From Chloroflexota bacterium (lineage in GTDB: Bacteria; Chloroflexota; UBA11872), in contig CBDEVI010000002.1 of the NCBI GenBank assembly GCA_965243625.1, positions 1,839,751-1,903,750 of the forward strand: a stretch of 64,000 bases of DNA, written 5' to 3'. Both the position numbers and the translations under genes were made by a program. Numbering within the stretch: the first letter of the stretch is position 1; the number at the start of each line of letters is the position of its first letter. The notes under the pieces were generated by a model. That model was not told the origin of the DNA. It did no database searches and saw only the letters and a list, made by a program, of their open reading frames with translations. Of this stretch, positions 1-64,000 are shown one piece after another.

Positions 1-264
1 CAGCAGCAACGCGTGGCGATTGCGCGCGCCCTGGTGGGCAACCCCAGCATGGTGCTGGCCGACGAGCCGACCGGAAATCTCGACACGGCCACGGCCAACG
101 AGATCATAGAGCTGCTCGTCCTCCTGAATGAGGAGCGCCGCATCACCACGCTGATCGTGACGCACGAGGCCGATGTGGCGGCGCGCACGCAGCGCGTGAT
201 TCGCATGGTGGACGGAACAGTCGCCGCCGATGACCTCACCGCTCGGGCGGAGAGCGGCGAATGA
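1..264 (+). CDS. ABC transporter ATP-binding protein, MacB/LolD-like; C-terminal part, 5' end outside the window
   Basis: Translation carries the ABC signature/Walker B/H-loop region (QQQRVAIARAL...LADEPTGNLD...IVTHE). The reading frame is open to the window start. Its TGA overlaps the ATG of the downstream permease (ATGA). Confidence 0.85.
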   Translation, partial: QQQRVAIARALVGNPSMVLADEPTGNLDTATANEIIELLVLLNEERRITTLIVTHEADVAARTQRVIRMVDGTVAADDLTARAESGE

Positions 265-1511
265 GCCTCGCGGACGGCGTGCGCCTGGCGCTGCGGGCGC
301 TGGCCGCCAACAAGCTGCGCACCAGCCTGACGGTGCTGGGCATGGTGATCGGGGTGGCGGCGGTGATCGCGCTCATGTCGCTGGGCGCCGGCGCGCAGGC
401 GTCCATTGAGGCGAACATCCGCGGCACGGGTTCCAACCTGCTCTTCATCAGCCCCGGCGTGCAGTCGGCGACCGGCGGCCGGTTCGTGGACGTGAGCGCC
501 ACGTCGCCGACGCTCACCTTCGAGGACGCCGAGGCCATTCGCGACGCGGCCATTCCGGGCATCGTGGACATCGCCCCCACGCGCAACACAAACGCCTCGC
601 TGGTGGCGGGCGGCAACGCGTTCTCGACGCAGATCATCGGCGTGACGCCCAGCTATGCCGAGGTGCGCACCTTCCAGCCGCAGGCCGGTCGCTTCATCAC
701 CGAGGATGACCTGAGTCGACGCGCCCGCGTGATCGCCCTGGGGCAGACGATTGCCACCGAGCTGTTCCCGGGGCAGAACCCCATCGGCGCGACGGTGCGG
801 CTCAACAACCAGACGTTCACCGTGATCGCCGTGATGGAGGAGTCGGGCCAGGCGACGTTCCAGAGCCGCGACAACCAGGCGCTGGTGCCGCTGACCACTC
901 TGCAGACGCGCATCAGCCCGTCGCGCACGCTGGCCGGCGACGACATCGTGTCCGAAATCAGCGTGACGCTCGCGGACGAAGACGAGGCGACGATCGAGGC
1001 GGTCACCAACGAGGTCAGCGCGCTGCTGCGGCTGCGGCACGACGTGACCGAGGACGACTTCACCATCCGCACGCAGCAGGACATCATCGAGGCGCTGGGC
1101 GAAGTGACGGGCACACTGACGCTGTTCCTGGGCGCGATTGCCGGCATTTCGCTGCTGGTCGGCGGCATCGGCATCATGAACATCATGCTGGTGTCCGTGA
1201 CCGAGCGAACGCGCGAGATCGGCATCCGCAAGGCCATCGGCGCGCGCCGCCGGGACATCCTGGTGCAGTTCCTGATCGAGGCCGTGCTGGTCAGCCTGGG
1301 CGGCGGGATCGCGGGCGCGGTCATCGGCGGCCTGCTGGCGACGTACATGGGCGGCGTGAGCTTTGGCGGCCGGGCCCTGGAGGGCCACCTGACGCCCGAG
1401 CCGGTGATCCTGGCGCTGGCCGTGTCGGTGGCCATCGGCCTGGTGTTCGGCATCTACCCCGCCAATCGCGCGGCGAGGCTGCGGCCGATCGAGGCGCTGC
1501 GGTACGAGTAG
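261..1511 (+). CDS. ABC transporter permease, MacB/FtsX family (N-terminal TM, periplasmic MacB domain, C-terminal FtsX 4-TM bundle)
   Basis: 416 aa. The N-terminus 'LRALAANKLRTSLTVLGMVIGVAAVIALMSLG' and C-terminal region '...GIMNIMLVSVTERTREIGIRKAIGARRRDIL...' are typical of MacB-type permeases. It is translationally coupled to the upstream ATPase. Confidence 0.85.
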   Translation: MSLADGVRLALRALAANKLRTSLTVLGMVIGVAAVIALMSLGAGAQASIEANIRGTGSNLLFISPGVQSATGGRFVDVSATSPTLTFEDAEAIRDAAIPGIVDIAPTRNTNASLVAGGNAFSTQIIGVTPSYAEVRTFQPQAGRFITEDDLSRRARVIALGQTIATELFPGQNPIGATVRLNNQTFTVIAVMEESGQATFQSRDNQALVPLTTLQTRISPSRTLAGDDIVSEISVTLADEDEATIEAVTNEVSALLRLRHDVTEDDFTIRTQQDIIEALGEVTGTLTLFLGAIAGISLLVGGIGIMNIMLVSVTERTREIGIRKAIGARRRDILVQFLIEAVLVSLGGGIAGAVIGGLLATYMGGVSFGGRALEGHLTPEPVILALAVSVAIGLVFGIYPANRAARLRPIEALRYE

Positions 1512-1616
1512 GGCGGCGCCGGACTCCCGGGAAGTGGTAACGCCGGCCGGCACGGCAGCGGGGATACGCATGCGGGTGAGGTGATCGGCAGCATCCTCGA
1601 TTCGTCGGTGGGCAAG

Positions 1617-1795
1617 CGGGGATGGATTCCCGCCTCCAGAGACCTTTCCGTAACCCCTTCGTCATTCCGGCGGAGGCCGGAATCCAGTTCGGTCGAATCT
1701 GGAGGCGCACCGGAAGCTTGGCGCCGGGCGGGTCTGAGACCCGCCCCTACCGAATTTTGCAACGTCTCCCTCCGCCGGAATGACGGAATCAAATT
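1617..1795. repeat. Composite dispersed palindromic repeat (MITE/REP-like): hairpin GTCATTCCGGCGGAGGCCGGAATCCAG (1661-1687), hairpin GGGCGGGTCTGAGACCCGCCC (1726-1746) and a partial inverted copy CCGCCGGAATGACGG (1772-1786)
   Basis: Direct reading finds the same modules at ~8.9, 17.0, 35.5, 50.8, 56.8, 60.4 and 62.5 kb. Short ORFs over this span (e.g. 1581..1847, 1454..1792) translate the characteristic 'IPASAGMT'-type peptides and are artefacts. Confidence 0.6.
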
Positions 1796-1821
1796 GGTCC
1801 ACGACCGCTTGGGTGCCCTAT

Positions 1822-1842
1822 CTCTGTTCGGTTTTTGTTTGG
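1822..1842 (+). promoter_or_regulatory. Candidate SOS/LexA operator (GTTC-N7-GTTT direct-repeat-like) next to a TATAGT -10-like hexamer, upstream of imuA
   Basis: 'tctGTTCggtttttGTTTggTATAGTg' lies ~30-50 nt upstream of the imuA reading frame. It has one mismatch to the GTTC-N7-GTTC LexA box of some lineages. The appropriate LexA motif for this organism is unknown. Confidence 0.2.
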
Positions 1843-1876
1843 TATAGTGGCGTCCCGTCCTACCTAGGGCTTCCCA

Positions 1877-2713
1877 CTGCCTCTACCCGACCGCGAGCGT
1901 CCCGCCGCGCTGCGGCGCGCGGTCCGCGACATCGAGCAGCGCCTGGGGCTGCACGCCGCCGGCCGACTGTTCGGCGTCAATCCGCCGGAGGCCGGCTTTG
2001 CCACCGGCATCCCCGTGCTGGATCAGGCCACCGGCTTTGCGGGGATCCCTCGGGGCCGCGTGAGCGAGCTCACCGGCCCGCGCGGCGGCGGCGCACTGGC
2101 GCTGGGACTGCGCACCCTGGCCGCTGCGCTCGATCAGGGCGGGTTGGCGGCCTACGTCGATCTGCCCGGCACGTTCGCTCCCACCGCGGGCGCGGCCCTG
2201 AGCCTGGATCTGTCGCGCCTGGTGGTGGTGCGCCCGCCGGACGCCGACGCGGCGTTGCAGGCGACGGCCACGCTGCTGCGCAGCAACGCCTTCGAGGCTC
2301 TTCTGCTGGACCTGGAGGCCACCCGGCCGCCCGTCAACCGCTGGTCGCACCTGGCCGACCTAGCGGGGCGCGGGGCGGCGGGGCTGGTGGTGGTGACGGC
2401 GTCCGGCGGGCGGCGCGTCACCGGGCTGCCCTACCTGGCATCCCTGCGCCTCGGCGTGGCCTGCCGCGGCTGGCGCTGGCAGCGCAGCCGTCTGACCCAG
2501 GCGCCGGTCGGGCTGACGCTGGAGGTCCGGGTGCTGAAGTCGCGCAGCGGCACGGGCGCGCGGCGCCTCGTCATCGACTGTCCGTTTCTCAGGAGGTCCG
2601 GTGGACCGCAAGACGCTTTGCCTCTGGATGCCGCGCTTCCGCACCACGGTGGAAGCGCAGACGCACCCGGAGTGGTCGGCGCAGCCGCTGGCGATCTACG
2701 CGCGGCAAGCTAG
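1877..2713 (+). CDS. imuA: ImuA (RecA-fold SOS mutagenesis protein; cell-division-inhibitor SulA-like family)
   Basis: Frame-2 translation 'RALRRAVRDIEQRLGLHAAGRLFGVNPPEAGFATGIPVLDQATGFAGIPRGRVSELTGPRGGGALALGLRTLAAAL...' matches the ImuA N-terminus/RecA-like core. It sits directly upstream of imuB and dnaE2. The frame opens after the TAG at 1865-1867, but there is no ATG/GTG/TTG before the GTG at 2015; the only options are CTG at 1877 or 1910. The true start is therefore uncertain, and the track ORF starts at 2015. Confidence 0.65.
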   Translation: MPLPDRERPAALRRAVRDIEQRLGLHAAGRLFGVNPPEAGFATGIPVLDQATGFAGIPRGRVSELTGPRGGGALALGLRTLAAALDQGGLAAYVDLPGTFAPTAGAALSLDLSRLVVVRPPDADAALQATATLLRSNAFEALLLDLEATRPPVNRWSHLADLAGRGAAGLVVVTASGGRRVTGLPYLASLRLGVACRGWRWQRSRLTQAPVGLTLEVRVLKSRSGTGARRLVIDCPFLRRSGGPQDALPLDAALPHHGGSADAPGVVGAAAGDLRAAS

Positions 2714-4157
2714 CCAGCGGCGACTGATCGAGATTTCCGACGCCGCCCACGGCGCGGGGCTGCGGCTGGGAATGGCGGTCAAGGAGGCGGCGCAGCGCTG
2801 CCCGCAGGGCGTCTTCGTGCCCGACGACCCGCCGCGATACACCCGCGCGTTCGCGGCGGTGCTTGACGTGCTGGACCGCTTCTCCCCGTTGGTGGAGGAC
2901 GCCGGCGTGGGGCTGGCATTTGCCGACGCGGCGGGCCTGGAGCCGCTCTACGGCCCCGACGCGGCGCTGGGCGCGCGGGTGCGCCGCGACGTCGCGGCGG
3001 CGACCGGACACGCGGCCCACATCGGGCTGGCGACGGGACGCCTGGCGGCGGAGATTGCGGCGCGCACGGCGGGCGTCGAAGGCGTCACCGTCGTCGCCAC
3101 CTCCGACCGGGCCTACCTGGCCGAGCAGCCCGTGGAACGGCTGCCGCTGGACGAGCGGACGCTGGCCACCTTGCAAACGCTGGGCATTGACACGATCGGC
3201 GCATTTGCCGTCTTGCCGGCCAACGCCGTGCGGACTCGCTATGGGGTCGAGGGCGCACAGGCCCGGCGGCTGGCCCGCGGCGAGGAGCTCAGACCCCTGC
3301 GCGGTCGGACGCGGCCGCTCGTGCTGCACGAGGCGGTCGACTTCGAGTGGGAGGAGCACAACGTCGACCGCCTGGCCTTCGCGCTGCAGGCCCTGGCGCA
3401 GCGCCTGGTCGCGCGGCTGGCCCAGCGGGGCCTGATGGCGCAGCAGGTCGGCGGCCGGATCGAGCGCGCGGACGGCACGGTGCAGCGGTTCGGGCTGCCG
3501 CTGCCCGAGCCGTCCGCCGCGGCCGCCACCTTTCGCGACGCGGCCCGCTGGCGCTTCGAAGCGTGGGCCGACACGGCCCAAGCCGGCGCGGTGATGCCGG
3601 AGATTTCATCCCACCAGCCCGGCGTGGTGCGCATGAGCCTGGACGTGCGGCACCTGGCGCCGGGCGCCGGCACGCAACGGTCGCTGCTGGGCAACCGGTC
3701 GGAGCGCATGGCGCGCGCCAACCACGCGATCAGCCGCCTGCGGGCGCAGTTGGGCGACGCCGCGCTGTTCCGCATGGCGCTCCGTCCCGACGCCTTCACG
3801 CTCGACACGGCCAGCCGCCGGCTTGACGCCTACGTCGAGCCAAGCCCCACACCTGACGCCTCCCCGCCCTCGGCGGCGTGGCTGACCGGCCTGGTAGGCG
3901 CGCGCGGGCTCACGCGGCTCTTCACCCCGCCCCGTCCGGTGCGCCTCGGCCAAGACAAGGACGCCCGCTGGGTGACGCTGGAAGGCACGACCAGGAAAGT
4001 CGTCGCCAGCTATGGGCCGCAGCGGGTGCAGACGGAGTGGTGGGCGGAACCCGTCGACCGGGACTATCTGCACGTGCAGTTGGACGACGGCCGCGGCCTG
4101 GTGCTCTACCGCGACCGCGCCCGGGGGCGTTGGTTTGCCCAGGGAGCGCTCGATTGA
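2601..4157 (+). CDS. imuB: ImuB (inactive Y-family DNA polymerase-like scaffold of the ImuA-ImuB-DnaE2 mutasome)
   Basis: 518 aa. N-terminus 'LCLWMPRF...PLAIYA' fits the ImuB pattern. A strong AGGAGG sits 11 nt upstream of the GTG at 2601. It overlaps the imuA 3' end by ~110 nt and ends with a TGA that overlaps the dnaE2 start. Confidence 0.8.
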   Translation: MDRKTLCLWMPRFRTTVEAQTHPEWSAQPLAIYARQASQRRLIEISDAAHGAGLRLGMAVKEAAQRCPQGVFVPDDPPRYTRAFAAVLDVLDRFSPLVEDAGVGLAFADAAGLEPLYGPDAALGARVRRDVAAATGHAAHIGLATGRLAAEIAARTAGVEGVTVVATSDRAYLAEQPVERLPLDERTLATLQTLGIDTIGAFAVLPANAVRTRYGVEGAQARRLARGEELRPLRGRTRPLVLHEAVDFEWEEHNVDRLAFALQALAQRLVARLAQRGLMAQQVGGRIERADGTVQRFGLPLPEPSAAAATFRDAARWRFEAWADTAQAGAVMPEISSHQPGVVRMSLDVRHLAPGAGTQRSLLGNRSERMARANHAISRLRAQLGDAALFRMALRPDAFTLDTASRRLDAYVEPSPTPDASPPSAAWLTGLVGARGLTRLFTPPRPVRLGQDKDARWVTLEGTTRKVVASYGPQRVQTEWWAEPVDRDYLHVQLDDGRGLVLYRDRARGRWFAQGALD

Positions 4158-7100
4158 CCCAGCCCGCCTACGCCGAGTTGCACGCGCACAGCAATTTCTC
4201 GTTCCTGGACGGCGCGTCGCATCCCGAGGAAATGGCGGCGCGCGCGGCCGAGCTTGGGTTGACGGCGCTGGCGATCACGGATCACGACGGGGTCTACGGC
4301 GCGGTGCGGTTCTCCCACGCGGCGCGCGAGCACGGCCTGCATCCCATCGTGGGCATGGAAGCCAGCATGTCCGGCGGCTGCCACCTCACCCTGCTGGCAC
4401 GCGATCGGGAGGGCTACGCCAACATCTGCCGGATGGCCACGGCGGCGCACCGCGACCGGCCCAAGGGGACGGCGGAGCTGGACCTCGACACCCTGGCGCG
4501 GCACACGCGCGGGTTGGTTGGCCTGTCGGGTTGCCTGCGGGGCGCGATTCCAACCGCGGCGCTGCGCGGTGAGGAGCGCGAGGCCGTCGAGCTGGCGGGG
4601 ACCTATGCCGAGCTGTTCGAGCCCGGCGGCTTCTTCCTCGAGCTCCAGGACCATCGTCTCGAGGCGGAGCACCTGGCCAACGCCGGACTGCTCGAGGTCG
4701 CGCGGCGCACCGGCCTGCCGCTGGTAGCCACCAACAACGTCCACTACCACGACCGATCCCGTGCGCGACTGCAGGACGTGCTGGTTTGCATCAAGCACAC
4801 CGCCACGCTGGAAACGGCGGGGCGGCGGCTGCGGCCCAATCACGAGTTCGCGCTCAAGTCCGCCGATGAAATGGCGCGGCTCTTCGCCGGCGTCCCCGAG
4901 GCAATCAGCAACACCCTGCGCATCGCCGAGATGTGCGACTTCGACCTGAGCCGCAAGCTCGAATACGGCTTGCCCACGTTTCCCACGCCCGACGGCAAGT
5001 CGGAGTACGGCTACATGGAGCGCCTGGTCTGGGAGGGCGCGCGGCGGCGGTATCCCGACCTCGGCGAGACCGTGCGCGAGCGTGTGCGGCGGGAGCTGCG
5101 GTACGTCAAGGACCTGCGGCTGGCGGGCTATTTCCTCACCGTCCGCGACCTGGTGGACTTCTGCCACCGCCACGACATCCTGGTCAACACCCGCGGCTCG
5201 GCGCCCGGATCGATCCTCTGCTACGCCCTCGGCATCTCGATGGTCGACCCCATCGCCGCCGGGCTGATGTTCGAGCGGTTCATGTCGCCGGACCGGGACG
5301 AGCCGCCCGACATCGACCTGGACATCGAGCACCAGGAGCGCGAGCGGGTGATCCAGTACGTCTACCAGCGCCATGGCCGCCGCCGGGCGGCCATGGTGGC
5401 GAACGTCATCTGCTTTCGCGGGCGCTCGGCCATCCGCGACGTGGGCAAGGCGCTGGGTCTGCCGCAAGCCCAGGTGGACCGCCTGGCGCAGCGGCTGCAA
5501 TGGCATCCCAGCGTGGAGATGCCGCACCCGGACCAGGCGGGCGGCGACGTGCCGCGTGAGGTCTCCAATCGCGTGGGCCGCGATCTGCTGGAGCTGAGCC
5601 GGCAGATCGTGGACTTCCCCCGGCACCTGGGCATTCACACCGGGGGCATGATCATCGCCTCGCACCCGCTGGATGCGTCGGTGCCGATCGAGCCGGCGAC
5701 GATGGAGGGGCGCACCGTGGCGCAGTGGGACAAGGACGACTGCGCCGACGCCGGCCTGCTGAAGATCGACCTGCTGGGGCTGGGCATGCTGACGCTGATC
5801 CAGCGGGCGTTCCGGCTCATCGAACGGCGGCACGGCCGACGCCTGGCGCTGGCGGATTTCAGCTTCGACGACCCCGAGGTCTACGACGCGATCTGCGCGG
5901 CCGACACCATCGGCATGTTCCAGGTGGAAAGCCGCGCCCAGATGCACGTGCTGCCGCAGACCCGGCCGCGGTGCTTCTATGACCTGGTGGTGCAGGTGGC
6001 GATCATCCGGCCCGGGCCCATGACCACCAAGATGCACCGGCGGTGGATCCTGCGCCGCACCGGGCTGGAGGCGGACGATCCCGTGTGGCCCGGCCTGGCG
6101 ACGGTGCTGCAACGCACGCTGGGGCTGCCGATCTTCCAGGAGCAGTGCCTCCAGATCGCCATGGTCGCGGCCGGATTTTCGGCGACCAAGGCCGACGCGC
6201 TGCGGCGGGCGATGAGCCGCAAGCGCTCCCTGGCGCATATCCAGGCGCTGCAGGACGACCTGATGCAGGGCATGACCCGCAGCGGCATCCCCGCGGCGAC
6301 GGCGGAGCAGATCTATGCCCAGATCGAGGGCTATGCGGGCTATGGATTTCCCGAGGCGCATTCCTGTGCCTTCGCGCTGCTGGTGTACGTCTCGGCGTGG
6401 CTGAAGGTGCATCACCACGCGGAGTTCACTTGCGCGATCCTCAACAGCCAGCCGATGGGCTTCTACAGCCCGCACACGCTGGTGGGCGACGCCCAGCGGC
6501 ACGGGGTGACGGTGCGCCCGGTGGACATCCGGCACAGCCGCTTCGAGTGCACGGTGGAGCCGGACGGCGCGGTGCGAATGGGCTATCAGTACGTGGAGGG
6601 GCTCGGCGAGGCCCACCGCGAGCGCCTGGATGAGGCGTCGGCCCGCGGGCCGTATCGCTCCCTGGAAGACTTTTGCCGCCGGACGCGGTTGCCGATCAAC
6701 GTCCTGGAAGCGCTGGCCACGGCTGGGGCCTTTCGAGGCCTGGGGCTGAACCGGCGCGCGGCGCTCTGGCAGGTGCAGGCCCACGCGCCGGCGGCCCACG
6801 GCGGGGAGCTGCCGAACCTGGTGGCGGAGCTGGAGGAGCCGGTGGCGCTGCCGCCGGCCGACGAACTGGTGCAGGTGCGGATGGACTTCGCCGCCACCAG
6901 CCTCTCGACCCGCTGGCGCGGCTTGGAGTTCCTGCGGCCGGCCTTGGCGCACGCCGGCGTGCTGCGCGCCGCCGATCTGCTGGACCTGGCCGCCAAGCGG
7001 CGCGCAGGCTCGGATAGCGCAGCGACGGTCACGGCGCGGCGCGCGCGCATTCCCCGGGTCTCAATTCCGGCCGGCGTGCGCCCACCGATGCCGCGCGCAC

Positions 7101-7543
7101 GCCGCGGTCGAGGTCGATCGCTCCGCCAACCCACGGCGGGGCGCTATGGCGAGCGCGCCCGCCGCACCGGGAATCACTACGACGGCCAGAGCAGCGGGCG
7201 GCAGTTCCAGGGCCTGGGCGACAGCGGCGTTCCCGACGCCCTGCGGGAACAGGCTCGCACCGGAGTCATGGTCACCGTGGCCGGCATCGTGATCAACCGC
7301 CAGCACCCGCCCACCGCGCGCGGCTACACCTTCCTGTCGCTGGAGGATGAAACCGGGCTGGTGAACATCATCATTCGCCCGTCGGTCTTCACCCGCTACC
7401 AGCGCGCGATTTTGGATTCGCCGGTGATGCTGGTCTACGGCGAGATGCAGGACGAGCACGGGGCGGTGCAGGTGATGGCCCACACCTGCCACCCCGCCAC
7501 GAGCGACGGGCTGGGCGCACCGCCCTCGCGGGATTGGTCATGA
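4154..7543 (+). CDS. dnaE2: Error-prone DNA polymerase DnaE2 (PolIII alpha paralogue; PHP domain, polymerase core, C-terminal OB fold)
   Basis: 'AYAELHAHSNFSFLDGASHPEEMAARAAELGLTALAITDHDGVYGAVRF' is the PHP N-terminus of DnaE2. The product is ~1130 aa and ends in an OB-fold tail (VTVAGIVINRQHPPTARGYTFLSLEDETGLVNII). The likely start is TTG 4154, overlapping the imuB stop; the track ORF extends upstream to 3878 in the same frame. Confidence 0.9.
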   Translation: MTQPAYAELHAHSNFSFLDGASHPEEMAARAAELGLTALAITDHDGVYGAVRFSHAAREHGLHPIVGMEASMSGGCHLTLLARDREGYANICRMATAAHRDRPKGTAELDLDTLARHTRGLVGLSGCLRGAIPTAALRGEEREAVELAGTYAELFEPGGFFLELQDHRLEAEHLANAGLLEVARRTGLPLVATNNVHYHDRSRARLQDVLVCIKHTATLETAGRRLRPNHEFALKSADEMARLFAGVPEAISNTLRIAEMCDFDLSRKLEYGLPTFPTPDGKSEYGYMERLVWEGARRRYPDLGETVRERVRRELRYVKDLRLAGYFLTVRDLVDFCHRHDILVNTRGSAPGSILCYALGISMVDPIAAGLMFERFMSPDRDEPPDIDLDIEHQERERVIQYVYQRHGRRRAAMVANVICFRGRSAIRDVGKALGLPQAQVDRLAQRLQWHPSVEMPHPDQAGGDVPREVSNRVGRDLLELSRQIVDFPRHLGIHTGGMIIASHPLDASVPIEPATMEGRTVAQWDKDDCADAGLLKIDLLGLGMLTLIQRAFRLIERRHGRRLALADFSFDDPEVYDAICAADTIGMFQVESRAQMHVLPQTRPRCFYDLVVQVAIIRPGPMTTKMHRRWILRRTGLEADDPVWPGLATVLQRTLGLPIFQEQCLQIAMVAAGFSATKADALRRAMSRKRSLAHIQALQDDLMQGMTRSGIPAATAEQIYAQIEGYAGYGFPEAHSCAFALLVYVSAWLKVHHHAEFTCAILNSQPMGFYSPHTLVGDAQRHGVTVRPVDIRHSRFECTVEPDGAVRMGYQYVEGLGEAHRERLDEASARGPYRSLEDFCRRTRLPINVLEALATAGAFRGLGLNRRAALWQVQAHAPAAHGGELPNLVAELEEPVALPPADELVQVRMDFAATSLSTRWRGLEFLRPALAHAGVLRAADLLDLAAKRRAGSDSAATVTARRARIPRVSIPAGVRPPMPRARRGRGRSLRQPTAGRYGERARRTGNHYDGQSSGRQFQGLGDSGVPDALREQARTGVMVTVAGIVINRQHPPTARGYTFLSLEDETGLVNIIIRPSVFTRYQRAILDSPVMLVYGEMQDEHGAVQVMAHTCHPATSDGLGAPPSRDWS

Positions 7544-7561
7544 GCCGCCGGCACGATTCGC

Positions 7562-8725
7562 CTAGTGATGGTGATGATGGTGGCCGTGCCAGCCGCGGGC
7601 GACGGCGTCGATGACCTTGCCGCCCTTGACGACCTTGACGGGCACCAGGCGGCGCTCGCCGATTCGGGTTTGGCCGTGGGCGTCCTCGAAGGTGTGGGCG
7701 CCGATCTCTTCGCGGAACAGCGCGGCGTCGGCGTGGGCGCCGACGGCGAGGGTGCCGATCTGGCCTTGCATGCCGAGGATCTCGGCCGGGGTGACGGTGC
7801 AGCGGCGCAGGGCGTCGGGCAGGTCCAGACCCAGGTGCAGGAACTTGCTGAGGGTGGTGGCGAGGTCGAAGACCGGACCGTCGAAGTTGTAGGCGTGCAG
7901 ATCGCTGCTGATGGTGCTCGGGACCAGGTCCTGCGCCATCGCCGACTCGGCCACGCTCCAGGAAAAGCTGCCCTGGCCGTGCCCCACGTCGAGATGAACG
8001 CCGCGACTCACAGCGGCGCGGACCGAGGCGCGCACGCGGCCGTCGTCGTCCAGGATGCCCTCATCCAAGCCGTGATAGCAGTGGGTGAGCAGGTCGCCGG
8101 CCTTCATCTCGCGGAGGATGTCGTCCAGGGTGCAGACGGGGGCGTTGGGGTGAATCATGATCGGCAGCCCCACGGCGTCCGCCGCCTCGCGGGCGCGGTG
8201 CAGCGCCGGCAGCGCGTTGTTTCCGGCCAGGTTTTCGCTGATCCGGGCCTTGACGCCGACGATCACGTCGCTATGCCGCTCGCAGACCTCGATGGCTTTC
8301 TTCGGGTCGATGAGCCGGATGTCCTCGAGCTCGCCCACGACCGGCGAGACCATGCCGGTCGTCGAGATGTTGAGACAGGCCTTGAGACGCGTTTCGGAGA
8401 CCTCGATCACGTAGCGTCTGAGCCCCTCGAAGGTGTCGGCGCCTGCCGATCCGGCGTCGATGGCCGTGGTGACGCCGCTGGGCAGGACGTAGGTGTCGGC
8501 GTCGACGCCGTAGTGGCTCACGCCGTCGTAGACGTGCACGTGGACGTCGACGAGGCCCGGCGTGACGAGCAGACCGGAGGCATCGAGGACGTGGTGCGCC
8601 TGCGCGGGGTCGATGCGCTCGGCGACGGCACGCACACGGCCGCCCGCGATCGCCACGTCGCGGCGGTGGTTGAGGTCCTGCGCGGGGTCGACGACGGTGC
8701 CGCCGGATATCAGGAGGTCGTACAT
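7562..8725 (-). CDS. Metal-dependent amidohydrolase (dihydroorotase/D-aminoacylase-like superfamily) with a native C-terminal HGHHHHHH tail
   Basis: 387 aa. It has the amidohydrolase hallmarks: 'GLVDVHVHV' (HxH metal site), later His/Asp motifs and 'GGKV' near the C-terminus. The last codons CAC CAT CAC CAT CAT CAC CAT are read directly (…GWHGHHHHHH*). Confidence 0.8.
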   Translation of the reverse strand: MYDLLISGGTVVDPAQDLNHRRDVAIAGGRVRAVAERIDPAQAHHVLDASGLLVTPGLVDVHVHVYDGVSHYGVDADTYVLPSGVTTAIDAGSAGADTFEGLRRYVIEVSETRLKACLNISTTGMVSPVVGELEDIRLIDPKKAIEVCERHSDVIVGVKARISENLAGNNALPALHRAREAADAVGLPIMIHPNAPVCTLDDILREMKAGDLLTHCYHGLDEGILDDDGRVRASVRAAVSRGVHLDVGHGQGSFSWSVAESAMAQDLVPSTISSDLHAYNFDGPVFDLATTLSKFLHLGLDLPDALRRCTVTPAEILGMQGQIGTLAVGAHADAALFREEIGAHTFEDAHGQTRIGERRLVPVKVVKGGKVIDAVARGWHGHHHHHH

Positions 8726-8820
8726 CGGCAGGTCCTCCGCTGACGGGAGACGCCATGGTAGCGGTCGCGCCGGGGAAGGCGTTCCGCCAGTTGGTCGACA
8801 TGCCGCGTTCGAGGACTTCG

Positions 8821-8880
8821 GATCGCCCTCACCCCGGCCCTCTCCCCAACGAGACCTCTGCGAGCTTCGGTCGGACGAAG
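8821..8880. repeat. Short dispersed repeat of the 'PSPxPSPxxGEG'-peptide family
   Basis: 'gatcgccctcaccccggccctctccccaacgagacctctgcgagcttcggtcgg' is a Pro/Ser-rich repeat motif seen in intergenic DNA of several high-GC phyla. It is a single copy here and the call is weak. Confidence 0.3.
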
Positions 8881-8902
8881 GATGGTCCGAGGAATCTCGC
8901 CA

Positions 8903-8965
8903 GCCCCCAGGTTCAGTGAAGGGTGGATTCCCGCCTTCGCGGGAATGACGGAGGCGTTGCGTCAG
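8903..8965. repeat. Palindromic MITE/REP-like repeat copy (…aggttcaGtgaagGGTGGATTCCCGCCTTCGCGGGAATGACGGAGG…)
   Basis: Same core as the copies at 35.5, 50.8 and 56.8 kb. The ORF 8882..9124 translating 'WIPAFAGMTEALRQGF' is an artefact of it. Confidence 0.6.
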
Positions 8966-9039
8966 GGATTCGATGGGCGGCCTTGCGCCATTCTGGCGTG
9001 TACCCTCGGGAACCGAATCACTGACAGAGAGAAACGCTC

Positions 9040-9420
9040 ATGGGAATCCAGCGCATCAACCCGGACAGCATGTCCGCGCCGATTGCTCCTTACACGCTCG
9101 TGGTCCGCAAGAACAACATCGTGACGACCGCCGGCATGCTGGGCCTCGACGCCGACGGCAAGCTGGTGGGTGACGACATCACCTCACAGACGCGGCAGAC
9201 GCTCGAGAACGTCAAGACCGCGCTCGCGGCCGCCGGGGCGACGCTCGAAGACGTGGTGAAGGTGACGGTGTTCATCACCGACATCGCCAATTTCTCCGGC
9301 ATGAACGAGGTTTACATCGAATACTTCGGCGACCTCAAGCCCGCGCGCTCGACGGTGGGCGTGGAATTGGCACTGCCGGGCGGCCTGGTGGAAATCGAGG
9401 CGACGGCGGTGCTCGACTAG
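9040..9420 (+). CDS. RidA/YjgF/TdcF family reactive-intermediate (enamine/imine) deaminase
   Basis: 126 aa: '...APYTLVV...NIVTTAGMLGLDADGKLVGDDITSQTRQTLENVKTALAAAGATLEDVVKVTVFITDIANFSGMNEVYIEYFGD..ARSTVGV..LPGGLVEIEATAVL' is a canonical RidA. Confidence 0.85.
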   Translation: MGIQRINPDSMSAPIAPYTLVVRKNNIVTTAGMLGLDADGKLVGDDITSQTRQTLENVKTALAAAGATLEDVVKVTVFITDIANFSGMNEVYIEYFGDLKPARSTVGVELALPGGLVEIEATAVLD

Positions 9421-9496
9421 CGGACGAGGGACTAGCCGCGGCGCCCGAAAGTTCTGTCGAACGGATAGTTCGCGCAGGGGACTAGGTTCCGCTCGT

Positions 9497-9565
9497 GGTG
9501 AGCCCTTCGGCAGGCTCAGGACAGGCTCCGTCGAACCACGCCCTTCGACAAGCTCAGGGCAAACG
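9497..9565. repeat. Two tandem degenerate copies of a short 'CCCTTCG[GA]CA[AG]GCTCAGG[AG]CA' repeat ('PFDKLRA'-peptide family)
   Basis: 'gagCCCTTCGGCAGGCTCAGGACAGGctccgtcgaaccacgCCCTTCGACAAGCTCAGGGCAAAcgg'. A related copy lies at ~17.07 kb ('gcccttcgaccggccgcagcggcatgcccgg'). Confidence 0.4.
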
Positions 9566-9600
9566 GATTCGGAGCGATATGGGCTGTGGAGCTCGCTTGT

Positions 9601-10314
9601 TCAAGGGTTCTCTAGCTGACGGGATTTACCGCGCCGTCCGATCCATTCGCTCAGGCGCGCCGCCGGGCCCCTGACAAGCGGCGCCAGGCGCCGGCGAAAG
9701 CGGAGCATCACGAGAACCGCAAGAACGCCACCGACGGCGGCGCCCACGATGACCGCCAGCGTCGGGTCCTCCAGCAGGGTCGTCACGAGGTGCTCGACCG
9801 TGTCGCCGAAGGCCCATCCGATGCCCATGTAGAGCAGGGCCCACAGCGAGATTCCGGCGGCCGCGGCGGGCACGAAGCGTCGAAAATCGCCGCGAGCGAC
9901 CCCGGCAATGACGGGGATGATGAGGCGCACGGCCGGCACGACGCGGCCGATCACGACGACCGGGAAGGCACGCCGGGCGAACCAGCGTTCGAGGCGCTCC
10001 AGGTGCGTGGGGCGAATCCGCAGGATTCGTCCGTATCGATCGAGCAACGGTCGGCCGATGCCGCGCGCAATCCAATACTGCACGCTCACGCCCGCCGTGG
10101 CGGAGGCCACCACGGTGCCCATCACCGCCCACGGGTTTGCCTCGCCGCGGTAGACCTGAAACCCCATCGTGACCACGACCACCTCGGCGGAGATCGGCAG
10201 CGGCACGCCGGCGCCCTCGAGACCAACGGCGAGGGCGAGCGCGAGGTATTGGTGATCTTCGAGCAAGGCCAGCAGCAGCTGTCCCTGCTCGGCTACCCAC
10301 TCGACCATGGCCAT
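9601..10314 (-). CDS. DedA/SNARE-associated (TVP38/TMEM64) family inner-membrane protein
   Basis: 237 aa, multi-TM. The family pattern is present: '...LALAVGLEGAGVPLPISAEVVVV...YWIARGIGRPLLDRYG...VIGRVVPAVRLIIPVIAGVARG'. Confidence 0.75.
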   Translation of the reverse strand: MAMVEWVAEQGQLLLALLEDHQYLALALAVGLEGAGVPLPISAEVVVVTMGFQVYRGEANPWAVMGTVVASATAGVSVQYWIARGIGRPLLDRYGRILRIRPTHLERLERWFARRAFPVVVIGRVVPAVRLIIPVIAGVARGDFRRFVPAAAAGISLWALLYMGIGWAFGDTVEHLVTTLLEDPTLAVIVGAAVGGVLAVLVMLRFRRRLAPLVRGPAARLSEWIGRRGKSRQLENP

Positions 10315-10473
10315 CGCACGTTGTGTGGTCCCAGGTCCACGGTAGCAACGAGCGGACCGGCAGTGGGCGGCGAGTGTCGGCCATCACGGTCGCGTTGACG
10401 CTCTATCCGCTGCTGGCCGACAATCGCGGCTCAGAGTGCTCCCGCACCGACCCGACACGGGACGGAGGTTGCG

Positions 10474-11556
10474 ATGGACGTCGGATTGTTCGCCATGCCC
10501 CTGCACCCTCCGGGGTCGAACGTCACCGAGACGCTCGAAAACGACCTCGACATGCTCATCACGCTCGAGAAGCTGGGCTATAGCGAAGCCTGGATCGGGG
10601 AGCACTTCACGACGCAGTGGGAAAACATCCCCGCGCCCGACATTTTCATCGCGCACGCGCTGGCGAAAACCGAGCGCATGAAGTTCGGGACGGGCGTGAC
10701 CTGCATGCCCAACCACAACCCGTTCATGATCGCCCACCGGATCGCCCAGCTCGACCACATGGCCAAGGGCCGCTTCATGTGGGGTGTGGGGTCCGGCGGC
10801 TTCCCCGGAGACTTCGAGGTGTTTGGCTTCGATCCGAAGACGGGCGAGCACCGGGCCATGACGCGCGAAGCCATCGAAACCGTGCTCATGCTCTGGAACG
10901 ACCCGAAGCCGGGGCGCTACCGAACGGCGTTCTGGGACTTCAACATTCCCGAGCCGGACGACCTGATCGGCCTGCGGGTGCACATGGAGCCCTACCAGAA
11001 GCCGCATCCTCCGATCGGGGTAGCCGGAGTGTCGGAAAACTCGGGCACGCTGACGCTGGCGGGCGCGCGCGGGTGGATTCCGATGAGCATCAACCTGGTG
11101 CCGACGCGCGTGATCAAGACGCACTGGGAATCGGTGGAGGAGGGCGCGCTGGAGGCCGGCCGAACGCCCGACCGGTCGCAGTGGCGCATCGCGCGCGAGG
11201 TCTACATCGCCGAAACCACCGAGAAGGCGCGGAAAGAAGCCCTGGAAGGCACGCTGGCCCGCGATTTCCGCCACTACTTCCTGCACATCATGCCGAAGGT
11301 GCGCATGCTGGACGCGATGAAGATCGACACGGACATGCCCGACTCCGACGTGACGGTGGAGTACCTGGTGGACAACGTCTTCATCGTGGGCAGCCCGGAC
11401 GACGTCACCGCCAAGCTGCAGAAGCTCTACGACGACGTGGGCGGGTTTGGCGTGCTGCTGGCCATGGCGCACGAGTGGCAGCCGCGCGACCAGTGGGTGC
11501 AGTCGATGACGCTGCTGGTGGACGAGGTGATGCCGCGGTTAAATGGGGCGAGCTAG
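10474..11556 (+). CDS. LLM-class (luciferase-like) flavin-dependent monooxygenase/oxidoreductase
   Basis: 360 aa TIM-barrel family: 'MDVGLFAMPLHPPGS...LEKLGYSEAWIGEHFTTQWENIPAPDIFIAHALAKTERMKFGTGVTCMPNHNPF'. Confidence 0.85.
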   Translation: MDVGLFAMPLHPPGSNVTETLENDLDMLITLEKLGYSEAWIGEHFTTQWENIPAPDIFIAHALAKTERMKFGTGVTCMPNHNPFMIAHRIAQLDHMAKGRFMWGVGSGGFPGDFEVFGFDPKTGEHRAMTREAIETVLMLWNDPKPGRYRTAFWDFNIPEPDDLIGLRVHMEPYQKPHPPIGVAGVSENSGTLTLAGARGWIPMSINLVPTRVIKTHWESVEEGALEAGRTPDRSQWRIAREVYIAETTEKARKEALEGTLARDFRHYFLHIMPKVRMLDAMKIDTDMPDSDVTVEYLVDNVFIVGSPDDVTAKLQKLYDDVGGFGVLLAMAHEWQPRDQWVQSMTLLVDEVMPRLNGAS

Positions 11557-11594
11557 CGGGGAGCTCGCTCGGCACCTGCGATTAGATTGTCCGG

Positions 11595-12680
11595 CTATCC
11601 GCCGATGACGTGCACCGCCTCCGGCGGGATGTGGATGCGCCAGTTGCGGTGGGCGGGGACGTTGAGTACCTGGTAGGGGTGCGCCGGGACGTCGATTTCC
11701 AGGGTTGGCGCGCCGGACGCGGCGTCGTCGACTCGGACAAACAGCGTGTGCGAGAAGCCGAACGCGGCCTCGTCGATGATGGTGACTTGGAAGCGGTTCT
11801 CGCGGTGGGTCGAGGGCCGGTCGGGCCGCTCGAGGATGATCTGCTCAGCGCGAACGGCGAGTTGGACGTGGTCGGGTTGGGGACGGGACTCGGCCTGTGC
11901 CGCGACCATGCCGAGCCCGGTGGCGACCTGCACGCGGCCACCGTCGGCGCCCACGACTCGCCCCGACAGGATGTTCTGGACCCCGAGCAGCTCCGCGGCG
12001 CGCCCGGTGGCGGGACGGTGGAAGACCTCGTCGCGCGGGCCCGCTTGCAGCACGCGCCCGCGATCGATCACCGCCAGCCGGTCGCCCACGTTGTAGGCCT
12101 CGGTGAGGTCGTGGGTGACCATGACCACGCTGAGATCGAGGCGTTGCGCGAGCTGCCGGAGCTCCCGCCGCATGGTGCGTCGGTTGCTCGAGTCGACGGC
12201 CGCGAACGGCTCGTCCAACAGCAGCACCCGAGGCTCACGCACGAGCGCACGCGCCAGGGCCACGCGCTGCGCCTGGCCGCCCGATATGCGCGCCGGCCGG
12301 CGACCCAGCAGGTCGTCCACGCCGAACATGCGCGCGAAGCTCGCCACCCGCTCGCGCCGCTCGGAATGGCGGACATGACCGAGGCCGTAGGCGATATTTT
12401 GCGCCACGGTCAGATGCGGGAAAAGCGCGTAGCTCTGCACCAGATATCCGAGATCGCGCCGTTGCGGAGGCACGTTGACGCCGGCCGAACTGTCGAACAC
12501 GACCCGGTCGTGCAGCGTGATCCGACCCTGGCGGGGCGTGAGGAGTCCGGCGATGGCTTCGAGCGTCAGCGTCTTGCCGGCGCCGGAGTGCCCATAGAGC
12601 ACGGTGATCTCGCGGTCCACGGCAAGGTCGACCGCGAGGTCGAAGCTGCCGACGGTGGTGCGGATGTCGGCCCGAATCAC
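11595..12680 (-). CDS. modC: Molybdate ABC transporter ATP-binding protein ModC (NBD plus C-terminal TOBE/MOP domain)
   Basis: Walker A 'GHSGAGKT', signature 'ISGGQAQRVALARAL' and a C-terminal MOP domain. It is the last gene of a modA-modB-modC run on the minus strand. Confidence 0.85.
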   Translation of the reverse strand: MIRADIRTTVGSFDLAVDLAVDREITVLYGHSGAGKTLTLEAIAGLLTPRQGRITLHDRVVFDSSAGVNVPPQRRDLGYLVQSYALFPHLTVAQNIAYGLGHVRHSERRERVASFARMFGVDDLLGRRPARISGGQAQRVALARALVREPRVLLLDEPFAAVDSSNRRTMRRELRQLAQRLDLSVVMVTHDLTEAYNVGDRLAVIDRGRVLQAGPRDEVFHRPATGRAAELLGVQNILSGRVVGADGGRVQVATGLGMVAAQAESRPQPDHVQLAVRAEQIILERPDRPSTHRENRFQVTIIDEAAFGFSHTLFVRVDDAASGAPTLEIDVPAHPYQVLNVPAHRNWRIHIPPEAVHVIGG

Positions 12681-13537
12681 AGGACCCGTCCTCCGAGCCG
12701 CGCGAGCGCCTTGAACACCAGCAGCCCCGCGAATGCCAGCACGATGAGGACGATGGCGATGGCGAGCGCGGCGTCGATGTCGGTCTCAATGGCTTCGAGG
12801 ATCGCCAGCGGCATCGTCTGGGTGCGGCCGAAGACGTTGCCGGCGAACATGATCGTGGCGCCGAACTCGCCCAGGGCGCGCGCCCAGCACATCACCGCGC
12901 CGCCGATCAGCGACGGCAGGGCCAGGGGCACCGTGACCCGCCGGAAGGTGCGCCATCCGCCGGCACCGAGCGTTGCGGAAACGGCTTCGAGCCGGCGATC
13001 GACGCTCTCGAATCCGGCGCGCGCGGCGCGAATGTAGAACGGCACGGCGACGAAGAGCTGCGCCAGGACCACCGCCCCGGTGGTGAACGCCACGTCCACG
13101 CCGGCGGCGTCCAGCGGGCCGCCGATGACTCCATGGCGACCAAGCGCCACGAGCAGCGCCAGCCCACCGACGACCGGCGGCAACACCACCGGCAGATCGA
13201 TCAGGGTGTCGACGATGCTTCGGCCGGGGAAGGCGTGGCGCGCGAGGAGGTAGGCCGCCGGCGTTCCCAGCACCACGGCCACGGCGACGGCGATGGCCGA
13301 GGTGGCCAGCGAAAGCCACAGCGCGGTGGTGGCCACCGGGCTGCGCAGCGCCGCGAGCACGTCGCCTTCAATGAACCCGCGGGCGATCAATGCCCCCACG
13401 GGAATGCCGATGAAGGCAACGAGGATCGCGGCGGACGCGGCAAGGGCAAGCCTGCTCCACGTGAGGGACTGGGCGCGCCGCATTGCGGAGATTCCTCGGC
13501 GAGTTTCAGCCGGCGGGCCGAAAGCCGTGCGACGCAA
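12677..13537 (-). CDS. modB: Molybdate ABC transporter permease ModB
   Basis: Six-TM MetI-like permease containing '[51 protein letters not shown]'. It overlaps modC by 4 nt (ATGA-type coupling). The real start may be the internal Met at ~13486. Confidence 0.85.
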   Translation of the reverse strand: [286 protein letters not shown]

Positions 13538-14321
13538 GCATGCGCTGGCCGGCCGGCGAATGCACGAAGTCGGTGAAGGCCGTCGCGGCCTCTCGATCGA
13601 CTCCGCGCTTCGTCACCGCGATGGGATAGGGCGCTGCGATTACGGCCTCGGGCGGAAGCGGAATCTCGACCAGCGCGCCGTCGGACGCGAGAACATCGGT
13701 GCGATAGACGAACCCGGCATCCACCACGCCCAGCTCCAGCTTCGCCGCCACGTGGCGAACGTTTTTCTCGAATGAGACCACATTGTCGAGCACGGCCTGC
13801 ACGAATCCGTCGCGTCCAATCGCCGCGACATAGCGTTCCAACGCCGTGCGGGCATAGCGTCCTACGGGTACGTCCGCAATGCCCATTACGAGGCGCACGT
13901 CCGGCGCGGCCAGGTCCGTCACGTCCGCAATCCCACGTGGATTTCCGTCAGGCACGGCGAGCACCAGCGCGTTCTCGGCGAAGGAGCGCGGCGAGGCCGC
14001 CAGCAGACCGGCCGCCTCCAACTGCTGTACGTGCACCTCGTCCGCCGTGGCAACGACATCGGCCGGAGCCCCGCGCTCGATCTGGGCCCGAAGCACCTGC
14101 GAGCCCGCGAAGTTGAGCACCACACGCGAATGGGAGTGAGCTTCCTCGAACTCGCGAGCGATTTCGGTGAAGGCATCGCGCAGGGAGGCCGCGGCATAGA
14201 CGTTGAGCTCCTCATCGCGCGGAGCGACACAGGCGCCGGTCACCAGCACCACCGCGAGGCCGGCCACGGCCGCAGCGCGCCAGATCCCCAGCGAGACCGC
14301 CATACGGCGCCGATCCGCCAT
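13506..14321 (-). CDS. modA: Molybdate ABC transporter substrate-binding lipoprotein ModA
   Basis: 'NVYAAASLRDAFTEIAREFE...RVVLNFAGSQVLRAQIERGAPADVVATAD' is the ModA/PBP2 fold. A lipoprotein signal '...GLAVVLVTGAC' follows the Met at ~14321 or 14303. The track ORF extends to 14426, where its start would share a CATG with the sthA ATG, which is implausible. Confidence 0.8.
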   Translation of the reverse strand: MADRRRMAVSLGIWRAAAVAGLAVVLVTGACVAPRDEELNVYAAASLRDAFTEIAREFEEAHSHSRVVLNFAGSQVLRAQIERGAPADVVATADEVHVQQLEAAGLLAASPRSFAENALVLAVPDGNPRGIADVTDLAAPDVRLVMGIADVPVGRYARTALERYVAAIGRDGFVQAVLDNVVSFEKNVRHVAAKLELGVVDAGFVYRTDVLASDGALVEIPLPPEAVIAAPYPIAVTKRGVDREAATAFTDFVHSPAGQRMLASHGFRPAG

Positions 14322-14424
14322 CGCCAGCGCGCTCAGCCGCTTTGGAACGGTCGCCGCCAAGACTCCCGCGACGATTGTCACGCTACGATGCCTGCGGAAC
14401 TGTTGCGGCAGACGGTTTGTGTAC

Positions 14425-15855
14425 ATGCAGGCAACTCAACGCCCTGGCTCCGGCGGCCCTTCGAACGATAAGCCGCACTACGACATTGTGGTCATCGGCA
14501 CGGGACCGGCGGGACGGCGCGCAGCGATTCAGGCCGCCAAAGGCGGCAAGCGCGTAGCCGCGGTCGATCGCCAGCGCTACGTCGGCGGCCAGGCGGTACA
14601 TCGGGGCACCATTCCCTCGAAGACCCTGCGCGAGGCCGTGATCCACGTGACCGGCATCGGCCAGCGGTCGTTCTACGGCGAGTCCTACCGCGTGATGGCC
14701 GACGTGACCATGCACGATCTGCTGCTGCGCACGGCCCAGGTCGTTCAGGCCGAGGTGGACGTGGTCCGCGACGGGTTCTTGCGCAACGACGTGGAGCTGC
14801 TCAACGGCGTCGCGCACTTCGTCGACCCCCACATGCTCGCGATTCATACCGAGAACTCCATCATCGAGGTTCGCGCCGACAAGGTCATTTTGGCGACCGG
14901 GTCGAACCCGTCGCGGCCGGCGCACATCCCCTTCGACCAGGAGCGGGTCGTCGACAGCGACGGAATCCTGGACCTGCCAAGGATTCCAAAGTCGCTGACC
15001 GTGGTGGGCGGCGGAATCATCGGCACGGAGTACGCCAGCATCTTCGCCACGCTCGGCGTCGCGGTGACGCTGATCGACGGGCGCAAGGAACTGCTCGACA
15101 TCGTCGACGAGGAGATCGGCGAAGCGCTCAAATTCCGCATGCGTGAAGACGGCATCACCATGCGCCTCGGGCACCGGGTGGAGAACGTGGAGTTCGACGC
15201 CAGAGGCCGTCCGGTCACGGTGCTCGAAACCGGCGCCCGCACGGTCAGCGACGTGGTGATGTACTCCATCGGACGGCGCGGCGCCACGGGACTGCTGAAT
15301 CTGGACGCGGCCGGGCTGGCCGCCGACGACCGCGGACGGGTGAAGGTCAACAAATTCTTCCAGACGGAGTTGGAGCACGTCTACGCCGTGGGCGACGTGA
15401 TCGGACAGCCCGCGCTCGCGTCCACGTCGGCCGAGCAGGGCCGCCTGGCCGCGCGCCATGCTTTGGGTTTGGACTGCCCCAGCATCGACGACGAGCTGCC
15501 CATCGGCATCTACACCATTCCCGAGATCGCCCTGGTCGGAAAGACCGAAGAGCAGCTCACGATGGAGGGGGCGGCCTACGAAAGCGGCGTGGCGCGCTAC
15601 AAGGAGATTGCGCGGGGCGCGATCATCGGTGACGACTTCGGCATTCTGAAGCTGCTGTTCGATCCCGACACGCGCAAGGTGCTGGGCGTCCATATCTTCG
15701 GCAACCAGGCCAGCGAGCTGCTGCACATCGGCCAGGCGGTGATGCAACTCGAGGGCACCATCGACTACTTCGTGGAAACGATCTTCAACTATCCGACGTT
15801 CGCCGAGGCCTACAAGGTCGCCGGACTGAACGGGGTCAACAAGCTGGTCCGGTAG
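14425..15855 (+). CDS. sthA: Soluble pyridine nucleotide transhydrogenase SthA/UdhA (FAD-dependent disulfide oxidoreductase family)
   Basis: 'YDIVVIGTGPAGRRAAIQAAKGGKRVAAVDRQRYVGGQAVHRGTIPSKTLREAV' is the FAD-binding fold. It also has an NAD-binding GGG motif and a C-terminal dimerisation domain, giving ~477 aa from the ATG at ~14425. Confidence 0.85.
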   Translation: MQATQRPGSGGPSNDKPHYDIVVIGTGPAGRRAAIQAAKGGKRVAAVDRQRYVGGQAVHRGTIPSKTLREAVIHVTGIGQRSFYGESYRVMADVTMHDLLLRTAQVVQAEVDVVRDGFLRNDVELLNGVAHFVDPHMLAIHTENSIIEVRADKVILATGSNPSRPAHIPFDQERVVDSDGILDLPRIPKSLTVVGGGIIGTEYASIFATLGVAVTLIDGRKELLDIVDEEIGEALKFRMREDGITMRLGHRVENVEFDARGRPVTVLETGARTVSDVVMYSIGRRGATGLLNLDAAGLAADDRGRVKVNKFFQTELEHVYAVGDVIGQPALASTSAEQGRLAARHALGLDCPSIDDELPIGIYTIPEIALVGKTEEQLTMEGAAYESGVARYKEIARGAIIGDDFGILKLLFDPDTRKVLGVHIFGNQASELLHIGQAVMQLEGTIDYFVETIFNYPTFAEAYKVAGLNGVNKLVR

Positions 15856-15927
15856 ACCACGCGGCGCGTTGGGGCAACTGCCAGTGGCACTATGGGCTGT
15901 TCCCATTCGCCGTCAAGGTCATCCCCC

Positions 15928-16989
15928 ATGTCGGAGCCTGCCAACACCCCCGCCGCCGAACGACGCCGCATCCTGACCGGCCTGCGCCCCTCGGGGCCGT
16001 CACACGTGGGCCACTACGCCGGGGCGTTTTCGCAGTGGCTGGAGCTGCAGGACGAGTACGAATCGTTCTTCCTGCTGGCGGACTACCAGGTTTCGGACTA
16101 CGCCGACAACCTCCCCTGGATTCGTTGGGGGCTCTGGGAAGTGACGCTGGACTGGCTGGGCGTCGGGCTGGATCCGGACAAGTCGCACTTCGTCATCGAG
16201 AGCGGTGTGCCGGAGTTTGCCGAGCTCACGCTGCACCTGAGCTGGTTTCTGGGGCTGGGCCACCTGCAGCGCAATCCAACGCTGAAGGCCGAGCTGGCGG
16301 ACCTGGAAGCGACGACCAAGTCGGTTCCCGTGGCCTTCTTCAACTACCCCGTCATGCAGATCGCCAACATCCTGCTGCCGCTGGCGCACCTGGTGCCGGT
16401 GGGCGACGACCAGCTGCCGCACATCGAGATGACGCGCGACGTCGCCATCCGCTTCAACCGGCGATTCGGGGACACGTTCGTGGTGCCCGAGGCGCGGATC
16501 GGCGCGGTGCCGCGACTGGTCGGCATCGACGGCAAGGGCAAGATGGGCACGTCGGCCGGCAACGCGATCTTTCTCAAGGACTCCGAGGAGACGCTGCGGG
16601 CCAAGGTGCGCAGCATGTTCACCGATCCCAAGCGGCTGCGAGCCACCGATCCGGGCACCGTGGAGGGAAATCCGGTGTTCATGTATCACGACGCCTTCAA
16701 TCCGAATACGGACGAGGTGGACGACCTGAAGGCACGCTATCGGACCGGACGGGTGGGCGACGTCGAGGTCAAGGACCGGCTGTTCGACGCCATGAACGCC
16801 CTCTTGGCGCCGATCCGCGACCGGCGCGAGCACTGGGCGGCGCGTCCCGACGACGTGCGGGACGTACTGGCGGCGGGGACAGCCGCGACCAAGCGCCGCG
16901 GCGAGGCGCTGGTGGAGCAAGTCCGCACGGCGCTCAGCCTCGACTACTTGGCCGACGGTCCGCCCCCTCCGCCGGAGGGCGCGCCGTAG
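15928..16989 (+). CDS. trpS: Tryptophan--tRNA ligase (class I aaRS)
   Basis: HIGH-type motif 'PSGPSHVGHYAG', KMSKS-type 'KMGTSAGNAI' and the TrpRS core 'FFLLADYQV'. ~354 aa from the Met at 15928; the track ORF starts at 15892. Confidence 0.85.
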   Translation: MSEPANTPAAERRRILTGLRPSGPSHVGHYAGAFSQWLELQDEYESFFLLADYQVSDYADNLPWIRWGLWEVTLDWLGVGLDPDKSHFVIESGVPEFAELTLHLSWFLGLGHLQRNPTLKAELADLEATTKSVPVAFFNYPVMQIANILLPLAHLVPVGDDQLPHIEMTRDVAIRFNRRFGDTFVVPEARIGAVPRLVGIDGKGKMGTSAGNAIFLKDSEETLRAKVRSMFTDPKRLRATDPGTVEGNPVFMYHDAFNPNTDEVDDLKARYRTGRVGDVEVKDRLFDAMNALLAPIRDRREHWAARPDDVRDVLAAGTAATKRRGEALVEQVRTALSLDYLADGPPPPPEGAP

Positions 16990-16999
16990 GGTAGTGCGG

Positions 17000-17150
17000 C
17001 AAATGTGTCCGTCATTCCGGCGAAAGCCGGAATCCAGGTCTGCGCCTCGCGGGCAACGTGCCCTTCGACCGGCCGCAGCGGCATGCCCGGGCCCAGCGGT
17101 GGGACTGCCGCTCTATTTCGGCCACGGGGCCGACCGGCTGGTTCGGATGG
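17000..17150. repeat. Composite MITE/REP-like repeat (hairpin GTCATTCCGGCGAAAGCCGGAATCCAG plus a 'CCCTTCGACCGGCCGCAGCGGCATGCCCGG' module)
   Basis: Same palindrome family as at 1661-1687. The first 51 codons of track ORF 17005..17601 ('MSVIPAKAGIQV...') come from this repeat and are not part of the NUDIX protein. Confidence 0.55.
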
Positions 17151-17157
17151 CGCCCTG

Positions 17158-17601
17158 ATGTCTGAGAAGCGAAAGTCCCGGTCCCGCATACGCCCGGTCG
17201 CGCTGGCGGTCATTCGCGACGGTTCGCGCCTGCTGGTGCGGCGGTACACCGCGCCCGACGGCGACCGCTACTACCGACCGCTGGGCGGCGCGATCGAGTT
17301 TGGCGAGCGGGCGGCGCTGGCCGTCAAGCGAGAGATCCTGGAGGAGATCGAGGCGGAAATCGAGCACGTGCGGCATCTGACCACCGTCGAAAACATCTTC
17401 GAGCGGGACGGTGAGCACGCGCACCAGATCGAGTTTCTCTTCGAGGCGCAGTTCGTGGATCGGTCGCTCTACCGCGCCGAGCTGATCAATGGGACGGAGT
17501 CGAGCGGCAATCGCATCGAGGCCGTGTGGCTCGACCTCGCCGAGCCGCTCGACGGCCCGCTGTATCCCTCGGGTTTGCGGGAAATGCTGGCGACGGACTA
17601 A
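17158..17601 (+). CDS. NUDIX hydrolase
   Basis: Nudix box 'LGGAIEFGERAALAVKREILEEIEAEI' (GX5EX7REUXEEXGU pattern). ~147 aa from the Met at 17158. Confidence 0.8.
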   Translation: MSEKRKSRSRIRPVALAVIRDGSRLLVRRYTAPDGDRYYRPLGGAIEFGERAALAVKREILEEIEAEIEHVRHLTTVENIFERDGEHAHQIEFLFEAQFVDRSLYRAELINGTESSGNRIEAVWLDLAEPLDGPLYPSGLREMLATD

Positions 17602-17830
17602 CGGCGCCAAACGAGTTGGCGAAGGCCCGCAAAGCCCACTGATCAACTCGCCGCTGGAATCGTCCGCCAACGGCTTTCGATTTCGCGAAATCCCGTCATC
17701 GGGCAGCGGACCATCGGGTACCCTTTGAGGCGCCTTTCGCGTGCCGCGGCCGAGGCGGCGTGTCTCGTTCGCCGCGTGACGGGCGCACCCGGGGAAGACT
17801 GACGATGCCCCTCCCCCGGCCTCCACTCTC

Positions 17831-17836
17831 AAGGAG
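17831..17836 (+). promoter_or_regulatory. Shine-Dalgarno AAGGAG for the transketolase-like gene
   Basis: 'ctcAAGGAGcagcgattgATGgcg'. The spacer is ~9 nt to the ATG at 17846, or 6 nt to the in-frame TTG at 17843. Confidence 0.45.
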
Positions 17837-17845
17837 CAGCGATTG

Positions 17846-20407
17846 ATGGCGCACAGCAACGGCAGCCAAAGCGTCACCGCCCGCGCGAGCGCGGTGCAGA
17901 CGGTGGCGATCGACGACACGGTTGAGGTCCCCGCCTACGACCGCGAGCGGATCGAAGACGTCGGGTTCATGACCGCCATGACGCTGGTGCTGCTGGGTAA
18001 CTACGCCCAGACCGGGCACTTCGGCGGGCCGCTGGCCTATACGCCGTACAACGTGGCGCTGCACCTGGGCGGACCCGAGAACGGCGCCCTGCGCTACGAC
18101 TACCGCCGGCCCAAGCACCCGTTCTGTGACCGCTTCATGCTGGCCGGGGGTCACAACATCCCCACGGCCTACGCCCTCTGGATGATCATGGGCGAGGCCA
18201 TGGCCCAGAAGCACGCCACGACGGGTGATGACCGCTACGCCGTCGACCCCAACGTGGGAATGCTGCCGATCGACGCGCTCGGGTTCCGCCGCGGACGCGG
18301 CGCCCTGGACACGCTGCTGCAGGACCACGGGCTCGAGGACCACCCGCTCTTCGCGCAGGCCAAGATCCGGGGGATTCGCTCGCTGGCCGGTCACTCCGAG
18401 ACCACCGACCTGACCAACGACGTCAACGGCGGACCGTCGGGCATCGGCGTCGCCACGGCGGCGGGCAAGGCGGCGTTTTGGGACTTCGTCGGCGCCGACG
18501 ACTCGCTCAAGGTGATCGCGCTCGAGGGCGAGTTCGCCATGACCGAGGGGCACGCGCAGGAGCTGAAGACCCAGGCGCTGGCGCAGCAGGTCGGCAAGCG
18601 GCTGCGCGTGCTGCTCTCCTATAACAACGCCGGCATCGACGATTCGCTCGTCGGCGGCGTCATCGATCCGTCGCTCACCCAGGGCTACGTGATCGAGGAC
18701 CAGTGGACGTCCTACGGCTGGAACGTGATCTCGCTGGAGGACGGCAACGACTACGACCAGGTCATGGCCGCCCTGCGGGCGATGGAAGAGTGGGACCCGA
18801 ACGACCGCCGCCCGATCATCGTCGTTGGGACGACGACCAAGGGTTGGTGGCCGGCCGCCGACAACGGCCACGTGCCCGGATTCGGCGACCAGCTCGTCGG
18901 GTATCACAGCCACCCCTACGAGCTGAAGATGAACGAGCCCTACTTCGTGGCGCTGGCCGAGACCTTCGAGCGGCGCTACGGCGTGGAGTTCGACGGCATC
19001 CGCGACGGCCCGGTGGCCGACGAACGCGAGCGGTTGATCCAGTTCAAGACCAACATCGACGTGGCGATGTCGGTGCTCAACCAGAACGGTTTGGGCGATT
19101 GGCTGGCGGACCGGCTGGTCGAGATTGGCGACTCGCTAAACGACGAGCTGCCGCTGCGCATCGACCCGACGACCAATCCATTCATGGACGAGCGGCTGTG
19201 CCCGGAGAACATTCCGCTTGAGCCGCAGTCAGTCGAGGTCACCAATGACCTGACCGGCGAGACGGCGACGGTGGACATCGAGCTGGCCAAAAAGCCGGGC
19301 GACGTTGCCGGCACCCGGCGCGCCATCTCCGAGCTGATCAAATGGGTCAACTACGTCACGGACAACCGCTTCATCACCCTCGCCGCCGACCTGTCCAGCT
19401 CGATCAACGTCGAGAAGGGCGCGCTGTGGGGGCACTACGACCCGGTGGACAACCCGTTGGGCACGCGCATGAAGGCGCCAATCGAGGAGGCCGGAAACGC
19501 CTCGTCGGCGATCGGGCTGGTGAGCCAGTCGGCGTCGCTCGATCCCGACCGGCACGCCGGCGTGTGGGCCCTGAGCGGCACCTACGGCGCATTCACGCCG
19601 CTGATGTATCTGCCGGCGCGCGTCTGGAGCCAGCAGAACCAGGACAGCCCGTTCCGGATGGGCGTGCTGCACATCCTGGCGGGACACTCCGGACCGGAAA
19701 CCGCCGCGGACGCGCGCACACACTTCGGCATATTCGCGCCGCAGGTGTGGAAGCTGTTCCCGCGCGACCAGGCCATCAACCTGAGCTTCTGGGACTACAA
19801 CGACGTGGCGCCGGGCTACTTCGCGGCGGCATCACTGGCGGCGCGCGATCCGAAGATTGGGCTCATCACCATCGAGGTGGCGCGGCCGGACTTCCCGGTG
19901 GCCGACCGCAACGGATTTGCCGACTCAGATCCGCTGGCGGCGGCCAAGGGGATGTATCTGATCCGCGACTGGGACGCCGGCAGCGAGCCGCAGGGCACGG
20001 TGTTCGTGCAAGGTTCGAACTCGACGGTCAACTTGATGCGCGTGCTGCCGCAGCTCGAAGCCGAGGGCGTGAACGTGCGGGTGATCGCCGTGGTGAGCGA
20101 AGAACTCTTCCAACGCCAGCCGCAGGACTATCGCGATCGCCTCATTCCGGCCGGAGCGCGCTATGACGCGATGGTGGTATCCACCGGCACGCGGCGCGTG
20201 CCGCCGGTGCGCGACCTGGGACCGCTGACCGACGAGTACTCGCTGTGGTCCGACTGGGACAACCAGTGGCTCACCGGCGGAACCGAGCCGGACGTGATCG
20301 CGGAGGCAAATCTCGACGCCGATTCGATTCACGCCGGCATCAAGCGGTTCGCCGCGGCCCGCTCCGAGCGGCTGGCGCGGCAGCGCGAGGTGTTGGCGGC
20401 GCTGTAG
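17846..20407 (+). CDS. TPP-dependent transketolase/phosphoketolase-superfamily enzyme, unusually long (~854 aa) and divergent
   Basis: N-terminal 'TGHFGGPLAYTPYN' (compare TK 'GHPG') and 'LEGEFAMTEGHAQE' (compare the TK 'GDGCxMEG' metal/TPP motif; here Asp→Glu and Cys→Phe). The length is closer to phosphoketolase (~800 aa) than to TktA (~660 aa). Confidence 0.65.
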   Translation: MAHSNGSQSVTARASAVQTVAIDDTVEVPAYDRERIEDVGFMTAMTLVLLGNYAQTGHFGGPLAYTPYNVALHLGGPENGALRYDYRRPKHPFCDRFMLAGGHNIPTAYALWMIMGEAMAQKHATTGDDRYAVDPNVGMLPIDALGFRRGRGALDTLLQDHGLEDHPLFAQAKIRGIRSLAGHSETTDLTNDVNGGPSGIGVATAAGKAAFWDFVGADDSLKVIALEGEFAMTEGHAQELKTQALAQQVGKRLRVLLSYNNAGIDDSLVGGVIDPSLTQGYVIEDQWTSYGWNVISLEDGNDYDQVMAALRAMEEWDPNDRRPIIVVGTTTKGWWPAADNGHVPGFGDQLVGYHSHPYELKMNEPYFVALAETFERRYGVEFDGIRDGPVADERERLIQFKTNIDVAMSVLNQNGLGDWLADRLVEIGDSLNDELPLRIDPTTNPFMDERLCPENIPLEPQSVEVTNDLTGETATVDIELAKKPGDVAGTRRAISELIKWVNYVTDNRFITLAADLSSSINVEKGALWGHYDPVDNPLGTRMKAPIEEAGNASSAIGLVSQSASLDPDRHAGVWALSGTYGAFTPLMYLPARVWSQQNQDSPFRMGVLHILAGHSGPETAADARTHFGIFAPQVWKLFPRDQAINLSFWDYNDVAPGYFAAASLAARDPKIGLITIEVARPDFPVADRNGFADSDPLAAAKGMYLIRDWDAGSEPQGTVFVQGSNSTVNLMRVLPQLEAEGVNVRVIAVVSEELFQRQPQDYRDRLIPAGARYDAMVVSTGTRRVPPVRDLGPLTDEYSLWSDWDNQWLTGGTEPDVIAEANLDADSIHAGIKRFAAARSERLARQREVLAAL

Positions 20408-20510
20408 CGCGGGACGGGCGGGCTCGACTGGTCCGGGGTCGACCCGACGGGACGCTCGGCGACTGGTCGAGGCGGGCGCCGTGGTGCATGCCATAGGCTC
20501 CGCCCTCCAT

Positions 20511-20534
20511 TTCCAATCAAAGTTCGAATTGGAA
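20511..20534 (+). promoter_or_regulatory. Inverted repeat TTCCAAT-N10-ATTGGAA (candidate operator) abutting the ppk2 promoter
   Basis: 'TTCCAATcaaagttcgaATTGGAA' has perfect 7-bp arms. Its centre contains TTCGAA. It sits immediately 5' of the -35 hexamer. Confidence 0.3.
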
Positions 20535-20535
20535 A

Positions 20536-20564
20536 TTGACGGGTGTGAGACGCGGAAATAGGGT
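20536..20564 (+). promoter_or_regulatory. Sigma70-like promoter (TTGACG-17 nt-TAGGGT) predicting a leaderless ppk2 mRNA
   Basis: TTGACG 20536-20541, 17-nt spacer, TAGGGT 20559-20564. The ATG at 20571 lies ~7 nt downstream, so there is no room for a Shine-Dalgarno sequence. Confidence 0.35.
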
Positions 20565-20570
20565 ATTCGC

Positions 20571-21464
20571 ATGGCAACCGCAACCGCAGTACGAGACGAC
20601 ACTGGTCTCCTGATTCCCACGAAAGGGATTCCCAAGGAGATCCTGCGGAAAGTGGAGCGCGCCGGGCGCCGCGAGATCATCAGCGACTCCTACCCCTACG
20701 ACACCAAAATGGGTCGGCGGGCGTACGAACGTCGGAAGGCCGCGCTCCAGGTCGAGCTGCTCAAGATGCAGAAGTGGGTCAAGGAAACCGGGCAGCGCGT
20801 CGTGCTGCTGTTCGAGGGGCGGGACGCCGCGGGCAAGGGCGGCACGATCAAGCGTTTCATGGAGCACCTCAACCCCCGTGGCGCCACGGTCGTTGCGCTG
20901 CCGGCGCCGTCCGAGCGGGAGCGCGGCCAGTGGTATTTCCAGCGCTACGTGCAGCACCTCCCATCCGAGGGAGAGATCGTGTTCTTCGACCGCTCCTGGT
21001 ACAACCGCGCGGTCGTTGAGCCGGTGATGGGCTTCTGCACGCCGGCAGAGACGGTGCGCTTCCTGCGGGACACCGTGTTGTTCGAGCAGATGCTGATCAG
21101 CGACGGCCTGCGGCTGTTCAAGTTCTGGTTCTCGGTGAGCCAGGAGGAGCAGCTCAGGCGCGTAATGTCTCGCGCCCAGGACAGCCTCAAGCAGTGGAAG
21201 CTGAGCCCCGTCGATAGGCGATCGCTGCCGCTGTGGGACGACTTCACCGAGGCGAAGAAGGTGATGTTCGCCGGCACCGATACGAAGGCCTCACCGTGGG
21301 TGGTGGTGAAGTCGGACGACAAGAAGCGCGCCCGGCTGAACTGCATGCGCTTCGTGCTGCGGAACCTGGAGTACGACCCCAACGTCGACCGGCGCGTTCC
21401 GAAGCCCGATCCCAAGCTGATCGGGCCCGCAAAGTCGCTCTACGCCAAGGACGAGGTCTGGTAG
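20571..21464 (+). CDS. ppk2: Polyphosphate kinase 2 (PPK2, polyphosphate:nucleotide phosphotransferase)
   Basis: Walker A 'FEGRDAAGKGGTIKR', Walker B/lid 'VFFDRSWYNRA' and '...ASPWVVVKSDDKKRARLN' are characteristic of single-domain PPK2. Confidence 0.85.
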   Translation: MATATAVRDDTGLLIPTKGIPKEILRKVERAGRREIISDSYPYDTKMGRRAYERRKAALQVELLKMQKWVKETGQRVVLLFEGRDAAGKGGTIKRFMEHLNPRGATVVALPAPSERERGQWYFQRYVQHLPSEGEIVFFDRSWYNRAVVEPVMGFCTPAETVRFLRDTVLFEQMLISDGLRLFKFWFSVSQEEQLRRVMSRAQDSLKQWKLSPVDRRSLPLWDDFTEAKKVMFAGTDTKASPWVVVKSDDKKRARLNCMRFVLRNLEYDPNVDRRVPKPDPKLIGPAKSLYAKDEVW

Positions 21465-21571
21465 CTCACGCTTGGGCGGCGTAACCGGCGGCACATTCCA
21501 GTCGGAACCATCGCCCCGCGCCCACGGGACACTCTGCCCGAGCGGCTCATCGAGGTAGTCTCCCAGGCGCG

Positions 21572-22474
21572 CTAGCCAGGCTCGGGAAACGTCAGGCTCA
21601 AGCCGTCGGCGCCGCCGATGACGCAGCCGTCGAAGACCTGCTTCGCCTCCTTCACCATCGCCTTCATATACGCCGGGTCGTCGGCTTCGGTCATGACGTG
21701 CACCAGCACCAGACGCTGGACGCCGGCGGCGGCCGCGATCTCGCCGGCGCCGCGGGCCGTGGTGCAGGCGGCGTAGATGTCGGGCCACTGTTCGCGCGCG
21801 GCGTCAACCTCCATGGCCATGTGGACGAGCGTGTGGGCCCCGCGCGCCAGCTCGACGATTTCCGGCAAGGGGCGCGTGTCCCCAGAGATGACAATAGAGC
21901 CGCCCTCGGCGTCGAGCCGGTAGGCCAGTGAGGTGAGGTAGGGCTGGGCGTGCCGGGCATGCCCCACGCGAACCCTCCACCCTTCGGCTGAAACCGTGTC
22001 TCCGACGGCAAGCTCTCGAACGTCAATCCGCGGGCGCCGGCGCGGCATGACACCGCCGCGATTGCGGTAGGCCTGCAAGCTCATGGGATGGTTGGTGCGC
22101 GCGACGAGATCGGGGGCAAAGGCGCCGTCATGGCCGAAGAGTCGCTCCGTCATGCGCTCCAGCGGTCGCGGGCCAAAGACGGAGAGCTCGTCGCCGCGTC
22201 CGGCGCCCTGGTCCCAGCGCGACAGCGCGAAGTGCGCATAGTCGGTGGAGTGGTCGAAGTGCAGGTGGGTGAAGAACACATGGCCAATCGTGGCCAGGTC
22301 GATGCCCGCCGCCGCGAGGTTCCGCGTCGCCCCGGGTCCCAGGTCGAAGACCAGGCCGGCATCACCCACGCCGACGTACGTGGACGACCCACCGCGATGG
22401 GGTCGCGGGTCGGGCGTGCCGGTGCCGAGCAGCACCATTCGCAACGGCTGGCTCATGCGCCGGGCCTTTCGCAC
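21572..22474 (-). CDS. MBL-fold metallo-hydrolase (RNase Z/beta-lactamase-like)
   Basis: 'VFFTHLHFDHSTDY' (HxHxDH zinc motif) with additional downstream His/Asp residues. 300 aa; an alternative start is the Met at ~22456. Confidence 0.75.
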   Translation of the reverse strand: MRKARRMSQPLRMVLLGTGTPDPRPHRGGSSTYVGVGDAGLVFDLGPGATRNLAAAGIDLATIGHVFFTHLHFDHSTDYAHFALSRWDQGAGRGDELSVFGPRPLERMTERLFGHDGAFAPDLVARTNHPMSLQAYRNRGGVMPRRRPRIDVRELAVGDTVSAEGWRVRVGHARHAQPYLTSLAYRLDAEGGSIVISGDTRPLPEIVELARGAHTLVHMAMEVDAAREQWPDIYAACTTARGAGEIAAAAGVQRLVLVHVMTEADDPAYMKAMVKEAKQVFDGCVIGGADGLSLTFPEPG

Positions 22475-22488
22475 AATGCGGGCGGATT

Positions 22489-23661
22489 GTGAGCGCCGGA
22501 GGCACTGCCCGCGTGTCTGATTGGGATGTCATCGTAGTCGGCGTTGGCGCCATGGGCAGCGCCACGGCCTTCCACCTGGCGCGCCGGGGCGTGCGCGTGC
22601 TGGCGCTGGAGCAGTTCGACCTGGCGCACGACCAGGGGAGCTCCCACGGGTACACCCGCATCATGCGGCACGCGTACTACAACGCCCCTGGCTATGTGCC
22701 GCTAGTGCAGCGGGCCCAGACGTTGTGGCGCGAACTCGAGGGAGTCAGCGGCGAGACGCTGTTCATCCACACGGGCGGACTCTCGATGGGGCGCCCCGAT
22801 GCGCTCGTGGTGCGCGGCGCGCTGCTGGCCGCCGAGCGGTTCGGGCTGGAGCACGACGTGCTGGATCCCGCCGAGGTTCAGCAGCGGTATCCCGCGATTC
22901 GGCTCTCCGAGGACATGATCGGCGTGCACGATCCGTCGGCTGGGTTCTTGCTCCCGGAGCGGGCGATTCTGGCGCACGCCGCGGCGGCTCGCTCGCACGG
23001 AGCGGAGGTTCGGACGCAGGAAGCCATCACCGGCTGGGAGGCCACAACGGACGGCGTGGAGGTCCAAACCGAGCACCACGTCTACAGGGCGCAGCGGCTG
23101 GTGCTGACGGCCGGAGCGTGGATGAAGGAATTGCTGGCGGATCTCCGCCTGCCGCTGGAAGTGACCCGCCAGGTGGTGGGATGGTTCGAGCCGGACGAAC
23201 CGGCGCTCTGCGAGCCGGACCGTCTGCCGGTGTGGCTGCTGCAGCCGCCGGGCGACGAGGAGTATTTCTACGGCCTGCCGCGATACGGTCCACCCGGGCT
23301 CAAGCTCGGGCGCATGCACCACCTGCAGTCCGCGGTGACGCCGGCAGCGCTTCAGCGTTCGACGGACGATGCCGACGAGGCGCTCTTGCGAACCTGCCTG
23401 GCGCCCTACTTTCCGGGCGCCAACGGCCGTGCGCTGGAGCTGATGACCTGCATGTTCACCAGCACCCCGGACGGCCACTTCATCATGGATGCGCATCCAC
23501 GACACCCCAACGTCACCGTGGTTTCGGCTTGTTCGGGGCACGGGTTCAAGTTTGCCTCGGTGGTTGGCGAAATCGCGGCTGAACTGGCATTGGACGGAGA
23601 GTCCCAACATGACATCGAGATGTTCCGCCTCGACCGCTTCGAGACCGGCGCGACCGGATAG
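22489..23661 (+). CDS. FAD-dependent oxidoreductase, monomeric sarcosine oxidase / N-methyltryptophan oxidase (MTOX/SolA)-like
   Basis: 'DVIVVGVGAMGSATAFHLARRGVRVLALEQ' (GxGxxG Rossmann fold). Length (390 aa) and architecture fit the DAO/MSOX family. A C-terminal 'CSGHGFK' resembles the covalent-FAD Cys region. Confidence 0.7.
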   Translation: MSAGGTARVSDWDVIVVGVGAMGSATAFHLARRGVRVLALEQFDLAHDQGSSHGYTRIMRHAYYNAPGYVPLVQRAQTLWRELEGVSGETLFIHTGGLSMGRPDALVVRGALLAAERFGLEHDVLDPAEVQQRYPAIRLSEDMIGVHDPSAGFLLPERAILAHAAAARSHGAEVRTQEAITGWEATTDGVEVQTEHHVYRAQRLVLTAGAWMKELLADLRLPLEVTRQVVGWFEPDEPALCEPDRLPVWLLQPPGDEEYFYGLPRYGPPGLKLGRMHHLQSAVTPAALQRSTDDADEALLRTCLAPYFPGANGRALELMTCMFTSTPDGHFIMDAHPRHPNVTVVSACSGHGFKFASVVGEIAAELALDGESQHDIEMFRLDRFETGATG

Positions 23662-23664
23662 GGC

Positions 23665-25440
23665 CTAGATCGGCCACACGATCGGCACGACGATCAGCGA
23701 CGTGACGAGGATTAGCAGCGTCAACGGCGCGCCCACCTTCAGGAAGTCCACGAAGCGGTAACCGCCGGCGTTGTACACGAGCAGGTTGGCCTGGTGGCCG
23801 ATGGGTGTGAGAAAGGCCGTCGAGGCCGAAATGGCCACGATCATGAGGGCCGGCTGCGGGGCGATGCCCGCGCCGGCGGCGATTTCGAGCGCCAACGGGG
23901 CGATGAGCACCACGGCGGCGGCGTTGGACATCAGCTGCGTCAAGATCGCGGTGGCGACGAACAGACCGGCGAGCACGGCCAGCGGCCCAATGGGGCTCAC
24001 ATATTCCTCGGCCCACTCTGCGGCAAGATCGGCGAGCCCGGTGGACGTGATCGCGTCGCCCAGCGGGATGAGCGTGCCGATGAGCACGATCGTGCGCCAG
24101 TCCACGGCCGTGTAGAGCCGCTGATAGGGCAACACGCGGAAGAGCAGCATCAGAATGATGCCGGCAGCGGCCGTGACGGCAATCGGCGCGATGCCCGCGG
24201 CAGCCAACGCGACGACGGCTCCGAGAATGAGCACGGCCACGGCCATGTGCGGTCGAACGGCCGGCCGTGCCGGTCGACGACCGATCAGGATGAACTCGCG
24301 AGAGCGGGCGAATGTGTCGATGCGTTCGATCGGCACCCGGACCACCAGCACGTCGCCCGGCCGGATTCGAACCTCGCGGATGGGTCGCCCCAATCGCTGA
24401 CCCTGGCGCCAGATGCCGAGCACCATGCCGCCGTAGCGCCGTCGAAAGTTCATTTGCACGACCGTTTGGTGCGCAAATCTCAAGCCCGGCCCGGCGACGA
24501 GCTCGATCACGGCCGTTCCATCGCTCACCTTATCGAGGGAAGTTCCGGAGTGTTCACCGGCAAAGCGCAGGCGCTCGGATTGGGCAAAGCGGGTGACCTC
24601 CTCGAGCTCGCCTTCCACGATCAGCCGGTCGCCGGCATAGATCGCGTCCGACGATCCCGGGAATCTGTTGCGGACGCCGAGGTGGGTGATTTCGACCACG
24701 GCGATGCGGAAGCGCGGCCGCCAGCGAAGCTGCGACAGGGTGCGCCCCGCGAGATCCGAGTCGCCCGGCACCTCGAGCTCGACCATGAAGTCACGTCGCT
24801 GTTGGATTTCTTGTTCAACGTCCGCACCCTCGCGCGCGGGGATGAGCCGCGGCCCGGCAAGTAGGAGGTAGAGCAGCCCGACGGCCATGACCGCCAGGCC
24901 GGTCGGTGCGTAGTCGAACATGCCGAACGGCGTCTCGCCGGCCCGCGCGAGCGCGTCGCTGACGAGCAAGTTTGGCGGCGTGCCGATGAGGGTGACGAGC
25001 CCGCCGAGCAGGGAGCCGAATGAGACCGGGATGAGCAGCTTGGACGGAACGGTCTTTGCGCCGAGGGCGAGGGACGTTGCCGCGGGTATCAGGATCACGG
25101 TGGCGGCGATGTTGTTCATCACCGCCGACATCACGCCCACGATCAGCACCAGCAGCGCCATGCGGAGGCGCAGGCCGCCGCCGAGACGCGCGATGACGGC
25201 GGCGATGGCGGCCGGTACGCGGGCCTCGACGAGACCCGCGCTCAAGACGAACATGCCCGCCACCGTGATCACCGCGGGGCTGCTGAATCCGCTGAACACC
25301 CGGTCCGGCGTCACGAGGCCGGCGAAGGCCACCGCCAGCAACGCGAGTACGCCGACCAAATCCGGGCGCACCCGTTCGCTGGCGAAGAGCGCCAGGGCGC
25401 CGCCCAGCACGCCGATGAGGATCCAGGCGTCGGTGGTCAT
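23665..25440 (-). CDS. SLC13/DASS-family anion (di/tricarboxylate/sulfate) permease with two central TrkA-C (RCK_C) domains
   Basis: ~590 aa. N- and C-terminal multi-TM halves with 'SNAAAVVLIAPLA' and 'MNNIAATVILIP' (SLC13/CitT-like hairpins). Two internal soluble regions are TrkA-C-like ('IPAREGADVEQ...', 'GDVLVVRVP'). The start is at Met 'MTTDAW' (~25440); the track ORF extends to 25602. Confidence 0.75.
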   Translation of the reverse strand: MTTDAWILIGVLGGALALFASERVRPDLVGVLALLAVAFAGLVTPDRVFSGFSSPAVITVAGMFVLSAGLVEARVPAAIAAVIARLGGGLRLRMALLVLIVGVMSAVMNNIAATVILIPAATSLALGAKTVPSKLLIPVSFGSLLGGLVTLIGTPPNLLVSDALARAGETPFGMFDYAPTGLAVMAVGLLYLLLAGPRLIPAREGADVEQEIQQRRDFMVELEVPGDSDLAGRTLSQLRWRPRFRIAVVEITHLGVRNRFPGSSDAIYAGDRLIVEGELEEVTRFAQSERLRFAGEHSGTSLDKVSDGTAVIELVAGPGLRFAHQTVVQMNFRRRYGGMVLGIWRQGQRLGRPIREVRIRPGDVLVVRVPIERIDTFARSREFILIGRRPARPAVRPHMAVAVLILGAVVALAAAGIAPIAVTAAAGIILMLLFRVLPYQRLYTAVDWRTIVLIGTLIPLGDAITSTGLADLAAEWAEEYVSPIGPLAVLAGLFVATAILTQLMSNAAAVVLIAPLALEIAAGAGIAPQPALMIVAISASTAFLTPIGHQANLLVYNAGGYRFVDFLKVGAPLTLLILVTSLIVVPIVWPI

Positions 25441-25532
25441 CGCGCGTCCGCCGTCATCCCGTGCGCACGCAATGGGATAGGCTAAAGCCCGCGAATCGCG
25501 AACCGCCGCCGCGATCGGGAGGAGTGAGGGGA

Positions 25533-26648
25533 ATGGCCGAGAAAGGCGTAGCCGCCGCGTTCCTTGGTTTTCGCAAGCCCTTCGAGTTGCGCGAGTTTCC
25601 AATCCCGGACCCAGAGCCGGGCGCCGCGGTGGTCAAGATGAGCCTCGCAAACATCTGCGGATCGGACATGCACTACTGGCGGGGCGAGATGGACATGGTC
25701 AAGATGGGCCGGCCGATGCCGGCATGTCTGGGGCACGAAGGCACCGGCGAGATCTACCGCCTGGGAAACGGCGTGACGACCGACACGATGGGCGAGCCGC
25801 TCCAGGAAGGGGACCGGGTTCTCTTTTCATATCTATATCCCGACCTGCAATGCCCCACCTGCCTCAAGGGTCATACCTACGCTTGTCCCACCCGACAGCA
25901 CGATCGCATGGGTGGGCTGGAGGAGTGGCCGCATTTCCGGGGCACGTTTGCACAGTACTACTACCTGCACCCCAACCACACCATGTACAAGGTGCCCGAC
26001 CACCTCACCGACGACATGGTGGCGGGGCTCAACTGCGCGCTGGTGCAGGTGATTTCCGGTCTGCGGCGCGCCCGGCTGTCGTTCAACGAGACTGTGGCCA
26101 TCCAGGGCGCGGGCGGACTCGGCGTCTACGCAGCGGCGGTGGCCAAGGCGCACGGAGCCTCGAAGGTCATCGCGATCGACGGCGTGGATGAGCGCATCGA
26201 CCTGGTCCGCTCATTCGGCGCGGACGAGATCGTGGACTTGCGGGAGTTCGAGACGCCGGAGCAACGCGTGGATCGCGTGCGCGAGCTCACCGACGGGCTG
26301 GGCGCCGACGTGACCCTAGAGCTCGTGGGGCATCCGGGAGTGGTCTCCGAGGGTCTGCAGATGACGGCCCCGGGTGGGCGATACCTGGAGATCGGCAACA
26401 TCAACGTCGGTTGGCATACCGAGTTCGATCCGTCGTGGATCGTCTTTCGCAGCATCTCGATCATCGGCGTGGCGCACTACACGTCGCAGGACCTGCGGCA
26501 TGCCCTGGACTTCCTGACGGACAACGTGACGCGCTTGCCATTCGACCGGGTGCTGTCGCATCACTTCCCGCTGGCCGACATCAACGAAGCCTTCGCGCAG
26601 CAGGACTCCGGGCGGATCACGCGTAGCGCCCTGGTCCCGCACGGTTAG
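25533..26648 (+). CDS. Zinc-dependent alcohol dehydrogenase (MDR superfamily)
   Basis: 'CGSDMHYW' and 'GHEGTGE' (catalytic Zn), a 'CPTCLKGHTYAC' structural-Zn cluster and 'IQGAGGLGV' (NAD Rossmann fold). The start is at the Met of 'MAEKGV'. Confidence 0.8.
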   Translation: MAEKGVAAAFLGFRKPFELREFPIPDPEPGAAVVKMSLANICGSDMHYWRGEMDMVKMGRPMPACLGHEGTGEIYRLGNGVTTDTMGEPLQEGDRVLFSYLYPDLQCPTCLKGHTYACPTRQHDRMGGLEEWPHFRGTFAQYYYLHPNHTMYKVPDHLTDDMVAGLNCALVQVISGLRRARLSFNETVAIQGAGGLGVYAAAVAKAHGASKVIAIDGVDERIDLVRSFGADEIVDLREFETPEQRVDRVRELTDGLGADVTLELVGHPGVVSEGLQMTAPGGRYLEIGNINVGWHTEFDPSWIVFRSISIIGVAHYTSQDLRHALDFLTDNVTRLPFDRVLSHHFPLADINEAFAQQDSGRITRSALVPHG

Positions 26649-26713
26649 GAAAGCCGCGGTTCGCCTTAGCTAATATTCGGCATTAGCCAAGGCTTGCGCG
26701 TTAGGATGCGCGG

Positions 26714-27817
26714 ATGACGCCCGAAGCGCCGCCGATCGCGCTGCACTGCGAGGGCCTGAGCAAGAGCTTTGGCGCGGCCACCGCCGTGGACGACGCATCG
26801 TTTCACGTCAGGGCCGGATCCATCCTGGCGCTGCTGGGCCCGAGCGGGTGCGGCAAGACGACGACGCTGCGACTCATCGCCGGGCTGGACCGGCCTGACG
26901 CGGGAACCATCGTGCTGGGCGGCTCGGTCGTCCAGGGACCCGACGTGAGCGTGCCGCCGGAGCGCCGTCGGGTTGGCCTGGTGTTTCAGGACTATGCGCT
27001 GTTTCCGCACCTCGACGTGCAGGCGAACGTGGGATTCGGCTTGTCGCGGTGGAACGGACGTGCCGCCAGGGTTTCCGAGACGCTGGAGCTGGTGGGGCTC
27101 TCGGCGCTGGCGTCACGCATGCCACACGAGCTGTCCGGCGGGCAGCAGCAGCGCGTGGCCTTGGCCCGCGCGCTGGCGCCCAACCCGCGCGTGGTGCTGC
27201 TGGACGAGCCGTTCTCGAACCTCGACGCGGCGCTGCGCAACGACCTGCGGAACGACGTGCGCCGCGTGCTGCGTGAGTCCGGCACGACCGCCGTGTTCGT
27301 GACCCACGATCAAGAGGAGGCCCTGAGCCTGGCCGACCGAGTGGCCGTGATGATTGACGGCCGCGTGCTGCAGGTCGCGCCGCCGCACGAAATCTATCGC
27401 CAGCCCGTCGGTCGAGCCGTGGCCGACTTTATTGGCCAGTTCAACGTGATCGAGGCCGCGGGCATCGGTCGCGCGGTGGTGTGCGACCTCGGCACGGTGA
27501 CGATTTCGGAGCCGATGATCGGTACGGTCGATCTCTATGTGCGGCCGGAGGCGCTCCAAATCTCCGAGGACCCTAGCGGCCAGGGCGTGATCGAGTCGCG
27601 GCGATTCTTTGGGCACGACCAGCTCGTGCGTGTGCGATTCGACTCCGGCCTCATGGTCGAGTGCCGCGCGGGCCCGACGTTCCTGCCCCCGCCCGGGACG
27701 CGCGCGAGAGTGCAGCTCGACGGCGACGTGCTGGCGTTCCTGCGCGCGGGCGTGGCGCCGCGACGGCAACCCGGCGCGGCCTTCGCACCGCCCGCCGCCC
27801 GCGGACGCCCGGCCTAA
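26714..27817 (+). CDS. ABC transporter ATP-binding protein (PotA/FbpC/MalK-like, with C-terminal TOBE domain); no cognate permease nearby
   Basis: Walker A 'GPSGCGKTT', signature 'LSGGQQQRVALARAL', Walker B 'LLLDEPFSNLD' and a C-terminal beta-rich TOBE-like region. Confidence 0.8.
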   Translation: MTPEAPPIALHCEGLSKSFGAATAVDDASFHVRAGSILALLGPSGCGKTTTLRLIAGLDRPDAGTIVLGGSVVQGPDVSVPPERRRVGLVFQDYALFPHLDVQANVGFGLSRWNGRAARVSETLELVGLSALASRMPHELSGGQQQRVALARALAPNPRVVLLDEPFSNLDAALRNDLRNDVRRVLRESGTTAVFVTHDQEEALSLADRVAVMIDGRVLQVAPPHEIYRQPVGRAVADFIGQFNVIEAAGIGRAVVCDLGTVTISEPMIGTVDLYVRPEALQISEDPSGQGVIESRRFFGHDQLVRVRFDSGLMVECRAGPTFLPPPGTRARVQLDGDVLAFLRAGVAPRRQPGAAFAPPAARGRPA

Positions 27818-27853
27818 CCGCGTTCGCGCAGGTCGCCGCCCCGTCTTCCCCTC

Positions 27854-28534
27854 GTGGCAGAATGCATGACTATGGCGCTGACAAGTACGGCTGAAGACTA
27901 TCTACTGGCGATCTATGGGTTGCGCGCCGAGGGCGGTCCCGTCATCGCCGCCCGCCTCGCGGAGCGCCTGGGAGTTTCGGCCCCAACCGTTTCGGCGTCG
28001 CTCGACCGGCTGGTGCGCGATGGGCACGTGTGGATCGCTCCGCAACGCGAGGTGTTCCTGACGCTTGGCGGCGAGCGCACCGCCGAGAAGCTGGCCCGCC
28101 GCCACCGGCTGATCGAGCACTGGCTGATCCGGACGCTGGGGCTCGGCTGGGCCGAGGTGCACCACGAGGCCGACCGCTTGGAGCACGCCATTTCGCCTGA
28201 GCTGACCGACCGGATTTCGGCGGCGCTGGGCCATCCGCCGACTTGCCCGCACGGATTGCCGATCCCGGGCAACTATCCGGAAACCGACGTGGGCAATCTC
28301 TTCAAGCTGTCGACGGCCGAGGTCGGGTCCAAAGTGCGGGTGGTGCGGCTCTCCGAGCCCGCGGAGGATGACAGCGAGCTTCTGCGCTATTTCGAGGAGA
28401 AGCAACTCGTCCCAGGACGCGTGATCGACGTCGTGGAGCAGACGCCGGCCGGGCACATCGTGGTGCAGGTGGACGACCAGCCGGCCGTGGTTGACGACAC
28501 GGTCGCCGCCAATCTGTGGGTGATGGCGGCGTAG
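27854..28534 (+). CDS. DtxR/IdeR/MntR-family metal-dependent transcriptional regulator with C-terminal FeoA/SH3-like domain
   Basis: 'EDYLLAIYGL...ARLAERLGVSAPTVSASLDRLVRDGHV' (wHTH), 'HRLIEHWL...AEVHHEADRLEHAIS' (metal sites) and a C-terminal 'VRVVRLSEP...GRVIDVVEQTPAGHIVVQVD' FeoA-like domain. Confidence 0.85.
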   Translation: MAECMTMALTSTAEDYLLAIYGLRAEGGPVIAARLAERLGVSAPTVSASLDRLVRDGHVWIAPQREVFLTLGGERTAEKLARRHRLIEHWLIRTLGLGWAEVHHEADRLEHAISPELTDRISAALGHPPTCPHGLPIPGNYPETDVGNLFKLSTAEVGSKVRVVRLSEPAEDDSELLRYFEEKQLVPGRVIDVVEQTPAGHIVVQVDDQPAVVDDTVAANLWVMAA

Positions 28535-28631
28535 CCGCCCGCCGCAAACGCCCCCGCGCCATGATCACTCGTCGTTCGCCGCACGCTGCGCCAATGCGCC
28601 GACGTTTTCCCCCGCACGAGCCGGCCGGCGC

Positions 28632-31214
28632 ATGACAGCCGAGGTTCGCCCGAGCCGAGTCTTTACCGTTCGGCCGGCGCTTCCGCAGCGGCTCGAGCGC
28701 TTGCGCGATCTCGCGTTCAACGTGTGGTGGGCGTGGACGCCCGCGGCGCAGGACCTGTTTCGGCGCATCGACGCCGAAGCCTGGCACGCTTCGCAGGGGA
28801 ATCCGGTGGCCGTGCTCACCCGAGCCGCTCCGGGGCAGCTCCAGGTGTTGGCCGAGGACCCGATCTTCGTCGCCGACCTCGACCGCGTGTCCGAAGCCTA
28901 TGACCAGTACTTAAGCCGCCCCACGTGGTTCGAGCAAGTGCACGGGCATTTGGAGGGACTGCGGGTGGCCTACGTCTCCATGGAGTTCGGCGTGGCGGAG
29001 TCGGTGCCCTTGTATTCAGGCGGCCTGGGCGTGCTGGCGGGCGACCAGCTTAAGGCCGCCAGCGATCTCGGGGTGCCGCTGGTCGGCGTCGGCATGCTCT
29101 ACCGCCAGGGGTACTTCCGGCAGTCGATCGATCCCTCCGGCGCGCAGCGCGAGCAGTTTCCGGAAAACGACGTGGAGGTCCTGCCCGTGGTCGCGGTGCG
29201 GGCGGGAGACGGGCAGCCGCTGACGGTCCGGGTGCCGATTGACGGGCATGAGATTGCGGTTCGGCTGTGGCGAATGGACGTGGGTCGCGTGCCGCTGATC
29301 CTGCTCGATGCCAACACGCCGGAGAACAGCCCGGCGGACCGCGAGCTCACCTCCCGCCTGTACATCGGTGACAGCGACATTCGCATTCGACAGGAGCTGC
29401 TGCTGGGCGTCGCCGGCATGCGCGCGTTGGACGCGCTCGATCTGACGCCGACCGTGGCCCATTTGAACGAGGGGCATAGCGCGTTTCTGATTCTGGAGCG
29501 CTTCCAGGCGCTGCGCGCACAGACCGGTCTCAGCGAGGCCGCGGCGATGCAGATCGTGCGCGCGACCAATGTCTTCACCACGCACACGCCGGTCGCGGCC
29601 GGCCACGACGAGTTTTCGGGGGACCAGGTCAAGCGTCATGCCGGCGCCTTCCTGCAAGCGTCGAACATCGATATCGACCACGCCCTGGCGCTGGGCCGGG
29701 TTGACGGCGCCAACGACGGCGAGCCGTTTGGCATTACCACTCTGGCCATGCGCGGTTCCGCCTGGCGCAATGGCGTGAGCGCGCTTCACGGCACCGTGAG
29801 CCGTCGGATGTGGGAGCGGCTGTGGCCGGGCGTACCGATCACCGAGGTTCCCATCGGACACGTGACCAATGGGGTGCATTTGCGCACGTGGGTGTCGCGG
29901 GAACTGAACGGCCTGCTCCAGCGCTACATGGGGCGCCATTGGGCCGAGCGCACCGATCCACAAGGCATCGAGGAAGGCTTGGCCGCCATTCCCGACGACG
30001 AGCTTTGGCGAGTGCATACGCAACGTCGCGAGCGCCTGGTGGCCAACGTCCGCCGACGCCTGCGAGCGCAAGCGGAGCATCGGGGAGCCGCGGCGCACGA
30101 GCTGGCGCAGGCGTCCGCCGCCCTACACAGCGACGTGCTCACGGTTGGGTTCGCGCGCCGCTTCGCGCTCTACAAGCGCCCAACCCTGCTGCTGCACGAC
30201 GTGGAACGGCTCAAGGCCATCGTCGCGAACTCGCACCGACCGGTGCAGATCATCTTCGCGGGCAAGGCCCATCCCAACGACGACCTGGCCAAGGACTTGC
30301 TGCGCGAAATCACGGCCATCAGCCGCGATCCGGCGTTCGAAGGTCGGCTGGTTTTCGTGGAGGACTACGACATGGGACTGGCGCGCGACCTGGTGCAGGG
30401 TTGCGACGTGTGGCTGAACCTGCCCATTCCACCGCAGGAGGCCAGCGGCACGAGCGGGATGAAGGCGGCCGCCAACGGCGTGCTCAACGCCAGCGTTCTC
30501 GACGGTTGGTGGGACGAGGCCTACACGCCCGAGGCGGGTTGGGCGATTGGCCGGGCGGATGTTGACGACGAACGGCAGCGGGACGCGAGCGACGCTGGGG
30601 CGATCTACGACCTGCTCGAGCACACGGTGGCCCCACTGTTCTACGACGTCGGGGCGGGAGAGACGCCGACGGCCTGGGTCCGAATGGCGCGGCGCTCGAT
30701 GGCCCTGGCGCTGACGAGGTTCAGCGCGAATCGAATGGTCCAAGATTATGTCGAGTCATTCTACGGTCCCGCGCACCTCCTCGGCCGGAGCCTGCGCGAG
30801 CACCAGGGCAGTGCGGCCACCGAGCTCGCCCACTGGCTCGACCACGTGGTGACGCAATGGCCCCACGTGCACATCATGGAGGTTCAGGCCGACGGACCAA
30901 GCCAGGTTGACGCCGGCGTGGTCGTGCCGGTGCGAACCCGTGTGGCCCTGGCGGGGCTGAGTCCCGACGACGTGACGGTCGAGGTGTTCGTGGGACACGT
31001 GGACTTCGACGGTGCACTGATCGGCGGTCGGGCCGAGGTGACGGAGCATGCAAGCGCGGACTCAGACGGCGCCCACTGGTTCGCGGGACGCGCGGTGCTG
31101 TCCCAAAGCGGACGCCTGGGCATTGCCGTCCGAGTGATTCCACGCCATTCCCTGCTGGCCGGGCCGTACGATACCGGGCTGATTCGCTGGAGCGAGGCGG
31201 CGGGCGCGACCTGA
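28632..31214 (+). CDS. glgP: Alpha-glucan (glycogen/maltodextrin) phosphorylase, GT35, DUF3417-type N-terminus
   Basis: 860 aa: 'LAFNVWWAWTPAAQDLFRRID', 'YVSMEFGVAESVPLYSGGLGVLAGD' and the PLP-lysine region 'IIFAGKAHPND'. Confidence 0.85.
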   Translation: MTAEVRPSRVFTVRPALPQRLERLRDLAFNVWWAWTPAAQDLFRRIDAEAWHASQGNPVAVLTRAAPGQLQVLAEDPIFVADLDRVSEAYDQYLSRPTWFEQVHGHLEGLRVAYVSMEFGVAESVPLYSGGLGVLAGDQLKAASDLGVPLVGVGMLYRQGYFRQSIDPSGAQREQFPENDVEVLPVVAVRAGDGQPLTVRVPIDGHEIAVRLWRMDVGRVPLILLDANTPENSPADRELTSRLYIGDSDIRIRQELLLGVAGMRALDALDLTPTVAHLNEGHSAFLILERFQALRAQTGLSEAAAMQIVRATNVFTTHTPVAAGHDEFSGDQVKRHAGAFLQASNIDIDHALALGRVDGANDGEPFGITTLAMRGSAWRNGVSALHGTVSRRMWERLWPGVPITEVPIGHVTNGVHLRTWVSRELNGLLQRYMGRHWAERTDPQGIEEGLAAIPDDELWRVHTQRRERLVANVRRRLRAQAEHRGAAAHELAQASAALHSDVLTVGFARRFALYKRPTLLLHDVERLKAIVANSHRPVQIIFAGKAHPNDDLAKDLLREITAISRDPAFEGRLVFVEDYDMGLARDLVQGCDVWLNLPIPPQEASGTSGMKAAANGVLNASVLDGWWDEAYTPEAGWAIGRADVDDERQRDASDAGAIYDLLEHTVAPLFYDVGAGETPTAWVRMARRSMALALTRFSANRMVQDYVESFYGPAHLLGRSLREHQGSAATELAHWLDHVVTQWPHVHIMEVQADGPSQVDAGVVVPVRTRVALAGLSPDDVTVEVFVGHVDFDGALIGGRAEVTEHASADSDGAHWFAGRAVLSQSGRLGIAVRVIPRHSLLAGPYDTGLIRWSEAAGAT

Positions 31215-31341
31215 TGCATGGGCGTCGGGCAGCGGCCGCGTCTTTTGTGAGTGACCCCTCAAGCGTTTACCCTGAGGTACCGTTCCGGCCGGCAGACCGG
31301 TCGGACAGCGCTTGCGCCGACACAGGAGGAATCCCCCGTCG

Positions 31342-31599
31342 ATGACGTACGTAATTGCCGAGCCATGCATCGGTACGAAGGACGCCTCGTGCGTGGACGT
31401 TTGCCCTGTCGACTGCATCCATCCGGGTCCAGACGCGCCCGAGCATGAGGCGGCCGACATGCTCTACATCGACCCCGTGGAGTGCATCGACTGCGGCGCC
31501 TGTGAGCCGGTATGCCCCGTGACGGCGATCTTCCCGGACTTCGACGTGCCCGAGGAGTGGGCGCACTACACGGAGATCAACGCGGACTACTTCGCGTAG
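31342..31599 (+). CDS. fdxA: Ferredoxin (7Fe/2x[4Fe-4S]-type, FdxA-like)
   Basis: '[29 protein letters not shown]...[18 protein letters not shown]' carries two Cys clusters. 85 aa from the Met at 31342. Confidence 0.8.
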
Positions 31600-31609
31600 C
31601 CCGCCGCTC

Positions 31610-31626
31610 GGCGCCTAGGCGGCGCC
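31610..31626. terminator. GC-rich hairpin GGCGCC-tag gc-GGCGCC between convergent fdx and glycoside-hydrolase genes (possible bidirectional terminator)
   Basis: Read directly. It overlaps the GH stop codon and has no clear U-tract. Confidence 0.25.
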
Positions 31627-32991
31627 CTTGTGCATGGCCGCCAGCGCCTCATATGAGGGGCGGGGCGAGCCGTCGGGGCGCAGGACGCCGAAGGGGAACT
31701 TCTCATCTTCCGGTCCCACGACGGACTGGAAGTTGAGATTCCACACGAAAGCGTGGGTGATGTAGTCGTATTGCTCGCGCACGAGCCGAATGGCATCGAC
31801 GAGAAACTCCGCCTGATCGGCCTCGGAGTTGTCGACGCCGTAGCCGTAGGCCGGATCCTGATTGGCGGTTGACCAGCCGAATTCGGTCATCCAGATGGGC
31901 TTCGCCCCGTCGCCGAACTCCTCCATGACCGCCCGGTGCTGCGTGAAGCGCTGGAAGTAGAAGCTCGCATGACCGTTCCAGCCATCGCCGCGCGGAGATC
32001 CGATCTCCTGGCGCGGAGCATTGTTGAATCCCCCCGGGTGGATGCCCCAGGCGTCGAATCCGTCGCGGACGATCCCGTCGTTGTACTCATACATGCGGCG
32101 GAGGAACGACACATCGTCCACGGCCTGCACCTGCTGGTCGGGAATGTCGACATCGCCGGCGGGTGTGAGGGCGCCGCCAATGCTCACGGCGTCGGGATCG
32201 CCGGCGCGCACTCCACGGCGGCCCGCCAGGAGAAGCTCCACGAACTCTCCGGCGTTGATGCGGCCGTAGCCCCACTCGCGTGAGAGATTGGCCTCGTTCC
32301 ACAGCTCGTAGGCCTGCACGGCGCCCCGATACCGGGACGAAATGACCTGCATGAAGTCTTCGAAGTCCTTGGGGTCGGCTGGAGGGCCGTGCGCCCCCTC
32401 GCCGAGCGCCCAGCCGGGCGCGCGCACGACGCTGAGCAGCAAGTTCAATCCGGCGTCCGAAGTGGCGGTCACGATCTTGTCCAGCTCCCGCCAGTCGTAG
32501 CCACCCTTTTCGATCGGCTCGGTCTGGCTCCATTCCACCTGCTGCTTGAGCCAGTTGAATCCGGCGTCGAGCGTCCGGCTGACAATGAGGTCGCGGTCCT
32601 GGTTATAGATATGGGCCTGAAAGCCATAGCCATCGAGGCGGCGAAGCGCCGCGTCGGGGTCATTCGGATCGGGAGTCGGCACCGCCGGACTTGGCGCCAC
32701 CGGGGCCGGGGTGACGGGACTCGGCGTGGCCGGGTCCGGCGTGGATGGGCTCGGCGTGACTGGGCTCGGCGTAATGACCTTGGGCGTGAGCACGCCCGCG
32801 GTGACCGCGGAGCCCGCCGGCGTCGGCGTCGGCTCGGCGGGTGCGGAAACGGTTGCGGCGTCGGTCACACCGTTTCCGGATTCGCCACAGGCCAGAGTGG
32901 CCGCTCCGGCCGCGAGGACGGTGAGCAAGCGTCGCCTCGACCACCGTGGCGGCATGGAAATCGGCACTGTGCGACGTATCCTTGAGTACAA
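31615..32991 (-). CDS. Secreted glycoside hydrolase (clan GH-A, cellulase/GH5- or GH39-like) with Tat/lipoprotein-like signal and Pro/Thr/Ser-rich linker
   Basis: 'YELWNEAN' and 'IWMTEFGW' are the clan GH-A acid/base and nucleophile motifs. N-terminal 'SRRRLLTVLAAGAATLACG' resembles a Tat signal plus lipobox. A linker 'TPSPVTPSPSTPDPATPSPVTPAPVAPSP' follows. A possible start is the Met at ~32955. Confidence 0.7.
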   Translation of the reverse strand: MYSRIRRTVPISMPPRWSRRRLLTVLAAGAATLACGESGNGVTDAATVSAPAEPTPTPAGSAVTAGVLTPKVITPSPVTPSPSTPDPATPSPVTPAPVAPSPAVPTPDPNDPDAALRRLDGYGFQAHIYNQDRDLIVSRTLDAGFNWLKQQVEWSQTEPIEKGGYDWRELDKIVTATSDAGLNLLLSVVRAPGWALGEGAHGPPADPKDFEDFMQVISSRYRGAVQAYELWNEANLSREWGYGRINAGEFVELLLAGRRGVRAGDPDAVSIGGALTPAGDVDIPDQQVQAVDDVSFLRRMYEYNDGIVRDGFDAWGIHPGGFNNAPRQEIGSPRGDGWNGHASFYFQRFTQHRAVMEEFGDGAKPIWMTEFGWSTANQDPAYGYGVDNSEADQAEFLVDAIRLVREQYDYITHAFVWNLNFQSVVGPEDEKFPFGVLRPDGSPRPSYEALAAMHKGAA

Positions 32992-33079
32992 ACCGCGTGG
33001 ATGGTATCAAGGCGGGGATGGCGCGCCGGCGACCGCCAACCCGCGCCTCCCAACCAACCGTCGCTAGAGGAAGGTCCGC

Positions 33080-33943
33080 ATGGCCCAGCGTAGATACGGC
33101 AATTCAGCCCTTGGCATCGGTGTAATCCTTGTGATCGCGGTGATCATCATCGGGCTGTTCAGCATCCGCTTCGTGGGTGTTGGCGAGGTCGGGGTGATTC
33201 ACACGTTCGGGGTCGTGGACCCGGTACCAAAGCCGCAGGGCCTGCTGCTGAAGCTGCCGTGGGCGACGCTGGACACCTACAGCGTGCGGACGCAGTCGAT
33301 CACGATGAGCTCGCGCGCCGAGGAAGTTGGAGCCTCCGATCAGACCGTGCGGACGCTGACCTCCGAAGGGTTGTCAGTCGGCCTCGACATCACGACGCTC
33401 TTTGTGCTCAATTTCGCCAATGCGCCGGAGGTGCGCAATAACGTCGGGCCGGAAGGCGTCTACCAGGAAATCATTGTTCGGCCGGCCATTCGCGACGCGA
33501 TTCGCGACGTCGTGGCCCAATACACGGCCGAGGCGCTCTACACGACGGCTCGTGAGGAAATCAGCAGCCGCATCCAAGACCAGTTGGACGAGTTGCTCAA
33601 TCCGCGCGGCGTTGCCATCCAGAACGTGCTGTTGCGCGACGTGACCCTGCCGGCGGTGATCACCCAGGCCATCGAGAACAAGCTGGCCGCCGAGCAAGCG
33701 ATTCAGGAACGCCGCTTCCGGGTCGACGAGGCCAAGGAAGAGGCCCAGCGGCGAATCGAAGAGGCGAACGGTATCGCCGAAGCCAACAATCGCATCAACG
33801 AATCGCTGACTCCCAGGGTGCTGCAGGACAAGTACATCCAGGCGCTGCGCGAGATGGGCTCGGGGAGCGTGGTGTACGTGCCCACGAATCCCGAAACCGG
33901 GTTGCCGGTGATTTTGGGCACCCCGGAGCTCGGATCGAGCTAG
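33080..33943 (+). CDS. SPFH/band-7 (prohibitin/HflC-like) membrane protein
   Basis: N-terminal TM 'LGIGVILVIAVIIIGLF', then an SPFH core ('GEVGVIHTFGVV...', 'LSVGLDITTLFVL') and a coiled-coil tail 'AAEQAIQERRFRVDEAKEEAQRRIEEANGIAEANN'. Confidence 0.8.
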   Translation: MAQRRYGNSALGIGVILVIAVIIIGLFSIRFVGVGEVGVIHTFGVVDPVPKPQGLLLKLPWATLDTYSVRTQSITMSSRAEEVGASDQTVRTLTSEGLSVGLDITTLFVLNFANAPEVRNNVGPEGVYQEIIVRPAIRDAIRDVVAQYTAEALYTTAREEISSRIQDQLDELLNPRGVAIQNVLLRDVTLPAVITQAIENKLAAEQAIQERRFRVDEAKEEAQRRIEEANGIAEANNRINESLTPRVLQDKYIQALREMGSGSVVYVPTNPETGLPVILGTPELGSS

Positions 33944-34004
33944 CGACTGACGGAAGCGTCCGAGCCGTAGGGCAGGATGCCGCCGGGCTCGACCCGGCGG
34001 CGAT

Positions 34005-34079
34005 GGGCGATTAGCTCAGCTGGGAGAGCGCTACGTTTACACCGTAGAAGTCGCAGGTTCGAGTCCTGCATCGCCCACC
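34005..34079 (+). tRNA. tRNA-Val (anticodon TAC)
   Basis: GGGCGAT-TA-GCTC-AGCTGGGA-GAGC-G-CTACG-TTTACAC-CGTAG-AAGTC-GCAGG-TTCGAGT-CCTGC-ATCGCCC-A-CC folds as a cloverleaf with 7/4/5/5-bp stems and a TTCGA T-loop. CC is encoded; the final A is not. Confidence 0.9.
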
Positions 34080-34314
34080 GGGGCCGGGCGTCACCGGCAA
34101 TCGCAGCGTCCTCACTTGTGACGGCGCGGCCACGCCGACACTCCCGAGGCGACCAGCGCCGGTGACATCGGCCACCGCTCCCCAGGCGCCACCGACCCCG
34201 ACGTGACGGCAGGAATCACGGGGGACGCCCTGTGCGTGACGGACGAGGTTTGCTTGCTATCCCCACCGCCAACGCCGGCGGCTGGGATAGCGGTTCTGGA
34301 TGCGAGCCAACCCC

Positions 34315-35007
34315 TTAGCTCGGAACCTCGAGCAGCGCCAGAATTGGCTCGACATGTGCGTGAGTCGGCAGGGGCTCCCGCCGGTCCCACCAGCGAAAGT
34401 CTCTGATTTCGGCTCCGAGCCGCACCTCACCGTCCGCCTCGACACGGAAGACGTGGTGCCGGTTCACGGAACTCGCCCACTGGAACAGGTAGTCCACCCG
34501 TGTCGCCGTGAGGCCCGTTTCCTCGCGCAACTCTCGAACCGCCGCTTCCGCAGGCTGCTCCCCCGGCTCGATGCCTCCGCCTGGAATCGAGAAGTGGCCG
34601 GACCCGCCCCGGACGAGCAGCACGCTGCCACTTCGAATGACTACCACGGTGGCCCGCTGGCGGAGTCCATCCGTCGGGGGCGCCGGGTGCACGCACTCGT
34701 ACTCCCAGCGCCAGCGGCGTAGGTGCCGCCCCGCCTCCAAATCTCCATCACCCCAGACGCGATAGAACAGATCACCGATTTCGTACGGCTCTTGGTGGAG
34801 CGTGCGCCCGTCCCAGGTGACGATGCGGGGGTCGCCTGGATCCCAGGCGGGCGTGCACACATCGAGGCCTGATGGCTGGTCAGGAATCGCGCCATCGGCG
34901 GCGGATACCGCGGATACCGAAAGGGCCGTGGCGACCAGAATGGCCGTCACCACGCCGGCAACCCGCCTCATGCTCACGGCCTCGTCATCTCTCGGACGTG
35001 CGTGCAC
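34315..35007 (-). CDS. NUDIX hydrolase with N-terminal signal peptide and an extra Cys-containing domain (predicted exported)
   Basis: Nudix box 'IPGGGIEPGEQPAEAAVRELREETGL'. It is preceded by 'MRRVAGVVTAILVATALSVSAVSAADG' (signal-peptide-like) and a ~100-aa region with three Cys. Confidence 0.7.
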   Translation of the reverse strand: MHARPRDDEAVSMRRVAGVVTAILVATALSVSAVSAADGAIPDQPSGLDVCTPAWDPGDPRIVTWDGRTLHQEPYEIGDLFYRVWGDGDLEAGRHLRRWRWEYECVHPAPPTDGLRQRATVVVIRSGSVLLVRGGSGHFSIPGGGIEPGEQPAEAAVRELREETGLTATRVDYLFQWASSVNRHHVFRVEADGEVRLGAEIRDFRWWDRREPLPTHAHVEPILALLEVPS

Positions 35008-35304
35008 ATCTGACCAGAACGATGTGACTACCGGTCATTCGCCACAATCGCACCAGAACTGCCGCCTGACTGCAACCCGCGCCCGGTCCGACGACCGGGC
35101 CCAACCATGGGATCGGTGCGTCGAATGCCTGTCAACGACTTCGCGCACGGTCACCGGCCCTCGGGTGACTGACTTCCCGCGGATTGACGATTCGAGGCTA
35201 CGGTGGCGGAGTGAGCTGCACCGACGTTTCGCAGCAGAAGGCCCGTAGTACAGTGCAGGCTCGCCCACCGGCATCGCGCGATGACCCGTCGGGGCCGTGC
35301 GCAT

Positions 35305-35380
35305 GGCGAGATAGCTCAGTCGGTAGAGCAGTGGACTGAAAATCCATGTGTCGCCAGTTCGATTCTGGCTCTCGCCACCA
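35305..35380 (+). tRNA. tRNA-Phe (anticodon GAA)
   Basis: GGCGAGA-TA-GCTC-AGTCGGTA-GAGC-A-GTGGA-CTGAAAA-TCCAT-GTGTC-GCCAG-TTCGATT-CTGGC-TCTCGCC-A-CCA is a canonical cloverleaf with CCA encoded. Confidence 0.9.
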
Positions 35381-35509
35381 GGAAGTTCTTCCTATCCGAT
35401 TGGCGCAGGGGGCGCAGCGCCCCACGGACTCAACCTGGCACTAGATTCCTGCCTTCGGAGACTCTTGCAAAACCAGGCCAAGTTTGAGGATTACCGGGTG
35501 AGTCCTATC

Positions 35510-35640
35510 CGCTCCGAGGTTCAATGAAGGGTGGATTCCCGCCTTCGCGGGAATGACGAAGGATTACGCAACGGTCTCCCTTCGCGGGAATGACGGAGGG
35601 GGCCGCCGAGGATTCTCTTCGTCGGAACGACGCATCAGGG
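35510..35640. repeat. MITE/REP-like composite repeat with two 'CTTCGCGGGAATGACG' hairpin halves
   Basis: 'ccgaggttcaatgaagGGTGGATTCCCGCCTTCGCGGGAATGACGaaggattacgcaacggtctcCCTTCGCGGGAATGACGGAGGgg…' is near-collinear with the copies at 8.9, 50.8 and 56.8 kb. Confidence 0.6.
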
Positions 35641-35671
35641 TGGCTCACTCGCCGACCCTGCGCCAGCGGTG

Positions 35672-36352
35672 CTAGCAGCCGCTGTAGATAGTCATGCTGG
35701 GTAGGCAGCCGAAGTTGATCTTGGTGGTCCGAATCGTGACTTCCTCCACCGGCGCCGACGTCTCGCCGTCCGGTCCCGGACCCAGCGCCACGCCGCCGAT
35801 CTTGTCCAGCGTCGCCAACGACGGCGCGTGGTTCTCCTTGACGCGTCCGAAGATGGTGTAGTTGGGCGGCAACTCGGCGTCCGAGAGGTCGTTGAGAATG
35901 ATGTAGAAGCGTGATCCGTTCGAGTTTGGCGCGCCGGTATTGGCCATGACCAGATCACCGCGACGGTAGGGCTGCTGCGGGGCCTCGATCTCGAACGTAT
36001 AGCCCGCGTCGCCCGTTCCCGTGCCGGTGGCGTCGCCGGTCTCGATGAGCACGCCCGGCACCACGCGATGCACGGTGATGCCGTCGTAGTAGCCCTCCTG
36101 GGCCAGGAACAGGAAGCTATTGACCGCCCGCGGCGCCTCTTGCGGCACCAGGTTGAAGGTCATCCGTCCAAGGCTCGTGGTGAGAACGACGCTGTAGGGT
36201 CGAAGCTCCTCAACCGTCATCTCCGGCTCGGCGGCGAACGTCGGCGGGCCCTCGGGCTCCGCCTCTCCGCACGCGGCGACCGCAACTGCCGCGATCGCTA
36301 CGACCAACGCAATCACGATTGCTCGCCACATTGACGTTTGCTCCGCATCCAT
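35672..36352 (-). CDS. Cyclophilin-type peptidyl-prolyl cis-trans isomerase, lipoprotein, with C-terminal Cys-X11-Cys tail (…KINFGCLPSMTIYSGC)
   Basis: The cyclophilin core 'FHRVVPGVLIETGD', 'GYTFEIEAPQQPYRRGDLVMANTGAPNSNGSRFYIIL' and signal 'MWRAIVIALVVAIAAVAVAACGE' (lipobox). The track ORF extends to 36583; the start is chosen at the Met before the signal peptide. Confidence 0.8.
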   Translation of the reverse strand: MDAEQTSMWRAIVIALVVAIAAVAVAACGEAEPEGPPTFAAEPEMTVEELRPYSVVLTTSLGRMTFNLVPQEAPRAVNSFLFLAQEGYYDGITVHRVVPGVLIETGDATGTGTGDAGYTFEIEAPQQPYRRGDLVMANTGAPNSNGSRFYIILNDLSDAELPPNYTIFGRVKENHAPSLATLDKIGGVALGPGPDGETSAPVEEVTIRTTKINFGCLPSMTIYSGC

Positions 36353-36430
36353 CCGCCGGTTCTCCCGACATTCTGCCGTGTCGGCCGCCCTCTCGCCATG
36401 CAAGGCCCGCTGAGCTGACCAACGACCCGC

Positions 36431-37249
36431 ATGCGCTACGGTTTGCGGACGCGCCCGGAACGCCGGCAGGCGAGAGGGGAGTTCGTGAGCGTCGACATCG
36501 ACCAATGCGTCGCCGACGTCCTGGACATTGGCCACTGCGTCTTGCCCAATCACTTTCCCAAGTCGGCGATCGACGCGTTCCACGAAGGATTCCTACCGCT
36601 GCTGGGGGAGGTGGCGGCCCGCATTCCCGAAGGCAATCGCCGCGCCAACCGCTGGGCCATCGGCCTGCCCTTCGCCCCGCCGTTCTATCAGTCCGCGTTC
36701 TTTGGGGACGACACGGTGAACGAGATCGTGGGACGCATCCTGGGCGAAGGCATGTTCATCGCCTACTACGGCACCGATACGCCGGTCGCGGGATCCGAAG
36801 ACCAGCAGGTGCACTCGGACATCCGCCCGCTGTTCCCGGAGCAACCGGACCTGCGCTATCCGCCGCCGACGCTCTCCGTGCGGTTCACGAGCGTGGACAT
36901 GGCGCTCGAAAACGGGCCCTACAGCACGTCGGAGCGCACCCAGCACCTCACGCGCGACGAGGCACAGGCCAAACTCGCCGCGGGGGAGATCGAGCTCGCG
37001 CCGCTGCTGCTCCGCGCCGGCGACGTGCTCATCAGCGACGCCCGCACGCTGCACCGCGGCACGGCGAATCGCACGGACGAGCCGCGTCCCTTCGCCGTGA
37101 TCGTCTACAACCGCGACTGGTACCACCTGGAAGGCGAACTGCGGCTGGAGGCCAACGAAAACACGCCGATGCTGCTGGAGTCGTTCTACCAGTCGCTGCC
37201 GCCGGCCGAGCAAAACCTCCTCCGGCGAGTACCAAGGACGGATGGCTAG
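36431..37249 (+). CDS. Phytanoyl-CoA dioxygenase (PhyH)-family Fe(II)/2-oxoglutarate oxygenase
   Basis: 'QVHSDIRPLFPEQ' (HxD...) and 'LHRGTANRT' (distal His/Arg) in a double-stranded beta-helix family context. 272 aa; an alternative start is the GTG at ~36485. Confidence 0.65.
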   Translation: MRYGLRTRPERRQARGEFVSVDIDQCVADVLDIGHCVLPNHFPKSAIDAFHEGFLPLLGEVAARIPEGNRRANRWAIGLPFAPPFYQSAFFGDDTVNEIVGRILGEGMFIAYYGTDTPVAGSEDQQVHSDIRPLFPEQPDLRYPPPTLSVRFTSVDMALENGPYSTSERTQHLTRDEAQAKLAAGEIELAPLLLRAGDVLISDARTLHRGTANRTDEPRPFAVIVYNRDWYHLEGELRLEANENTPMLLESFYQSLPPAEQNLLRRVPRTDG

Positions 37250-37811
37250 GACACGGCGCCCGATCGTCCGAGCGGCTGCCGAGACGCGCCTGGTTGTCGT
37301 CCCCTACGATCCGGAGTGGCCGGCCATGTACGAGCGCGAACGCGCGGAGATTTCCGCGTGCATTGGTCAACACATCCGGCGCATCGAGCATGCGGGCAGC
37401 ACGTCGATTCCGGGCATGGCCGGAAAGCCGACCATCGACATCATGGTGGGCGTCCGCGACTGGGACGCGGCCAGGGTCACCTTCGGGCCGTTGGCCGAGA
37501 TTGGATGGGAGTTTCGCGGCGAGCGCGGCATGCCGCGGCGGCACTTCTTTCGCCGGCTCAATGCGCAGGGCCGCCGCACGCACCAGCTGCACATGCTGGA
37601 AGTGACCCACCCCGACTGGGTCGCGATGCTGCTCTTCCGCGACTATGTGCGCAGCCATCCGGACGTGGCGGCGGAGTATCAGCGGCTGAAGCTTGACCTG
37701 GCGCGGAGGTATCCGAACAGCAGGGGCGCGTACACGGCCGGGAAGGAGGCGTTCGTAATGAGGGTGCTGGAGCAAGCACGGCGAACGCCTGACGAGACGA
37801 CGGAAGGGTGA
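37242..37811 (+). CDS. GrpB-family protein (UPF0157; nucleotidyltransferase-fold, glutamate-rich protein GrpB)
   Basis: 'VVPYDPEWPAMYERERAEI...IEHAGSTSIPGMAGKPTIDIMVGV...RRHFF...HLHMLEV..PDW...LLFRDYVRSHPDVAAEYQRLKLDLA' matches the GrpB family end to end. Confidence 0.75.
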   Translation: MARTRRPIVRAAAETRLVVVPYDPEWPAMYERERAEISACIGQHIRRIEHAGSTSIPGMAGKPTIDIMVGVRDWDAARVTFGPLAEIGWEFRGERGMPRRHFFRRLNAQGRRTHQLHMLEVTHPDWVAMLLFRDYVRSHPDVAAEYQRLKLDLARRYPNSRGAYTAGKEAFVMRVLEQARRTPDETTEG

Positions 37812-37883
37812 TCTCGCCGTCCACGCGACCGTTTCGTCGCTAGACTTGACACCGTGCGGTCGACTAGATGAAGGGTCGGCATC

Positions 37884-38732
37884 ATGACGCTTTCCGACCA
37901 GCAACTGGCGTTCTTCGAGACCTTCGGCTACCTGACCTTTCCCGGAGCCTTCGCCGACGAAGCCGAGAAGATCACCGAGGCGTTCGAACAAGTGTGGGCG
38001 GATCATGGCGGCGGCCACAACCGGCAGGCGCACGATCATGAGCGCCGGTCGGCCCTGGTCCCGTTCATCGACCAGAGCGAGTATCTGAGCGCGCTGCTGG
38101 ACGACCCGCGCATCGACGGCGTTGTCAGCGCGTTGCTTGGCGACGATTACAACTACACCGGGAGCGACGGCAACTTCTACGTGGGCGACACGCGTTGGCA
38201 CTCCGACGGGTTCGCCCGCATGAAATACCGCTCCATCAAGATCGCGCTGTACCTGGACCCCGTCACGCGCGACTCCGGGTGCTTGCGGGTGATTCCCGGC
38301 AGCCACATTCGCGGTGACGGCTATGCCGAGGGGCTGCAGCAGATCATGCCGAGCAGTCGGTCGACGTCGCTCGAGGAGCACCTGGGCGTCGAAGGCCGCG
38401 ACGTGCCTGCGGTGGCGCTGGAATCGCAGCCGGGCGACATGGTGCTGTTCATTCACGACCTGAAGCACGCGTCGTTCGGCGGCGGAACCCGCCGGCGCAT
38501 GTTCACGATCAATATGTCCCAACGCTTCGCAGACGAAGACATCGAGGCGCTGCGGGAGGACGTTGCGACGATGGTCAGGTTCTGGGCCGAGCGGGCGTAC
38601 GGCGACGTGATGATCCAAACCGCCGGTCCGGGCCGCATGCGGCATCTGGAGCAACGGCTGGCCAACGACGACCACTTGCCCGAGCTTGTGCGCCAGGCCC
38701 GCCGGGAGATGCACGAGCCGTCCCGCAGCTAG
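37884..38732 (+). CDS. Phytanoyl-CoA dioxygenase (PhyH)-family Fe(II)/2-oxoglutarate oxygenase (second copy)
   Basis: 'MTLSDQQLAFFETFGYLTFPGAF', 'WHSDG' (HxD), 'GCLRVIPGSH' and 'HDLKHASFGG' are typical of PhyH. Confidence 0.75.
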   Translation: MTLSDQQLAFFETFGYLTFPGAFADEAEKITEAFEQVWADHGGGHNRQAHDHERRSALVPFIDQSEYLSALLDDPRIDGVVSALLGDDYNYTGSDGNFYVGDTRWHSDGFARMKYRSIKIALYLDPVTRDSGCLRVIPGSHIRGDGYAEGLQQIMPSSRSTSLEEHLGVEGRDVPAVALESQPGDMVLFIHDLKHASFGGGTRRRMFTINMSQRFADEDIEALREDVATMVRFWAERAYGDVMIQTAGPGRMRHLEQRLANDDHLPELVRQARREMHEPSRS

Positions 38733-38828
38733 CCCGCGTGCCGCTCCCACGATCGCAGAAGGCGGTTGCCACTGGAGGCCGCTAGGCTGTGCGCACCGCC
38801 ACAGCAACAAGCCGGCATGGGTGAAGCA

Positions 38829-40124
38829 ATGACCAAGACGATTCCAGGCGACCACGAGTGTTTCAGCGAGGACTGGCGGCGCACCGATCCCGACCTGGTG
38901 CTCTATCTGCCTGAGGAGCCCTCGTACTGGATCGAGGCGGTGGACCACGTCCTGGTGGACGTCACGCCGGGCGGCGACCTGCTGGCGATCTTCGCGCTGG
39001 CCAGCCAGCCGCACGGGGCCGACTATCGGGTGGCGTACTCACGCAGCGCCGACGGCGGCCGGACGTGGTCGCCGGTGGGCGTCATCGACGGTCCGGGGGC
39101 CAAGCCCGGACAGGTGAGCGCCTTTGGATTCCCGGTCATCAGCCGGCGCGGGCGCATCTACTGCTTCTACAACCACGGCCGAGCGATCGGCGACAGCTAT
39201 CAGACGAGCTTTCTGCGCTGCAAGTACTCGGACGACGACGGCCGGACCTGGATTAACGGGGAGGTCGTGATTCCGTACCGCTCCAGCGCCAACGACCACC
39301 CGGACCGCTCCATCGGCGCCAACTGCGTGGTGTGGCAGAAGCCCATCCGCGACGCGCAGGGCCGCCCCATCATTGGCTTCACGCGCTGGACGAACTCCTA
39401 CGTCAAGACGGCACGCCGCGAGGACGACTTCACCATGTCTCGCCGCGATAGCCAGGCGGAGTTCATGCGGTTCGAGAACATCGACGACTCACCACATCCG
39501 CGCGACGTTGAGATCACCTGGCTGCAAGACGACGACACGGCCATTCGGGTGCCGGTGCCGTACGAGCCCGAGGCTTCACGCAACTATTCCTATTGCGAGG
39601 AGCCCAGCGCGGTGCTGCTGCCGGATGGCCGCCTATTCACCGTGGCGCGTACGGCGACGGGGCAGATCTGGTACACAGTTTCGACCGACGACGGCGTCAC
39701 CTGGCGGCCAACGGAACCGCTGCTGAACCGCGACGATGGCCGGCCCATGCTCAACCCAGTCTCGCCGTGTCCCATCTTTGCGCTGGAGGACGGCCGGTTC
39801 CTGCTCATGCTGCAAAATCATGACGGGCATGGACACGGCGGTCGCGGGCCCCGCGACTTTCATGCGCGGCGTCCACAGTTCATCGCCGTGGGCGAGTTCC
39901 GGCCCAACGCCCACCAGCCAATCTGGTTCAGCCAGCCCCAACTGCTCTTCGACACGCAGAACATCGGGGTGTTTCCCTTCTACATGAAGTGGCTGTCGAT
40001 GTACGCCAGCGTCACGGAGCATCGCGGCGAGCGGATTCTTTGGTACGCCGACCGCAAGATCTTCGGCCTGGGACGCTACATCACGGACGAGCTGCTGGCC
40101 CCGTTGACGGTTCCCTCGGGATAG
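38829..40124 (+). CDS. BNR/Asp-box repeat glycoside hydrolase, sialidase (exo-alpha-sialidase)-like beta-propeller; no signal peptide seen
   Basis: Three Asp-boxes: 'SRSADGGRTW', 'SDDDGRTW', 'STDDGVTW'. The start is chosen at the Met of 'MTKTIPGD'; the track ORF starts at 38766. Confidence 0.65.
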   Translation: MTKTIPGDHECFSEDWRRTDPDLVLYLPEEPSYWIEAVDHVLVDVTPGGDLLAIFALASQPHGADYRVAYSRSADGGRTWSPVGVIDGPGAKPGQVSAFGFPVISRRGRIYCFYNHGRAIGDSYQTSFLRCKYSDDDGRTWINGEVVIPYRSSANDHPDRSIGANCVVWQKPIRDAQGRPIIGFTRWTNSYVKTARREDDFTMSRRDSQAEFMRFENIDDSPHPRDVEITWLQDDDTAIRVPVPYEPEASRNYSYCEEPSAVLLPDGRLFTVARTATGQIWYTVSTDDGVTWRPTEPLLNRDDGRPMLNPVSPCPIFALEDGRFLLMLQNHDGHGHGGRGPRDFHARRPQFIAVGEFRPNAHQPIWFSQPQLLFDTQNIGVFPFYMKWLSMYASVTEHRGERILWYADRKIFGLGRYITDELLAPLTVPSG

Positions 40125-40207
40125 CCCGGAATCTGGCGGGGCGCTGCTACGATTGGCGCCCCAATTCCCGCAGGACGCGCGGGGCTCCCCGAAATCGAGA
40201 CGGCTCC

Positions 40208-41062
40208 ATGGCGATAGAGGTCAGGCCGATTTCGCGCGCCCTCGGCGCGGAGGTCATTGGCGCCGACTTGACGCAGCCGGACGACGACGAGCAGTTCGAG
40301 GTCATCCACCAGGCGCTGCTGGATCACAACGTGGTCGTCATCCGCGACCAGCAGATCTCGCCGGCGGACCACGCGGCGTTCAGCGGCCGGTTCGGCAAGC
40401 TCGAGCTGCACGTGTTGAACCAGTTCCTGCTGCCCGAGCAGCCGGAGGTCCTGGTGCTGTCGAACAAGCGCATCAACGGAGTGCCCGTCGGACTGCAAGA
40501 CGCGGGCCGCGAGTGGCATAGCGACCTCTCCTACATGCGACTCCCCTCGCTGGGCTCATTGCTGTACGCGTTGGAAATCCCGCCGACCGGCGGCGACACG
40601 CTTTACGCCAATCTCTATTCGGCCTACGAGACGCTGTCGCCCGAGATGAAGGAACGCGTCGAAGGGCTTCGGCTGCGGCACTCCTACGCCGACTTCATTA
40701 ATCGCCGGTTCCAGGAGTCCGCGATGGAGCGGCCCACGCTGACCGCGGAGCAGGCGGCCAAGGTGCCCACGGCCGTGCATCCGTTGGTGCGCACGCATCC
40801 GGAAACCGGCCGCAAGGCGCTGTACGTGAGCCCGTCGCTCGTGGCCGGGATCGACGACATGGACGACGCCGAGGGACAGGCGCTGCTGCAAGAGCTCAAC
40901 GACCACGCCACGCAGCCCGAGTTCGTCTACCGGCACGTGTGGCGGCTCCACGACATCGTGTTCTGGGACAACCGCTGCACGCTGCACCAGGCCACGGCAT
41001 TCGACCCGAAATACACGCGCCACATGCACCGCACCACAATTCAGGGCGACCTGCCGGTCTGA
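40208..41062 (+). CDS. TauD/TfdA-family Fe(II)/2-oxoglutarate dioxygenase
   Basis: 'WHSDLSY' (HxD), 'GGDTLYANLYSAYETLS', 'HVWRLHDIVFWDNRCTLHQA' (distal His) and 'TRHMHRTTIQG' (Arg). 284 aa from the Met of 'MAIEV'. Confidence 0.8.
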   Translation: MAIEVRPISRALGAEVIGADLTQPDDDEQFEVIHQALLDHNVVVIRDQQISPADHAAFSGRFGKLELHVLNQFLLPEQPEVLVLSNKRINGVPVGLQDAGREWHSDLSYMRLPSLGSLLYALEIPPTGGDTLYANLYSAYETLSPEMKERVEGLRLRHSYADFINRRFQESAMERPTLTAEQAAKVPTAVHPLVRTHPETGRKALYVSPSLVAGIDDMDDAEGQALLQELNDHATQPEFVYRHVWRLHDIVFWDNRCTLHQATAFDPKYTRHMHRTTIQGDLPV

Positions 41063-41087
41063 CCGACGGCTGCCGGGTGCACCTCGC

Positions 41088-41915
41088 GTGAGCGCCGGGT
41101 CCAGCAAGTCCGTCGATCCCGACGGTTCCTACACGGCGGCGAATCGCGCCGCCTGGGACGCGATTGCGGATAGGCGGCAGAAGATTTGGCCGCCGGCGGA
41201 GTTCTTCGCCGAGGGCGGGTCGGTGCTCGACAAGCGCGATCGCGAGGCCGCCGGCGACGTGCGGGGACTGCGGCTGTGCCACTTGCAGTGCGGGAGCGGG
41301 GAAGAGGCGCTCTCGTGGGCGAACTTGGGCGCCGAGGTGACTGGCGTCGACATCAGCCCGAAGCAGATCGAGCTGGCAACCGCCAAGGCCAAGGCAGCTA
41401 GGATCTCCGCCGACTTTGTCGTGGCAGATGTCGACGCGCTCTCCAAAGCCCCGCTGCCTCCCGGGACTTTCGACATCGTTTACACGGGCGGCGGCGCCCT
41501 CGTATGGATCCCCGATCTCGACCGCTGGGCAGCGCCGGTGCAGCAGCTTCTTAGACCTGGCGGACGGTTAATCTGTCGGGAGGAGCATCCCGTTATCGGG
41601 TGTGTCGAGGTCCGCGACGGCTCGATCGCACTCACGGAGGACTACTTCGAGCGTCAGCCCCAGCCGGCCACCGGTTGGCTTCACTTTCCCGGCGGCGAAA
41701 GCGCCCCCGAGACCTATTGGGGGTTCACGTGGACGCTGGGCGAGATCATCACGAGCCTGGCGCAGGCCGGTCTCCGCATTGAACGCTTGGCGGAGTTTCC
41801 GAGCACGGCCACATGGCGTTTCGGCGACGATTTGCCGCGTCTTCAGAAACTGCCGGGCTCGTTTCTTCTCGTTGCCAGCAAGCCTTCCGACGTCGGTCGA
41901 CAAGCACCCGCGTAG
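41088..41915 (+). CDS. Class I SAM-dependent methyltransferase
   Basis: 'LRLCHLQCGSGEEALSWANLGAEVTGVDIS' (motif I GxGxG region), 'FDIVYTGGGALVW' (motif II) and 'LLRPGGRLI' (motif III). Confidence 0.7.
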   Translation: MSAGSSKSVDPDGSYTAANRAAWDAIADRRQKIWPPAEFFAEGGSVLDKRDREAAGDVRGLRLCHLQCGSGEEALSWANLGAEVTGVDISPKQIELATAKAKAARISADFVVADVDALSKAPLPPGTFDIVYTGGGALVWIPDLDRWAAPVQQLLRPGGRLICREEHPVIGCVEVRDGSIALTEDYFERQPQPATGWLHFPGGESAPETYWGFTWTLGEIITSLAQAGLRIERLAEFPSTATWRFGDDLPRLQKLPGSFLLVASKPSDVGRQAPA

Positions 41916-42012
41916 GGCGATTGGCTCACGAGCCGCCGACGTGGGAGACAGGCGGGATCCGTGGCTCAAGCGGCGCGAGAACGTGAGCGCTTAGAGCTGC
42001 ACCCTGTCGAAT

Positions 42013-43911
42013 CTAGTCCGGCCGATCCGCAGCCTCGTCCGTTGTCTGGGCGCTACGCAAGGCAGTGAATCGACCGCCGGCTTGGAGAAGTTCGGCGGGA
42101 GTCCCCAGTTCGAGCACCCGGCCTCGATCCATCACGACGATCCGGTCCGCGTCCATCACCGTTTCGATCCGGTGGGTAACGACGACCAGGGTGCGGCCGC
42201 GTCGCGAGGACGCCAGCGCGAGACGCAGGTCTCGCTCGGTCGCCACGTCCAGGGAGGCGGTAGCTTCGTCCAGAATCAGCAGGCGCGGGTCGCGCAGCAG
42301 CGCGCGGGCGATGGCGATGCGCTGTCGCTCGCCGGCGGAAATACTCTGGCCAAGCTCGCCAACAGTGGTCTCGAGCCCCTGAGGCAGTCTGGTGAGGAAA
42401 TCTTCGAGCTGGGCGTCCCGCAGCGCCCGCGCCAACTCGTCGGCATCGGCCTCCCCGGTTGGATAGCGGATGTTGTCGGCGATGGTCGCGTCCCATAGCC
42501 GCGGCTCCTGCGGGACGAATCCGATCTGCCGACGCAGCCACGAGAGATCGATCTCGCGTGTGTCGACCCCATCGACACGCACCGATCCCGCGTGCGGCAC
42601 GTAGAGCCCGACCAACAGGTCCAGCAGCGTCGACTTGCCGCTCCCCGTTTCTCCCACGATGCCGAGGAATTCGCCCGGCAGCCCTGAGAACGAGACGTCG
42701 AAGACTCCCGCGTCTTCCCTCGAATAGCGAAAGGTGGCTTCGTGGAATTCGACGCGCGCACCCATATCACCCGCCTGAAGTCTCGGCGTCCGGCCGCCGG
42801 CCCGTTCCGGAGCCAGGCCGAACACGGCGTCCATCAGTTCATATTCGGCTTGAACCCGCGCTCGCTCTGCCTGCAGGGTCAGAAGACGCTGCAGGGCCGC
42901 ATAGGCTCGGGGGACCAGCGTCACCGTGGCGATGAGCCCACCGACTGAGAGGAGACCACCGGCGATGAGCACGGCACCGAGTCCGAAGACCGCCGCAGTC
43001 ACCAGCACCTGAGCAGCCGGGGCCACGTGTGCGATCACCAAGTCGTGGAGGACGACGGTCTTGGATCTCACCTGCCACACGCTGTCGATCCAAGCCAGCC
43101 ATCGACGCTGCTCGCGCGCCGTGGCGTCGAAAACGCGCACAACCCGAATGCCCGCCAACACTTCCTGCAGGAATACCTGCCCTCGCTGGAGACGACGCAA
43201 CAACTCCTGATTGAGGCGGGTCGACAGCGGTCCCAGGCGGGCGGCGCCAAGCGTCGTCGCGGGAATTGCGATCACAGCCAGCAGCCCCAGTTGCCAGTCG
43301 ACCAAGAGCATGGCTATTCCGGCGGCCGCCAGCACAAAGGACTGCGAGATTGCAGGAAGCAGCGATTCCTTGACGTACACGTCGCCGATCCGCCCACATG
43401 ATCTGGTGAGTCGAAAGACCAGTTGCTCGGTCGGGATCTCCTCGAGCTCCTCGAACCGGGCAGTGGCGACGGTGTTGAAGGCGCGTTCGCGAAGATGCAT
43501 TGACACTCCCTCGCCAATCGCGGCTCGCATGTAGGTCTCGACGGACGCCAAAAGGAGCTGCACGAAGGCCGCTCCGGCCATCCCGCCGGCGAGCGCCGCC
43601 GCCAATCGGAGGTCGCCAACGGGCAGGGCGTGATCGATCAGGGCGGCGACAAGCAGGGCCGGAACAATGCCGACGGCCGCCCCGCCGAGCATCAGCCCGG
43701 ACGTGAGCGCAATGGACCGCCAGCGCCGACGGAGCTCCTGCCGCACGATGGCGGCGGACGCGGAGGCCTTGGGAGGTTCTGGCTTGGCGGCGATTGCGGG
43801 TGCGGGAATCCACGGCGTCGGGACTCCAATAGTCTGACGGCGATCGCCGCCGCCGTCAGTGCCGATTCCCGCCGAGGGTTCGAAAAATCGGGGATATAAT
43901 GAAGTGGGCAA
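42013..43911 (-). CDS. ABC exporter, fused transmembrane-domain (6 TM) plus ATPase half-transporter (MsbA/MdlB-like)
   Basis: C-terminal NBD: 'GIVGETGSGKSTL', 'ISAGERQRIAIARALL', 'ILILDEATASLD', 'VVVTHR'. N-terminal TMD with 'WQVRSKTVVLHDL…'. The start is uncertain; the Met is taken from the track. Confidence 0.8.
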   Translation of the reverse strand: MPTSLYPRFFEPSAGIGTDGGGDRRQTIGVPTPWIPAPAIAAKPEPPKASASAAIVRQELRRRWRSIALTSGLMLGGAAVGIVPALLVAALIDHALPVGDLRLAAALAGGMAGAAFVQLLLASVETYMRAAIGEGVSMHLRERAFNTVATARFEELEEIPTEQLVFRLTRSCGRIGDVYVKESLLPAISQSFVLAAAGIAMLLVDWQLGLLAVIAIPATTLGAARLGPLSTRLNQELLRRLQRGQVFLQEVLAGIRVVRVFDATAREQRRWLAWIDSVWQVRSKTVVLHDLVIAHVAPAAQVLVTAAVFGLGAVLIAGGLLSVGGLIATVTLVPRAYAALQRLLTLQAERARVQAEYELMDAVFGLAPERAGGRTPRLQAGDMGARVEFHEATFRYSREDAGVFDVSFSGLPGEFLGIVGETGSGKSTLLDLLVGLYVPHAGSVRVDGVDTREIDLSWLRRQIGFVPQEPRLWDATIADNIRYPTGEADADELARALRDAQLEDFLTRLPQGLETTVGELGQSISAGERQRIAIARALLRDPRLLILDEATASLDVATERDLRLALASSRRGRTLVVVTHRIETVMDADRIVVMDRGRVLELGTPAELLQAGGRFTALRSAQTTDEAADRPD

Positions 43912-43934
43912 AAAGAACGGTCGTCTCGACGCTG

Positions 43935-44927
43935 TTATCCCAGATCAAACAGTTGTTTCCACGATCTGGCGTTCAGAATGCGTTGGACAACATCGTTCCA
44001 GCACCCTGGCCACCCGTCGATCCACGCGAACTCCGAGGGCTCTGCTCCAAGTAGCCGAAGCTTGATGAGGTCGAACTCCGGCGTGGCCCCATAGCCGTCA
44101 AACAGTGCCTCCCACCAGTGGTCGCATGCCGGCAACAGAGCGGCGAGCTCGACGCACAGCTTGGCGAGGTCCTCACCAGCGTCGCCTGCCGATGCCACCT
44201 CCAAGTCGAGGGGCCCGGTGACCTGCCAATTGTCACCGTCCTCGACGAGAAAGAACGAGTTGGCGTGGCAATCCCCATGGACGAAGCGGGGCGGCTCGAA
44301 GCACGAGCCTAGACGGTCGGGCATTGTCGCGATGGCGCGATCCAGCCGCGCTCGCACATCCTCTGAGAGTTTGGCGGCCTCCGCCTCAAGCGTGTCCCGG
44401 GCATGATTCTGTCGCGACTCGACTGTCCAGCAGCGGTGCTGCCACTTGCCAGTCTGCCTGGGCGAGGTTGGCCCCTGCACGCTGGAAACGTAGCCAGGAA
44501 ACGCGAACTCAATCGTGTGCATCCGGCGCAGGTAATCGCCTACGGCGCCGAGCGGTGGTCCGGCTGCATGGCCCTGTCGCAGCACTGTTCCCAGCGCCTT
44601 CCCGGCCAGCTCGCGCGTCAAAAGGTAGGGTCGACCCAGGGGGTTGCTGGTGCCAGTCTCCTCTGCGACGACCTCCGGCGTTAGGAGTCCGTGAGCCTCG
44701 AGACATCGCCAGGCGCCCGCCTCGTGGGCGACGGGAAAGGCGTGCGAGTCGCCATGGGCCGCATACCAGGACTTCGTGTAGGTCTTTAGGAAGAATGATC
44801 CGGCTTCGCCGACCAGTCGCCAGACGTGGTTGCGCTCGTGCACCAACTCGATGCCAATCGGCCCGGACACGCCGACGCCGCCAAGGACGTGACTCGCCTG
44901 GCGCGCCGAGAGCGAAGTCGGGTTCAC
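43935..44927 (-). CDS. Phosphotransferase-enzyme-family protein (aminoglycoside-phosphotransferase/CotS/homoserine-kinase-II-like kinase fold)
   Basis: Catalytic loop 'FVHGDCHANSFFL' (HGDxxxxN), a downstream 'DLEVASAGDAGED' (DxE/D metal site) and an N-terminal lobe 'VWRLVGEAGSFFLKTY'. Confidence 0.7.
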   Translation of the reverse strand: MNPTSLSARQASHVLGGVGVSGPIGIELVHERNHVWRLVGEAGSFFLKTYTKSWYAAHGDSHAFPVAHEAGAWRCLEAHGLLTPEVVAEETGTSNPLGRPYLLTRELAGKALGTVLRQGHAAGPPLGAVGDYLRRMHTIEFAFPGYVSSVQGPTSPRQTGKWQHRCWTVESRQNHARDTLEAEAAKLSEDVRARLDRAIATMPDRLGSCFEPPRFVHGDCHANSFFLVEDGDNWQVTGPLDLEVASAGDAGEDLAKLCVELAALLPACDHWWEALFDGYGATPEFDLIKLRLLGAEPSEFAWIDGWPGCWNDVVQRILNARSWKQLFDLG

Positions 44928-45067
44928 GTGCTCCCCTCAAGAGGCCCGCACTGGAGATCTGCGACCGCGGACTCCCGACGAGGATAGATTCCTCTCCCCG
45001 GGGCCATACGACCACATACTCGCCACTCGCGGGCCGCATAGCTCAATTTCGCTTGCGCGATCGTGAC

Positions 45068-45976
45068 ATGGACATCGCCCGCGGCGCCGCCCACAATCGC
45101 GCACCTCCCGGTCAGAACGAGGGCGCCGTGAAGCTCGGCTACTTTCACAACGGGCACTTTCCGCCGATCGAGTTCGAGGAGTTCGTGCGTTGGGGCGCGG
45201 CCAACGGCTATCAGGCCGTCGACGTGCCGCTGTTCCAGCCCGGCGCCCGCGCCATCTGCGAGCGTCACGGCCTGGAACCGACTTCGACCACGGGCATGAT
45301 CTGCCAGCCCATTGCCACCGATGCGGAGGCTCGGGCGGAGCAGGTGGACGAGGCCCGCCGGGCGTTGGACTACGCCGCCGCCGAGCACATCCCGCTGGCG
45401 TGGCTGGGACACCAGATGGCACCAGACCTTGGATTCGACGCCAACGTGCGCCTCTTCGCCGAGGGCGCGGCGCCGGTGCTGGACCACGCGCAGCGGGTCG
45501 GCATGCGCCTGGTGATGGAGAACTGGGCGGACGGCGGGCGCAACCTGGCCTATGCCCCGGCGCACTGGGAGGCCATTTTCGACGCCGTCCCGCACGAGGC
45601 GTTGGGGCTGTGCTTCGATCCCTCGCACCTGGTCTGGCTGGGCATCGACTATCTCCGCGCGGCGCGCGAGTTCGGCCCGCGCATCTACCAGGCGCACGCC
45701 AAGGACACCGAGTTCCTGCCCGAGGCGCGCTACCGGTTCGGCGTCATCGGCGCCGACCGCGGACGGATCGGCCAGGGAACGTATCGCTTCCGGATTCCGG
45801 GATTCGGCGTGATCGACTGGCCGGCCTTCATCACCGCACTGCTCGACGTCGGCTACACCGGCCCGCTGGTGGTGGAGCACGAGGACCCGTTCTGGAGCGC
45901 CAGGACCGATCCCGGGCACGACGCGCTCAAGGGACTAGTGCTGGCCCAACGATTTCTGGCGCCGCTGCTGGTCTAG
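45068..45976 (+). CDS. Sugar-phosphate isomerase/epimerase (xylose-isomerase-like TIM barrel, AP-endonuclease-2 superfamily)
   Basis: 'LVMENWADGG', 'LGLCFDPSHLVWLGID' and 'YQAHAKDTEF...GPLVVEHED' fit the family. The start is at the Met of 'MDIARG' (45068); the track ORF starts at 44324 and its N-terminal third is Arg-rich junk. Confidence 0.75.
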   Translation: MDIARGAAHNRAPPGQNEGAVKLGYFHNGHFPPIEFEEFVRWGAANGYQAVDVPLFQPGARAICERHGLEPTSTTGMICQPIATDAEARAEQVDEARRALDYAAAEHIPLAWLGHQMAPDLGFDANVRLFAEGAAPVLDHAQRVGMRLVMENWADGGRNLAYAPAHWEAIFDAVPHEALGLCFDPSHLVWLGIDYLRAAREFGPRIYQAHAKDTEFLPEARYRFGVIGADRGRIGQGTYRFRIPGFGVIDWPAFITALLDVGYTGPLVVEHEDPFWSARTDPGHDALKGLVLAQRFLAPLLV

Positions 45977-46002
45977 AACTGCAGCGGAAGCCGACGAGTC
46001 CG

Positions 46003-47028
46003 CTATACGCTTGGCCAGCCGTCGGGAATCTCGTTGGCGTCGAGCGCGGACTTGATGGCTTCGGCGGCCTCGGGCGTCACCCAGCCTGACCATACGCTCA
46101 CGTTGCTCTTGAGCCACCAGAGCGCTGTTTCGTTGATGCTGGCATCCCTGTTTTCGAGCCGCCACTTGCCGACGTCTTTGTAGAGTTCGAGATTTAGATT
46201 CCAGGCCCGCAGCATCTCGACGATTTCCGGCGCCCGATCAGGGATATCTCGATGCACGGCAATGGAAATCGTGGCGTCTCGGTAGGCGCAAGCCCTCGTC
46301 GTATCCCAGCACTCATCGGTGTACTCGGGCTCCTTCAATCGGACCAGATCAAGCTCCGCCGCCGGATCGTTCGTGCCCCATTGATATCCAAGCCACGGTT
46401 CCCGTCGCTCGTATGCGCCGTAGAGGTCGGCATTCGCCGCTGCGCCGTCTCCTGGATTGATGATGTGGACATGGTCCGAGAGTCCATAGGCCTCGATCTG
46501 CTGGGCGTTGATCTCCTCGCACACCCACCCGATGACGCAAGACACCAGCCGCGCTTTACCGCGCGTTTCGACCGTGGCGAACAGCGCCTTGAACTTCTCG
46601 TCTTTCAGATCCTCGACACTGTCCAGCTCCGGATACTGCTCCTGAAGGTATGCGGGGATTACGAATGCGGACTGCCAGTCGCGGCCGAGGCTTTCGCCGA
46701 CCAATTCGACGTCGCCCGCTGCCAGCGCATCCACCCAGGCATCTTCCTGGTTCGGCAGCCAGATCTCCATGGTCACGTGGGTGTCGCCTCGGCGCAGTCC
46801 CTGCAACAACGGAAGGGTGGCGCCGAATACCAGATCGGTCGGGTAGCCGTAGCCCTTTTCAACGAGGTATTGGGCGACGCGATTCTGAAACTGCGCACTG
46901 GTCCAGTTCAGATCGCTGAAGACGATGGGGTCCTTCTCCGCAACGACTTCAGTCTCGGAGCAGGCGGTTCCAAATATGACGGCAATCAGCGCAATTGCCA
47001 TGACCGATCGTCTGGACATGGCCAACAT
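46003..47028 (-). CDS. Glycine-betaine/proline-betaine (ProX/OpuAC-type) ABC substrate-binding lipoprotein; orphan (no permease/ATPase adjacent)
   Basis: Signal 'MAIALIAVIFGTACSE' (lipobox), 'IVFSDLNWTSAQFQNRVAQYLVEKGYGY' and later Trp-rich cage residues ('WLGYQWG', 'ALWWLKSNVSVWSGWV') typical of betaine binders. Confidence 0.7.
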   Translation of the reverse strand: MLAMSRRSVMAIALIAVIFGTACSETEVVAEKDPIVFSDLNWTSAQFQNRVAQYLVEKGYGYPTDLVFGATLPLLQGLRRGDTHVTMEIWLPNQEDAWVDALAAGDVELVGESLGRDWQSAFVIPAYLQEQYPELDSVEDLKDEKFKALFATVETRGKARLVSCVIGWVCEEINAQQIEAYGLSDHVHIINPGDGAAANADLYGAYERREPWLGYQWGTNDPAAELDLVRLKEPEYTDECWDTTRACAYRDATISIAVHRDIPDRAPEIVEMLRAWNLNLELYKDVGKWRLENRDASINETALWWLKSNVSVWSGWVTPEAAEAIKSALDANEIPDGWPSV

Positions 47029-47212
47029 GCGTCAGGTCTCCCTTCTCATTTCCCTCAGGCTGCTTTCAGAGTGCCTGTTGGAGATACCGTCATCGTGCAA
47101 TCGGGAATCACCGGCCCCGATTCGAGGATGCTACTGCCTGCGTTCCGGTCCGGCCAATCGTCAGGGCCGGGCCTGCATGCCACTTCGCATTCGGTGATCT
47201 GACGCGGTCCCG

Positions 47213-47638
47213 CTACAGCACGCCCTTGGTGAGAATCAAGTTGCCGTAGAGCCGCCGCTCGCCGGTGGCGACGATCGCGAAGGCCCGCCGCGCCCGCTCG
47301 TAGAAGGCGAAGCGCTCCACCCGCTCGAAGCTCACGGGCGCCCCGTGGGCTGCCTCGACGAGGCGGCGGAAGTCGGCGAAGACGGGCCGCTCGGCGTCCG
47401 GGTCGCCGACCACCGCCATCACCGCCGCCGGCGCCTCGACATACTCGTCGAGCGGCAGCACCGACAGGATGGCCTGGGCCGTGCGCGTGGCGTCGACGCC
47501 GTCGAGGCGCACCAGCCGCCGGGCGCTGGCTTCGGCCGGAAAGTTGGCATCGACAATCACGATCTCGTCGCCATGCCCCATGGCCGCAAGCACACGCAGC
47601 AGATCCGGTCCAAGGAGGGGGTCGATGCCTTTCAGCAT
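47213..47638 (-). CDS. RbsD/FucU-family sugar mutarotase (D-ribose pyranase / L-fucose mutarotase)
   Basis: 'MLKGIDPLLGPDLLRVLAAMGHGDEIVIVDANFP' is the family N-terminal signature. ~141 aa from this Met; the track ORF extends to 47749. Confidence 0.7.
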   Translation of the reverse strand: MLKGIDPLLGPDLLRVLAAMGHGDEIVIVDANFPAEASARRLVRLDGVDATRTAQAILSVLPLDEYVEAPAAVMAVVGDPDAERPVFADFRRLVEAAHGAPVSFERVERFAFYERARRAFAIVATGERRLYGNLILTKGVL

Positions 47639-47739
47639 GAGGGCGTTCCTTAGCGTTGGCGCGGCGGCATGGTGGCACATGCGGACGGATATGCTCCGCA
47701 GCATGGGCGAAGACGAAGCGAACGGACCGGGGAGGCGCT

Positions 47740-48930
47740 GTGACGTCACGCGCTAACTCGGACCGCACTGGCGCGGAGGGCGCTGGCCCGGCGCTCAAGG
47801 AGTTCGTCGAGCACGTGCCGGTGACGCTCAACGATGCCGGCGACACCGCCGGCTGGGTGTCCAAGGAGTCGGTCGACCGCCTGTGGATCGAAGCGGACGG
47901 GGAGCTGGTCAGCCAACTCTGGGTCGTCGATGTCACGGTGCGAGCGTGGGGCGCCGAGCTGCGCAGCGCCGGCGTGGCCGGCGTGGGGACGCCCGAGCCG
48001 CATCGCATGAAAGGCTACGCCCGGCGGCTGATGGAGGCTTGCGAGCGGTATTCGGCCGACCGCGGCTACCCGATCAGCACGCTATTCGGGATTCCGGACT
48101 TCTATCACCGCTTCGGCTACGCCTCGGTCTGCCCGGAATACGAAATCCGGATCGAACTCGACGCCCTCGAGACGGATGGGCCAACCGCTTCGCTCGAGGA
48201 TCTCCAGCCCTCGGATTGGGATCCAATTGCTCGCATGTGCAACGCGGCGTACGGATCGCTCGACGGCTCGGTCGTCCGGCGCGAAGGCGCGTGGCGAGGT
48301 GCCAGGCAGGGTACGGATTGGTTCAAGAAACCCCAGGCGCTGGTGAGTCGCGATGCGCACGGGCAACCTGCGGGGTACGCGGTGGTCGACACCGAGCTGA
48401 CGGACGGTTGCCTGTCGGTGTCGGAAGCGGCGGCGCGCGATGACGCCGCTGGGAGAGCCCTTGCGAGCGGTTTGGCCGAGATGGTCAGATCGCGCGGCGC
48501 GACGGGCCTGCTGGCCAGTCTGCATCCGGGCACGGGGTTGGGACCGCTGCTGACTCGACTTGGTGGCGCGGTCGAGGTGACACGACCGGACGACGCCGGC
48601 TACATGGCGTGCATCGTCGATCTGGACGCCATGTTGCAGAGGTGCACGCCGGCGCTCGTCGACCGTGCAGCGGCCGGCGAGCTGCCATTGCCCGAAACGC
48701 TGCAAGTGAAGACCGATATCGGCCATGGCTGCATCGCGCTCGGCGGACAGTCGCCGCCCGCCGAGCTGTCAATCGGTCGGCGAGGGCTCGTGCAGCTTCT
48801 GTTCGGTTACCGGACGTTTGGAGAACTTCAGGAGATCGGCCAGGCCCGCGCGACCGGCGTCTCCGACGCCGTGCTAGCGAAACTCTTTCCACGCAATGAC
48901 GGCTACTGTTTCTGGCCCGACCGGTATTGA
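47740..48930 (+). CDS. Eis-like GNAT acetyltransferase (tandem GNAT folds plus C-terminal SCP2-like domain)
   Basis: 'VAGVGTPEPHRMKGYARRLMEACERYSADRGYPISTLFGIPDFYHRFGYA' (acetyl-CoA pocket, 'YGRFGY'-like) and a ~400-aa three-domain layout. The GTG at 47740 is preceded by GGAGG 5 nt upstream; the track ORF starts at 47656. Confidence 0.7.
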   Translation: MTSRANSDRTGAEGAGPALKEFVEHVPVTLNDAGDTAGWVSKESVDRLWIEADGELVSQLWVVDVTVRAWGAELRSAGVAGVGTPEPHRMKGYARRLMEACERYSADRGYPISTLFGIPDFYHRFGYASVCPEYEIRIELDALETDGPTASLEDLQPSDWDPIARMCNAAYGSLDGSVVRREGAWRGARQGTDWFKKPQALVSRDAHGQPAGYAVVDTELTDGCLSVSEAAARDDAAGRALASGLAEMVRSRGATGLLASLHPGTGLGPLLTRLGGAVEVTRPDDAGYMACIVDLDAMLQRCTPALVDRAAAGELPLPETLQVKTDIGHGCIALGGQSPPAELSIGRRGLVQLLFGYRTFGELQEIGQARATGVSDAVLAKLFPRNDGYCFWPDRY

Positions 48931-49006
48931 TGCGGGAGCCTCATTTGCGGTGGAACCCATCCAAGGCCAACCTCCGAAACTGAAACCGTCAGAGGGGTGT
49001 TGACCG

Positions 49007-49885
49007 TCAGCCGAACCGCTTGATGAAACCCGGAAACGTCCCCATCGTCGGCATCTCGAGGTCGAACGCTTCGTAGCCCGCGCGGCGGATCCGGTCCAGG
49101 ATTTCCGAATCACTCGGTCGGCACGGCGCCAGCATGAGGGCGGTCCCGCCGGGCTTCACCACACGATCGATCTCGCGCAGCTCCTCGTCCGGCTTCCAAC
49201 CGAACGATCCGTTGGTCAAAATCGCCGCGTCCACGGCGTCGTCGGTCAGCGGCACCCGCTCGACGAGCGCGTTGAGCGTGGTGACGTTGTGGAATCCGTG
49301 GGCGGACAGCTTCCGCTCGATGAACTCGCGCAGCACGGCGACAGGCTCCAATGCGAACACCCGCTCGGCGTAGGGCGCGCACCGCAGGGTGGCCTGGCCG
49401 GTGCCCGCGCCAATATCGAGGACCACGCGACCGCCTACGTCCACCCGGTCGTGAATCTCGCGAGGGTCCCAATGGCTCCACGTCAAGGCGTCCCACGTCG
49501 CCGGTGACTTGGCCATGCCGACGTTCCACGCGCAGCGTTGCAGGATCGCATCCTGCGTGGATCGCAACTCCTCAGGTGAAAGCGCCGGTGCATGGGCGCG
49601 AGCCGCTCGCAGTCCGGCACGGAACGTTGGCGAGGCCTTCGAGAAGTGGTCGATGACCTCGGGCAGCGGCATCAGCGCCGCGTACAGGCGATCCCCAAAC
49701 TCGCGCAGAAGCCCGGGTGTTCCGCGTTCGTCTTCTAGAAACGTATTGACGAAGTACGTGTCCAGGTGGCGCAAGTCCGAGAGCCGCAGATCGAACATTC
49801 GAATGGGATCGATCACCATTCGCGGCCAGCCACGGGCAGGTGCCGAGCTCACCGGCGTGGAGCGTTCGAATTCGCGGCGCAGCAT
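49007..49885 (-). CDS. Class I SAM-dependent methyltransferase
   Basis: 'VVLDIGAGTGQATL' (motif I), 'AVDAAILTNGSFGW' and 'VKPGGTALM'. Confidence 0.7.
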   Translation of the reverse strand: MLRREFERSTPVSSAPARGWPRMVIDPIRMFDLRLSDLRHLDTYFVNTFLEDERGTPGLLREFGDRLYAALMPLPEVIDHFSKASPTFRAGLRAARAHAPALSPEELRSTQDAILQRCAWNVGMAKSPATWDALTWSHWDPREIHDRVDVGGRVVLDIGAGTGQATLRCAPYAERVFALEPVAVLREFIERKLSAHGFHNVTTLNALVERVPLTDDAVDAAILTNGSFGWKPDEELREIDRVVKPGGTALMLAPCRPSDSEILDRIRRAGYEAFDLEMPTMGTFPGFIKRFG

Positions 49886-49898
49886 GGGGCGATGGGCG

Positions 49899-50603
49899 TC
49901 AGGACCCCAATACCAGCGCCGGCAGTTCGGTGAGGCGGGTTATTCGGGTGACGCCTGCTGGCTCGTTGCCTATGTCGTGACGGTCGAGCCACACGCCCGT
50001 GAGCCCCGCGTCGCGCGCCCCGATCGCGTCCACGGCCAAGCGATCGCCCACGTGCACGCACGCCGCGGGTGGCGCTCCTACGGCCCGGCAAGCTACCTCG
50101 AAGATGCCCGGATGGGGTTTCGCCACTCCTTCGTCCTCGGAAGCCACGACTGCCGCAAAGCGGTCCAAGACGCCAACCCCTTCGAGCTTCTGTCGCTGGT
50201 GCACCGACCCTCCGTTGGTGATGACACCGAGGCGGAAGCCGCGCAACGCCTCCACGGAGTCGAGGACGTCGGGGAACAGCTCCCAATTCTCTTCATAGGC
50301 ACGGCGGTAGACGGCGAAGGTCTCATCGGCTTCGGCGTCGGACATTTCGCTTGGTGTGACGTCGAACAAGTCCCGAATCCGCCACCGCCGTTGGCCGACA
50401 TAAGAGGTTTCGCCGCGCAGGTAGCGATCGAAGTGCAGCTCCGTCGAATCTTCCCAGCGCCGGAGAAGACTCTCGTCACTACCTGTGAGCCGGTCTCGGT
50501 ACCTGCTGAACATGCCAAGCGCTCCGGCGCGAGTGGCCGCGTCGTGGTCGAGCAGCGTGCCATCGAGGTCGAAGAAGACGGCTTGGATGGGTGAACCTGG
50601 CAT
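49899..50603 (-). CDS. HAD-superfamily hydrolase (subfamily IA)
   Basis: 'AVFFDLDGTLLD' (motif I DxDGT), 'GVITNG' (motif II), 'KPHPGIF' (motif III) and 'VHVGDRLAVDAIGARDAG' (motif IV). Confidence 0.8.
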   Translation of the reverse strand: MPGSPIQAVFFDLDGTLLDHDAATRAGALGMFSRYRDRLTGSDESLLRRWEDSTELHFDRYLRGETSYVGQRRWRIRDLFDVTPSEMSDAEADETFAVYRRAYEENWELFPDVLDSVEALRGFRLGVITNGGSVHQRQKLEGVGVLDRFAAVVASEDEGVAKPHPGIFEVACRAVGAPPAACVHVGDRLAVDAIGARDAGLTGVWLDRHDIGNEPAGVTRITRLTELPALVLGS

Positions 50604-50769
50604 ATGACGAAGTTGGGGAGGACGAGCTCAATTCGATCGCCTCCCGCAGCATATCCTGACGCCCTTGTCGCCAAACGGCTGACCGGCGATTGTCCGGACC
50701 TCCCTGATTCGGCCGATTGAGACCCCTGTGGGACTCGGACCGGCGATGGACTTTCGGACGAATCCTGGA

Positions 50770-50915
50770 GGCTTCGAGGTGAGGCGGCGGGTGGATTCCC
50801 GCCCCGTATCAAGTACGGGGCAGGCTCTTCGCGGGAATGACGGAGGGGTTACGCGAAGGCCTCCCTGCGATGGGACATGCTTCGCGGGAATGACGAGGGC
50901 TTTGCCGGAGTCTCC
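50770..50915. repeat. MITE/REP-like composite repeat with nested hairpin (GGGTGGATTCCCGCCCCGTATCAAGTACGGGGCAGG…CTTCGCGGGAATGACG ×2)
   Basis: Near-identical to the copy at 56.77-56.92 kb. Track ORF 50728..50934 ('VDSRPVSSTGQALRGNDGG…FAGMT') is its translation artefact. Confidence 0.6.
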
Positions 50916-51062
50916 AATTCAGGGGCGAATGTGAGAGACCCCCTATGGCGAGTCTCCGGCGCGGCTATGACAAAATCTCCAGTTGCATGAGGCCCAATGG
51001 CGTAGCCCGTGATGACAATCGGCGGGGATCCGGGTCCTGAGCCCAGCGTGATCGGCTGACCC

Positions 51063-51986
51063 ATGGCCACCCTCAGCGCGGCATGGACCGCGTCCCTCGG
51101 CTACACGCGCCGGGGACTGCGCATCCTGGGGGCGACTCCCTGGTTGTACGTCCAGATCCTGAGCGCGTTTGCGGCGCCGGCGGCGGTCGCCGCGTATGTG
51201 ACGGCATCGGACATTCCGGAGGGGTTTGGCCGATCGGCGCTGCTCTACGTCCTAAACGCCGTCTCGGCGTCGGCCGCGCCGGTCGTGGTGATGACGGCCG
51301 TGGCGGCTGGGTTTCATGGCGTCAACCTGGGCTTCATCAACGCCATGCGGCAGGGGCTCTGGTGGCTGCCGCGCTATCTGTGGACGAACGTGCACACCAC
51401 GGTCATCTTTTGGGCGCCGATCCTCGTCTTGTTGAACCTCTTCGAGTGGCAGCGGAACGAGGCGCCGGTCGAAGGCGCAGCGGGCCTAGCCGTGACGGCC
51501 GCCTGGGTGGTGCTGATCGGCGCCGCGGCTCTCTACATCCACTCGCGCACGCTCCTGGCACCGTTCTTCGCGGTGCATGGCAACTTGCCCGCCACGCTGG
51601 CGACGATCGAGTCGTGGCGCATGAGCGGCCGCCGCTTCCCCATCGTGTTCGGCACCTTCATCGTGTCGTCGGCGCCCACGGCGGTGCCGCTGGCGATTGT
51701 GCTGACGACGTTGGCGTTCACGCTTGACGAACCAAGCGGGACCAGGGCGACGTACGCGGCCATGCTGCCGGCGCTCGTGTGGGCGACCATCAAGCTCGTA
51801 CGGCCATTCCTCATCACGGCAACCTACGGCATGTATTCGGATCTCTGGACCGAGGAGCAGGCGCGGCGGGCGGAGCACGGGTCGCCTGCGGTGCCGTTAT
51901 TGGCGCGGCCGTTGCTGGCGTTTTCACGCTGGGTCCCGCGTCTATTCGGTCGCGCGATCGGGCGTCGCATCGAGTGGACCGCGTGA
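51063..51986 (+). CDS. Hypothetical polytopic membrane protein (no family recognised)
   Basis: 307 aa with good GC3 codon bias and ≥6 hydrophobic helices (e.g. 'ILSAFAAPAAVAAYV', 'AAPVVVMTAVAAGF', 'VIFWAPILVLLNLF', 'VTAAWVVLIGAAALYI'). Its stop overlaps the next start (GTGA). Confidence 0.5.
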   Translation: MATLSAAWTASLGYTRRGLRILGATPWLYVQILSAFAAPAAVAAYVTASDIPEGFGRSALLYVLNAVSASAAPVVVMTAVAAGFHGVNLGFINAMRQGLWWLPRYLWTNVHTTVIFWAPILVLLNLFEWQRNEAPVEGAAGLAVTAAWVVLIGAAALYIHSRTLLAPFFAVHGNLPATLATIESWRMSGRRFPIVFGTFIVSSAPTAVPLAIVLTTLAFTLDEPSGTRATYAAMLPALVWATIKLVRPFLITATYGMYSDLWTEEQARRAEHGSPAVPLLARPLLAFSRWVPRLFGRAIGRRIEWTA

Positions 51987-52912
51987 CCTCGCACCCACCG
52001 GCCATGGGTACCGCCGGCCGGCTAGTCCGGGCGCTGTCGCTCGACGCGGAACGGCGCGTGCGCGGCGGCAGCGTCGAGGCGCTCGCCGACGCGATCCGGC
52101 GGGGCGCCGACCTGCACATCGGCACGGAGTTCCGCCACAACGAGCACGTGGATACGTCGTCCGACAATCCGGAGGTCGTGCAGGAGCTGGCGGAATTCCG
52201 GACGACCTACCTGGTCGACGACCGCTGGACGGCGGGCATCATGACGCTCAGGCAGCCGGTGAGCCTGCCGGACGCCTTTGGCCCGCGGCCGTCGATGTCG
52301 TTTTTTCTCTACAACCAGGACGGCACGCAGGCCATTGCGCGACCGCACCTGGACGGGATGGCGAGCGCCGGCGCGACCGGCGCGGCGCCGATCGACAGCC
52401 ATCCCGACATGCCCAAGTATCACGTGCTGGACAGCTGGGACGCCGACTCCAACGCCCCGAGCAGCACCTTCATCTACGACTTCGAGCACTTCGACTTTCT
52501 GGTGCGGGACAACTGGACGGAGGTCCTGGCGCACGATGCCGCGGGGGCCGTCGTCCACGGTGCCGCAGGCGCACTGGGCGATGTTTGCGCCGACGGCGGC
52601 GAAGTCAAAGCCGCGATTCGCGGGCTTTGCACCGATCTCGCGGCTCGGGAAGTCGCCGCGACCGACCACGAGGTCTTCGTCCAGGTCGGATCGAGCTACT
52701 ACTACACGGATCAACGGCTCTTCATCGGCGGGACGCACCCGCTGCCGAGAGTCCGGGCATCAATTCCGCTGCGGTATGCGACCCGGGCCTGGGACTTTGG
52801 CTGGTTGATCTTGCGCACCGACGGCCGCGTGGTCCGCCGCCTGTGCGATCCCTACACGCTGCGCTTTCACGACAGCGAGTCGCGCCACGCGATCCGCTGG
52901 TTCGCGCGGTGA
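51983..52912 (+). CDS. Hypothetical protein (soluble, Asp/His-rich, no family recognised), translationally coupled to the upstream membrane protein
   Basis: Coding-like frame 'MGTAGRLVRALSLDAERRVRGGSVEALADAIRRGADLHIGTEFRHNEHVD…SWDADSNAPSSTFIYDFEHFDFLVRDNW…'. The start is GTG 51983 overlapping the stop, or ATG ~52004. Confidence 0.45.
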   Translation: MTSHPPAMGTAGRLVRALSLDAERRVRGGSVEALADAIRRGADLHIGTEFRHNEHVDTSSDNPEVVQELAEFRTTYLVDDRWTAGIMTLRQPVSLPDAFGPRPSMSFFLYNQDGTQAIARPHLDGMASAGATGAAPIDSHPDMPKYHVLDSWDADSNAPSSTFIYDFEHFDFLVRDNWTEVLAHDAAGAVVHGAAGALGDVCADGGEVKAAIRGLCTDLAAREVAATDHEVFVQVGSSYYYTDQRLFIGGTHPLPRVRASIPLRYATRAWDFGWLILRTDGRVVRRLCDPYTLRFHDSESRHAIRWFAR

Positions 52913-52920
52913 GCGTGTAC

Positions 52921-52941
52921 GGGCGGGTTTGAAACCCGCCC
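52921..52941. terminator. Perfect GC-rich hairpin GGGCGGGTTT-g-AAACCCGCCC between convergent genes (bidirectional terminator candidate; member of the GGGCGGGTnnnnnACCCGCCCCTACC family)
   Basis: 10-bp stem read directly. It lies 9 nt after the hypothetical-gene stop and 14 nt after the PPIase stop on the other strand. Confidence 0.45.
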
Positions 52942-52954
52942 CTACCTCAGACGC

Positions 52955-53623
52955 TCAGGGCCGGCAGTTGAAGCCAGCCGCGGTCGAACCGTCGCCGGAG
53001 CAATTGAGGGTCACGCCGGTTTTCATCGCCGAGATCGTGATCGCCTGCTGCGGCGCCGACGACTCGCCGTCCGCGGCCGTGCCGACCGGCACCGCCTCGA
53101 TCTTGGCCAACGTGTCGAACGACGCCTGGTGCCCTTCCTTGATCTGGCCGAAGAGCGTGAAGTCCGGCGACAGCCGGCCCTGCTCGCTGAGGTCGTCCAG
53201 GACGATGAAGAACTGCGAGCCGTTGGAGTTGGCCACGCCCTTATTGGCCATTGCCAGCCCGCCGCGGACGTAAGGCCGCTGCGGCGGCTCGATCTCGAAC
53301 GAGTAGCCCGGTCCTCCCGTGCCGGTGCCGGAGGGGTCGCCGCCCTGCACCATGAAGCCCGGGATCAGCCGATGGAACGTCACCCCGTCGAAGTAGCCCT
53401 CGTTGGCCAGGAATAGGAAGTTGTTGACGGCCAGCGGCGCTTCTTCGGAGAAGAGCGTGAAGGTCATGCGCCCCAGGCTGGTGGTGATGATCACCCAGGG
53501 CTCACCGGCGGGAATGTCCATGGCCGGATAGGCGGCGTAGGTCTTGGGGCCCTCGGGCTCGGCTTCACCGCATCCCACCACCACCACAACCAGCAGCAAC
53601 GACACCAGTGCGAGTCGCAACAT
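52955..53623 (-). CDS. Cyclophilin-type PPIase lipoprotein with C-terminal Cys-X11-Cys tail (…TLNCSGDGSTAAGFNCRP)
   Basis: 'MLRLALVSLLLVVVVVGCGEAEP' (lipobox), then the cyclophilin core 'FHRLIPGFMVQGGDPSGTGTGGPGYSFEIE…GGLAMANKGVANSNGSQFFIVL'. An AAGGAG Shine-Dalgarno lies 9 nt upstream. Confidence 0.8.
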   Translation of the reverse strand: MLRLALVSLLLVVVVVGCGEAEPEGPKTYAAYPAMDIPAGEPWVIITTSLGRMTFTLFSEEAPLAVNNFLFLANEGYFDGVTFHRLIPGFMVQGGDPSGTGTGGPGYSFEIEPPQRPYVRGGLAMANKGVANSNGSQFFIVLDDLSEQGRLSPDFTLFGQIKEGHQASFDTLAKIEAVPVGTAADGESSAPQQAITISAMKTGVTLNCSGDGSTAAGFNCRP

Positions 53624-53721
53624 TTCTCACGCTCCTTCGCCCGCCTCCGCACCGTCCGCATTGTCGCAGCGCGTCCAAGGCTTTGTCGCACGCGGATCAT
53701 GTGGTGGACGGTCAATGCCAC

Positions 53722-53741
53722 GGGCGGTTCGCGAACCGCCC
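53722..53741. terminator. Hairpin GGGCGGTTCG-CGAACCGCCC (same family as 52921)
   Basis: Read directly; it lies between the two duplicated PPIase genes. Confidence 0.35.
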
Positions 53742-53822
53742 CTGACCATGGTCGGGAGTCAGTTCACGTCGGTGCGGGACTTCGGCGCCGGCGCCTGAGC
53801 ACTCCGCGTCGGCGCCGAGTCC

Positions 53823-54485
53823 TCACGGCTTGCAGGTGAAGCCGATCGCTCCCTCGCCTGAGCAGTTGAGCGTCACGCCGGTTTTCATCGCCGAGATCGT
53901 GATCGCCTGCTGCGGCGCCGACGACTCGCCGTCCGCGGCCGTGCCGACCGGTACCGCCTCGATCTTGGCCAACGTGTCGAACGATGCCTGGTGCCCTTCC
54001 TTGATCTGGCCGAAGAGCGTGAAGTCCGGCGACAGCCGGCCCTGCTCGCTGAGGTCGTCCAGGATGATGAAAAACTGCGAGCCGTTGGTGTTTGGCGTGC
54101 CCTTGTTGGCCATCGCCAATCCGCCGCGGACGTAGGGCCGCTGCGGCGGCTCGATCTCGAACGAGTAGCCCGGTCCTCCCGTGCCGGTGCCGGAGGGATC
54201 GCCGCCCTGCACCATGAAGCCGGGAATCAGGCGATGGAAGGTCACCCCGTCGAAGTAGCCCTCGTTGGCCAGGAAGAGGAAGTTGTTGACGGCCAGCGGC
54301 GCCTCTTCGGAGAAGAGCGTGAACGTCATGCGCCCCAGGCTGGTGGTGATGATCACCCAGGGCTCACCGGCGGGAATGTCCATGGCCGGATAGGCGGCGT
54401 AGGTCTTGGGGCCCTCGGGCTCGGCTTCACCGCATCCCACCACCACAACAACCAGCAGCAACGCCACCAATGCGAGTCGCAACAT
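53823..54485 (-). CDS. Cyclophilin-type PPIase lipoprotein, tandem paralogue with C-terminal tail …TLNCSGEGAIGFTCKP
   Basis: Nearly identical to 52955..53623 apart from the last ~15 residues. The start is at the Met of 'MLRLALVALLLVVVVVGCGE'; the track ORF extends to 54620. Confidence 0.8.
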   Translation of the reverse strand: MLRLALVALLLVVVVVGCGEAEPEGPKTYAAYPAMDIPAGEPWVIITTSLGRMTFTLFSEEAPLAVNNFLFLANEGYFDGVTFHRLIPGFMVQGGDPSGTGTGGPGYSFEIEPPQRPYVRGGLAMANKGTPNTNGSQFFIILDDLSEQGRLSPDFTLFGQIKEGHQASFDTLAKIEAVPVGTAADGESSAPQQAITISAMKTGVTLNCSGEGAIGFTCKP

Positions 54486-54618
54486 TTCCCACGCTCCTTC
54501 ACCCGCATCCGCACCGTCGGCATTGTCGCAGCGCCTTCGCCTCTCCGTCGCGCGGTCGTGCGGTCGCAGTTCTAAACTGTTCCGTGCGTACTGGGCCGCC
54601 ATTGACAAGGGACGCGCC

Positions 54619-55050
54619 ATGACCCATCGCCTCTACCGGAGCCAGGTCGATCGCATGCTCACCGGCGTTGCCGGCGGGATGGCGGAATATCTGCGCGTGG
54701 ACCCGGTGATCGTCCGCATGCTCTGGGTGGTGGCCGTGTTCCTCTCCAGCGGCGTGGGGCTGCTGGTGTACGTCGCCCTGGCGATCGTCATGCCGACCGC
54801 TCCACAACTCGACGACGCCGTCGAAGCTCCGGATGACGCCTCGGCACAGACGGCGGACGGCAGCCAACCGGCCACACCAGCCCGATACGTCGCCGCCACG
54901 AACGGCGCCGCGCTTGTGGTGGGCTCGGCTTTGATCATCATCGGCGCCGCTGCGCTCATGAGCCAGTTCGGGTGGTTTGACGCCTGGCGGCTCTGGCCGC
55001 TGGCCCTGATCGCGATTGGCGGTCTGTTGATCTTCAACCAGCGGCGCTAG
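54619..55050 (+). CDS. PspC-domain membrane protein (phage-shock-protein-C family)
   Basis: 'MTHRLYRSQVDRMLTGVAGGMAEYLRVDPVIVRMLWVVAVFLSSGVGLLVYVALAIVMP' is the canonical PspC domain. It is followed by a second TM, 'LVVGSALIIIGAAAL'. Confidence 0.8.
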   Translation: MTHRLYRSQVDRMLTGVAGGMAEYLRVDPVIVRMLWVVAVFLSSGVGLLVYVALAIVMPTAPQLDDAVEAPDDASAQTADGSQPATPARYVAATNGAALVVGSALIIIGAAALMSQFGWFDAWRLWPLALIAIGGLLIFNQRR

Positions 55051-55056
55051 GCAAGC

Positions 55057-55959
55057 GTGGACCAACGCGGATTCGGCTTCGGCGGTGCGCTGATCCTTGT
55101 CGGGATCGTTGCTCTGCTGTGGAATTTCGACGTCCTTCCCGACCGCTTCTGGCCCGTGGCCTGGTCACTGTGGCCAGTTGCACTGGTGGCGGTGGGCGCC
55201 GGGCTGGCGCTCTCGCGGATGCGCGCCTGGCTGGGATCGACGGCGTTTCTGGTCGTTCTGATTGCCGGATTCGGCACGGCGTGGGGCCTGGCGGCCGCCG
55301 GGCAAGGGCCGGTCCTTCACCGTCAGACGATCGCCGTGGAACTGGGGCGTGCCACCGCCGCGCGCTTGGAAATACACGTGGGGGCAGGCTCGCTCTCCCT
55401 AGGCGCGCAGGCGCCGACCAATCTGCTGGTCGCCGGCAAGCTGGAATCGCGCGCGGTCGACCACGCCTACGCAATCACCGAATCGCATCAGCCCGGCGGT
55501 CGGAGCGTCGTAACGCTCGGAAGTGCGCCCGGTCGGGAATTCTCGTTTTGGCCCGGCCATGACCCGTCCGAGGACTGGACGCTGCATCTCACGCCGGACA
55601 TTCCCACCGAGATCCGCGTGGAGGCCGGCGCCGCGGACATCGACCTGGATCTTCGCGACCTCATCCTCCAGCGCCTCGAGATCGAGGGCGGCGCCGCCGA
55701 CATTGACGTGGTGATGCCTGCCGCCGCCGGAACCACCGAAGCCAGCATCGAGGTGGGCGCGGCCAGCCTGCGGATCACCGTGCCGCAGGGAGTGGCGGCG
55801 CGGATCGAAGTCGATGCCGGGCTCTCCAGCGTGCGGATCAACGAGAGCCGATTTCCAAAAGTCTCCGACGACGTTTACATTTCGCCGGATTTCGATCGCG
55901 CCGCCAACCGCGTCGATATCTCAATCGACGCCGGCGCCAGCCACGTTGAGATTCGCTGA
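55057..55959 (+). CDS. Toastrack/LiaF-C-like (DUF4097/DUF2154 'putative adhesin') membrane protein, partner of the PspC protein
   Basis: Two N-terminal TM helices, then beta-rich repeats with regularly spaced 'GAADIDL/GAADIDV/GAASLRI/DAGASHVEI' strands typical of toastrack domains. It starts 7 nt after the pspC-like stop. Confidence 0.6.
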   Translation: MDQRGFGFGGALILVGIVALLWNFDVLPDRFWPVAWSLWPVALVAVGAGLALSRMRAWLGSTAFLVVLIAGFGTAWGLAAAGQGPVLHRQTIAVELGRATAARLEIHVGAGSLSLGAQAPTNLLVAGKLESRAVDHAYAITESHQPGGRSVVTLGSAPGREFSFWPGHDPSEDWTLHLTPDIPTEIRVEAGAADIDLDLRDLILQRLEIEGGAADIDVVMPAAAGTTEASIEVGAASLRITVPQGVAARIEVDAGLSSVRINESRFPKVSDDVYISPDFDRAANRVDISIDAGASHVEIR

Positions 55960-55972
55960 GGGAGCATCCGCC

Positions 55973-56683
55973 ATGACGAACTTGCCGGACTCGGAAGTCA
56001 AGAAGCTGCTGGCCGCCACGTCCACGGCCACGCTCACCCACCTGCTGCAGCAGCGCGGCTATCGCAACGTCTATTTCAGCGGGCTGAGCCCGGTCGGAGC
56101 GGCCGTGCGGGCGATCGGCCGAGCGCGCACGCTGCGCTACACGCCCCACCGGCCCGATCTCTATCCGGAGGACCTATCGCAGAATCCGCAACGCCTGGCG
56201 ATCGAGTCGGTCGAGCCCGGCGAGGTGCTGGTGGTGGAGGCCGGAGGCGAACTGGGCGCCGGGGTGCTGGGCGACATCCTGCTCACGCGGGTAGCCAAGC
56301 GCGGCGGCGCGGCGTTCGTGGTGGATGGGGCGGTGCGAGACCCCGAGGCTATCGGGCAACTGGAGATGCCGGTGTTCGTGCGGGGCATTCACGGCGCGGC
56401 GCACATGCGCGACCTGGTGCCGATCGGACATGACGTGCCGGTTCGCTGCGCCGGGTGCACCGTGGTGCCGGGCGACTGGATCGTGTGCGATGCGAACGGC
56501 GCGGCCGTGGTGCCGCCGGTAGTCGCGGCCGAAGTCGCCGCGGAGGGCGCGGACATGGACCTCAAGGAGGAGTACGTCCTCGAATTGATCGATGGCGGTG
56601 CGTCCACCGTCGACGTCTATCCGCCCACTGAGGACAACATGCAGGGCTTCCCCGCGTGGAAAGCCGCGCGGGGACACAAGTAG
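55973..56683 (+). CDS. RraA-family protein (RNase E inhibitor RraA / 4-hydroxy-4-methyl-2-oxoglutarate aldolase family)
   Basis: 'GEVLVVEAGGELGAGVLGDILLTRVAKRGGAAFVVDGAVRDPEAIGQLEMPVFVRG' matches the RraA/DlpA core. The start is at the Met of 'MTNLPDSE'. Confidence 0.8.
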   Translation: MTNLPDSEVKKLLAATSTATLTHLLQQRGYRNVYFSGLSPVGAAVRAIGRARTLRYTPHRPDLYPEDLSQNPQRLAIESVEPGEVLVVEAGGELGAGVLGDILLTRVAKRGGAAFVVDGAVRDPEAIGQLEMPVFVRGIHGAAHMRDLVPIGHDVPVRCAGCTVVPGDWIVCDANGAAVVPPVVAAEVAAEGADMDLKEEYVLELIDGGASTVDVYPPTEDNMQGFPAWKAARGHK

Positions 56684-56769
56684 TCGCGCCCACAGCCTGG
56701 AGACCTTCCAACTTGGAGGCAGGGGGCGACGCATGCGTCGCCCCTACGCACGGGCTAACAGGTTGACCG

Positions 56770-56915
56770 TCCGCTGATTTCCCGCCCCCAGGTTCAATGA
56801 CGGGTGGATTCCCGCCCCGTATCAAGTACGGGGCAGGCTCTTCGCGGGAATGACGGAGAGGTTACGCAAAGGTCTCCCTTCGCGGGAATGACGGAGGGGT
56901 TAGGCAGAGGTTTCC
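56770..56915. repeat. MITE/REP-like composite repeat (near-identical to 50770-50915)
   Basis: 'ccccaggttcaatgacGGGTGGATTCCCGCCCCGTATCAAGTACGGGGCAGGctCTTCGCGGGAATGACGGAGAGgttacgcaaaggtctcCCTTCGCGGGAATGACGGAGGGG'. The first 58 codons of track ORF 56804..57415 derive from it. Confidence 0.6.
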
Positions 56916-56977
56916 TACCTGGGGATACTGAGGCATATGGCGTCGGCCGGCGGCACAAGTCCAGTGGACATCAACGC

Positions 56978-57415
56978 ATGACGCAGCACTCGATCGTCGG
57001 AGTGTGGCGGCTTGTGTCGTACGAGTCGCGACCGGAGTCCGGAGCGACTCGGCTGCCGTATGGCGAGCAAGTCAGCGGCTACCTGATCTATACGCCTCAG
57101 GGCTACATGTCGGTGACGATCATGGGCGCCAATCGGGCAGACCTCGCCTCCGAGGACCGCCTCGCAGGCACGCCCGACGAGTACGCCCGAGCCATGAAGT
57201 CCTATGTGTCCTACTGCGGGCGCTACACGTTGCTGCCCGACCGCGTCGTCCACCACATCGAGCTCAGCCACTTTCCGAATTGGTGCGGCGTGGACCAAGA
57301 GCGCTTCTACGAGCTCGAGGGTGATCGCCTGAAGCTGCGAACGCCGCCATTCGTGCTCGGCGGCGTCGAGCAGACCGCGAATCTGGTCTTGGAGCGCGTG
57401 CGGGACGGCGAGTAG
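56978..57415 (+). CDS. Lipocalin-like-domain protein (small beta-barrel, DUF1794-like)
   Basis: 'SIVGVWRLVSYESRPESGA…PYGEQVSGYLIYTPQGYMSVTIMGANRADLASE…YVSYCGRYTLLPDRVVHHIELSHFPNW' follows the lipocalin-like 'GxWxL' start. 145 aa. Confidence 0.55.
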   Translation: MTQHSIVGVWRLVSYESRPESGATRLPYGEQVSGYLIYTPQGYMSVTIMGANRADLASEDRLAGTPDEYARAMKSYVSYCGRYTLLPDRVVHHIELSHFPNWCGVDQERFYELEGDRLKLRTPPFVLGGVEQTANLVLERVRDGE

Positions 57416-57497
57416 CGCCACCGGGACGACGCTCGCGACCGCGGGCGACTCGTGCCGGCGCGTACGATGCGCTGAGGCGTGAGACGGGGAGTCCTCA

Positions 57498-58652
57498 GTG
57501 AGCTATCCGCTGGCCTTCTCCAAGAGCGAATTCGAGCGCCGCGCCGCCGCGGTCACCACACGCATGCGCGATGTCGGATTGGACGCGCTGATTGCGTATT
57601 CGGTTCGCAATAGCCAGGGCCCGGTGGCCTACCTTGGCGGCTACGAGCCCGACCTGGGCCTGCACGACGTGTCGTATTTCCTGTTGATCCCCGGCGGGCG
57701 GCCCGACGCCGTCCTGGTGACCAATGGGTTCTGGGACGATCCGGCCTCGCGGACGTGGGTCGACGACGTGGTGATCTCCTACAAGTTCGAGTCGAGCCTG
57801 CCGGAGCTGCTGCCGAGCGCGGCATCGCGGATCGGCGTCGCGGGATTCGACTACCTGCCCGCTCCGGTCTATCTGGGCCTGAAGGCGGCTCACCCGCAGT
57901 GCGAGATCGTGGACGCCACGCGCCTGGTGAAGGAAGTCGCGCAGATCAAGAGTCCGGCCGAGATCGAGGTGATTCGCACCTGCATGTCGATCAACGATTG
58001 CGGGGGGCGGGCATTCCTTGCGAACGTCCACGAGGGCGCGAACGAGCGGTTGCTGCAAGTTGCCGTCGACCAAGCCCTGTTGCAGGCGGGCGCCGACGGC
58101 CTCTACTACAACCCGCAGATCTACAGCGGAGCGAGCGTGGCGCACGGCATGGGCATGCGCACGGACCGAGTCCTCCAGGCAGGCGACCAGGTGCAGGTGG
58201 ACTGCGGGGCGATGTATCGCGGCTACCGGGGCGATCTCTCGCGGGTCACCACCGTCGGCCGCGCGTCGCCGGAGGTCAGGCGCATCATGGAGGCCACGGC
58301 GCTGATGTACGAAGCCATGGTGGAGTCGCTGCGCCCGGGAACGGCCGCGGCCGACGTGGCCCGCGCGGGGATTCGAGTGGCGGAAGCCAATGGGCTCGGC
58401 GACGGCCTGTATCGCCCGACGCCGGACCATCCGCCGGGCATGCTGGGCCACGGCATCGGCTGCTGGGTGCACGAGCTGCCGGACATTCAACTCGATTCGA
58501 CCGACGTGATTCAGCCCGGCATGGTGGTGGTGTTCGAGACCATCCTGGGACGGCCTGGCACCGGCGGGGCGAAGATCGAGGACGCCGTGCTGGTGACCGA
58601 TGGCGCGCCCGAACGGCTTTCCAGCATCCCGGTGCGCACGTGGCCGCTGTGA
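57498..58652 (+). CDS. M24-family metallopeptidase (Xaa-Pro aminopeptidase/creatinase-like; creatinase N-domain plus pita-bread fold)
   Basis: 'GDQVQVDCGAMYRGYRGDLSRVTTVG' (DxG...D metal ligands), 'HGIGCWVHELP' (His, Glu) and 'GMVVVFET' (Glu). Confidence 0.8.
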   Translation: MSYPLAFSKSEFERRAAAVTTRMRDVGLDALIAYSVRNSQGPVAYLGGYEPDLGLHDVSYFLLIPGGRPDAVLVTNGFWDDPASRTWVDDVVISYKFESSLPELLPSAASRIGVAGFDYLPAPVYLGLKAAHPQCEIVDATRLVKEVAQIKSPAEIEVIRTCMSINDCGGRAFLANVHEGANERLLQVAVDQALLQAGADGLYYNPQIYSGASVAHGMGMRTDRVLQAGDQVQVDCGAMYRGYRGDLSRVTTVGRASPEVRRIMEATALMYEAMVESLRPGTAAADVARAGIRVAEANGLGDGLYRPTPDHPPGMLGHGIGCWVHELPDIQLDSTDVIQPGMVVVFETILGRPGTGGAKIEDAVLVTDGAPERLSSIPVRTWPL

Positions 58653-58704
58653 AATCGGTGGTAGCGTACGCGTCGGCTGCCTCGTGCCGACGTAAGGTCC
58701 CCGC

Positions 58705-60357
58705 ATGAAAACCACGGTCGCGATTGCCCACATCCTGCAGGCCGAGGGCATTGAGTTCCTCAGCGCCTACCCAACCACGCCCGTGATCGAGGCGGTGGCC
58801 GAAGTCGGCATCCGCCCGGTCATCTGCCGGCAGGAGCGCGTGGGCGTGGACATCGCCGACGGGTTTTCGCGGGTCACCAACGGCAATCCGCCCGGCGTGT
58901 TCGCGATGCAGTACGGACCGGGCGCGGAGAACGCGTTTTCCGGCATCGCCACGGCCTTCACCGACGCGTCGCCGCTGCTGGTGCTGCCGCTGGGACAGCC
59001 GGGGGATCGCGAAGGGGTGGCTCCCTTGTTCAGCTCCGTACGCGCCTATGCCCCGATCACGACGTCCATTCAGCGCTTGAATGCACCCGAGGACGTCGCG
59101 GATCGGATGCGGCGGGCATTCGCGGCGCTGCGCATGGGTCCCGGCGGACCCGTCATGCTCGAGATTCCCGCCGACGTGGCCGAGGCCGAGGTGGACGACG
59201 CCATTCCGGCCGGCTATCGACCGGTGCGACCCGTGGTGGCGGCCCCGAATCCACACGACGTCCGACGCGCCGCGCAGGCATTGCTCGACGCCCGTCACCC
59301 GGTGCTCCTCGCCGGACAAGGCGCGCTCTACGCAGGCGCGAGCGGCGAGCTTATCGAGCTCGCGGAGCTGCTCGGCGTGCCGGTGGCGACGACCATGGCC
59401 GGCAAGAGCGCATTCCCGGAAAAGCATCCGCTGGCCCTCGGCAGCGTATCGGGCGTGATGAACGAGGCCGCTCGGCACTTCGTGCAGCAGGCGGATGTCG
59501 TGTGCGGAATCGGCACCAGCTTCACCAGGCACATCATGTCAATGCCCATTCCGGCCGGGACGACCATCATTCAGCTGACCAACAACCCGCGCGACGTCGC
59601 CAAGGACTACGACGTCGACGTGGCGGCGGTCGGCGACGCGAAGCTGGCGCTGCGCAGCCTCGTGCACGCGTGTCGCGATCTCATGGGTGGGAGCTCGAGC
59701 GCCCGCGATGGAGCGCCGGCCGACGAGATCGAGCAGCTGCGGCGCGGCTGGCTGAGCGACTGGATGCCGAAGCTGGCCTCGGACGCAAAGCCCATCAATC
59801 CCTACCGGGTCATCTGGGAATTCATGCAGCGGGTCGACCCGGACGAGGCCATCGTGACGCACGACTCGGGGAGCCCGCGCGACCAGATCATGCCGTTCTA
59901 CCAGGCCGGCGGACCGCGGACGTATCTCGGGTGGGGCAAGTCGCACGGGCTGGGCACGGGCCTGGGCCTGAGTCTCGGCGCCAAGCTCGCGGCCCCCGAT
60001 AAGTTCGTCGTCAACTACATGGGCGACGCCGCCTTCGGGATGACCGGGCTCGACATCGAGACGGCCGTGCGCTGCAAGATTCCGATTCTGACCATCGTGC
60101 TCAACAACTCGTCAATGGCCATCGAGGCCCGCCATCTGCCGCTCTCGCACGCGAAATACGGTACGCGAGACATCGGCGGCGACTATGCGGACATGGCGGC
60201 GGCCATGGGGGCGTGGAGCGAACGCGTGGACGAGCCGGACGACGTCGGCCCGGCCCTGGAGCGAGCCAGACGCGCAACGGAAGACGGACGCACGGCGTTG
60301 CTGGAGTTCATCACCAGCGAGGAGATCACGTTTTCGAACAAGAATGTGATTAGCTAG
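58705..60357 (+). CDS. Thiamine-pyrophosphate-dependent enzyme (acetolactate-synthase/benzoylformate-decarboxylase/sulfoacetaldehyde-acetyltransferase-like)
   Basis: 550 aa in three domains: an N-terminal Pyr domain ('GVFAMQYGPGAENAFSGIATAFTDASPLLVL'), a central domain ('HPVLLAGQGAL…GVPVATTMAGKSAFPEKHP') and a C-terminal PP domain ('YMGDAAFGMTGLDIETAVRCKIPILTIVLNNS', the GDGx24NN motif). Confidence 0.8.
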   Translation: MKTTVAIAHILQAEGIEFLSAYPTTPVIEAVAEVGIRPVICRQERVGVDIADGFSRVTNGNPPGVFAMQYGPGAENAFSGIATAFTDASPLLVLPLGQPGDREGVAPLFSSVRAYAPITTSIQRLNAPEDVADRMRRAFAALRMGPGGPVMLEIPADVAEAEVDDAIPAGYRPVRPVVAAPNPHDVRRAAQALLDARHPVLLAGQGALYAGASGELIELAELLGVPVATTMAGKSAFPEKHPLALGSVSGVMNEAARHFVQQADVVCGIGTSFTRHIMSMPIPAGTTIIQLTNNPRDVAKDYDVDVAAVGDAKLALRSLVHACRDLMGGSSSARDGAPADEIEQLRRGWLSDWMPKLASDAKPINPYRVIWEFMQRVDPDEAIVTHDSGSPRDQIMPFYQAGGPRTYLGWGKSHGLGTGLGLSLGAKLAAPDKFVVNYMGDAAFGMTGLDIETAVRCKIPILTIVLNNSSMAIEARHLPLSHAKYGTRDIGGDYADMAAAMGAWSERVDEPDDVGPALERARRATEDGRTALLEFITSEEITFSNKNVIS

Positions 60358-60396
60358 GCGCCCTGCCATGCCGGTCGTCTCCGCAGCGCCACTCGT

Positions 60397-60478
60397 GTCA
60401 TTCCGAAACGAAGTGAGGAATCCAAGGACGTTGTGCCTTCTCGCTGCTCCTTAGATTCCTCGCGTTGCTCGGAATGAC
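60397..60478. repeat. Long imperfect inverted repeat GTCATTCCGAAACGAAGTGAGGAATC…GATTCCTCGCGTTGCTCGGAATGAC between convergent genes
   Basis: ~25-bp arms around a ~30-nt loop. It is a variant of the GTCATTCC…GGAATGAC palindrome family and may act as a transcription terminator. Confidence 0.45.
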
Positions 60479-60521
60479 AAATCAAACCGACAAGCGTCGC
60501 GTAAATCCCGCAGCTGACTAG

Positions 60522-61337
60522 TCAGCCACACGGCTCGATATCGACGACCAGCAGCGATTCCTCGTTGCCGGCGTTTTTCGCCAGCAGTTCGCCGCCCGGG
60601 CCGAAGACCGCCGACCGGCCGGTGACCCGGTGCGGCCAATTTGGGCGCTCATCGAAGTCGCCGCGCGGGTCCTTGGCGTCGAGGTAGAGCGCAAACACCC
60701 CCAGCCGTTCGGCCAGGTCCTCGGCACGGCGCTTGAGCGTGTCGCGCTGGTTGAAGTCCAAGATTTCGTCCCATGAATCCCCGGCATCCTGGAAATCCTT
60801 GATGCAGTCGAAGTGCGGCTCGACGATGACGCGAGCGCCCTGACCCACGAGCGTGTCGTGGATGGCGGGGGACTCGTTGTCGGCGCAGATGGTCACGCCA
60901 ATGGTGTGTGGGCCAAGCCGGAATGGCGCCATGTCGTCGCCGCCGCCGCGGTAGAAGTCCATTTCGCTGGTGGTCGGTTGCAGCTTGCGCTGGACGTGCC
61001 GCACGCCGTCGCCGTCCACGATGACGTACGCATTGAACGGCTTTTGCGCGAGCCCGCGTTCGGCAATGCCGACGCCGATCGCCAGACCAAGTCGCGCCGC
61101 GAGTCGCGCCAGCCGCTCGGTCGAGGGGCCGGGAATCGGCTCAGATCGCGTCTCCAGGTCGTCGAGGTCGGCGTCCGCGTCGTAGGTCACCCAGGGACCG
61201 TGCACGGAGAATTCGGGGAAGAGCACCAGGTTGCACCCGGCGGCGGCCGCCTGCTCCGCGAAGGCTTCGATCTTCTCCAAATTCGCGTCCCGCTGCCCGC
61301 GCAGCGAGCACAGGGTGACCATGCCGATTCGCATCAA
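60522..61337 (-). CDS. Carbon-nitrogen hydrolase family protein (nitrilase/amidase superfamily)
   Basis: 'LVLFPEFSVHG' (catalytic Glu), 'RHVQRKLQP' (Lys) and 'IGVTICADNESP' (Cys nucleophile). 271 aa. Confidence 0.8.
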   Translation of the reverse strand: MMRIGMVTLCSLRGQRDANLEKIEAFAEQAAAAGCNLVLFPEFSVHGPWVTYDADADLDDLETRSEPIPGPSTERLARLAARLGLAIGVGIAERGLAQKPFNAYVIVDGDGVRHVQRKLQPTTSEMDFYRGGGDDMAPFRLGPHTIGVTICADNESPAIHDTLVGQGARVIVEPHFDCIKDFQDAGDSWDEILDFNQRDTLKRRAEDLAERLGVFALYLDAKDPRGDFDERPNWPHRVTGRSAVFGPGGELLAKNAGNEESLLVVDIEPCG

Positions 61338-61790
61338 GGCCTCGATCGCGGCGGTTCCGACGCCCGCTAAGCCTCACACAGGCGGAGACTGCCTGCGTAT
61401 CGGGAACTCCGCCGAACGCTTGGCAAGACGCCGCTCGTTTTCGGGGGGTGGCGCGGGTGGTGAGCCATCGCGGCCGACGACTCGCGAATCGAGGCACGTC
61501 GTGCACGGTTTTCCGCGTGACAGTGGCTATGCTTACAGTCGTACCAGCCAACGTGCGGCGACTCTTGGGCTGGGCGTGTAGGGCTGAAGCTCATTCCACC
61601 CGCCGCGAGCAGTGCCGGGATGGGCGCCGGGGCAGGTCATGCGATCTATCGGGCGGCCTCGAGACGACGACTGGAACGCGCGACGAGGCGCGAACCCGCG
61701 TCCAGCCGGGTGAGAATCCCGCCGCACGTCGCGTGGTTGTCGAACGGCTAGGGCCTTAGGTCCTGCCCTTTCATGGACGGAGCATGTGCC

Positions 61791-62384
61791 ATGGCCCGCT
61801 TGGCGATTTTCATTGATGGCGCGTACCTGGAGTCGGTGCTCAAGTACGAGTTCGGCGGCGTTCGGATCGATCTGACGAAGCTCGTCGATGAGATTCAGAA
61901 CCACGTCGAGGACAACAGCCCGGATCCCGTCGAAGTCCTGCGGACGTACTACTACAACTGCCGTCCGTATCAGAGCGACCCCCCAACGCCGGAGGAGTTG
62001 GATCGATACTCGAACTCCCGGCGCTTCGAGGACGCGCTGCGCTATCTGCCCCGCTTCGAGGTGAGACTGGGCTATCTCCGCAAGAGCGGCATCGACGAGT
62101 GGGGAAACCCGGTGTTCGAGCAAAAGCAGGTCGATCTGCTGCTCGGCCTTGACATGGCGCTGCTCGCCAGTCGGCGGCAGGTGCAGCACGTGGCGCTCGT
62201 GGCCGGCGACGGGGACCTCTATCCCGCCGTGCAGGTCCTCAAGAGCGAGGGGGCCATTGCGTGGCTGATCCACGGGCCCCGCCAAGGCAGCGACGGGCGC
62301 CCGATGTACTCGTCAAATCTCTTCAAAGCCGCGGACGAGCGATTCGAGCTGGATGAAGAGCTGATCGACCGTCTGCGGATGTAG
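61791..62384 (+). CDS. NYN-domain (LabA/DUF88-like, PIN-fold) predicted ribonuclease
   Basis: 'MARLAIFIDGAYLESVLK…IDLTKLVDEI', 'VDLLLGLDMALLA' and 'HVALVAGDGDLYPAVQVLKSEGAI' reproduce the conserved acidic positions of NYN/LabA proteins. The start is at the Met at 61791; the track ORF starts at 61773. Confidence 0.75.
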   Translation: MARLAIFIDGAYLESVLKYEFGGVRIDLTKLVDEIQNHVEDNSPDPVEVLRTYYYNCRPYQSDPPTPEELDRYSNSRRFEDALRYLPRFEVRLGYLRKSGIDEWGNPVFEQKQVDLLLGLDMALLASRRQVQHVALVAGDGDLYPAVQVLKSEGAIAWLIHGPRQGSDGRPMYSSNLFKAADERFELDEELIDRLRM

Positions 62385-62443
62385 GCAAGGTCCGCGGACT
62401 CACTTTCCCGCGCGTGGTGGCCGTTGCCTAGTCTCTCCGTCAT

Positions 62444-62614
62444 TCCCACGGAGCCTGCGCCTGCCAAGGCGGTGAGCCGGAATCCAGTCCAGTCGAATCT
62501 GGCGGCGCGCCGGATGCCTGGCCTCGGGCGGGTCACAGACCCGCCCCTACCATGGTTGGGGTACCCATTGCACCCCACGATCCCGCCCCGGTAGGGGCGG
62601 GTTTCCAACCGGCC
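62444..62614. repeat. Composite repeat: GTCATTCC-type half, 'ccggaatccagtccagtcgaatctggcggcgc' module, hairpin GGGCGGGTCACAGACCCGCCCCTACC and its inverted partner GGTAGGGGCGGGTTTCCAACCGGCCC
   Basis: 62444-62560 is collinear with 1661-1753. The two 'CGCCCCTACC / GGTAGGGGCG' copies (62541-62550 and 62589-62598) face each other across ~40 nt. Confidence 0.55.
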
Positions 62615-62726
62615 CGTCCGCGGACGCAGCCGGCGGCATAGGGTACGTTCCAGACGACACCGGACGCCCCGGGGCCCGTAGGGGCTCCGTTCACCAGACT
62701 CAAGCCGTCGATGGGGGAGCCACCTG

Positions 62727-64000
62727 ATGAAACGCCGCCTTCAGCTTGTCGGATTCGTGGCCGTGCCGCTTGGCGCCATCGCCTTGGCGGCGGTTGCCTT
62801 TCTGCTCGTCGTCAGCCTGCAGCAGCAGCTGGCGGACGCTACCGCGCGGGTCGACCGGCTCGAAGCCGCAGCCGCGGCTTTGGAGCCGCGGGTGCTTGCC
62901 CTGGAAGACGCGTCCACGTCGCTCGATGCGGTGCAACCCATGCTCAGCGCCCAACGTTTCCGCCTCGTGGACGACAGCGGCCAAGAGCGCGCGGTCCTGC
63001 AACTCGAAGAACACGGGCCGTCGTTGCGAGTTTTGGACGTGAGCGGCGAGTCGCAAGTGTTCATCGGCGTGACCGACACGGGGCCGGAGCTCACCGTCAA
63101 CGGCCCGGGCCAGACTGCGAAGTCCGCCCGCGCCACGCTGAAGCTCAACGCGAACGGCCTTCCCCACCTGGAAATGGTCGACCTGGAGGGGCGTCCGCGG
63201 ACGGCGCTGGCTCTCAGCTCCGTCTCCGGAAACGGCGATGGCTTCCTGCGTTTCTGGGATCAAGAGGGCGACCGGCGCCTGCTCGTGGGTGTGCGCGACA
63301 ACGCGCCCGAAGTCGTGCTGGCAGACAGGGAAGACATCGCGCGCGCGAGACTGAGCGCCGGCCCCTATGGACCGAGCCTCAAGCTCCACGATGCCACCGG
63401 CAGCTCGCGGGCCGACTTTGGCCTCACCGATTTCGGCGAGGTTGGGATTATCCTGAGGGGCGATGACGAGGAGCAGCGCGCCGCGCTCTTGGTCGATCCC
63501 TTCGAGACATCTCTGTCGTTCTTTGGGCCTCGAGGCGAGGTTCGTTCCGTCCTCGAAAGCGATGATGAAGGCTCGTCGCTCTTCCTCTTCGACGCGCACG
63601 ACAGCTTCAGCGTGTCCCTCGGAGTCTCGGACGATGGATCGGTCATGGGATTCTCCGATGAGACGGGCGCCATCCGCGCCGCGTTGGGCTTCGTAGGTCC
63701 TGGGCCTTCGCTTGAATTCGCCGACGCCGAGGGCACCGTGCGCGCGCACCTGAGCGATACGGCCGACGCCACCAGGCTCGTGCTTCAGGACGAGCAGGGG
63801 ACTCCAAGGACGGCACTCGGCATCACCGACGAGGGCGTGGTGCTGGGGCTGTTCGACGAATCCGGCACGCTGCGCACCAGTGTGGGGCAGACGCCGGAGG
63901 GCTCCGCGTTTGAGATCTACGATGCCCAGGGCACGGTGCGCGCCAATCTGGGCCTCTTGCAGGGCAGCCCCGCGCTTTCGCTGAACGACTCGTCCCAGAC
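62727..64000 (+). CDS. Membrane-anchored repeat protein of unknown function (N-terminal TM, coiled coil, then ≥10 tandem ~20-22-aa 'LxLxDxxGxxRAxLGxxDxG' units); 3' end beyond the window
   Basis: The frame is open from ATG 62727 to the window edge with strong GC3 bias. It is absent from the ORF track only because there is no in-window stop. N-terminal 'LVGFVAVPLGAIALAAVAFLLVV', then 'LQQQLADATARVDRLEAAAAALEPRVLALE' (coiled coil), then repeats such as 'VLQLEEHGPSLRVLDVSGESQVFIGVTDTGPELTV', 'RAALGFVGPGPSLEFADAEGTVRAHLSDT' and 'RTALGITDEGVVLGLFDESGTLRTSVGQT'. Confidence 0.5.
   Translation, partial: MKRRLQLVGFVAVPLGAIALAAVAFLLVVSLQQQLADATARVDRLEAAAAALEPRVLALEDASTSLDAVQPMLSAQRFRLVDDSGQERAVLQLEEHGPSLRVLDVSGESQVFIGVTDTGPELTVNGPGQTAKSARATLKLNANGLPHLEMVDLEGRPRTALALSSVSGNGDGFLRFWDQEGDRRLLVGVRDNAPEVVLADREDIARARLSAGPYGPSLKLHDATGSSRADFGLTDFGEVGIILRGDDEEQRAALLVDPFETSLSFFGPRGEVRSVLESDDEGSSLFLFDAHDSFSVSLGVSDDGSVMGFSDETGAIRAALGFVGPGPSLEFADAEGTVRAHLSDTADATRLVLQDEQGTPRTALGITDEGVVLGLFDESGTLRTSVGQTPEGSAFEIYDAQGTVRANLGLLQGSPALSLNDSSQ

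Follow-up and report, generated by a model that had tools for sequence, protein, structure and literature searches.

The analyzed window, a stretch of 64 kb, carries a hairpin repeat in eight intergenic regions (Table 1), comprising four intact hairpins, three long-loop forms, several orphan arms and one inverted pair with TGTC tags. The intact form is CGTC-ATTCCSGC-(4 nt)-GCSGGAAT-CCA. Using the pattern given in an earlier sequence-only reading of this DNA, intact copies were identified at 1661-1686 (+), 8924-8949 (−), 17011-17036 (+) and 35532-35557 (−), with 0 expected from shuffled sequences. A covariance model run with filters off recovered the same four copies (E about 1e-10) together with the long-loop copies at 50.79 and 56.80 kb (E 0.003), and nothing further in the window was significant. 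For the arm CGCGGGAATGACG, 16 occurrences with up to 2 mismatches were counted, compared to 6.8 expected. The Rfam search returned no family for the repeat, two tRNAs being the only matches.

The family proposed in the sequence-only reading is thus real, and the direct and inverted repeats among its loci were confirmed. The nine loci listed there reduce to eight regions, as 35.53 and 35.58 kb belong to one composite. The entry at 60.40 kb is related to the repeat, but forms a TGTC-tagged subfamily of its own, the stem of which is predicted to be weak, whereas the copy at 62.45 kb is present as a long-loop form with a stem mismatch. The copies at 50.8 and 56.8 kb are collinear, yet over 82 nt without gaps (95% identity) instead of about 140 nt, or about 105 nt if one indel of 15 nt is allowed. 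The pseudo-ORF peptides WIPAFAGMT, VIPAKAGIQ and VDSRPVSSTGQALRGNDG are indeed the translated repeat; repeats of this type account for such spurious ORFs and for assembly breaks in these metagenome-assembled genomes (MAGs). Six matches to the covariance model were found in the 64-kb window and 52 in 1.61 Mb of other loci, the window being too small for a genome-wide copy number.

Table 1. Repeat features of the 64-kb window (positions in nucleotides of the window).
Feature	Position	Strand	Remarks
1.6-kb nested composite	1623-1785	−	outer REP split at the loop, enclosing an insert
1.6-kb outer REP arms	1623-1633 (3′ arm), 1774-1785 (5′ arm)	−	
1.6-kb outer loop copies CTCC	1634-1637, 1770-1773		one per arm
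1.6-kb enclosed insert, 132 nt	1638-1769		ends AGAGAC...GTCTCC
Intact short-loop CGTC-1 REP, CGTCATTCCGGC-GGAG-GCCGGAATCCA	1660-1686	+	within the 1.6-kb insert; covariance model 50 bits
GTAG-tagged palindrome (GGTAGGGGCGGGTCTCAGACCCGCCC)	1726-1751	−	second REP family
8.9-kb composite, ~125 nt	8850-8976	−	left part, then REP, then right part; flanked by an amidohydrolase and a RidA-like gene in divergent orientation
8.9-kb intact REP	8924-8950	−	covariance model 53.6 bits
Solitary intact REP	17010-17036	+	21 nt past the stop of a tRNA-synthetase gene
35.5-kb composite	35442-35632	−	between tRNA-Phe and a cyclophilin gene
35.5-kb orphan 3′ arm and loop	35442-35456		
35.5-kb composite element	35457-35579		contains intact REP 35532-35558
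35.5-kb further 5′-arm-plus-loop units (2)	35580-35595, 35617-35632		37-nt period
50.8-kb composite	50711-50895	−	between divergent genes
50.8-kb long-loop REP	50792-50842	−	hairpin CCCCGTA..TACGGGG inside the loop
50.8-kb extra 5′ arm	50880-50895		
GTAG-tagged palindrome	52921-52946	−	nearly fills the 42-nt spacer of convergent genes
56.8-kb composite	56699-56915	−	between RraA-like and lipocalin-like genes
56.8-kb GTAG-tagged palindrome	about 56724-56749		
56.8-kb long-loop REP	56805-56855	−	
56.8-kb extra 5′-arm unit	56878-56893		
60.4-kb inverted TGTC-tagged pair	60396-60479	60396-60427 (+), 60449-60479 (−)	tags outward; convergent genes
62.45-kb long-loop REP variant	62438-62486	+	different inner hairpin, one stem mismatch
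Two inverted GTAG-tagged palindromes	62526-62615	62526-62551 (−), 62590-62615 (+)	

In the repeat unit, an unpaired 5′ CGTC tag precedes a hairpin of 8 bp, the loop of which measures 4 nt, and CCA follows as the 3′ tail. The tag was found in all four intact and all three long-loop copies, while the pair at 60.4 kb carries TGTC. The first two pairs of the stem ATTCCSGC/GCSGGAAT are A-T and T-A. The loop of the four intact copies is GAAG, GGAG or GAAA, whereas the three long-loop copies have loops of 23-28 nt containing a second small hairpin. The 3′ end is TCCA in all intact and long-loop copies. As single-stranded DNA, the intact copies were predicted to fold at −8.9 to −9.0 kcal/mol, with −8.9 kcal/mol for the copy at 1660-1686.

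CGTC-1 REPs are defined by a 5′ CGTC tag, an 8-bp stem starting with A-T and T-A, a 4-nt loop and a CCA tail (Di Nocera, De Gregorio and Rocco, 2013; PMC3733652). TGTC or CCTC is tolerated as tag and the loop size varies within the class (PMC3733652). All of the defining sequence features were found here, which bears out the earlier description of the repeat as REP-like. Of its 28 positions, the NTS consensus CGTCATTCCCGCGMAVGCGGGAATCYRG of Neisseria agrees in 27 with the copies at 8.9 and 35.5 kb and in 25-26 with those at 1.66 and 17.0 kb; the differences are compensatory stem changes. Judged by its sequence, the element is not of a new kind, but is already known as a CGTC-tagged REP. We consider it probable that the repeat represents CGTC-1 REPs, the motif of the Neisseria dRS3/NTS and of the 'Ssn-related motifs', in the chromosome of an uncultured member of the Chloroflexota, on which a nuclease of the Ssn type would act.

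Chloroflexota DNA totalling 1.68 Mb supplied 57 distinct copies for the analysis of the stem. In these, 98.2% of the stem cells are paired. Changes on both sides were observed in 4 of the 8 stem pairs, from C-G to G-C 23 times and from G-C to A-T 4 times, and the shuffled and slid controls remained far below the observed covariation. The hairpin is under constraint, and its stem shows compensatory changes.

A second family, GGTAG-GGGCGGGTC..GACCCGCCC, was found at four sites. It has an unpaired GTAG tag beside a palindrome with a predicted fold of −12 kcal/mol (z −3.6 for the copy at 1726-1751). These palindromes are unrelated to the CGTC repeat and are mixed into three of its loci.

The NTS serves as substrate of the small GIY-YIG nuclease SsnA, which binds and cuts it as single-stranded DNA only and on one strand only (Chenal et al., 2025; PMC11893778). 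Ssn genes are of the cd10448 type of GIY-YIG genes and usually have the motif on their flanks. SsnA is inactive on RNA, its published role is the modulation of natural transformation in Neisseria, and ssnA is missing in 19% of the repeat-rich genomes surveyed (PMC11893778). The enzyme still cuts when the two halves of the motif are on separate oligonucleotides (PMC11893778), so that long-loop and split copies could stay substrates.

Regular expressions for GIY-YIG motifs were too crude and found nothing. Therefore, a hidden Markov model (HMM) was built from five real plasmid-borne GIY-YIG/Ssn proteins. With this model no ssnA was detected, either in the window or in the sampled DNA of nine close relatives (L001-L009; about 180 kb in total), a small fraction of these 3-Mb genomes. 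In the Chloroflexota contig L010, a 96-aa Ssn homologue (E 4e-38) was identified with short-loop and long-loop REPs on both sides. Two further REP-flanked ssnA genes are located on L087, assigned to the Dehalococcoidia by NCBI, and on the ENA/NCBI contig L088. According to the HMM, 6 of 120 IMG/VR contigs with the exact motif also carry an Ssn gene, and in all three contigs checked the motif was located next to or within the Ssn ORF; unlike this search of motif-fetched contigs, a scan of IMG/VR proteins gave no Ssn relative. The nested hairpin CCCCGTATCAAGTACGGGG was also considered as a recent insertion. This was rejected because the same long-loop form flanks ssnA in the distant lineages L010 and L088.

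All eight loci are intergenic according to gene calls and Pfam, as claimed before, and this placement is strict and occurs in all gene arrangements. The statement that most long intergenic regions are occupied is less clear, as about half of the spacers above 250 nt carry the repeat on an approximate gene map. Copies are located just downstream of genes at 17.0, 56.8, 60.4 and 62.45 kb, where the hairpins might have their main role at the RNA level, ending or attenuating transcription or stabilising mRNA 3′-ends, as proposed for E. coli REPs. The stem would form in RNA too, and the covariation is equally compatible with this. However, no copy has a T-run, and no REP was among the terminator-like sites of the window, the number of which was at or below the shuffle expectation. 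In addition, divergent genes enclose two of the eight regions (8.9 and 50.8 kb), a position that would place these copies in promoters or 5′ leaders. The terminator function suggested earlier was not supported. Conservation of the unpaired CGTC and CCA tags between phyla, together with the position of the motif on the flanks of a nuclease gene, argues for sequence-specific recognition by a protein instead of a generic RNA hairpin, and SsnA is inactive on RNA (PMC11893778). A main role in RNA is therefore unlikely. Among the functions suggested in the sequence-only reading, a protein-binding site is the best supported by these tags, the flanked ssnA genes and the binding of the motif by SsnA (PMC11893778).

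All of the closest genomes are MAGs of the Chloroflexota, in which the gene order is conserved. L001 (ENA scaffold_1154) is 96-98% identical to the window, covers 10.6-31.5 kb and has the same copy at 17.0 kb with 2 substitutions. Blocks are present in some relatives and absent from others at 50.8, 56.8, 60.4, 62.45, 35.5 and 1.6 kb. The 50.8-kb block is common to L002 only, where it has the short-loop form, and the 56.8-kb block is absent from L004-L009, in which the spacer measures 22-70 nt. The TGTC subfamily was also found in L003, L004, L021, L043, L076 and L079, the pair at 60.4 kb being absent from L002, L006 and L009. The copy at 62.45 kb is absent from L002. The nest at 1.6 kb is shared with L221 and absent in L222. 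The hairpin core is nearly invariant, while the composite flanks average 56% column identity. The proposed active spreading thus stands as rapid turnover, in which orthologous spacers lack, gain or swap whole repeat blocks. With such differences, close relatives provide a good natural data set on the gain, loss and nesting of hairpins. No transposase or nuclease domains were detected in about 40 scanned ORFs of the window or in the precomputed calls of L001 (10.6-31.5 kb).

We infer that this genome has an Ssn protein which acts on these copies and drives their spread. The hairpin would form once the DNA is single-stranded, and a small Ssn-family GIY-YIG single-strand nuclease encoded elsewhere in the genome would recognise hairpin and tags in one orientation only. 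A cut beside the hairpin would be followed by repair copying from other repeat copies. By this, units and modules would be shuffled, duplicated in register, gained or lost between close relatives, and the hairpin core would be far more uniform than the flanks. GIY-YIG nucleases are not transposases, and we know of no case in which Ssn was shown to mobilise or homogenise REPs. The in-register arm duplications could alternatively originate from replication slippage at the hairpins without a nuclease.

The hairpin is part of a composite of about 125 nt, which recurs at 8.9, 35.5, 50.8 and 56.8 kb and in relatives. At 35.5 kb, the composite ends GGAGACCGTTGC and GCAAGAGTCTCC agree in 10 of 12 positions, with a weaker match elsewhere, and apart from its stem the bare hairpin is free of inverted repeats. 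The term MITE used before applies loosely to the composite only, since its terminal inverted repeats are imperfect and no consistent target-site duplication exists. Compared to empty sites, no duplication was found at 8.9, 56.8 and 60.4 kb, and a duplication of the 4-nt loop was seen only in two nested cases. In these, the loop is found on both sides of the insert, as TGGATTCCCGC-CTCC-(132 nt)-CTCC-GCCGGAATGACG at 1.6 kb and TAGATTCCTGC-CTTC-(123 nt)-CTTC-GCGGGAATGACG at 35.5 kb.

The two cases suggest that the mobile unit might be a MITE of about 125 nt with imperfect terminal inverted repeats (GGAGACnnTTGC ... GCAAnnGTCTCC), inserted by a putative transposase into 4-nt REP loops with duplication of the loop, so that the hairpin is cargo and target at once. 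In enterobacteria, IS1397 and ISKpn1 target the loops of REPs in this way, with a short duplication. The recurrence of the composite is in line with this, the outer arms of the 1.6-kb site are perfectly complementary in L221, and L002, L214 and L219 have the junction 'GTCTCC + loop + 3′ arm' as well. On the other hand, complete nested cases number only two. The 35.5-kb composite was rejected as a single clean insertion because relatives have the right-hand junction only in their orthologous spacers. The copies at 8.9 and 56.8 kb have neither a split REP nor a clear duplication, and no relative with an uninterrupted 'empty' REP was found for 35.5 or 1.6 kb; at the latter site, L221 shares the nest and L222 is without the whole block. 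The window holds no transposase and no autonomous IS with matching ends. A scan of metagenomes for further junctions gave four short contigs ending in the repeat, which were uninformative, and a blind search for split REPs at all loci was swamped by neighbouring complete copies. Transposition of such a MITE is accordingly rather doubtful. The orphan arms always break at the loop, which fits nested insertion into hairpin loops without proving it. Equally tentative is the reading of the composite as a self-nesting mobile unit that enters and duplicates the 4-nt hairpin loops of other copies, with later deletion or slippage between the direct repeats so formed leaving orphan arms and in-register arrays. 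To our knowledge, CGTC-type REPs have been described without a dedicated transposase. If true, the self-nesting reading would give the first concrete picture of their movement, possibly via single-strand breaks made by Ssn.

Since the motif is the same as dRS3, the hairpins might also be used by other mobile DNA for attachment or as a target, in the way the filamentous prophages of Neisseria, with their IS110-type transposase, use dRS3. The exact motif was found on more than 120 IMG/VR viral contigs, and synteny breaks about 30 nt from the 1.6-kb composite in L221. However, no prophage, integrase or IS adjoins any copy in the window, and the variable blocks are repeat modules of 50-230 nt, not inserted genes. 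This role is very unlikely compared to the preferred reading of CGTC-1 REPs recognised by an Ssn nuclease.

Similar to the published CGTC-1 REPs, the repeats are extragenic, with several subfamilies per genome, TGTC variants and GTAG-type REPs alongside (PMC3733652). Here, singles and mosaics dominate instead of head-to-head dimers, and a long-loop form holding a nested hairpin is conserved. The GTAG REPs with their RAYT (Y1) transposases are likewise small tagged palindromes, thought to be handled as single-stranded hairpins, with a dedicated enzyme whose own gene is flanked by the palindromes. A GTAG-type family also occurs in the window, in which no RAYT gene was seen. In contrast, the CGTC repeat has another tag, and its candidate enzyme is a GIY-YIG nuclease instead of an HUH/Y1 transposase. 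As in the neisserial NIMEs and the E. coli BIMEs, hairpins are interleaved with short repeat modules, fill spacers and vary between strains; the partner modules described here are particular to the lineage, with 21 nt for the left part and 75 nt for the right part, which ends in GTCTCC, and the breakpoints lie at the hairpin loop. The two nested cases resemble the REP-loop insertions of IS1397 and ISKpn1, but these are full insertion sequences with a transposase, whereas the insert is a non-coding composite of 123-132 nt carrying a REP.

Close similarity also exists to the Neisseria dRS3/NTS, a nearly identical 28-nt sequence which is also intergenic and orientation-specific (PMC11893778). In other Chloroflexota (L010, L087 and L088), a GIY-YIG gene of 95-105 aa is flanked by the motif, whereas ssnA is absent from the window and the sampled parts of close relatives. 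The stem variants CCGGC/GCCGG and CCCAC/GTGGG are present here in addition to the Neisseria form. CGTC repeats were reported in Proteobacteria, Chlorobi, Bacteroidetes, Spirochaetes and Thermotogae, not in Chloroflexi (PMC3733652), and no published report for the Chloroflexota was found. As far as its sequence indicates, the new aspect is a CGTC REP family in a Chloroflexota host, of a lineage known from metagenome assemblies only. The pairing of repeat and nuclease, known mainly from Proteobacteria, is thereby extended to the Chloroflexota with an almost unchanged recognition sequence, which points to horizontal spread or a very strong constraint on the pairing.

The hairpin repeats noticed in the window by the sequence-only reading are real and were correctly spotted, and they are of the CGTC-1 kind, a family of CGTC-tagged repetitive extragenic palindromes (REPs) that is already known. 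CGTC-1 was defined by a CGTC tag, a 4-nt loop carried on an 8-bp stem opening with A-T pairs, and a CCA tail, with dRS3 as its Neisseria counterpart (Di Nocera et al., 2013, PMC3733652). All of these sequence features are present in the window copies. In addition, the copies match 25–27 of the 28 positions of NTS, a longer, oriented motif CGTCATTCCCGCGMAVGCGGGAATCYRG (Chenal et al., 2025, PMC11893778), and the mismatches are compensatory stem changes. Rfam contained no family matching the repeat.

Four intact copies were identified in the window by a pattern search, compared to none expected in shuffled sequence. The arm CGCGGGAATGACG was found 16 times at up to two mismatches (6.8 expected), and the repeat finder connected all previously described loci to one another. 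These were counted as nine, but form eight regions. A covariance model made from 40 copies and applied with filters off gave significant matches for the four intact and two of the long-loop copies alone, and no hidden copies were detected in the remaining window spacers.

Table. Repeat elements identified in the window
Feature	Position	Strand	Remark
Short-loop hairpin CGTC-ATTCCSGC-NNNN-GCSGGAAT-CCA	1661-1686	+	Pattern and locus reading
Short-loop hairpin	8924-8949	-	Pattern and locus reading
Short-loop hairpin	17011-17036	+	Pattern and locus reading
Short-loop hairpin	35532-35557	-	Pattern and locus reading
Long-loop hairpin, two identical copies	50792-50842, 56805-56855		Locus reading
Long-loop hairpin with stem mismatch	62438-62486		Locus reading
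Orphan arms (single hairpin half with loop)	1623, 1774, 35442, 35584, 35617, 50880, 56878		Locus reading
Inverted pair, TGTC-tagged subfamily	60396-60479		Locus reading
Nested case	1623-1785	-	CTCC on either side of insert
Nested case	35442-35595	-	CTTC on either side of insert
GTAG-tagged palindromes GGTAG-GGGCGGGTC..GACCCGCCC	1726-1751, 52921-52946, 62526-62551, 62590-62615		Variant near 56724-56749

The hairpin structure expected for the intact copies is predicted to form in single-stranded DNA, with a folding energy of −8.9 to −9.0 kcal/mol. Among 57 distinct copies that the covariance model collected in 1.68 Mb of Chloroflexota sequence, a set that is fairer than the initial 40 sequences pre-filtered for pairing yet likewise fitted to the structure, 98.2% of the stem positions are paired. 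Four of the eight stem pairs are changed on both sides in these copies, with far lower values for shuffled and slid controls.

Every copy is flanked by ordinary housekeeping genes and none lies inside a gene, as determined from gene calls, the precomputed Pfam annotation of a near-identical relative and our own Pfam scans; the earlier statement that the repeats always fall between genes therefore holds. Of the eight regions, two are located between convergent and two between divergent gene pairs, and the other four between co-directional genes. The peptides of the pseudo-ORFs are direct translations of the repeat, as had been proposed. The copies at 50.8 and 56.8 kb are collinear over 82 nt at 95% identity, or ~105 nt with one indel, but not over ~140 nt. 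A role as terminator was not supported, since no hairpin in the window has a T-tail or appears among the results of the terminator scan. Scans of ~40 ORFs of the window gave no transposase, integrase or nuclease domain, nor did the precomputed calls for L001, a 96–98% identical relative, spanning 10.6–31.5 kb.

The closest relatives (83–96% identity) of a protein adjoining one repeat are exclusively from Chloroflexota metagenome-assembled genomes (MAGs), and its remoter relatives from Dehalococcoidia/SAR202. Gene order at 49–62.4 kb is kept in relatives. L001 carries an extra 213-aa gene without Pfam match (10956–11596) between the PPK2 and metallo-beta-lactamase genes, which is absent from the matching window site (21465–21571). 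The window encodes three cyclophilin-type prolyl isomerase paralogues (35672–36583, 52955–53623 and 53823–54620), two of which form a tandem pair with 93% identity over 300 nt; the relative L007 has three in tandem.

BLAST alignments to the relatives are interrupted at the spacers bearing repeats. The 56.8-kb spacer is 22–70 nt long in the close relatives L004–L009, compared to ~290 nt in the window, and the module sets of L002 and L003 differ. The TGTC pair at 60.4 kb is shared with L003 and L004 and missing from L002, L006 and L009; a ~210-nt block at 50.8 kb is common to the window and L002 alone, and the 62.45-kb block is missing from L002. At 35.5 kb, three additional states were found in four relatives, namely one long-loop REP (L217), a composite with one orphan arm (L219) and a composite with two right-hand units (L214, L215). 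The nested composite at 1.6 kb is also found in L221, though with a different upstream gene, and is missing from L222. Since spacers gain, lose and swap blocks among relatives, the repeat segments are dispensable and fast-changing. They are non-coding and present or absent between relatives, and are thus not parts of conserved protein-coding genes.

Gene order breaks ~30 nt left of the 1.6-kb composite (window ~1590–1622 compared with L221): the upstream gene encodes an fn3-repeat protein in L221 and is macB in the window, while the composite together with its 30-nt flank occurs in both. Directly after this composite starts an imuA-imuB-dnaE2 mutagenesis cassette (1868–7543; RecA-like, Y-family polymerase-like and 1221-aa alpha subunit). 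The stretch CTATCTyTGTTCGGTTTTTGTTTGGTATAGTGGCGTCCCGTCCT (~1819–1861) is conserved ahead of imuA in both L221 and L222, also where the repeat is missing, and is likely a promoter or SOS operator.

The hairpin is mostly located within a composite element of ~125 nt. Its left part of 21 nt (GGAGACCnTTGCGTAAyCCyTy) lies directly against the CGTC tag, the right part of ~75 nt has the terminus GCAnGGGTCTCC, and the ends are imperfect inverted repeats. The hairpin core is nearly invariant, and column identity in the flanks averages 56%. In the long-loop form, the 5′ arm is followed by GRAG, (A)GCCTG, a G+C-rich inner hairpin and the 3′ arm. The same architecture was found in the more distant contigs L010 (two copies beside the nuclease gene ssnA) and L088, in L217 and, extended, in L031, which rules out the nested hairpin as a recent insertion. 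Short- and long-loop forms are swapped at fixed sites, since at 50.8 and 56.8 kb the window carries long-loop copies and its closest relative L002 short-loop ones.

In orphan arms the break invariably falls at the loop, which is kept. A possible explanation is insertion into the hairpin loop with a 4-nt duplication; the order arm, loop, insert, loop, arm would therefore be expected. Both nested cases show it on the strand with the outer CGTC tag (5′ arm, loop, GGAGAC...GTCTCC, loop, 3′ arm). A composite nested in another composite would give in-register left units (37–38 nt) and right units, as observed. The relatives at 35.5 kb, though, show the right-hand junction alone, no uninterrupted hairpin was found at the nested site among the relatives compared at 35.5 and 1.6 kb, and in other Dehalococcoidia the 5′ arm is simply repeated in tandem with periods of 14–19 nt. 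Slippage at hairpins is accordingly a serious alternative to loop insertion. The junction GGTCTCC-CTCC-GCGGGAATGACG lies less than ~100 nt from one end of three short, high-G+C metagenome contigs (L090, L092, L093; LXNJ01), a position that fits assemblies breaking at the repeat.

The GTAG-tagged palindromes, a second and unrelated family, often lie 40–60 nt from a CGTC hairpin, with further examples in L002, L003 and L009. Their form is consistent with the GTAG REP super-family, which is associated with RAYT transposases. The TGTC-tagged subfamily TGTCATTCCGAGCGnAGCGAGGAATCTAA is conserved in distant Chloroflexota (L043 20270–20900, L021, L076, L079). Its centre is without Watson-Crick complementarity and could pair via tandem G.A mismatches. 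In L043, 5′ arm arrays of this subfamily have a 19-nt period and recur every 189 nt. Of 58 covariance-model matches from all loci, which are not independent, 41 have the CGTC tag on the C-rich strand and 17 on the G-rich strand; the two loci with the strongest skew score 7/7 and 4/4 for the C-rich strand. This possible bias could come from avoidance of the single-stranded-exposed strand or from orientation relative to genes.

In many bacteria, motifs related to NTS flank ssnA genes. The 94-aa GIY-YIG protein SsnA binds and cuts its motif solely as single-stranded DNA and on one strand only, and cutting persists with the motif halves on separate oligonucleotides (Chenal et al., 2025, PMC11893778). 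An HMM was derived from five actual members of the GIY-YIG nuclease family that came from plasmid records, one of which (Photobacterium) is flanked by an exact NTS, and was run against the six-frame ORFs of 81 Chloroflexota loci and of the window. There was no match in the window or the sampled loci of nine close relatives. One strong match (E 4e-38) was a 96-aa protein in L010, a Dehalococcoidia MAG, with short-loop and long-loop copies of the CGTC hairpin on either side. This protein has >1000 homologues in a large protein collection; both of those inspected, in L087 (NCBI name Dehalococcoidia) and L088, are flanked by the hairpin, which in L087 overlaps the called start of the Ssn gene. The exact motif was found on >120 IMG/VR contigs, with Ssn on the same contig in 6 of 120 fetched; in the three compared with motif coordinates (L121, L136, L154), the motif adjoins or lies within the Ssn ORF. 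The repeat-nuclease pairing thus occurs in Chloroflexota, and the window genome itself may also encode such a nuclease. The IMG/VR contigs with the exact 27-nt motif (L094–L213) are viral or proviral and range from 41 to 73% G+C, and the DNA carrying the motif may be host flank or true phage; some bear Neisseria-type mosaic arrays.

A published description of CGTC REPs in Chloroflexota was not found. The 2013 survey described CGTC repeats in five other phyla and only GTAG repeats in Chloroflexi (PMC3733652), the main text of the Ssn paper does not mention Chloroflexota (PMC11893778), and a 2025 REP survey that included Chloroflexota genomes has a single passing mention of CGTC, in its reference list. 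Features that specialists might pursue are the long-loop form, which is conserved, the breakpoints centred on the loop, and the fast turnover among close relatives.

Follow-up and report, generated by a model that had tools for sequence, protein, structure and literature searches.

A probable CTG-initiated imuA-imuB-dnaE2 operon with a conserved candidate operator in an uncultured Chloroflexota lineage

We analyzed a 64-kb stretch of DNA (the window) from an uncultured Chloroflexota lineage of ~70% GC. Positions 1825–7543 can be read, with a probability of about 0.6, as a functional imuA-imuB-dnaE2 "mutasome" operon for error-prone DNA repair in which a promoter/operator block precedes an imuA gene that starts at CTG. 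The type of system is ordinary and already known; the details of its wiring are mildly unusual. Comparison with ~37 related Chloroflexota loci from MAGs and metagenomes explained the odd gene junctions. The original prediction of a complete, collinear cassette was confirmed by family and domain matches, which identified a RecA-like ImuA, a catalytically dead Y-family ImuB, and DnaE2, and all features it described were found where it had placed them. Genes and motifs given below lie on the forward strand. A MacB-type permease gene lies upstream of imuA in the same direction.

The candidate operator (1825–1842) is a direct repeat with an 11-bp period, TGTTCGG (1825–1831)-TTTT-TGTTTGG (1836–1842), which abuts the extended −10 element TG-G-TATAGT (TGGTATAGT, 1841–1848; hexamer 1843–1848). 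The GTTC-N7-GTTT element (1826–1840) followed by TATAGT (1843–1848), previously noted as operator-like, is present and turned out to be half of this longer repeat, within a real and deeply conserved promoter/operator block. Across 27 loci, the operator columns showed an entropy near zero and the 22-nt operator/−10 block was essentially invariant, despite at least 10 different upstream contexts; the flank upstream of 1825 was variable. In 35 of 37 related loci, a single exact match to GTTCG-N6-GTWYGG lies upstream of imuA, the exceptions being L014, with no exact match, and L027, which was off by one base. The window operator matches the family pattern GTTCG-N6-GTNNGGTAT exactly, and no second exact copy was found in the 64-kb window or in the flanks of other loci.

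Every one of the 30 main-clade loci has a −10 hexamer of the form TAnnnT (TATCAT, TATAGT, TATCCT, and others). Distant clades (48–67% ImuA identity) retain GTTCG(G)-N5-GTATGG and TAnnnT, although at 48–51% identity only the operator half-sites are kept. Their hexamer (TATATT, TAGACT, or TAAACT) lies clearly upstream of a real 5′UTR that carries a Shine-Dalgarno site (GGAG or GAAGGAG) and leads to a canonical start. A two-hexamer scan found no −35/−10 pair, in keeping with an extended −10 promoter. The conserved −10 would drive transcription from about 1855–1857, a predicted start that lies 7–9 nt past the hexamer and coincides with an invariant TCCCGT (1853–1858).

A MITE-like dispersed repeat of 126 bp (1660–1785, no strand assigned) lies upstream of this block. 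It has perfect 17-nt inverted ends (1660–1676 and 1769–1785) and a GC hairpin (1726–1746), and the window holds 14 copies of its end module where 1.9 would be expected. In L039, imuA is likewise preceded by a near-identical element. The MITE is real, as had been proposed, but the accompanying suggestion that its insertion remodeled the promoter did not hold: the 22-nt block is identical in relatives lacking the MITE, and the core promoter was left untouched.

The direct repeat, which touches the −10 element, would most likely bind a repressor and so block RNA polymerase. The natural candidate would be LexA or a damage-responsive regulator resembling it, because the cassette is LexA-controlled elsewhere, being a core member of the SOS regulon in many phyla (PMC4951493; PMC6511836). 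By this analogy, SOS/LexA control of the cassette is plausible. It is somewhat unlikely, but conceivable, that the repeat instead serves a different regulator or promoter recognition, and that the operon is perhaps not SOS-controlled here. The second half-site (GTTT, GTAC, or GTAT) differs from GTTC, the operator motif is single-copy, and neither the window nor any related locus examined yielded a lexA gene. Winged-helix response regulators, too, typically bind 7-bp direct repeats separated by 4 bp. Moreover, the motif reported for Chloroflexi LexA is a GAAC-N4-GTTC-like palindrome, unlike the direct repeat (PMC4951493). Against these points, the repeat lies at about −13 to −30, a position expected of a repressor rather than an activator. 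The cassette is also generally LexA-regulated in the phyla studied so far, and LexA motifs change between clades, direct repeats such as the GTTC-N7-GTTC bound by Alphaproteobacterial LexA included (PMC4951493; PMC6511836). One subclade carries a separate Cheo-type palindrome farther upstream of imuA, which could be the real LexA site in those genomes.

The RecA-like imuA frame opens at 1868, directly after an in-frame TAG (1865–1867), and its first ATG, GTG, or TTG is the GTG at 2015. A non-canonical CTG start, one of two explanations originally offered for this frame, accounts for the comparative data best, and translation most likely starts at CTG 1877. This codon is invariant (30/30 loci), and no other in-frame codon from the TAG to the conserved Arg8 is near-cognate. 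It is preceded by a Shine-Dalgarno-like AGGG (1866–1869) overlapping the TAG, the GGG of which is invariant and always follows a purine. None of the 30 loci contains a canonical in-frame start in codons 2–21. In L027 (67% identity), a canonical GTG start falls within 2 nt of CTG 1877 and AAGG replaces the window's AGGG. Among genomes with 93–97% identity, the three codons that separate the Shine-Dalgarno site from the CTG are hypervariable.

Invariance of the CTG by itself is weak evidence for a start, many third positions being invariant as well, and CTG is likely the most frequent leucine codon at such a high GC content. As a Shine-Dalgarno site, AGGG is weak. Over the ten codons that follow the CTG, pN/pS was 0.58, a modest signal of selection in a segment short enough to be noisy; in the putatively non-coding segment, an alternative frame scores 0.44.

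The other explanation, a real N-terminal truncation of imuA, was rejected. Alignment placed the beginning of RecA homology at residue 11–14 of the 1868 frame, well before 2015, and positions 1880–2014 resemble the RecA N terminus and are under purifying selection. Among the first three TAG-bearing genomes compared, imuA past the TAG showed a dN/dS of 0.11–0.19 at dS 0.16–0.19, indicating strong purifying selection, and the N-terminal 45 codons had a pN of 0.02–0.06 against a pS of 0.10–0.18.

Database gene calls place the start of imuA in relatives at the NTG equivalent to window position 1847. The window sequence from GTG 1847–1849 onward, GTG GCG TCC CGT CCT ACC TAG, corresponds to the "MASRP.Q" N terminus of their 288-aa proteins; this frame preceding the TAG had been overlooked in the original prediction. 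It is improbable, in our estimate, that imuA starts at GTG 1847 and that the TAG is a true nonsense mutation, leaving ImuA dead or truncated from GTG 2015 without its N-terminal helix. Besides the database calls, such a start would agree with a frame from 1847 that stays open in 26 of the 30 loci and with the truncated products reported by gene callers in TAG-bearing genomes (P0002, 256 aa). However, the TAG, at codon 7 counted from 1847, is common to four independent genome assemblies (the window, L003, L025, and L039; TGG in L002 and L004, CAG or CAA elsewhere) whose imuA has diverged by 5–7% (measured among the first three), and strong purifying selection persists in these genomes, the segment upstream of 2015 included. 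GTG 2015 is not conserved and is replaced by an Ala codon in relatives. The codon at 1847 is ATG in 13, CTG in 10, and GTG in 7 of the 30 loci, and the TAnnnT hexamer ends on its T, with its G as the next base. Finally, bases 1850–1867 evolve like non-coding DNA, with a pN/pS of 2.75 and third codon positions the most conserved.

Equally improbable is a start at 1847 within a longer transcript, made from a promoter farther upstream, with the TAG read through or followed by termination and re-initiation downstream, for example at CTG 1877. The codon at 1847 is always a possible initiator, CTG 1877 follows the TAG by just 10 nt, and the co-directional permease gene makes read-through transcription conceivable. 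Conversely, no Shine-Dalgarno site precedes 1847, where only TTTGGTATA is found, and the upstream context differs in nearly every subclade, so that no upstream promoter is shared. The non-coding pN/pS pattern of 1850–1867 again speaks against translation, and the equivalent TG in L027 is out of frame with imuA. We judged 1847 not to be the start. With initiation at CTG 1877, the 1847 "start" would belong to the −10 hexamer, and the TAG would belong to a short 5′UTR, inside the weak AGGG site. CTG initiation would hold ImuA at a low level because CUG initiates at ~1–2% of the efficiency of AUG in E. coli (bioRxiv 10.1101/063800).

A start at codon 22 (window position 1910), with a protein beginning at the RecA-NT helix, is a shade less probable still. 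A TTG stands here in 18 of the 30 loci and is chosen by gene callers wherever codon 1 is a CTG (P0017), but the codon is CTG in the window subclade, which would still require a CTG start, and AGC in L023. Nor is it preceded by a Shine-Dalgarno-like sequence, and its use would leave untranslated two nearly invariant features, the RPAA motif and an Arg four residues upstream that aligns with RecA Lys6, for which a salt bridge between subunits has been reported (PMC6511836).

From CTG 1877 to the TAG stop at 2711–2713, the proposed imuA (1877–2713) encodes a RecA-like protein of 278 aa (Pfam RecA, E = 6e-18). Residue 5 aligns to residue 4–5 of E. coli RecA, and the top Foldseek matches of the AF2 model (pLDDT 77) are RecA. 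The RecA-NT-like helix region (RPAALRRAVRDIEQRLG, 1898–1948), upstream of GTG 2015, aligns to the RecA N terminus, is modeled as a helix over residues 8–23, and shows pN below pS among the three TAG-bearing genomes. In the degenerate Walker A motif GPRGGGAL (2075–2098), RecA Lys72/Thr73 are replaced by Ala/Leu, and the clade consensus GPxGSGAL likewise lacks the Lys. The catalytic Glu is also replaced (VDLPG), so ImuA is presumably ATPase-dead. Overall, it would have retained the RecA N-terminal oligomerization helix and lost the ATPase residues and C-terminal domain.

As originally noted, imuB has a strong AGGAGG Shine-Dalgarno site (2591–2596) and a GTG start (2601, 4 nt past it) inside imuA. 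The site reads GAGGAGG or GAGGAGA in all relatives, and the overlap, first put at ~110 nt, measures 113 nt (2601–2713), exactly as in all 23 relatives for which the limits of imuA and imuB could be set. Within it, pN/pS was 1.27 in the imuA frame versus 0.34 in the imuB frame, and ImuA tail residues 241–278 had pLDDT <50. The ImuA tail encoded here is an unselected run-on, predicted to be disordered.

ImuB (2601–4157, 518 aa) is an inactive Y-family polymerase with Pfam IMS and IMS_C domains. Compared with Pol IV (7yll), the catalytic Asp/Asp and Asp-Glu are replaced (LWMP, GVGLAF). A candidate clamp-binding motif, QRSLLG (3675–3692), and a RecA-NT-like motif (3705–3776) are invariant in relatives; ImuB is a catalytically dead scaffold bearing both.

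The proposed dnaE2 start, a TTG that shares bases with the imuB stop, was upheld. The junction (4142–4157) comprises a GGGAG Shine-Dalgarno site (4142–4146), TTG 4154, and TGA 4155–4157, and residue 3 of the product aligns to position 3 of the error-prone polymerase profile NF004225. The ATTGA is conserved in all relatives with a readable junction except L005 (ACTGA); such an overlap is typical of translational coupling. DnaE2 (4154–7543, 1129 aa) is an error-prone C-family polymerase that scores 1189 bits against NF004225 (cut-off 939) and contains PHP, DNA_pol3_alpha, finger, HHH_6, and OB domains. When 21 DnaE2 sequences were aligned, a clade-specific insert emerged before the OB fold (6995–7264), composed of a variable Arg/Pro-rich linker (6995–7138) and a conserved 42-aa motif (7139–7264); the insert has no Pfam match.

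The imuA start recalls other bacterial starts outside AUG, GUG, and UUG, such as AUU in infC and rare annotated CTG starts, in that initiating at a near-cognate codon, downstream of a Shine-Dalgarno-like site, would limit translation. We know of no autoregulatory logic for the imuA CTG. Here, unlike in those cases, the CTG is fixed across the whole clade (30/30 loci), and comparative evidence suggests that it is the start. With the Alphaproteobacterial LexA box, GTTC-N7-GTTC, the operator shares an 11-bp-period direct repeat, a GTTC first half-site, and overlap with the imuA core promoter. The Acidobacterium LexA box is also GTTC-N7-GTTC. In contrast, the second half-site of the window clade is never GTTC, its conserved unit is longer (GTTCGG/GTWYGG), LexA binding is only putative, and the host belongs to a phylum for which a palindrome was reported.

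Like the ImuA3 group, typified by the RecA-like, active ATPase of Myxococcus xanthus, the window ImuA resembles RecA more closely than do ImuA1 (proteobacterial) and ImuA2 (actinobacterial) (PMC12926913). ImuA3 retains Walker A and B, whereas the window protein has its Walker A Lys/Thr and catalytic Glu replaced and is presumably ATPase-dead like ImuA1 and ImuA2. As a whole, the locus has the gene order and tight coupling of the ImuA-ImuB-DnaE2 (ImuC) cassettes of Caulobacter crescentus, Pseudomonas aeruginosa, Mycobacterium tuberculosis, and M. xanthus (PMC6511836; PMC12926913), with a RecA homologue, a dead Y-family protein carrying clamp-binding-like and RecA-NT-like motifs, and a DnaE2 above the NCBIfam cut-off. 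It differs in that its ImuA falls below the NCBIfam ImuA cut-off (52.7 versus 150), is closer to RecA, and aligns at its N terminus to the RecA oligomerization helix, a motif reported to cluster with Y-family C termini for RecA but not for ImuA (PMC6511836). It also differs in the 113-nt imuA/imuB overlap, the probable CTG start, and a DnaE2 insert of ~90 aa that is specific to its clade.

The segment 1800-7543 of the window, with ~70-77% GC, contains three collinear genes on the + strand. The product of the first, the imuA frame (1868-2713), matched the Pfam RecA profile (PF00154, E = 6e-18) through residues 14-152, aligned to profile positions 2-141, and matched RecA in the PDB at ~1e-17 (single-copy RecA chains). 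It failed the NCBIfam ImuA model NF033429, reaching 52.7 bits versus a cut-off of 150, and RecA models scored higher. The second gene (GTG 2601-4157) encodes a Y-family protein with Pfam IMS and IMS_C domains. We assign it as ImuB because an alignment to Pol IV revealed replacement of the catalytic carboxylates (VDMD by LWMP and SIDE by GVGL). The third, dnaE2, runs from TTG 4154 to 7543; its product scored 1189 bits versus a cut-off of 939 with NF004225, residue 3 aligning to profile position 3, and five Pfam domains were found in the architecture PHP-pol3alpha-finger-HhH-OB. The neighbors are unrelated to the cassette (a MacB/FtsX permease upstream; an amidohydrolase on the opposite strand downstream), and imuA lies directly 5' of imuB-dnaE2 in every related locus long enough to hold all three genes. 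The locus is a bona fide mutasome operon of an already known kind. Every feature listed in the original prediction was recovered in place, and the unusual gene junctions that it reported are real, conserved, and mostly explained.

A protein search with ImuA returned a tight family of ~30 sequences (41-97% identity), followed directly by ordinary RecAs; canonical ImuA was not met in this search. Scans of genome and metagenome collections yielded 38 loci, 37 of them related and the majority from Chloroflexota MAGs, and one further relative was added by an exact-protein look-up. An exact look-up of the ImuB of the window, by contrast, returned no record. Complete MAG chromosomes with the cassette include OZ253558.1, OZ244789.1, OZ253587.1, OZ244802.1, OZ242271.1, OY764080.1, OZ240251.1, and OZ244806.1. 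Gene geometry was compared across the main-clade loci in which imuA and imuB could both be delimited. In all of these, the imuA frame spans 288 codons from the NTG at the position of 1847 (codon 1) and overlaps imuB by 113 nt, which refines the predicted overlap of ~110 nt. The imuB start in the main clade is GTG or ATG after GAGGAGG (GAGGAGA in a few loci), and the junction of imuB stop and dnaE2 start reads ATTGA. In one locus, L005, the junction is ACTGA, and dnaE2 would start there at CTG or elsewhere. L001, the closest relative with CAG at codon 7, carries an imuB broken over three frames and a dnaE2 broken over two (8734-13688); either the long-read assembly is in error or the cassette is decaying.

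Within the 113-nt overlap, pN/pS is 0.34 in the imuB frame and 1.27 in the imuA frame, placing purifying selection in the imuB frame only. The ImuA tail encoded there (residues 241-278) has a pLDDT below 50, is predicted to be disordered, and looks like an unselected run-on.

At the 5' end of imuA, database proteins of the relatives begin M-[AGT]-S-R-x-x-Q-G, whereas the window reads GTG(1847) GCG TCC CGT CCT ACC TAG(1865) GGC, with most relatives having CAG at the position of the TAG. The original prediction offered two explanations, a non-canonical CTG start or a true N-terminal truncation to GTG 2015. Besides the window, L003, L025, and L039 have the TAG at codon 7, and its recurrence in four independent assemblies rules out a sequencing error; two sister genomes have TGG instead. 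The first three TAG-bearing genomes to be compared give an imuA dS of 0.16-0.19 and dN/dS of 0.11-0.19, and these ratios, with no further stops or frameshifts, rule out a pseudogene. The 45 codons 5' of GTG 2015 are constrained (pN 0.02-0.06 versus pS 0.10-0.18) and encode the counterpart of the RecA N-terminal helix, and GTG 2015 itself is not conserved. Moreover, the RecA profile match begins at residue 14 of the 1868 frame rather than near residue 50. We therefore reject the truncation, since the TAG-bearing gene is under selection and both the constraint and the RecA-like helix lie upstream of an unconserved GTG.

The codon at 1847 is itself a poor candidate for the start. Across 30 loci it is ATG in 13, CTG in 10, and GTG in 7, and in every locus it falls within a hexamer TAnnnT (TATCAT, TATAGT, TATCCT, TATTCT, and others) directly preceded by TGG. 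Such a combination typifies an extended -10 element, and transcription from the putative -10 at 1843-1848 would begin at ~1855-1857, downstream of 1847. In one distant clade (L029, L030, L035, L036, and L038) the block reads GTTCGG-N5-GTATGG-TATATT, and in another (L028 and L034) TGTTCG-N5-TGTATGG followed by TAGACT or TAAACT. Here the operator/-10 block is clearly non-coding: downstream of it, both clades have a 5'UTR containing a Shine-Dalgarno site (GGAG or GAAGGAG), and imuA then opens at a canonical start. The TG that follows the hexamer in L027 (67% identity) lies outside the imuA reading frame. Consistent with this, 1850-1867 does not evolve like coding sequence when read in the imuA frame: its most conserved bases are at third positions and its pooled pN/pS is 2.75, compared with 0.51, 0.58, and 0.26 for the segments that follow one another from 1868 on. 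A leaderless mRNA starting at 1847 was rejected because there is no TAnnnT 6-8 nt upstream, the codon is CTG in 10 loci, and the TAnnnT covers the codon itself. A programmed frameshift from the ORF 1780-2727 was likewise discarded, as this ORF, which crosses the operator and the end of a MITE-like repeat, is an out-of-frame GC artifact.

Our analysis points instead to CTG 1877. No in-frame ATG, GTG, or TTG occurs in codons 2-21 in any of the 30 loci, and CTG 1877 is present in all 30; in the window it is the sole near-cognate codon between the TAG and a conserved Arg-Pro-Ala-Ala motif. An AGGG (GGGTG in most relatives) precedes it by 7-8 nt, with a G-run that does not vary, even in loci with TAG or TGG as the "codon". 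The three codons between AGGG and CTG are hypervariable (GFP, GSR, GSA, GAA, and GFA) among genomes 93-97% identical, as expected for a spacer. L027 has a canonical GTG start (MPSPD...) within 2 nt of the position of the window's CTG (LPLPD...), with AAGG in place of AGGG. When ImuA is read from CTG 1877, its residue 5 corresponds to RecA residue 4-5, so that the N-termini of the two proteins coincide. At codon 22 (1910), an alternative start, 18 loci have TTG, 11 CTG, and one AGC; initiation there would also leave a conserved Arg untranslated. Taken together, the missing canonical codons, the invariant CTG, the G-run and spacer, the L027 start, the RecA alignment, and the weaker case for codon 22 lead us to place the imuA start at CTG 1877 with a probability of roughly 0.6. 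TAG 1865 would then be an irrelevant base change in the 5'UTR. RNA structure in this 5'UTR was no better than in shuffled sequences (z = -0.58). With CTG accepted, the operon avoids ATG throughout (imuA CTG, imuB GTG, dnaE2 TTG). In E. coli, CUG initiation proceeds at ~1-2% of the AUG level (10.1101/063800).

The comparative evidence thus shifts the imuA start 30 nt downstream of the database start. Databases and gene callers currently give a 288-residue ImuA that would begin within the promoter of its own gene; for four genomes, the product they give is truncated or broken. Pipelines limited to ATG, GTG, and TTG would label a selected, functional mutasome gene defective. If CUG initiation were confirmed, it would represent a clade-wide near-cognate start codon throttling a mutagenic complex.

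The operator-like GTTC-N7-GTTT of the original prediction belongs to a direct repeat that abuts the -10, TGTTCGG-TTTT-TGTTTGG (1825-1842; period 11 bp). Column entropy is close to zero across 1825-1846 and high immediately upstream, where the context differs in nearly every subclade (at least 10 contexts). GTTCG-N6-GTWYGG precedes imuA in 35 of 37 related loci, and distant clades keep only the two half-sites, with a freely varying 5-nt spacer. The repeat is a candidate operator, well supported by conservation; its predicted span of ~-13 to -30 is a repressor position. A stricter pattern including the start of the -10 matched the 64-kb window exactly only once, and a two-hexamer promoter scan found nothing. 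In the other loci GTTCG-N6-GTWYGG marked the imuA site, so that these sites define no regulon, barring second exact matches on the opposite strand inside imuB of L014 (3286-3302) and L016 (9341-9357), at the same relative position in both.

The protein bound there may be LexA, because LexA controls the mutasome cassette in many phyla and its motifs, which vary by clade, include direct repeats such as the alphaproteobacterial GTTC-N7-GTTC (PMC4951493). All loci have GTTC as the first half-site, as in that box, but GTTT, GTAC, or GTAT, never GTTC, as the second. Also against LexA, a GAAC-N4-GTTC-like palindrome has been reported as the Chloroflexi motif, one subclade has such a palindrome (TAGAACATTGTTCTA) ~45 nt further upstream, and no lexA is linked to the cassette: E. 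coli and B. subtilis LexA, used as tblastn queries, found none in the window or any locus. A weak match at 30639-30761 was dismissed, as it sits inside a phosphorylase gene. The only GAAC-N4-GTTC (Cheo box) in the window is a chance-level match at 9979. The upstream palindrome, of Gram-positive LexA-like type, reads TAGAACATTGTTCTA in L011, TAGAACATTGTTCGG in L033, and TAGAACAGCGTTCTG in L015; it is degenerate in L010, L013, L019, L020, L021, and L024 and absent from the window's subclade. It lies between imuA and a divergent gene whose product has, by eye, an M20-type amidohydrolase-like N terminus. Whichever protein binds it, the conserved direct repeat offers a concrete candidate site for a damage-response regulator in these uncultured Chloroflexota. 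That protein and the clade-wide CTG initiation are the two points worth an experiment.

A MITE-like element at 1660-1785 (126 bp, non-coding, with perfect 17-nt terminal inverted repeats) ends ~40 nt before the operator. The family to which it belongs is dispersed: the window holds 14 copies of the end module, versus 1.9 expected. Its insertion had been proposed to have remodeled the SOS promoter, an idea that is not supported for the core promoter: the operator/-10 block is identical in relatives without the element, e.g. L001 and L005. L039 has the same MITE but a different upstream gene. Short hairpin-forming modules, GGATTCCCGCCTTCGCGGGAATGACGGAGG and GGGCGGGTCTGAGACCCGCCCCTACC, cluster in many intergenic regions, often in tandem or mosaic arrays (in the window at 8903-8980, 17010-17040, 35511-35632, 50788-50925, 56784-56923, and 62405-62622). 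In relatives, repeat-derived peptides (e.g. LPGRPSPQPSPTGRGSKSGRALADERRYAKVSQGE and HPNPLPEGEGE) are inserted in frame at two loop positions of ImuB (L010, L014, L016, L017, L018, L021, and L024; 560-741 residues versus 518 in the window), and similar insertions occur in the DnaE2 linker (L016) and the N-terminal coding region of ImuA (L028 and L034). MITE-like elements thus seem to be tolerated within mutasome genes; those of the window carry no such insertions. Elsewhere in the window, an Rfam scan found two tRNA genes only (34005-34077 and 35305-35377). The stretch 52981-54349 holds an 862-bp tandem duplication (93% identity over 300 nt), and a third copy, at ~74% identity, sits near 35885 (35885-36286); the copies probably represent small paralogous genes of the minus strand.

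DnaE2 contains a clade-specific insert before the OB fold (6995-7264), comprising a variable Arg/Pro-rich linker and a conserved 42-residue motif, GRYGERARRTGNHYDGQSSGRQFQGLGDSGVPDALREQARTG, also present in the ~50%-identity relatives L028 and L029 and missing from L038. The insert had no Pfam match. Its Arg-rich segment is not a MITE insertion or frameshift peculiar to the window, because it is clade-wide and holds the conserved motif.

The AF2 model of ImuA (278 residues, pLDDT 77) shows a RecA core plus a helix at the N terminus, and its best Foldseek matches are to RecA (E ~1e-16). Where E. coli RecA has Lys72/Thr73 and Glu96, ImuA has Ala/Leu and Pro; the Walker B Asp is kept. The core is followed by the disordered tail only, the RecA C-terminal domain being lost. 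The RecA-NT-like helix is retained. ImuB carries QRSLLG followed by RMARANHAISRLRAQLGDAALFRM (RecA-NT-like stretch at 3705-3776), invariant in relatives and resembling, by eye, the published clamp-binding and RecA-NT motifs; a Pfam search of its C-terminal extension matched no profile for the β-clamp-binding, RecA-NT, or ImuB-C motifs. The RecA-NT motif has been clustered with Y-family C-termini for RecA and not for ImuA (PMC6511836). Speculatively, ImuA would dock on the end of a RecA filament via its own helix while ImuB docks on ImuA.

Combining these observations, we tentatively propose a joint reading that is somewhat less likely to hold as a whole than to fail in one of its parts. A marine/sponge-type Chloroflexota lineage would have fixed CUG for ImuA, the annotated NTG "start" being part of the -10, and would control its mutasome through GTTCGG-N5-GTWYGG, which would be either a LexA motif of a class new to the phylum or the target of a damage regulator other than LexA. 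The lineage's ImuA would be ATPase-dead yet keep the RecA N-terminal oligomerization helix, suggesting a RecA-filament-end adaptor that offers the RecA-NT motif of ImuB a surface of its own. Among known systems, the ImuA1 and ImuA2 groups are ATPase-dead, unlike ImuA3 (PMC12926913), and in its replaced Walker A Lys/Thr and catalytic Glu the ImuA described here resembles ImuA1 and ImuA2 rather than ImuA3.

Follow-up and report, generated by a model that had tools for sequence, protein, structure and literature searches.

The stretch of DNA analysed here (the window, 64 kb) contains three genes encoding putative lipoprotein cyclophilins. As proposed in a first-pass annotation, all three combine an N-terminal lipobox with a C-terminal loop bounded by two cysteines. 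All three genes lie on the minus strand. PPI2 and PPI3 form a tandem pair, of which PPI2 is the downstream and PPI3 the upstream member. The ORFs and their predicted signal peptides (the latter from reading of the sequence) are as follows.

35672–36331, minus strand: PPI1, lipoprotein cyclophilin ORF, 219 aa, tail ...INFGCLPSMTIYSGC, C209-X9-C219
36269–36331, minus strand: PPI1 signal peptide, ending in lipobox V-A-A-C21
52955–53623, minus strand: PPI2, lipoprotein cyclophilin ORF, 222 aa, tail ...LNCSGDGSTAAGFNCRP, C208-X11-C220
53570–53623, minus strand: PPI2 signal peptide, ending in lipobox V-V-G-C18
53823–54485, minus strand: PPI3, lipoprotein cyclophilin ORF, 220 aa, tail ...LNCSGEGAIGFTCKP, C208-X9-C218
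54432–54485, minus strand: PPI3 signal peptide, ending in lipobox V-V-G-C18

The PPI1 protein begins MWRAIV; its open frame continues upstream as far as 36583, with an alternative ATG 21 nt ahead of this start. Proteins identical to PPI2 (P0001) and PPI3 (P0011) are encoded in one 3.19-Mb NCBI contig. PPI1 has orthologues with an identical tail (P0058, P0104, P0107 and L001) and is a member of the GCLP/GCRP-tail clade, with a divergent active site.

All three N-termini have an Arg at position 3, followed by a hydrophobic stretch and a lipobox (MWR...VAVAAC21 in PPI1, MLR...VVVVGC18 in PPI2 and PPI3), and the mature N-terminus, CGEAEPEGP, is identical in the three proteins. Judged by eye, these are the features of bacterial lipoproteins (Lgt/LspA substrates): a positive N-region, a hydrophobic core and [LVI][ASTVI][GAS]-C, its Cys falling between residues 15 and 35. 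This rule is that of the PROSITE lipoprotein pattern. The predicted acylation would attach each cyclophilin to the cytoplasmic membrane through a lipid at its N-terminus.

PF00160 (Pro_isomerase) is matched over the whole domain in PPI1 (E = 1.3e-30), PPI2 (7.5e-37) and PPI3 (1.2e-37), with scores of 107, 127 and 130 bits (gathering cut-off, 21.7) and coverage of profile positions 2–158 of 159; solved cyclophilins in the PDB are matched by fold with a Foldseek probability of 1.00. For active-site mapping, residues were numbered as in human cyclophilin A (hCypA). PPI2 and PPI3 retain R55, F60, M61, Q63, A101, N102, Q111 and F113. PPI1 retains R55, A101 and N102 but carries F60V, M61L, Q63E, Q111R and F113Y, and its isomerase activity is less certain because these residues are non-canonical. 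The sequences suggest that all three are extracytoplasmic cyclophilin-type prolyl isomerases, with predicted activity, which probably serve as foldases for proteins leaving the secretion machinery.

Apart from the lipobox Cys, each protein contains exactly two cysteines, both within the last 11–15 residues; the core has none. The Cys-X11-Cys spacing initially ascribed to every tail is present in PPI2, but PPI1 and PPI3 have X9. A four-residue insertion occurs solely with the tail in the homologue alignment.

35675–35707, minus strand: PPI1 Cys loop, CLPSMTIYSGC (sequence reading)
35819–35830, minus strand: PPI1 four-residue insertion, H168-A-P-S (homologue alignment)
52964–53002, minus strand: PPI2 Cys loop, CSGDGSTAAGFNC, outside the gene-conversion zone (sequence, dN/dS and site counts)
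53120–53131, minus strand: PPI2 insertion, H165-Q-A-S (homologue alignment)
53832–53864, minus strand: PPI3 Cys loop, CSGEGAIGFTC (sequence, dN/dS and site counts)
53982–53993, minus strand: PPI3 insertion, H165-Q-A-S (homologue alignment)

Comparison with close homologues, as recommended in the first-pass annotation, reveals that the two-Cys tail is a conserved subfamily feature. Exactly two tail cysteines are present in 85 of 113 such proteins and a single one in none (0/113). They exceed what chance would give, because they recur in the 85 homologues at fixed alignment positions. The insertion, His-x-Pro/Ala-Ser/Thr before the last helix, is found in 85/85 tail-bearing and 0/27 ordinary tail-less homologues. 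In one further protein, P0040, both tail cysteines and the insertion His have been lost together, and the cysteines can thus be regarded as an obligate pair: every tail-bearing homologue has two, and the sole loss took both. Four residues, R52, L142, H165 and P167, distinguish the tail-bearing group, and H165 is invariant in all 85. When tail and insertion are removed and the core alone is used, a neighbour-joining tree (without support values) puts the tail-less proteins in a single clade of their own.

The two-Cys tail is missing from the tail-less Chloroflexota relatives, from 79 of 80 other species genomes and from almost all 50%-identity cluster representatives, which bears out the earlier view that it lacks a counterpart in canonical cyclophilins. 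Tail and His insertion are a coupled hallmark of a subfamily seen here only in an uncultured Chloroflexota group. The enzyme type itself is already known, and these additions represent a modest departure from it. Across lineages, tail length is 12–17 residues and the loop between the cysteines 6–15 residues; sequence and loop length vary strongly between paralogue lineages and are constant within each. A single 3.38-Mb contig encodes the paralogues P0034, P0040, P0042 and P0295, and there are several per genome, each with its own tail. The subfamily has radiated into several paralogues per genome, each holding its own tail sequence.

In the tandem pair, sequence similarity runs from 51 nt upstream of the ATG (GCGCTGCGACAATGC...GAAGGAGCGTG.GAAATG) to the stop codon. 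The following elements flank the two genes.

52921–52942, minus strand: GC-rich hairpin right after the PPI2 stop codon (−23.5 kcal/mol, z = −3.6), probable terminator lacking a U tract
53624–53674, minus strand: PPI2 duplicated 51-nt leader with AAGGAG ribosome-binding site and conserved TGCGACAATG at 53658–53672 (sequence comparison)
53722–53742, minus strand: GC-rich hairpin within the 199 nt that separate PPI3 from PPI2 (−22.3 kcal/mol, z = −2.0)
54486–54536, minus strand: PPI3 duplicated 51-nt leader with AAGGAG and TGCGACAATG at 54520–54534 (sequence comparison)

A shared leader with AAGGAG had been noted previously, but at ~45 nt its length was underestimated. Both copies look expressed: upstream of each lie a conserved motif and a ribosome-binding site, and each is followed by a hairpin of its own.

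The figure of ~95% identity first given for the copies applies to codons 1–205 (95.8%) but not to the tail, which is ~76% identical and contains a 6-nt indel. There are 10 amino-acid replacements, five in the tail, four at residues 130–141, within the MANxGxxNxNGSQFFI active-site loop, and one in the signal peptide. Divergence is therefore enriched in the Cys loop, where half of the replacements and the indel fall, but is not placed precisely there, as had been suggested. The tandem pair is also present, with the same neighbouring genes, in L081, L083 and L084; L082 has a single copy only, and in L084 the tail has been lost from the partner copy.

Comparison across these genomes reveals discordant histories along the gene. 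Core identity between the copies within a genome is 95.8, 96.7, 92.2 and 88.3%, while that between orthologues is 89–93% (80–83% to L084); tails, by paralogue type, are 90–94% identical. Informative sites in the core (nt 1–614) group by genome rather than by paralogue type in ratios of 27:0, 22:2 and 21:0, whereas in the tail (nt 615–666) the ratios are 1:8, 1:7 and 0:6, a switch at nt 615 that is significant in each case (Fisher p = 3e-7, 8e-5 and 3e-6). Within-genome paralogues that are closer than orthologues, together with a discordant signal along the gene, are the signature of concerted evolution. The dS between PPI2 and PPI3 is 0.82 in the tail and 0.14 in the core; since the former is about six times the latter, the tail is older than the core appears to be, not faster-evolving. 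Between copies, the tail has a dN/dS of 0.22 in the window and of 0.44–0.67 in two other genomes, values based on only ~5.5 nonsynonymous and 2.5–5.5 synonymous changes. Among orthologous tails in the other genomes, dN is 0 in all pairs, with dS of 0.27–0.52. The duplication is old, having preceded the divergence of at least four genomes.

Recurrent gene conversion explains this pattern, evening out the leader and codons 1–205 within each genome. The last 15–17 codons escape conversion, and purifying selection keeps each tail constant. The copies therefore seem to diverge only in the loop. The sharp boundary may be neutral, without selection for distinct tails: conversion tracts could be halted by the 6-nt indel and by the loss of homology past the stop codon.

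In the AlphaFold2 model of PPI2 (mean pLDDT 81.8), tail confidence is moderate (pLDDT ~66–85, also given as ~67), and short strands at 207–209 and 219–221 are centred on C208 and C220. The disulfide-bonded loop proposed earlier agrees with these strands and with the pairing of the cysteines, both of which fit a closed hairpin, the bond itself being inferred. Most likely, an intramolecular disulfide between the tail cysteines closes a short beta-hairpin, which would pack on the barrel end beside the four-residue insertion. Such a stapled tail, remote from the catalytic face, could stabilize the C-terminal end of an enzyme that is exposed and close to the membrane, and a structural role for the tail is the most likely one on this model. 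None of the DsbA/Dsb, VKOR or thioredoxin families was found among the ORFs scanned within the window. Taken as a whole, an account of lipid-anchored foldases with a disulfide-stapled tail hairpin, and of an old tandem duplication with a converted core, is reasonably probable.

Alternatively, the disulfide may be only a scaffold, with the variable loop of 6–15 residues directing each paralogue to its own partner, client class or envelope site, and selection for this specificity blocking homogenization of the tails. Tails that differ between paralogue lineages and are invariant within them (orthologue dN = 0), genomes with several differently tailed paralogues, and a conversion boundary coinciding exactly with the tail are all consistent with docking of this kind. 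However, the same within- and between-lineage pattern would be shown by a surface loop that had co-adapted with the core of its own protein, and the indel and homology end can account for the boundary. Tail dN/dS between paralogues is below 1, and there is no linked partner gene, the neighbours being unrelated metabolic genes and a PspC/LiaF-like pair. The single copy in L082 and the tail loss in L084 indicate that two distinct tails are dispensable. A docking function is rather doubtful.

The two cysteines and the invariant His could also form a Zn or Cu site, or there may be a reversible dithiol/disulfide, regulating the isomerase or enabling thiol exchange. H165, invariant in 85/85 tail-bearing proteins and lost with both cysteines in P0040, is suggestive in this respect, and redox-regulated cyclophilins are known, such as SmCypA and AtCYP20-3 (as cited in PMC4898713). 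Against this, the group-specific residues provide no fourth conserved ligand, and a loop that varies from 6 to 15 residues would be unusual for a metal site or redox-active motif. Cys pairs outside the cytoplasm usually end as stable disulfides. In the cyclophilin fold the C-terminus sits away from the catalytic face, as judged here by homology to hCypA. A metal or redox role is quite improbable. More broadly, that tail and invariant His constitute a functional module of either kind, a redox/metal-sensing switch or a paralogue-specific docking loop assigning clients, seems unlikely; were it so, gene conversion of the two tails in the tandem pair would be actively opposed by selection.

The first-pass annotation read the loop as a target of diversifying selection. 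Ongoing positive selection of this kind, in a duplication of recent date, would fit the concentration of five of the 10 replacements and the only indel in the last 15–17 codons. The dN/dS analysis that it called for gives tail values of 0.22–0.67, orthologous tails show no nonsynonymous change in any pair, and the sixfold higher tail dS and the age of the duplication are likewise contrary to it; conversion of the core explains the contrast, and diversifying selection is very improbable. It is scarcely credible that the tail is a C-terminal sorting, anchoring or cleaved signal of sortase/exosortase type, or the duplication an assembly artefact: although the tail is terminal and Cys-containing, like some CTERM signals, and the copies are ~95% identical, the tails consist of 12–17 polar or small residues with no hydrophobic run, transmembrane segment or basic end (unlike LPXTG, PEP-CTERM, GlyGly-CTERM and MYXO-CTERM types), no sorting-signal model was matched in an NCBIfam scan that gave only PpiA and PpiB at E ≤ 0.001, the tail co-varies with residues of the folded core, and the copies differ at 4% of sites, have different tails, 3' flanks and hairpins of their own, and are syntenic in three other, independent assemblies.

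Among known systems, streptococcal SlrA is a lipoprotein cyclophilin of monoderm bacteria (Hermans et al., 2006, as cited in PMC4898713). Like PPI1, PPI2 and PPI3, proteins of this type have a lipobox, a single extracytoplasmic cyclophilin domain and a presumed role in folding of exported proteins. The Streptococcus pneumoniae cyclophilin 7l6z is the top PDB sequence match (E = 4e-27) and second-best fold match. However, the core is just ~36–40% identical, PDB matches end before the tail, and these proteins have no aligned two-Cys C-terminal loop and no His-x-Pro-Ser insertion.

The AquaCyps of marine Alphaproteobacteria (AquaCyp293 and AquaCyp300) contain a conserved disulfide from a core Cys to a C-terminal extension, which is judged to be structural and lies away from the active site; N-terminal extensions of 20–30, C-terminal extensions of 50–60 and an insertion of 40–50 residues form the NIC domain, and domain size is approximately doubled (PMC4898713). 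They resemble the present proteins in being exported, in carrying lineage-specific additions to the core and in occurring as paralogous pairs with differing active-site residues (PMC4898713). In PPI1, PPI2 and PPI3, by contrast, the additions are only 12–17 plus four residues, and both cysteines are in the tail. Membership of the AquaCyps was rejected, as the proteins are 219–222 aa including the signal peptide and have neither a large insertion nor a core Cys.

The canonical cyclophilins, E. coli PpiA and PpiB and human CypA, share the fold, and their catalytic residues are the same in PPI2 and PPI3, while PPI1 departs from hCypA at the five positions given above. PpiB and CypA have no lipid anchor, and canonical cyclophilins have no C-terminal Cys loop. 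PpiA and PpiB are the nearest NCBIfam models, far under their cut-offs (74 bits versus 308).

Conversion between tandem paralogues with a mosaic boundary is a general phenomenon, exemplified by the duplicated tuf genes of enterobacteria. PPI2 and PPI3 resemble such cases in that paralogues are closer than orthologues and the signal switches sharply along the gene; they differ in that the unconverted segment coincides with a small structural module, with which the repeat unit ends.

Three ORFs in the window (G+C ~67%) encode lipobox-bearing proteins with a cyclophilin domain, and PF00160 of Pfam covers the whole domain in each (E = 1e-30 to 1e-37). These are designated PPI1, PPI2 and PPI3, the last two forming a tandem pair in which PPI3 is the upstream copy.

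Cyclophilin ORFs of the window and their C-terminal tails
35672-36331, minus strand, PPI1, cyclophilin ORF of 219 aa from MWRAIV; tail GCLPSMTIYSGC, C-X9-C
52955-53623, minus strand, PPI2, cyclophilin ORF of 222 aa; tail NCSGDGSTAAGFNCRP, C-X11-C
53823-54485, minus strand, PPI3, cyclophilin ORF of 220 aa; tail NCSGEGAIGFTCKP, C-X9-C

In all three proteins a short basic N-region is followed by a hydrophobic stretch and a lipobox (VAAC21 in PPI1, VVGC18 in PPI2 and PPI3), and the mature N-terminus, CGEAEPEGP, is common to them. Each has exactly two further cysteines beyond that of the lipobox, and these lie at the very end of the protein. The two-cysteine tail described in the first-pass annotation is therefore upheld by the ORFs and tails as read in the window, with small corrections: the Cys-X11-Cys spacing reported for all three applies to PPI2, and the spacing in PPI1 and PPI3 is X9. 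When the window was scanned for further genuine ORFs with this ending, the three cyclophilins alone were returned; the remaining matches lie in frames taken to be non-coding on their position and base composition, so the tail is not a general module within these 64 kb.

PPI2 and PPI3 lie head-to-tail with a spacing of 199 nt. Their similarity runs from 51 nt ahead of the ATG to the stop codon, and the duplicated leader carries an AAGGAG ribosome-binding site, 8 nt from the ATG. A scan for consensus promoters and terminators around the pair gave no matches; alignment and folding detected a TGCGACAATG motif and, after each copy, a GC-rich hairpin (-23.5 and -22.3 kcal/mol). The motif (53658-53672 and 54520-54534, minus strand) is situated ~37 nt upstream of both start codons and has been conserved ahead of each copy in the four related genomes L081-L084, with a GCGACA-like hexamer ~18 nt further upstream. 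These sequences, both within the duplicated unit, are candidate -10 and -35 elements.

The tandem copies differ by 22 synonymous-only codons, 10 amino-acid replacements and a 2-codon indel. One replacement is in the signal peptide (S8A), four are at residues 130-141, within the conserved MANxGxxNxNGSQFFI loop, and five, together with the indel, are in the tail. Divergence had been placed precisely in the Cys-loop; there is indeed strong enrichment in the tail, but the signal peptide and residues 130-141 are also affected.

The pair recurs in L081, L083 and, at a greater distance, L084, in the shared order PspC-like gene, PPI3-like copy (220-type, from its protein length), PPI2-like copy (222-type) and two unknown ORFs. 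In L082, a fourth assembly, the 222-type copy is the only one. The occurrence of the pair with the same neighbours in three independent assemblies excludes an assembly artefact, which had been raised as a possible origin of the duplication.

Other features of the window
54406-55959, plus strand, PspC-domain membrane protein and LiaF-like protein, an envelope-stress-type module divergent from PPI3 and arranged as in L081-L084
51063-51986 and 51779-52912, plus strand, two ORFs convergent on PPI2, with no Pfam or NCBIfam match, one hydrophobic (307 aa), the other called as 303-309 aa in relatives; both are kept beside the cyclophilins at each of the four related loci
34005-34079, plus strand, tRNA-Val(TAC), and 35305-35380, plus strand, tRNA-Phe(GAA), flanking the next ORF
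34315-35007, minus strand, NUDIX-domain ORF, unusual for a NUDIX hydrolase in its two cysteines and in what looks like a signal-like hydrophobic segment at the N-terminus
1868-7543, plus strand, ORFs in a row for a RecA-fold (ImuA-like) protein, an ImuB-like Y-family polymerase and a DnaE2-type Pol III alpha, the usual damage-inducible mutagenesis cassette
11586-13037 (plus strand), 31615-33006 (minus strand) and 62682-63998 (plus strand), long ORFs of strong coding-type composition with no Pfam match at E <= 1e-5

A search of ~5.8 billion proteins gave thousands of homologues, the named ones from Chloroflexi/Chloroflexota MAGs, and 113 full-length close homologues were examined. Exactly two tail cysteines are present in 85 of the 113, with loops of 6-15 residues (for example FDDGCSATWSAC, EGCLPHGGSFQCS, SGCRPTHSYGPC and LKCTGKEGKGTGKC); none has a single tail cysteine, and 28 are tail-less, ending ...ITITSIEIREG. 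The Cys-loop is thus a conserved subfamily feature, the point that an alignment of homologues had been proposed to settle. All 85 tail-bearing proteins also contain a four-residue insertion, His-x-Pro/Ala-Ser/Thr, before the last helix (residues 165-168 of PPI2), which is found in none of the ordinary tail-less proteins. The sole exception is the homologue P0040, in which both cysteines are lost, the insertion has degenerated and its His is gone. P0040 is encoded by the upstream tandem copy of the most distant related genome (L084, 4322-4966), 34 nt from its partner, and its tail reads ...TGAKKGVPSLHAI; it may be a decaying or re-purposed copy. Four positions, R52, L142, H165 and P167, are near-invariant in proteins with the tail and rare in those without.

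In a neighbour-joining tree built on the core alone (tail and insertion removed; no support values), the tail-less proteins form one separate clade and the tail-bearing proteins two radiations, one PPI2/3-like, with a canonical active site, and one PPI1-like. Among the matches listed for generic cyclophilin peptide patterns, the tail is absent from 79 of 80 species-representative genomes of many phyla; the other genome, Chloroflexota bacterium COS3_bin_17 (L001), has a PPI1-type tail. Of the 150 best representatives of clusters at 50% identity, P0123 and a PPI1 fragment are the only ones to have it. The top representatives in that library (P0121-P0146 and others) are 400-2800 aa long with 2-5 cyclophilin stretches, and may represent either genuine multi-cyclophilin proteins or tandem genes that gene calling has joined. 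The coupling of tail and insertion, together with the near-absence of the tail elsewhere, indicates that in a single lineage the tail belongs to the fold and has evolved with it, and is not an appendage.

AlphaFold2 models of PPI2 and PPI1 (mean pLDDT 81.8 and 85.1) both contain a standard cyclophilin barrel. Foldseek matched solved cyclophilins at probability 1.00 with the tail outside every match, and matches in a PDB sequence search likewise stop short of it. In the PPI2 model the tail forms two three-residue strands (207-209 and 219-221), each centred on a cysteine, with a short turn between them. This is consistent with a disulfide-closed hairpin, and makes the disulfide-bonded loop predicted in the first-pass annotation plausible at the moderate pLDDT of the modelled tail (~66-85).

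Mapping to human cyclophilin A (hCypA) shows the canonical catalytic residues preserved in PPI2 and PPI3. By comparison with lipoprotein foldases such as streptococcal SlrA, all three proteins would be situated on the outer face of the cytoplasmic membrane, helping exported proteins to fold. The tail is probably an intramolecular disulfide hairpin that packs on the His insertion and the barrel end, where it would stabilize and protect the C-terminus. This end of a cyclophilin adjoins the N-terminal strand in the fold, away from the catalytic face, and the tail would therefore lie near the lipid anchor. An OpuAC-type lipoprotein (glycine-betaine binding) encoded at 46003-47028 (minus strand) has four post-lipobox cysteines in close pairs, C-X5-C and C-X7-C; these pairs, like the cyclophilin tails, would suit disulfide use in the exported proteins of this organism.

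The tail could instead be a paralogue-specific docking loop, as each lineage keeps its tail unchanged, tails differ greatly from one lineage to another, and genomes hold several paralogues with differing tails. This seems unlikely, however: a linked partner gene was not found at the loci, L082 has a single copy and the tail of the partner in L084 has decayed. More doubtful still is a Cys2-His metal or redox site formed by the tail cysteines and the His. The invariant His is gained and lost together with the cysteines, but a fourth ligand was not found among the group-specific residues and the length of the loop is variable.

Comparison of the tandem copies across genomes bears on the age of the pair. 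Core DNA identity, measured over codons 1-205, is 95.8, 96.7, 92.2 and 88.3% between the two copies within one genome, and 89-93% (80-83% to L084) between orthologues in different genomes; tail identity is 73-84% between types and 90-94% within a type. In the core, same-genome copies are closer than orthologues, and in the tail identity tracks paralogue type. Quartet analysis locates the change.

Informative sites grouping by genome : by type, with Fisher p
Window vs L081: nt 1-614, 27:0; nt 615-666, 1:8; p 3e-7
Window vs L083: nt 1-614, 22:2; nt 615-666, 1:7; p 8e-5
L081 vs L083: nt 1-614, 21:0; nt 615-666, 0:6; p 3e-6

For the window pair, Nei-Gojobori estimates are dS 0.14 and dN 0.013 in the core, and dS 0.82, dN 0.18 and omega 0.22 in the tail, the last from small codon counts (~5.5 nonsynonymous and 5.5 synonymous changes). 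Tail omega between the copies in other genomes is 0.44-0.67. In each of the seven close comparisons of orthologue tails, dN is 0 and dS lies at 0.27-0.52; dN is 0.059 in the distant comparison of the window and L084 222-type tails. Since tail dS exceeds core dS and close orthologue tails have dN = 0, the tail is not fast-evolving and records the true age of the duplication. The tandem duplication is old, its core has been repeatedly overwritten by gene conversion, and purifying selection has held each tail fixed from a time before the split of these genomes. That conversion ends at codon 205 could follow, with no selection involved, from the 6-nt indel and the loss of homology at the stop codon, or equally from selection to keep the two tails distinct. 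Ongoing positive selection on the loop, the diversifying selection suggested in the first-pass annotation, is contradicted by tail omega values below 1 and by the unchanged protein sequence of close orthologue tails. A cleaved or sorting tail, also suggested, is rejected, as there is no NCBIfam sorting-signal match and the tail co-varies with core residues.

In the PPI1-type clade (GCLP/GCRP tails), represented by PPI1, P0058, P0059, P0069 and P0114, the active-site residues F60, M61, Q63, Q111 and F113 of hCypA are replaced by V, L, E, R and Y; the M61 position is F in P0069, and the F113 position is F in P0069 and P0059. The exchange of Q63 for E and of Q111 for R resembles a compensating swap of charges at two glutamines that are normally in contact. 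PPI1-type paralogues may have altered activity or specificity.

A published description of the two-cysteine tail or its subfamily was not found in the literature, and the tail with its insertion appears to be a new, lineage-specific decoration of lipoprotein cyclophilins. It defines a small extracytoplasmic subfamily in uncultured Chloroflexota, for which the two-cysteine tail, a His-x-Pro-Ser insertion, R52 and L142 provide an annotation signature. PPI2 and PPI3 give a textbook-like example of concerted evolution, clean and with a mosaic boundary. They also illustrate a caution of method: near-identical duplicates differing in one loop mimic positive selection, here because gene conversion removes divergence outside the loop, and comparison of the same pair across related genomes decides between the two. 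If the tail is more than a staple, the family would be a compact natural example of foldase paralogues gaining different roles; at present it amounts to a small embellishment of a very familiar enzyme.

The closest published precedent for a C-terminal extension held by a disulfide is provided by the AquaCyps, in which a conserved structural disulfide fastens the extension to the core, off the active site (PMC4898713). PPI1-PPI3 differ from these in having neither the large extensions, nor the large insertion, nor the core cysteine, and on these grounds are not members of the AquaCyps.
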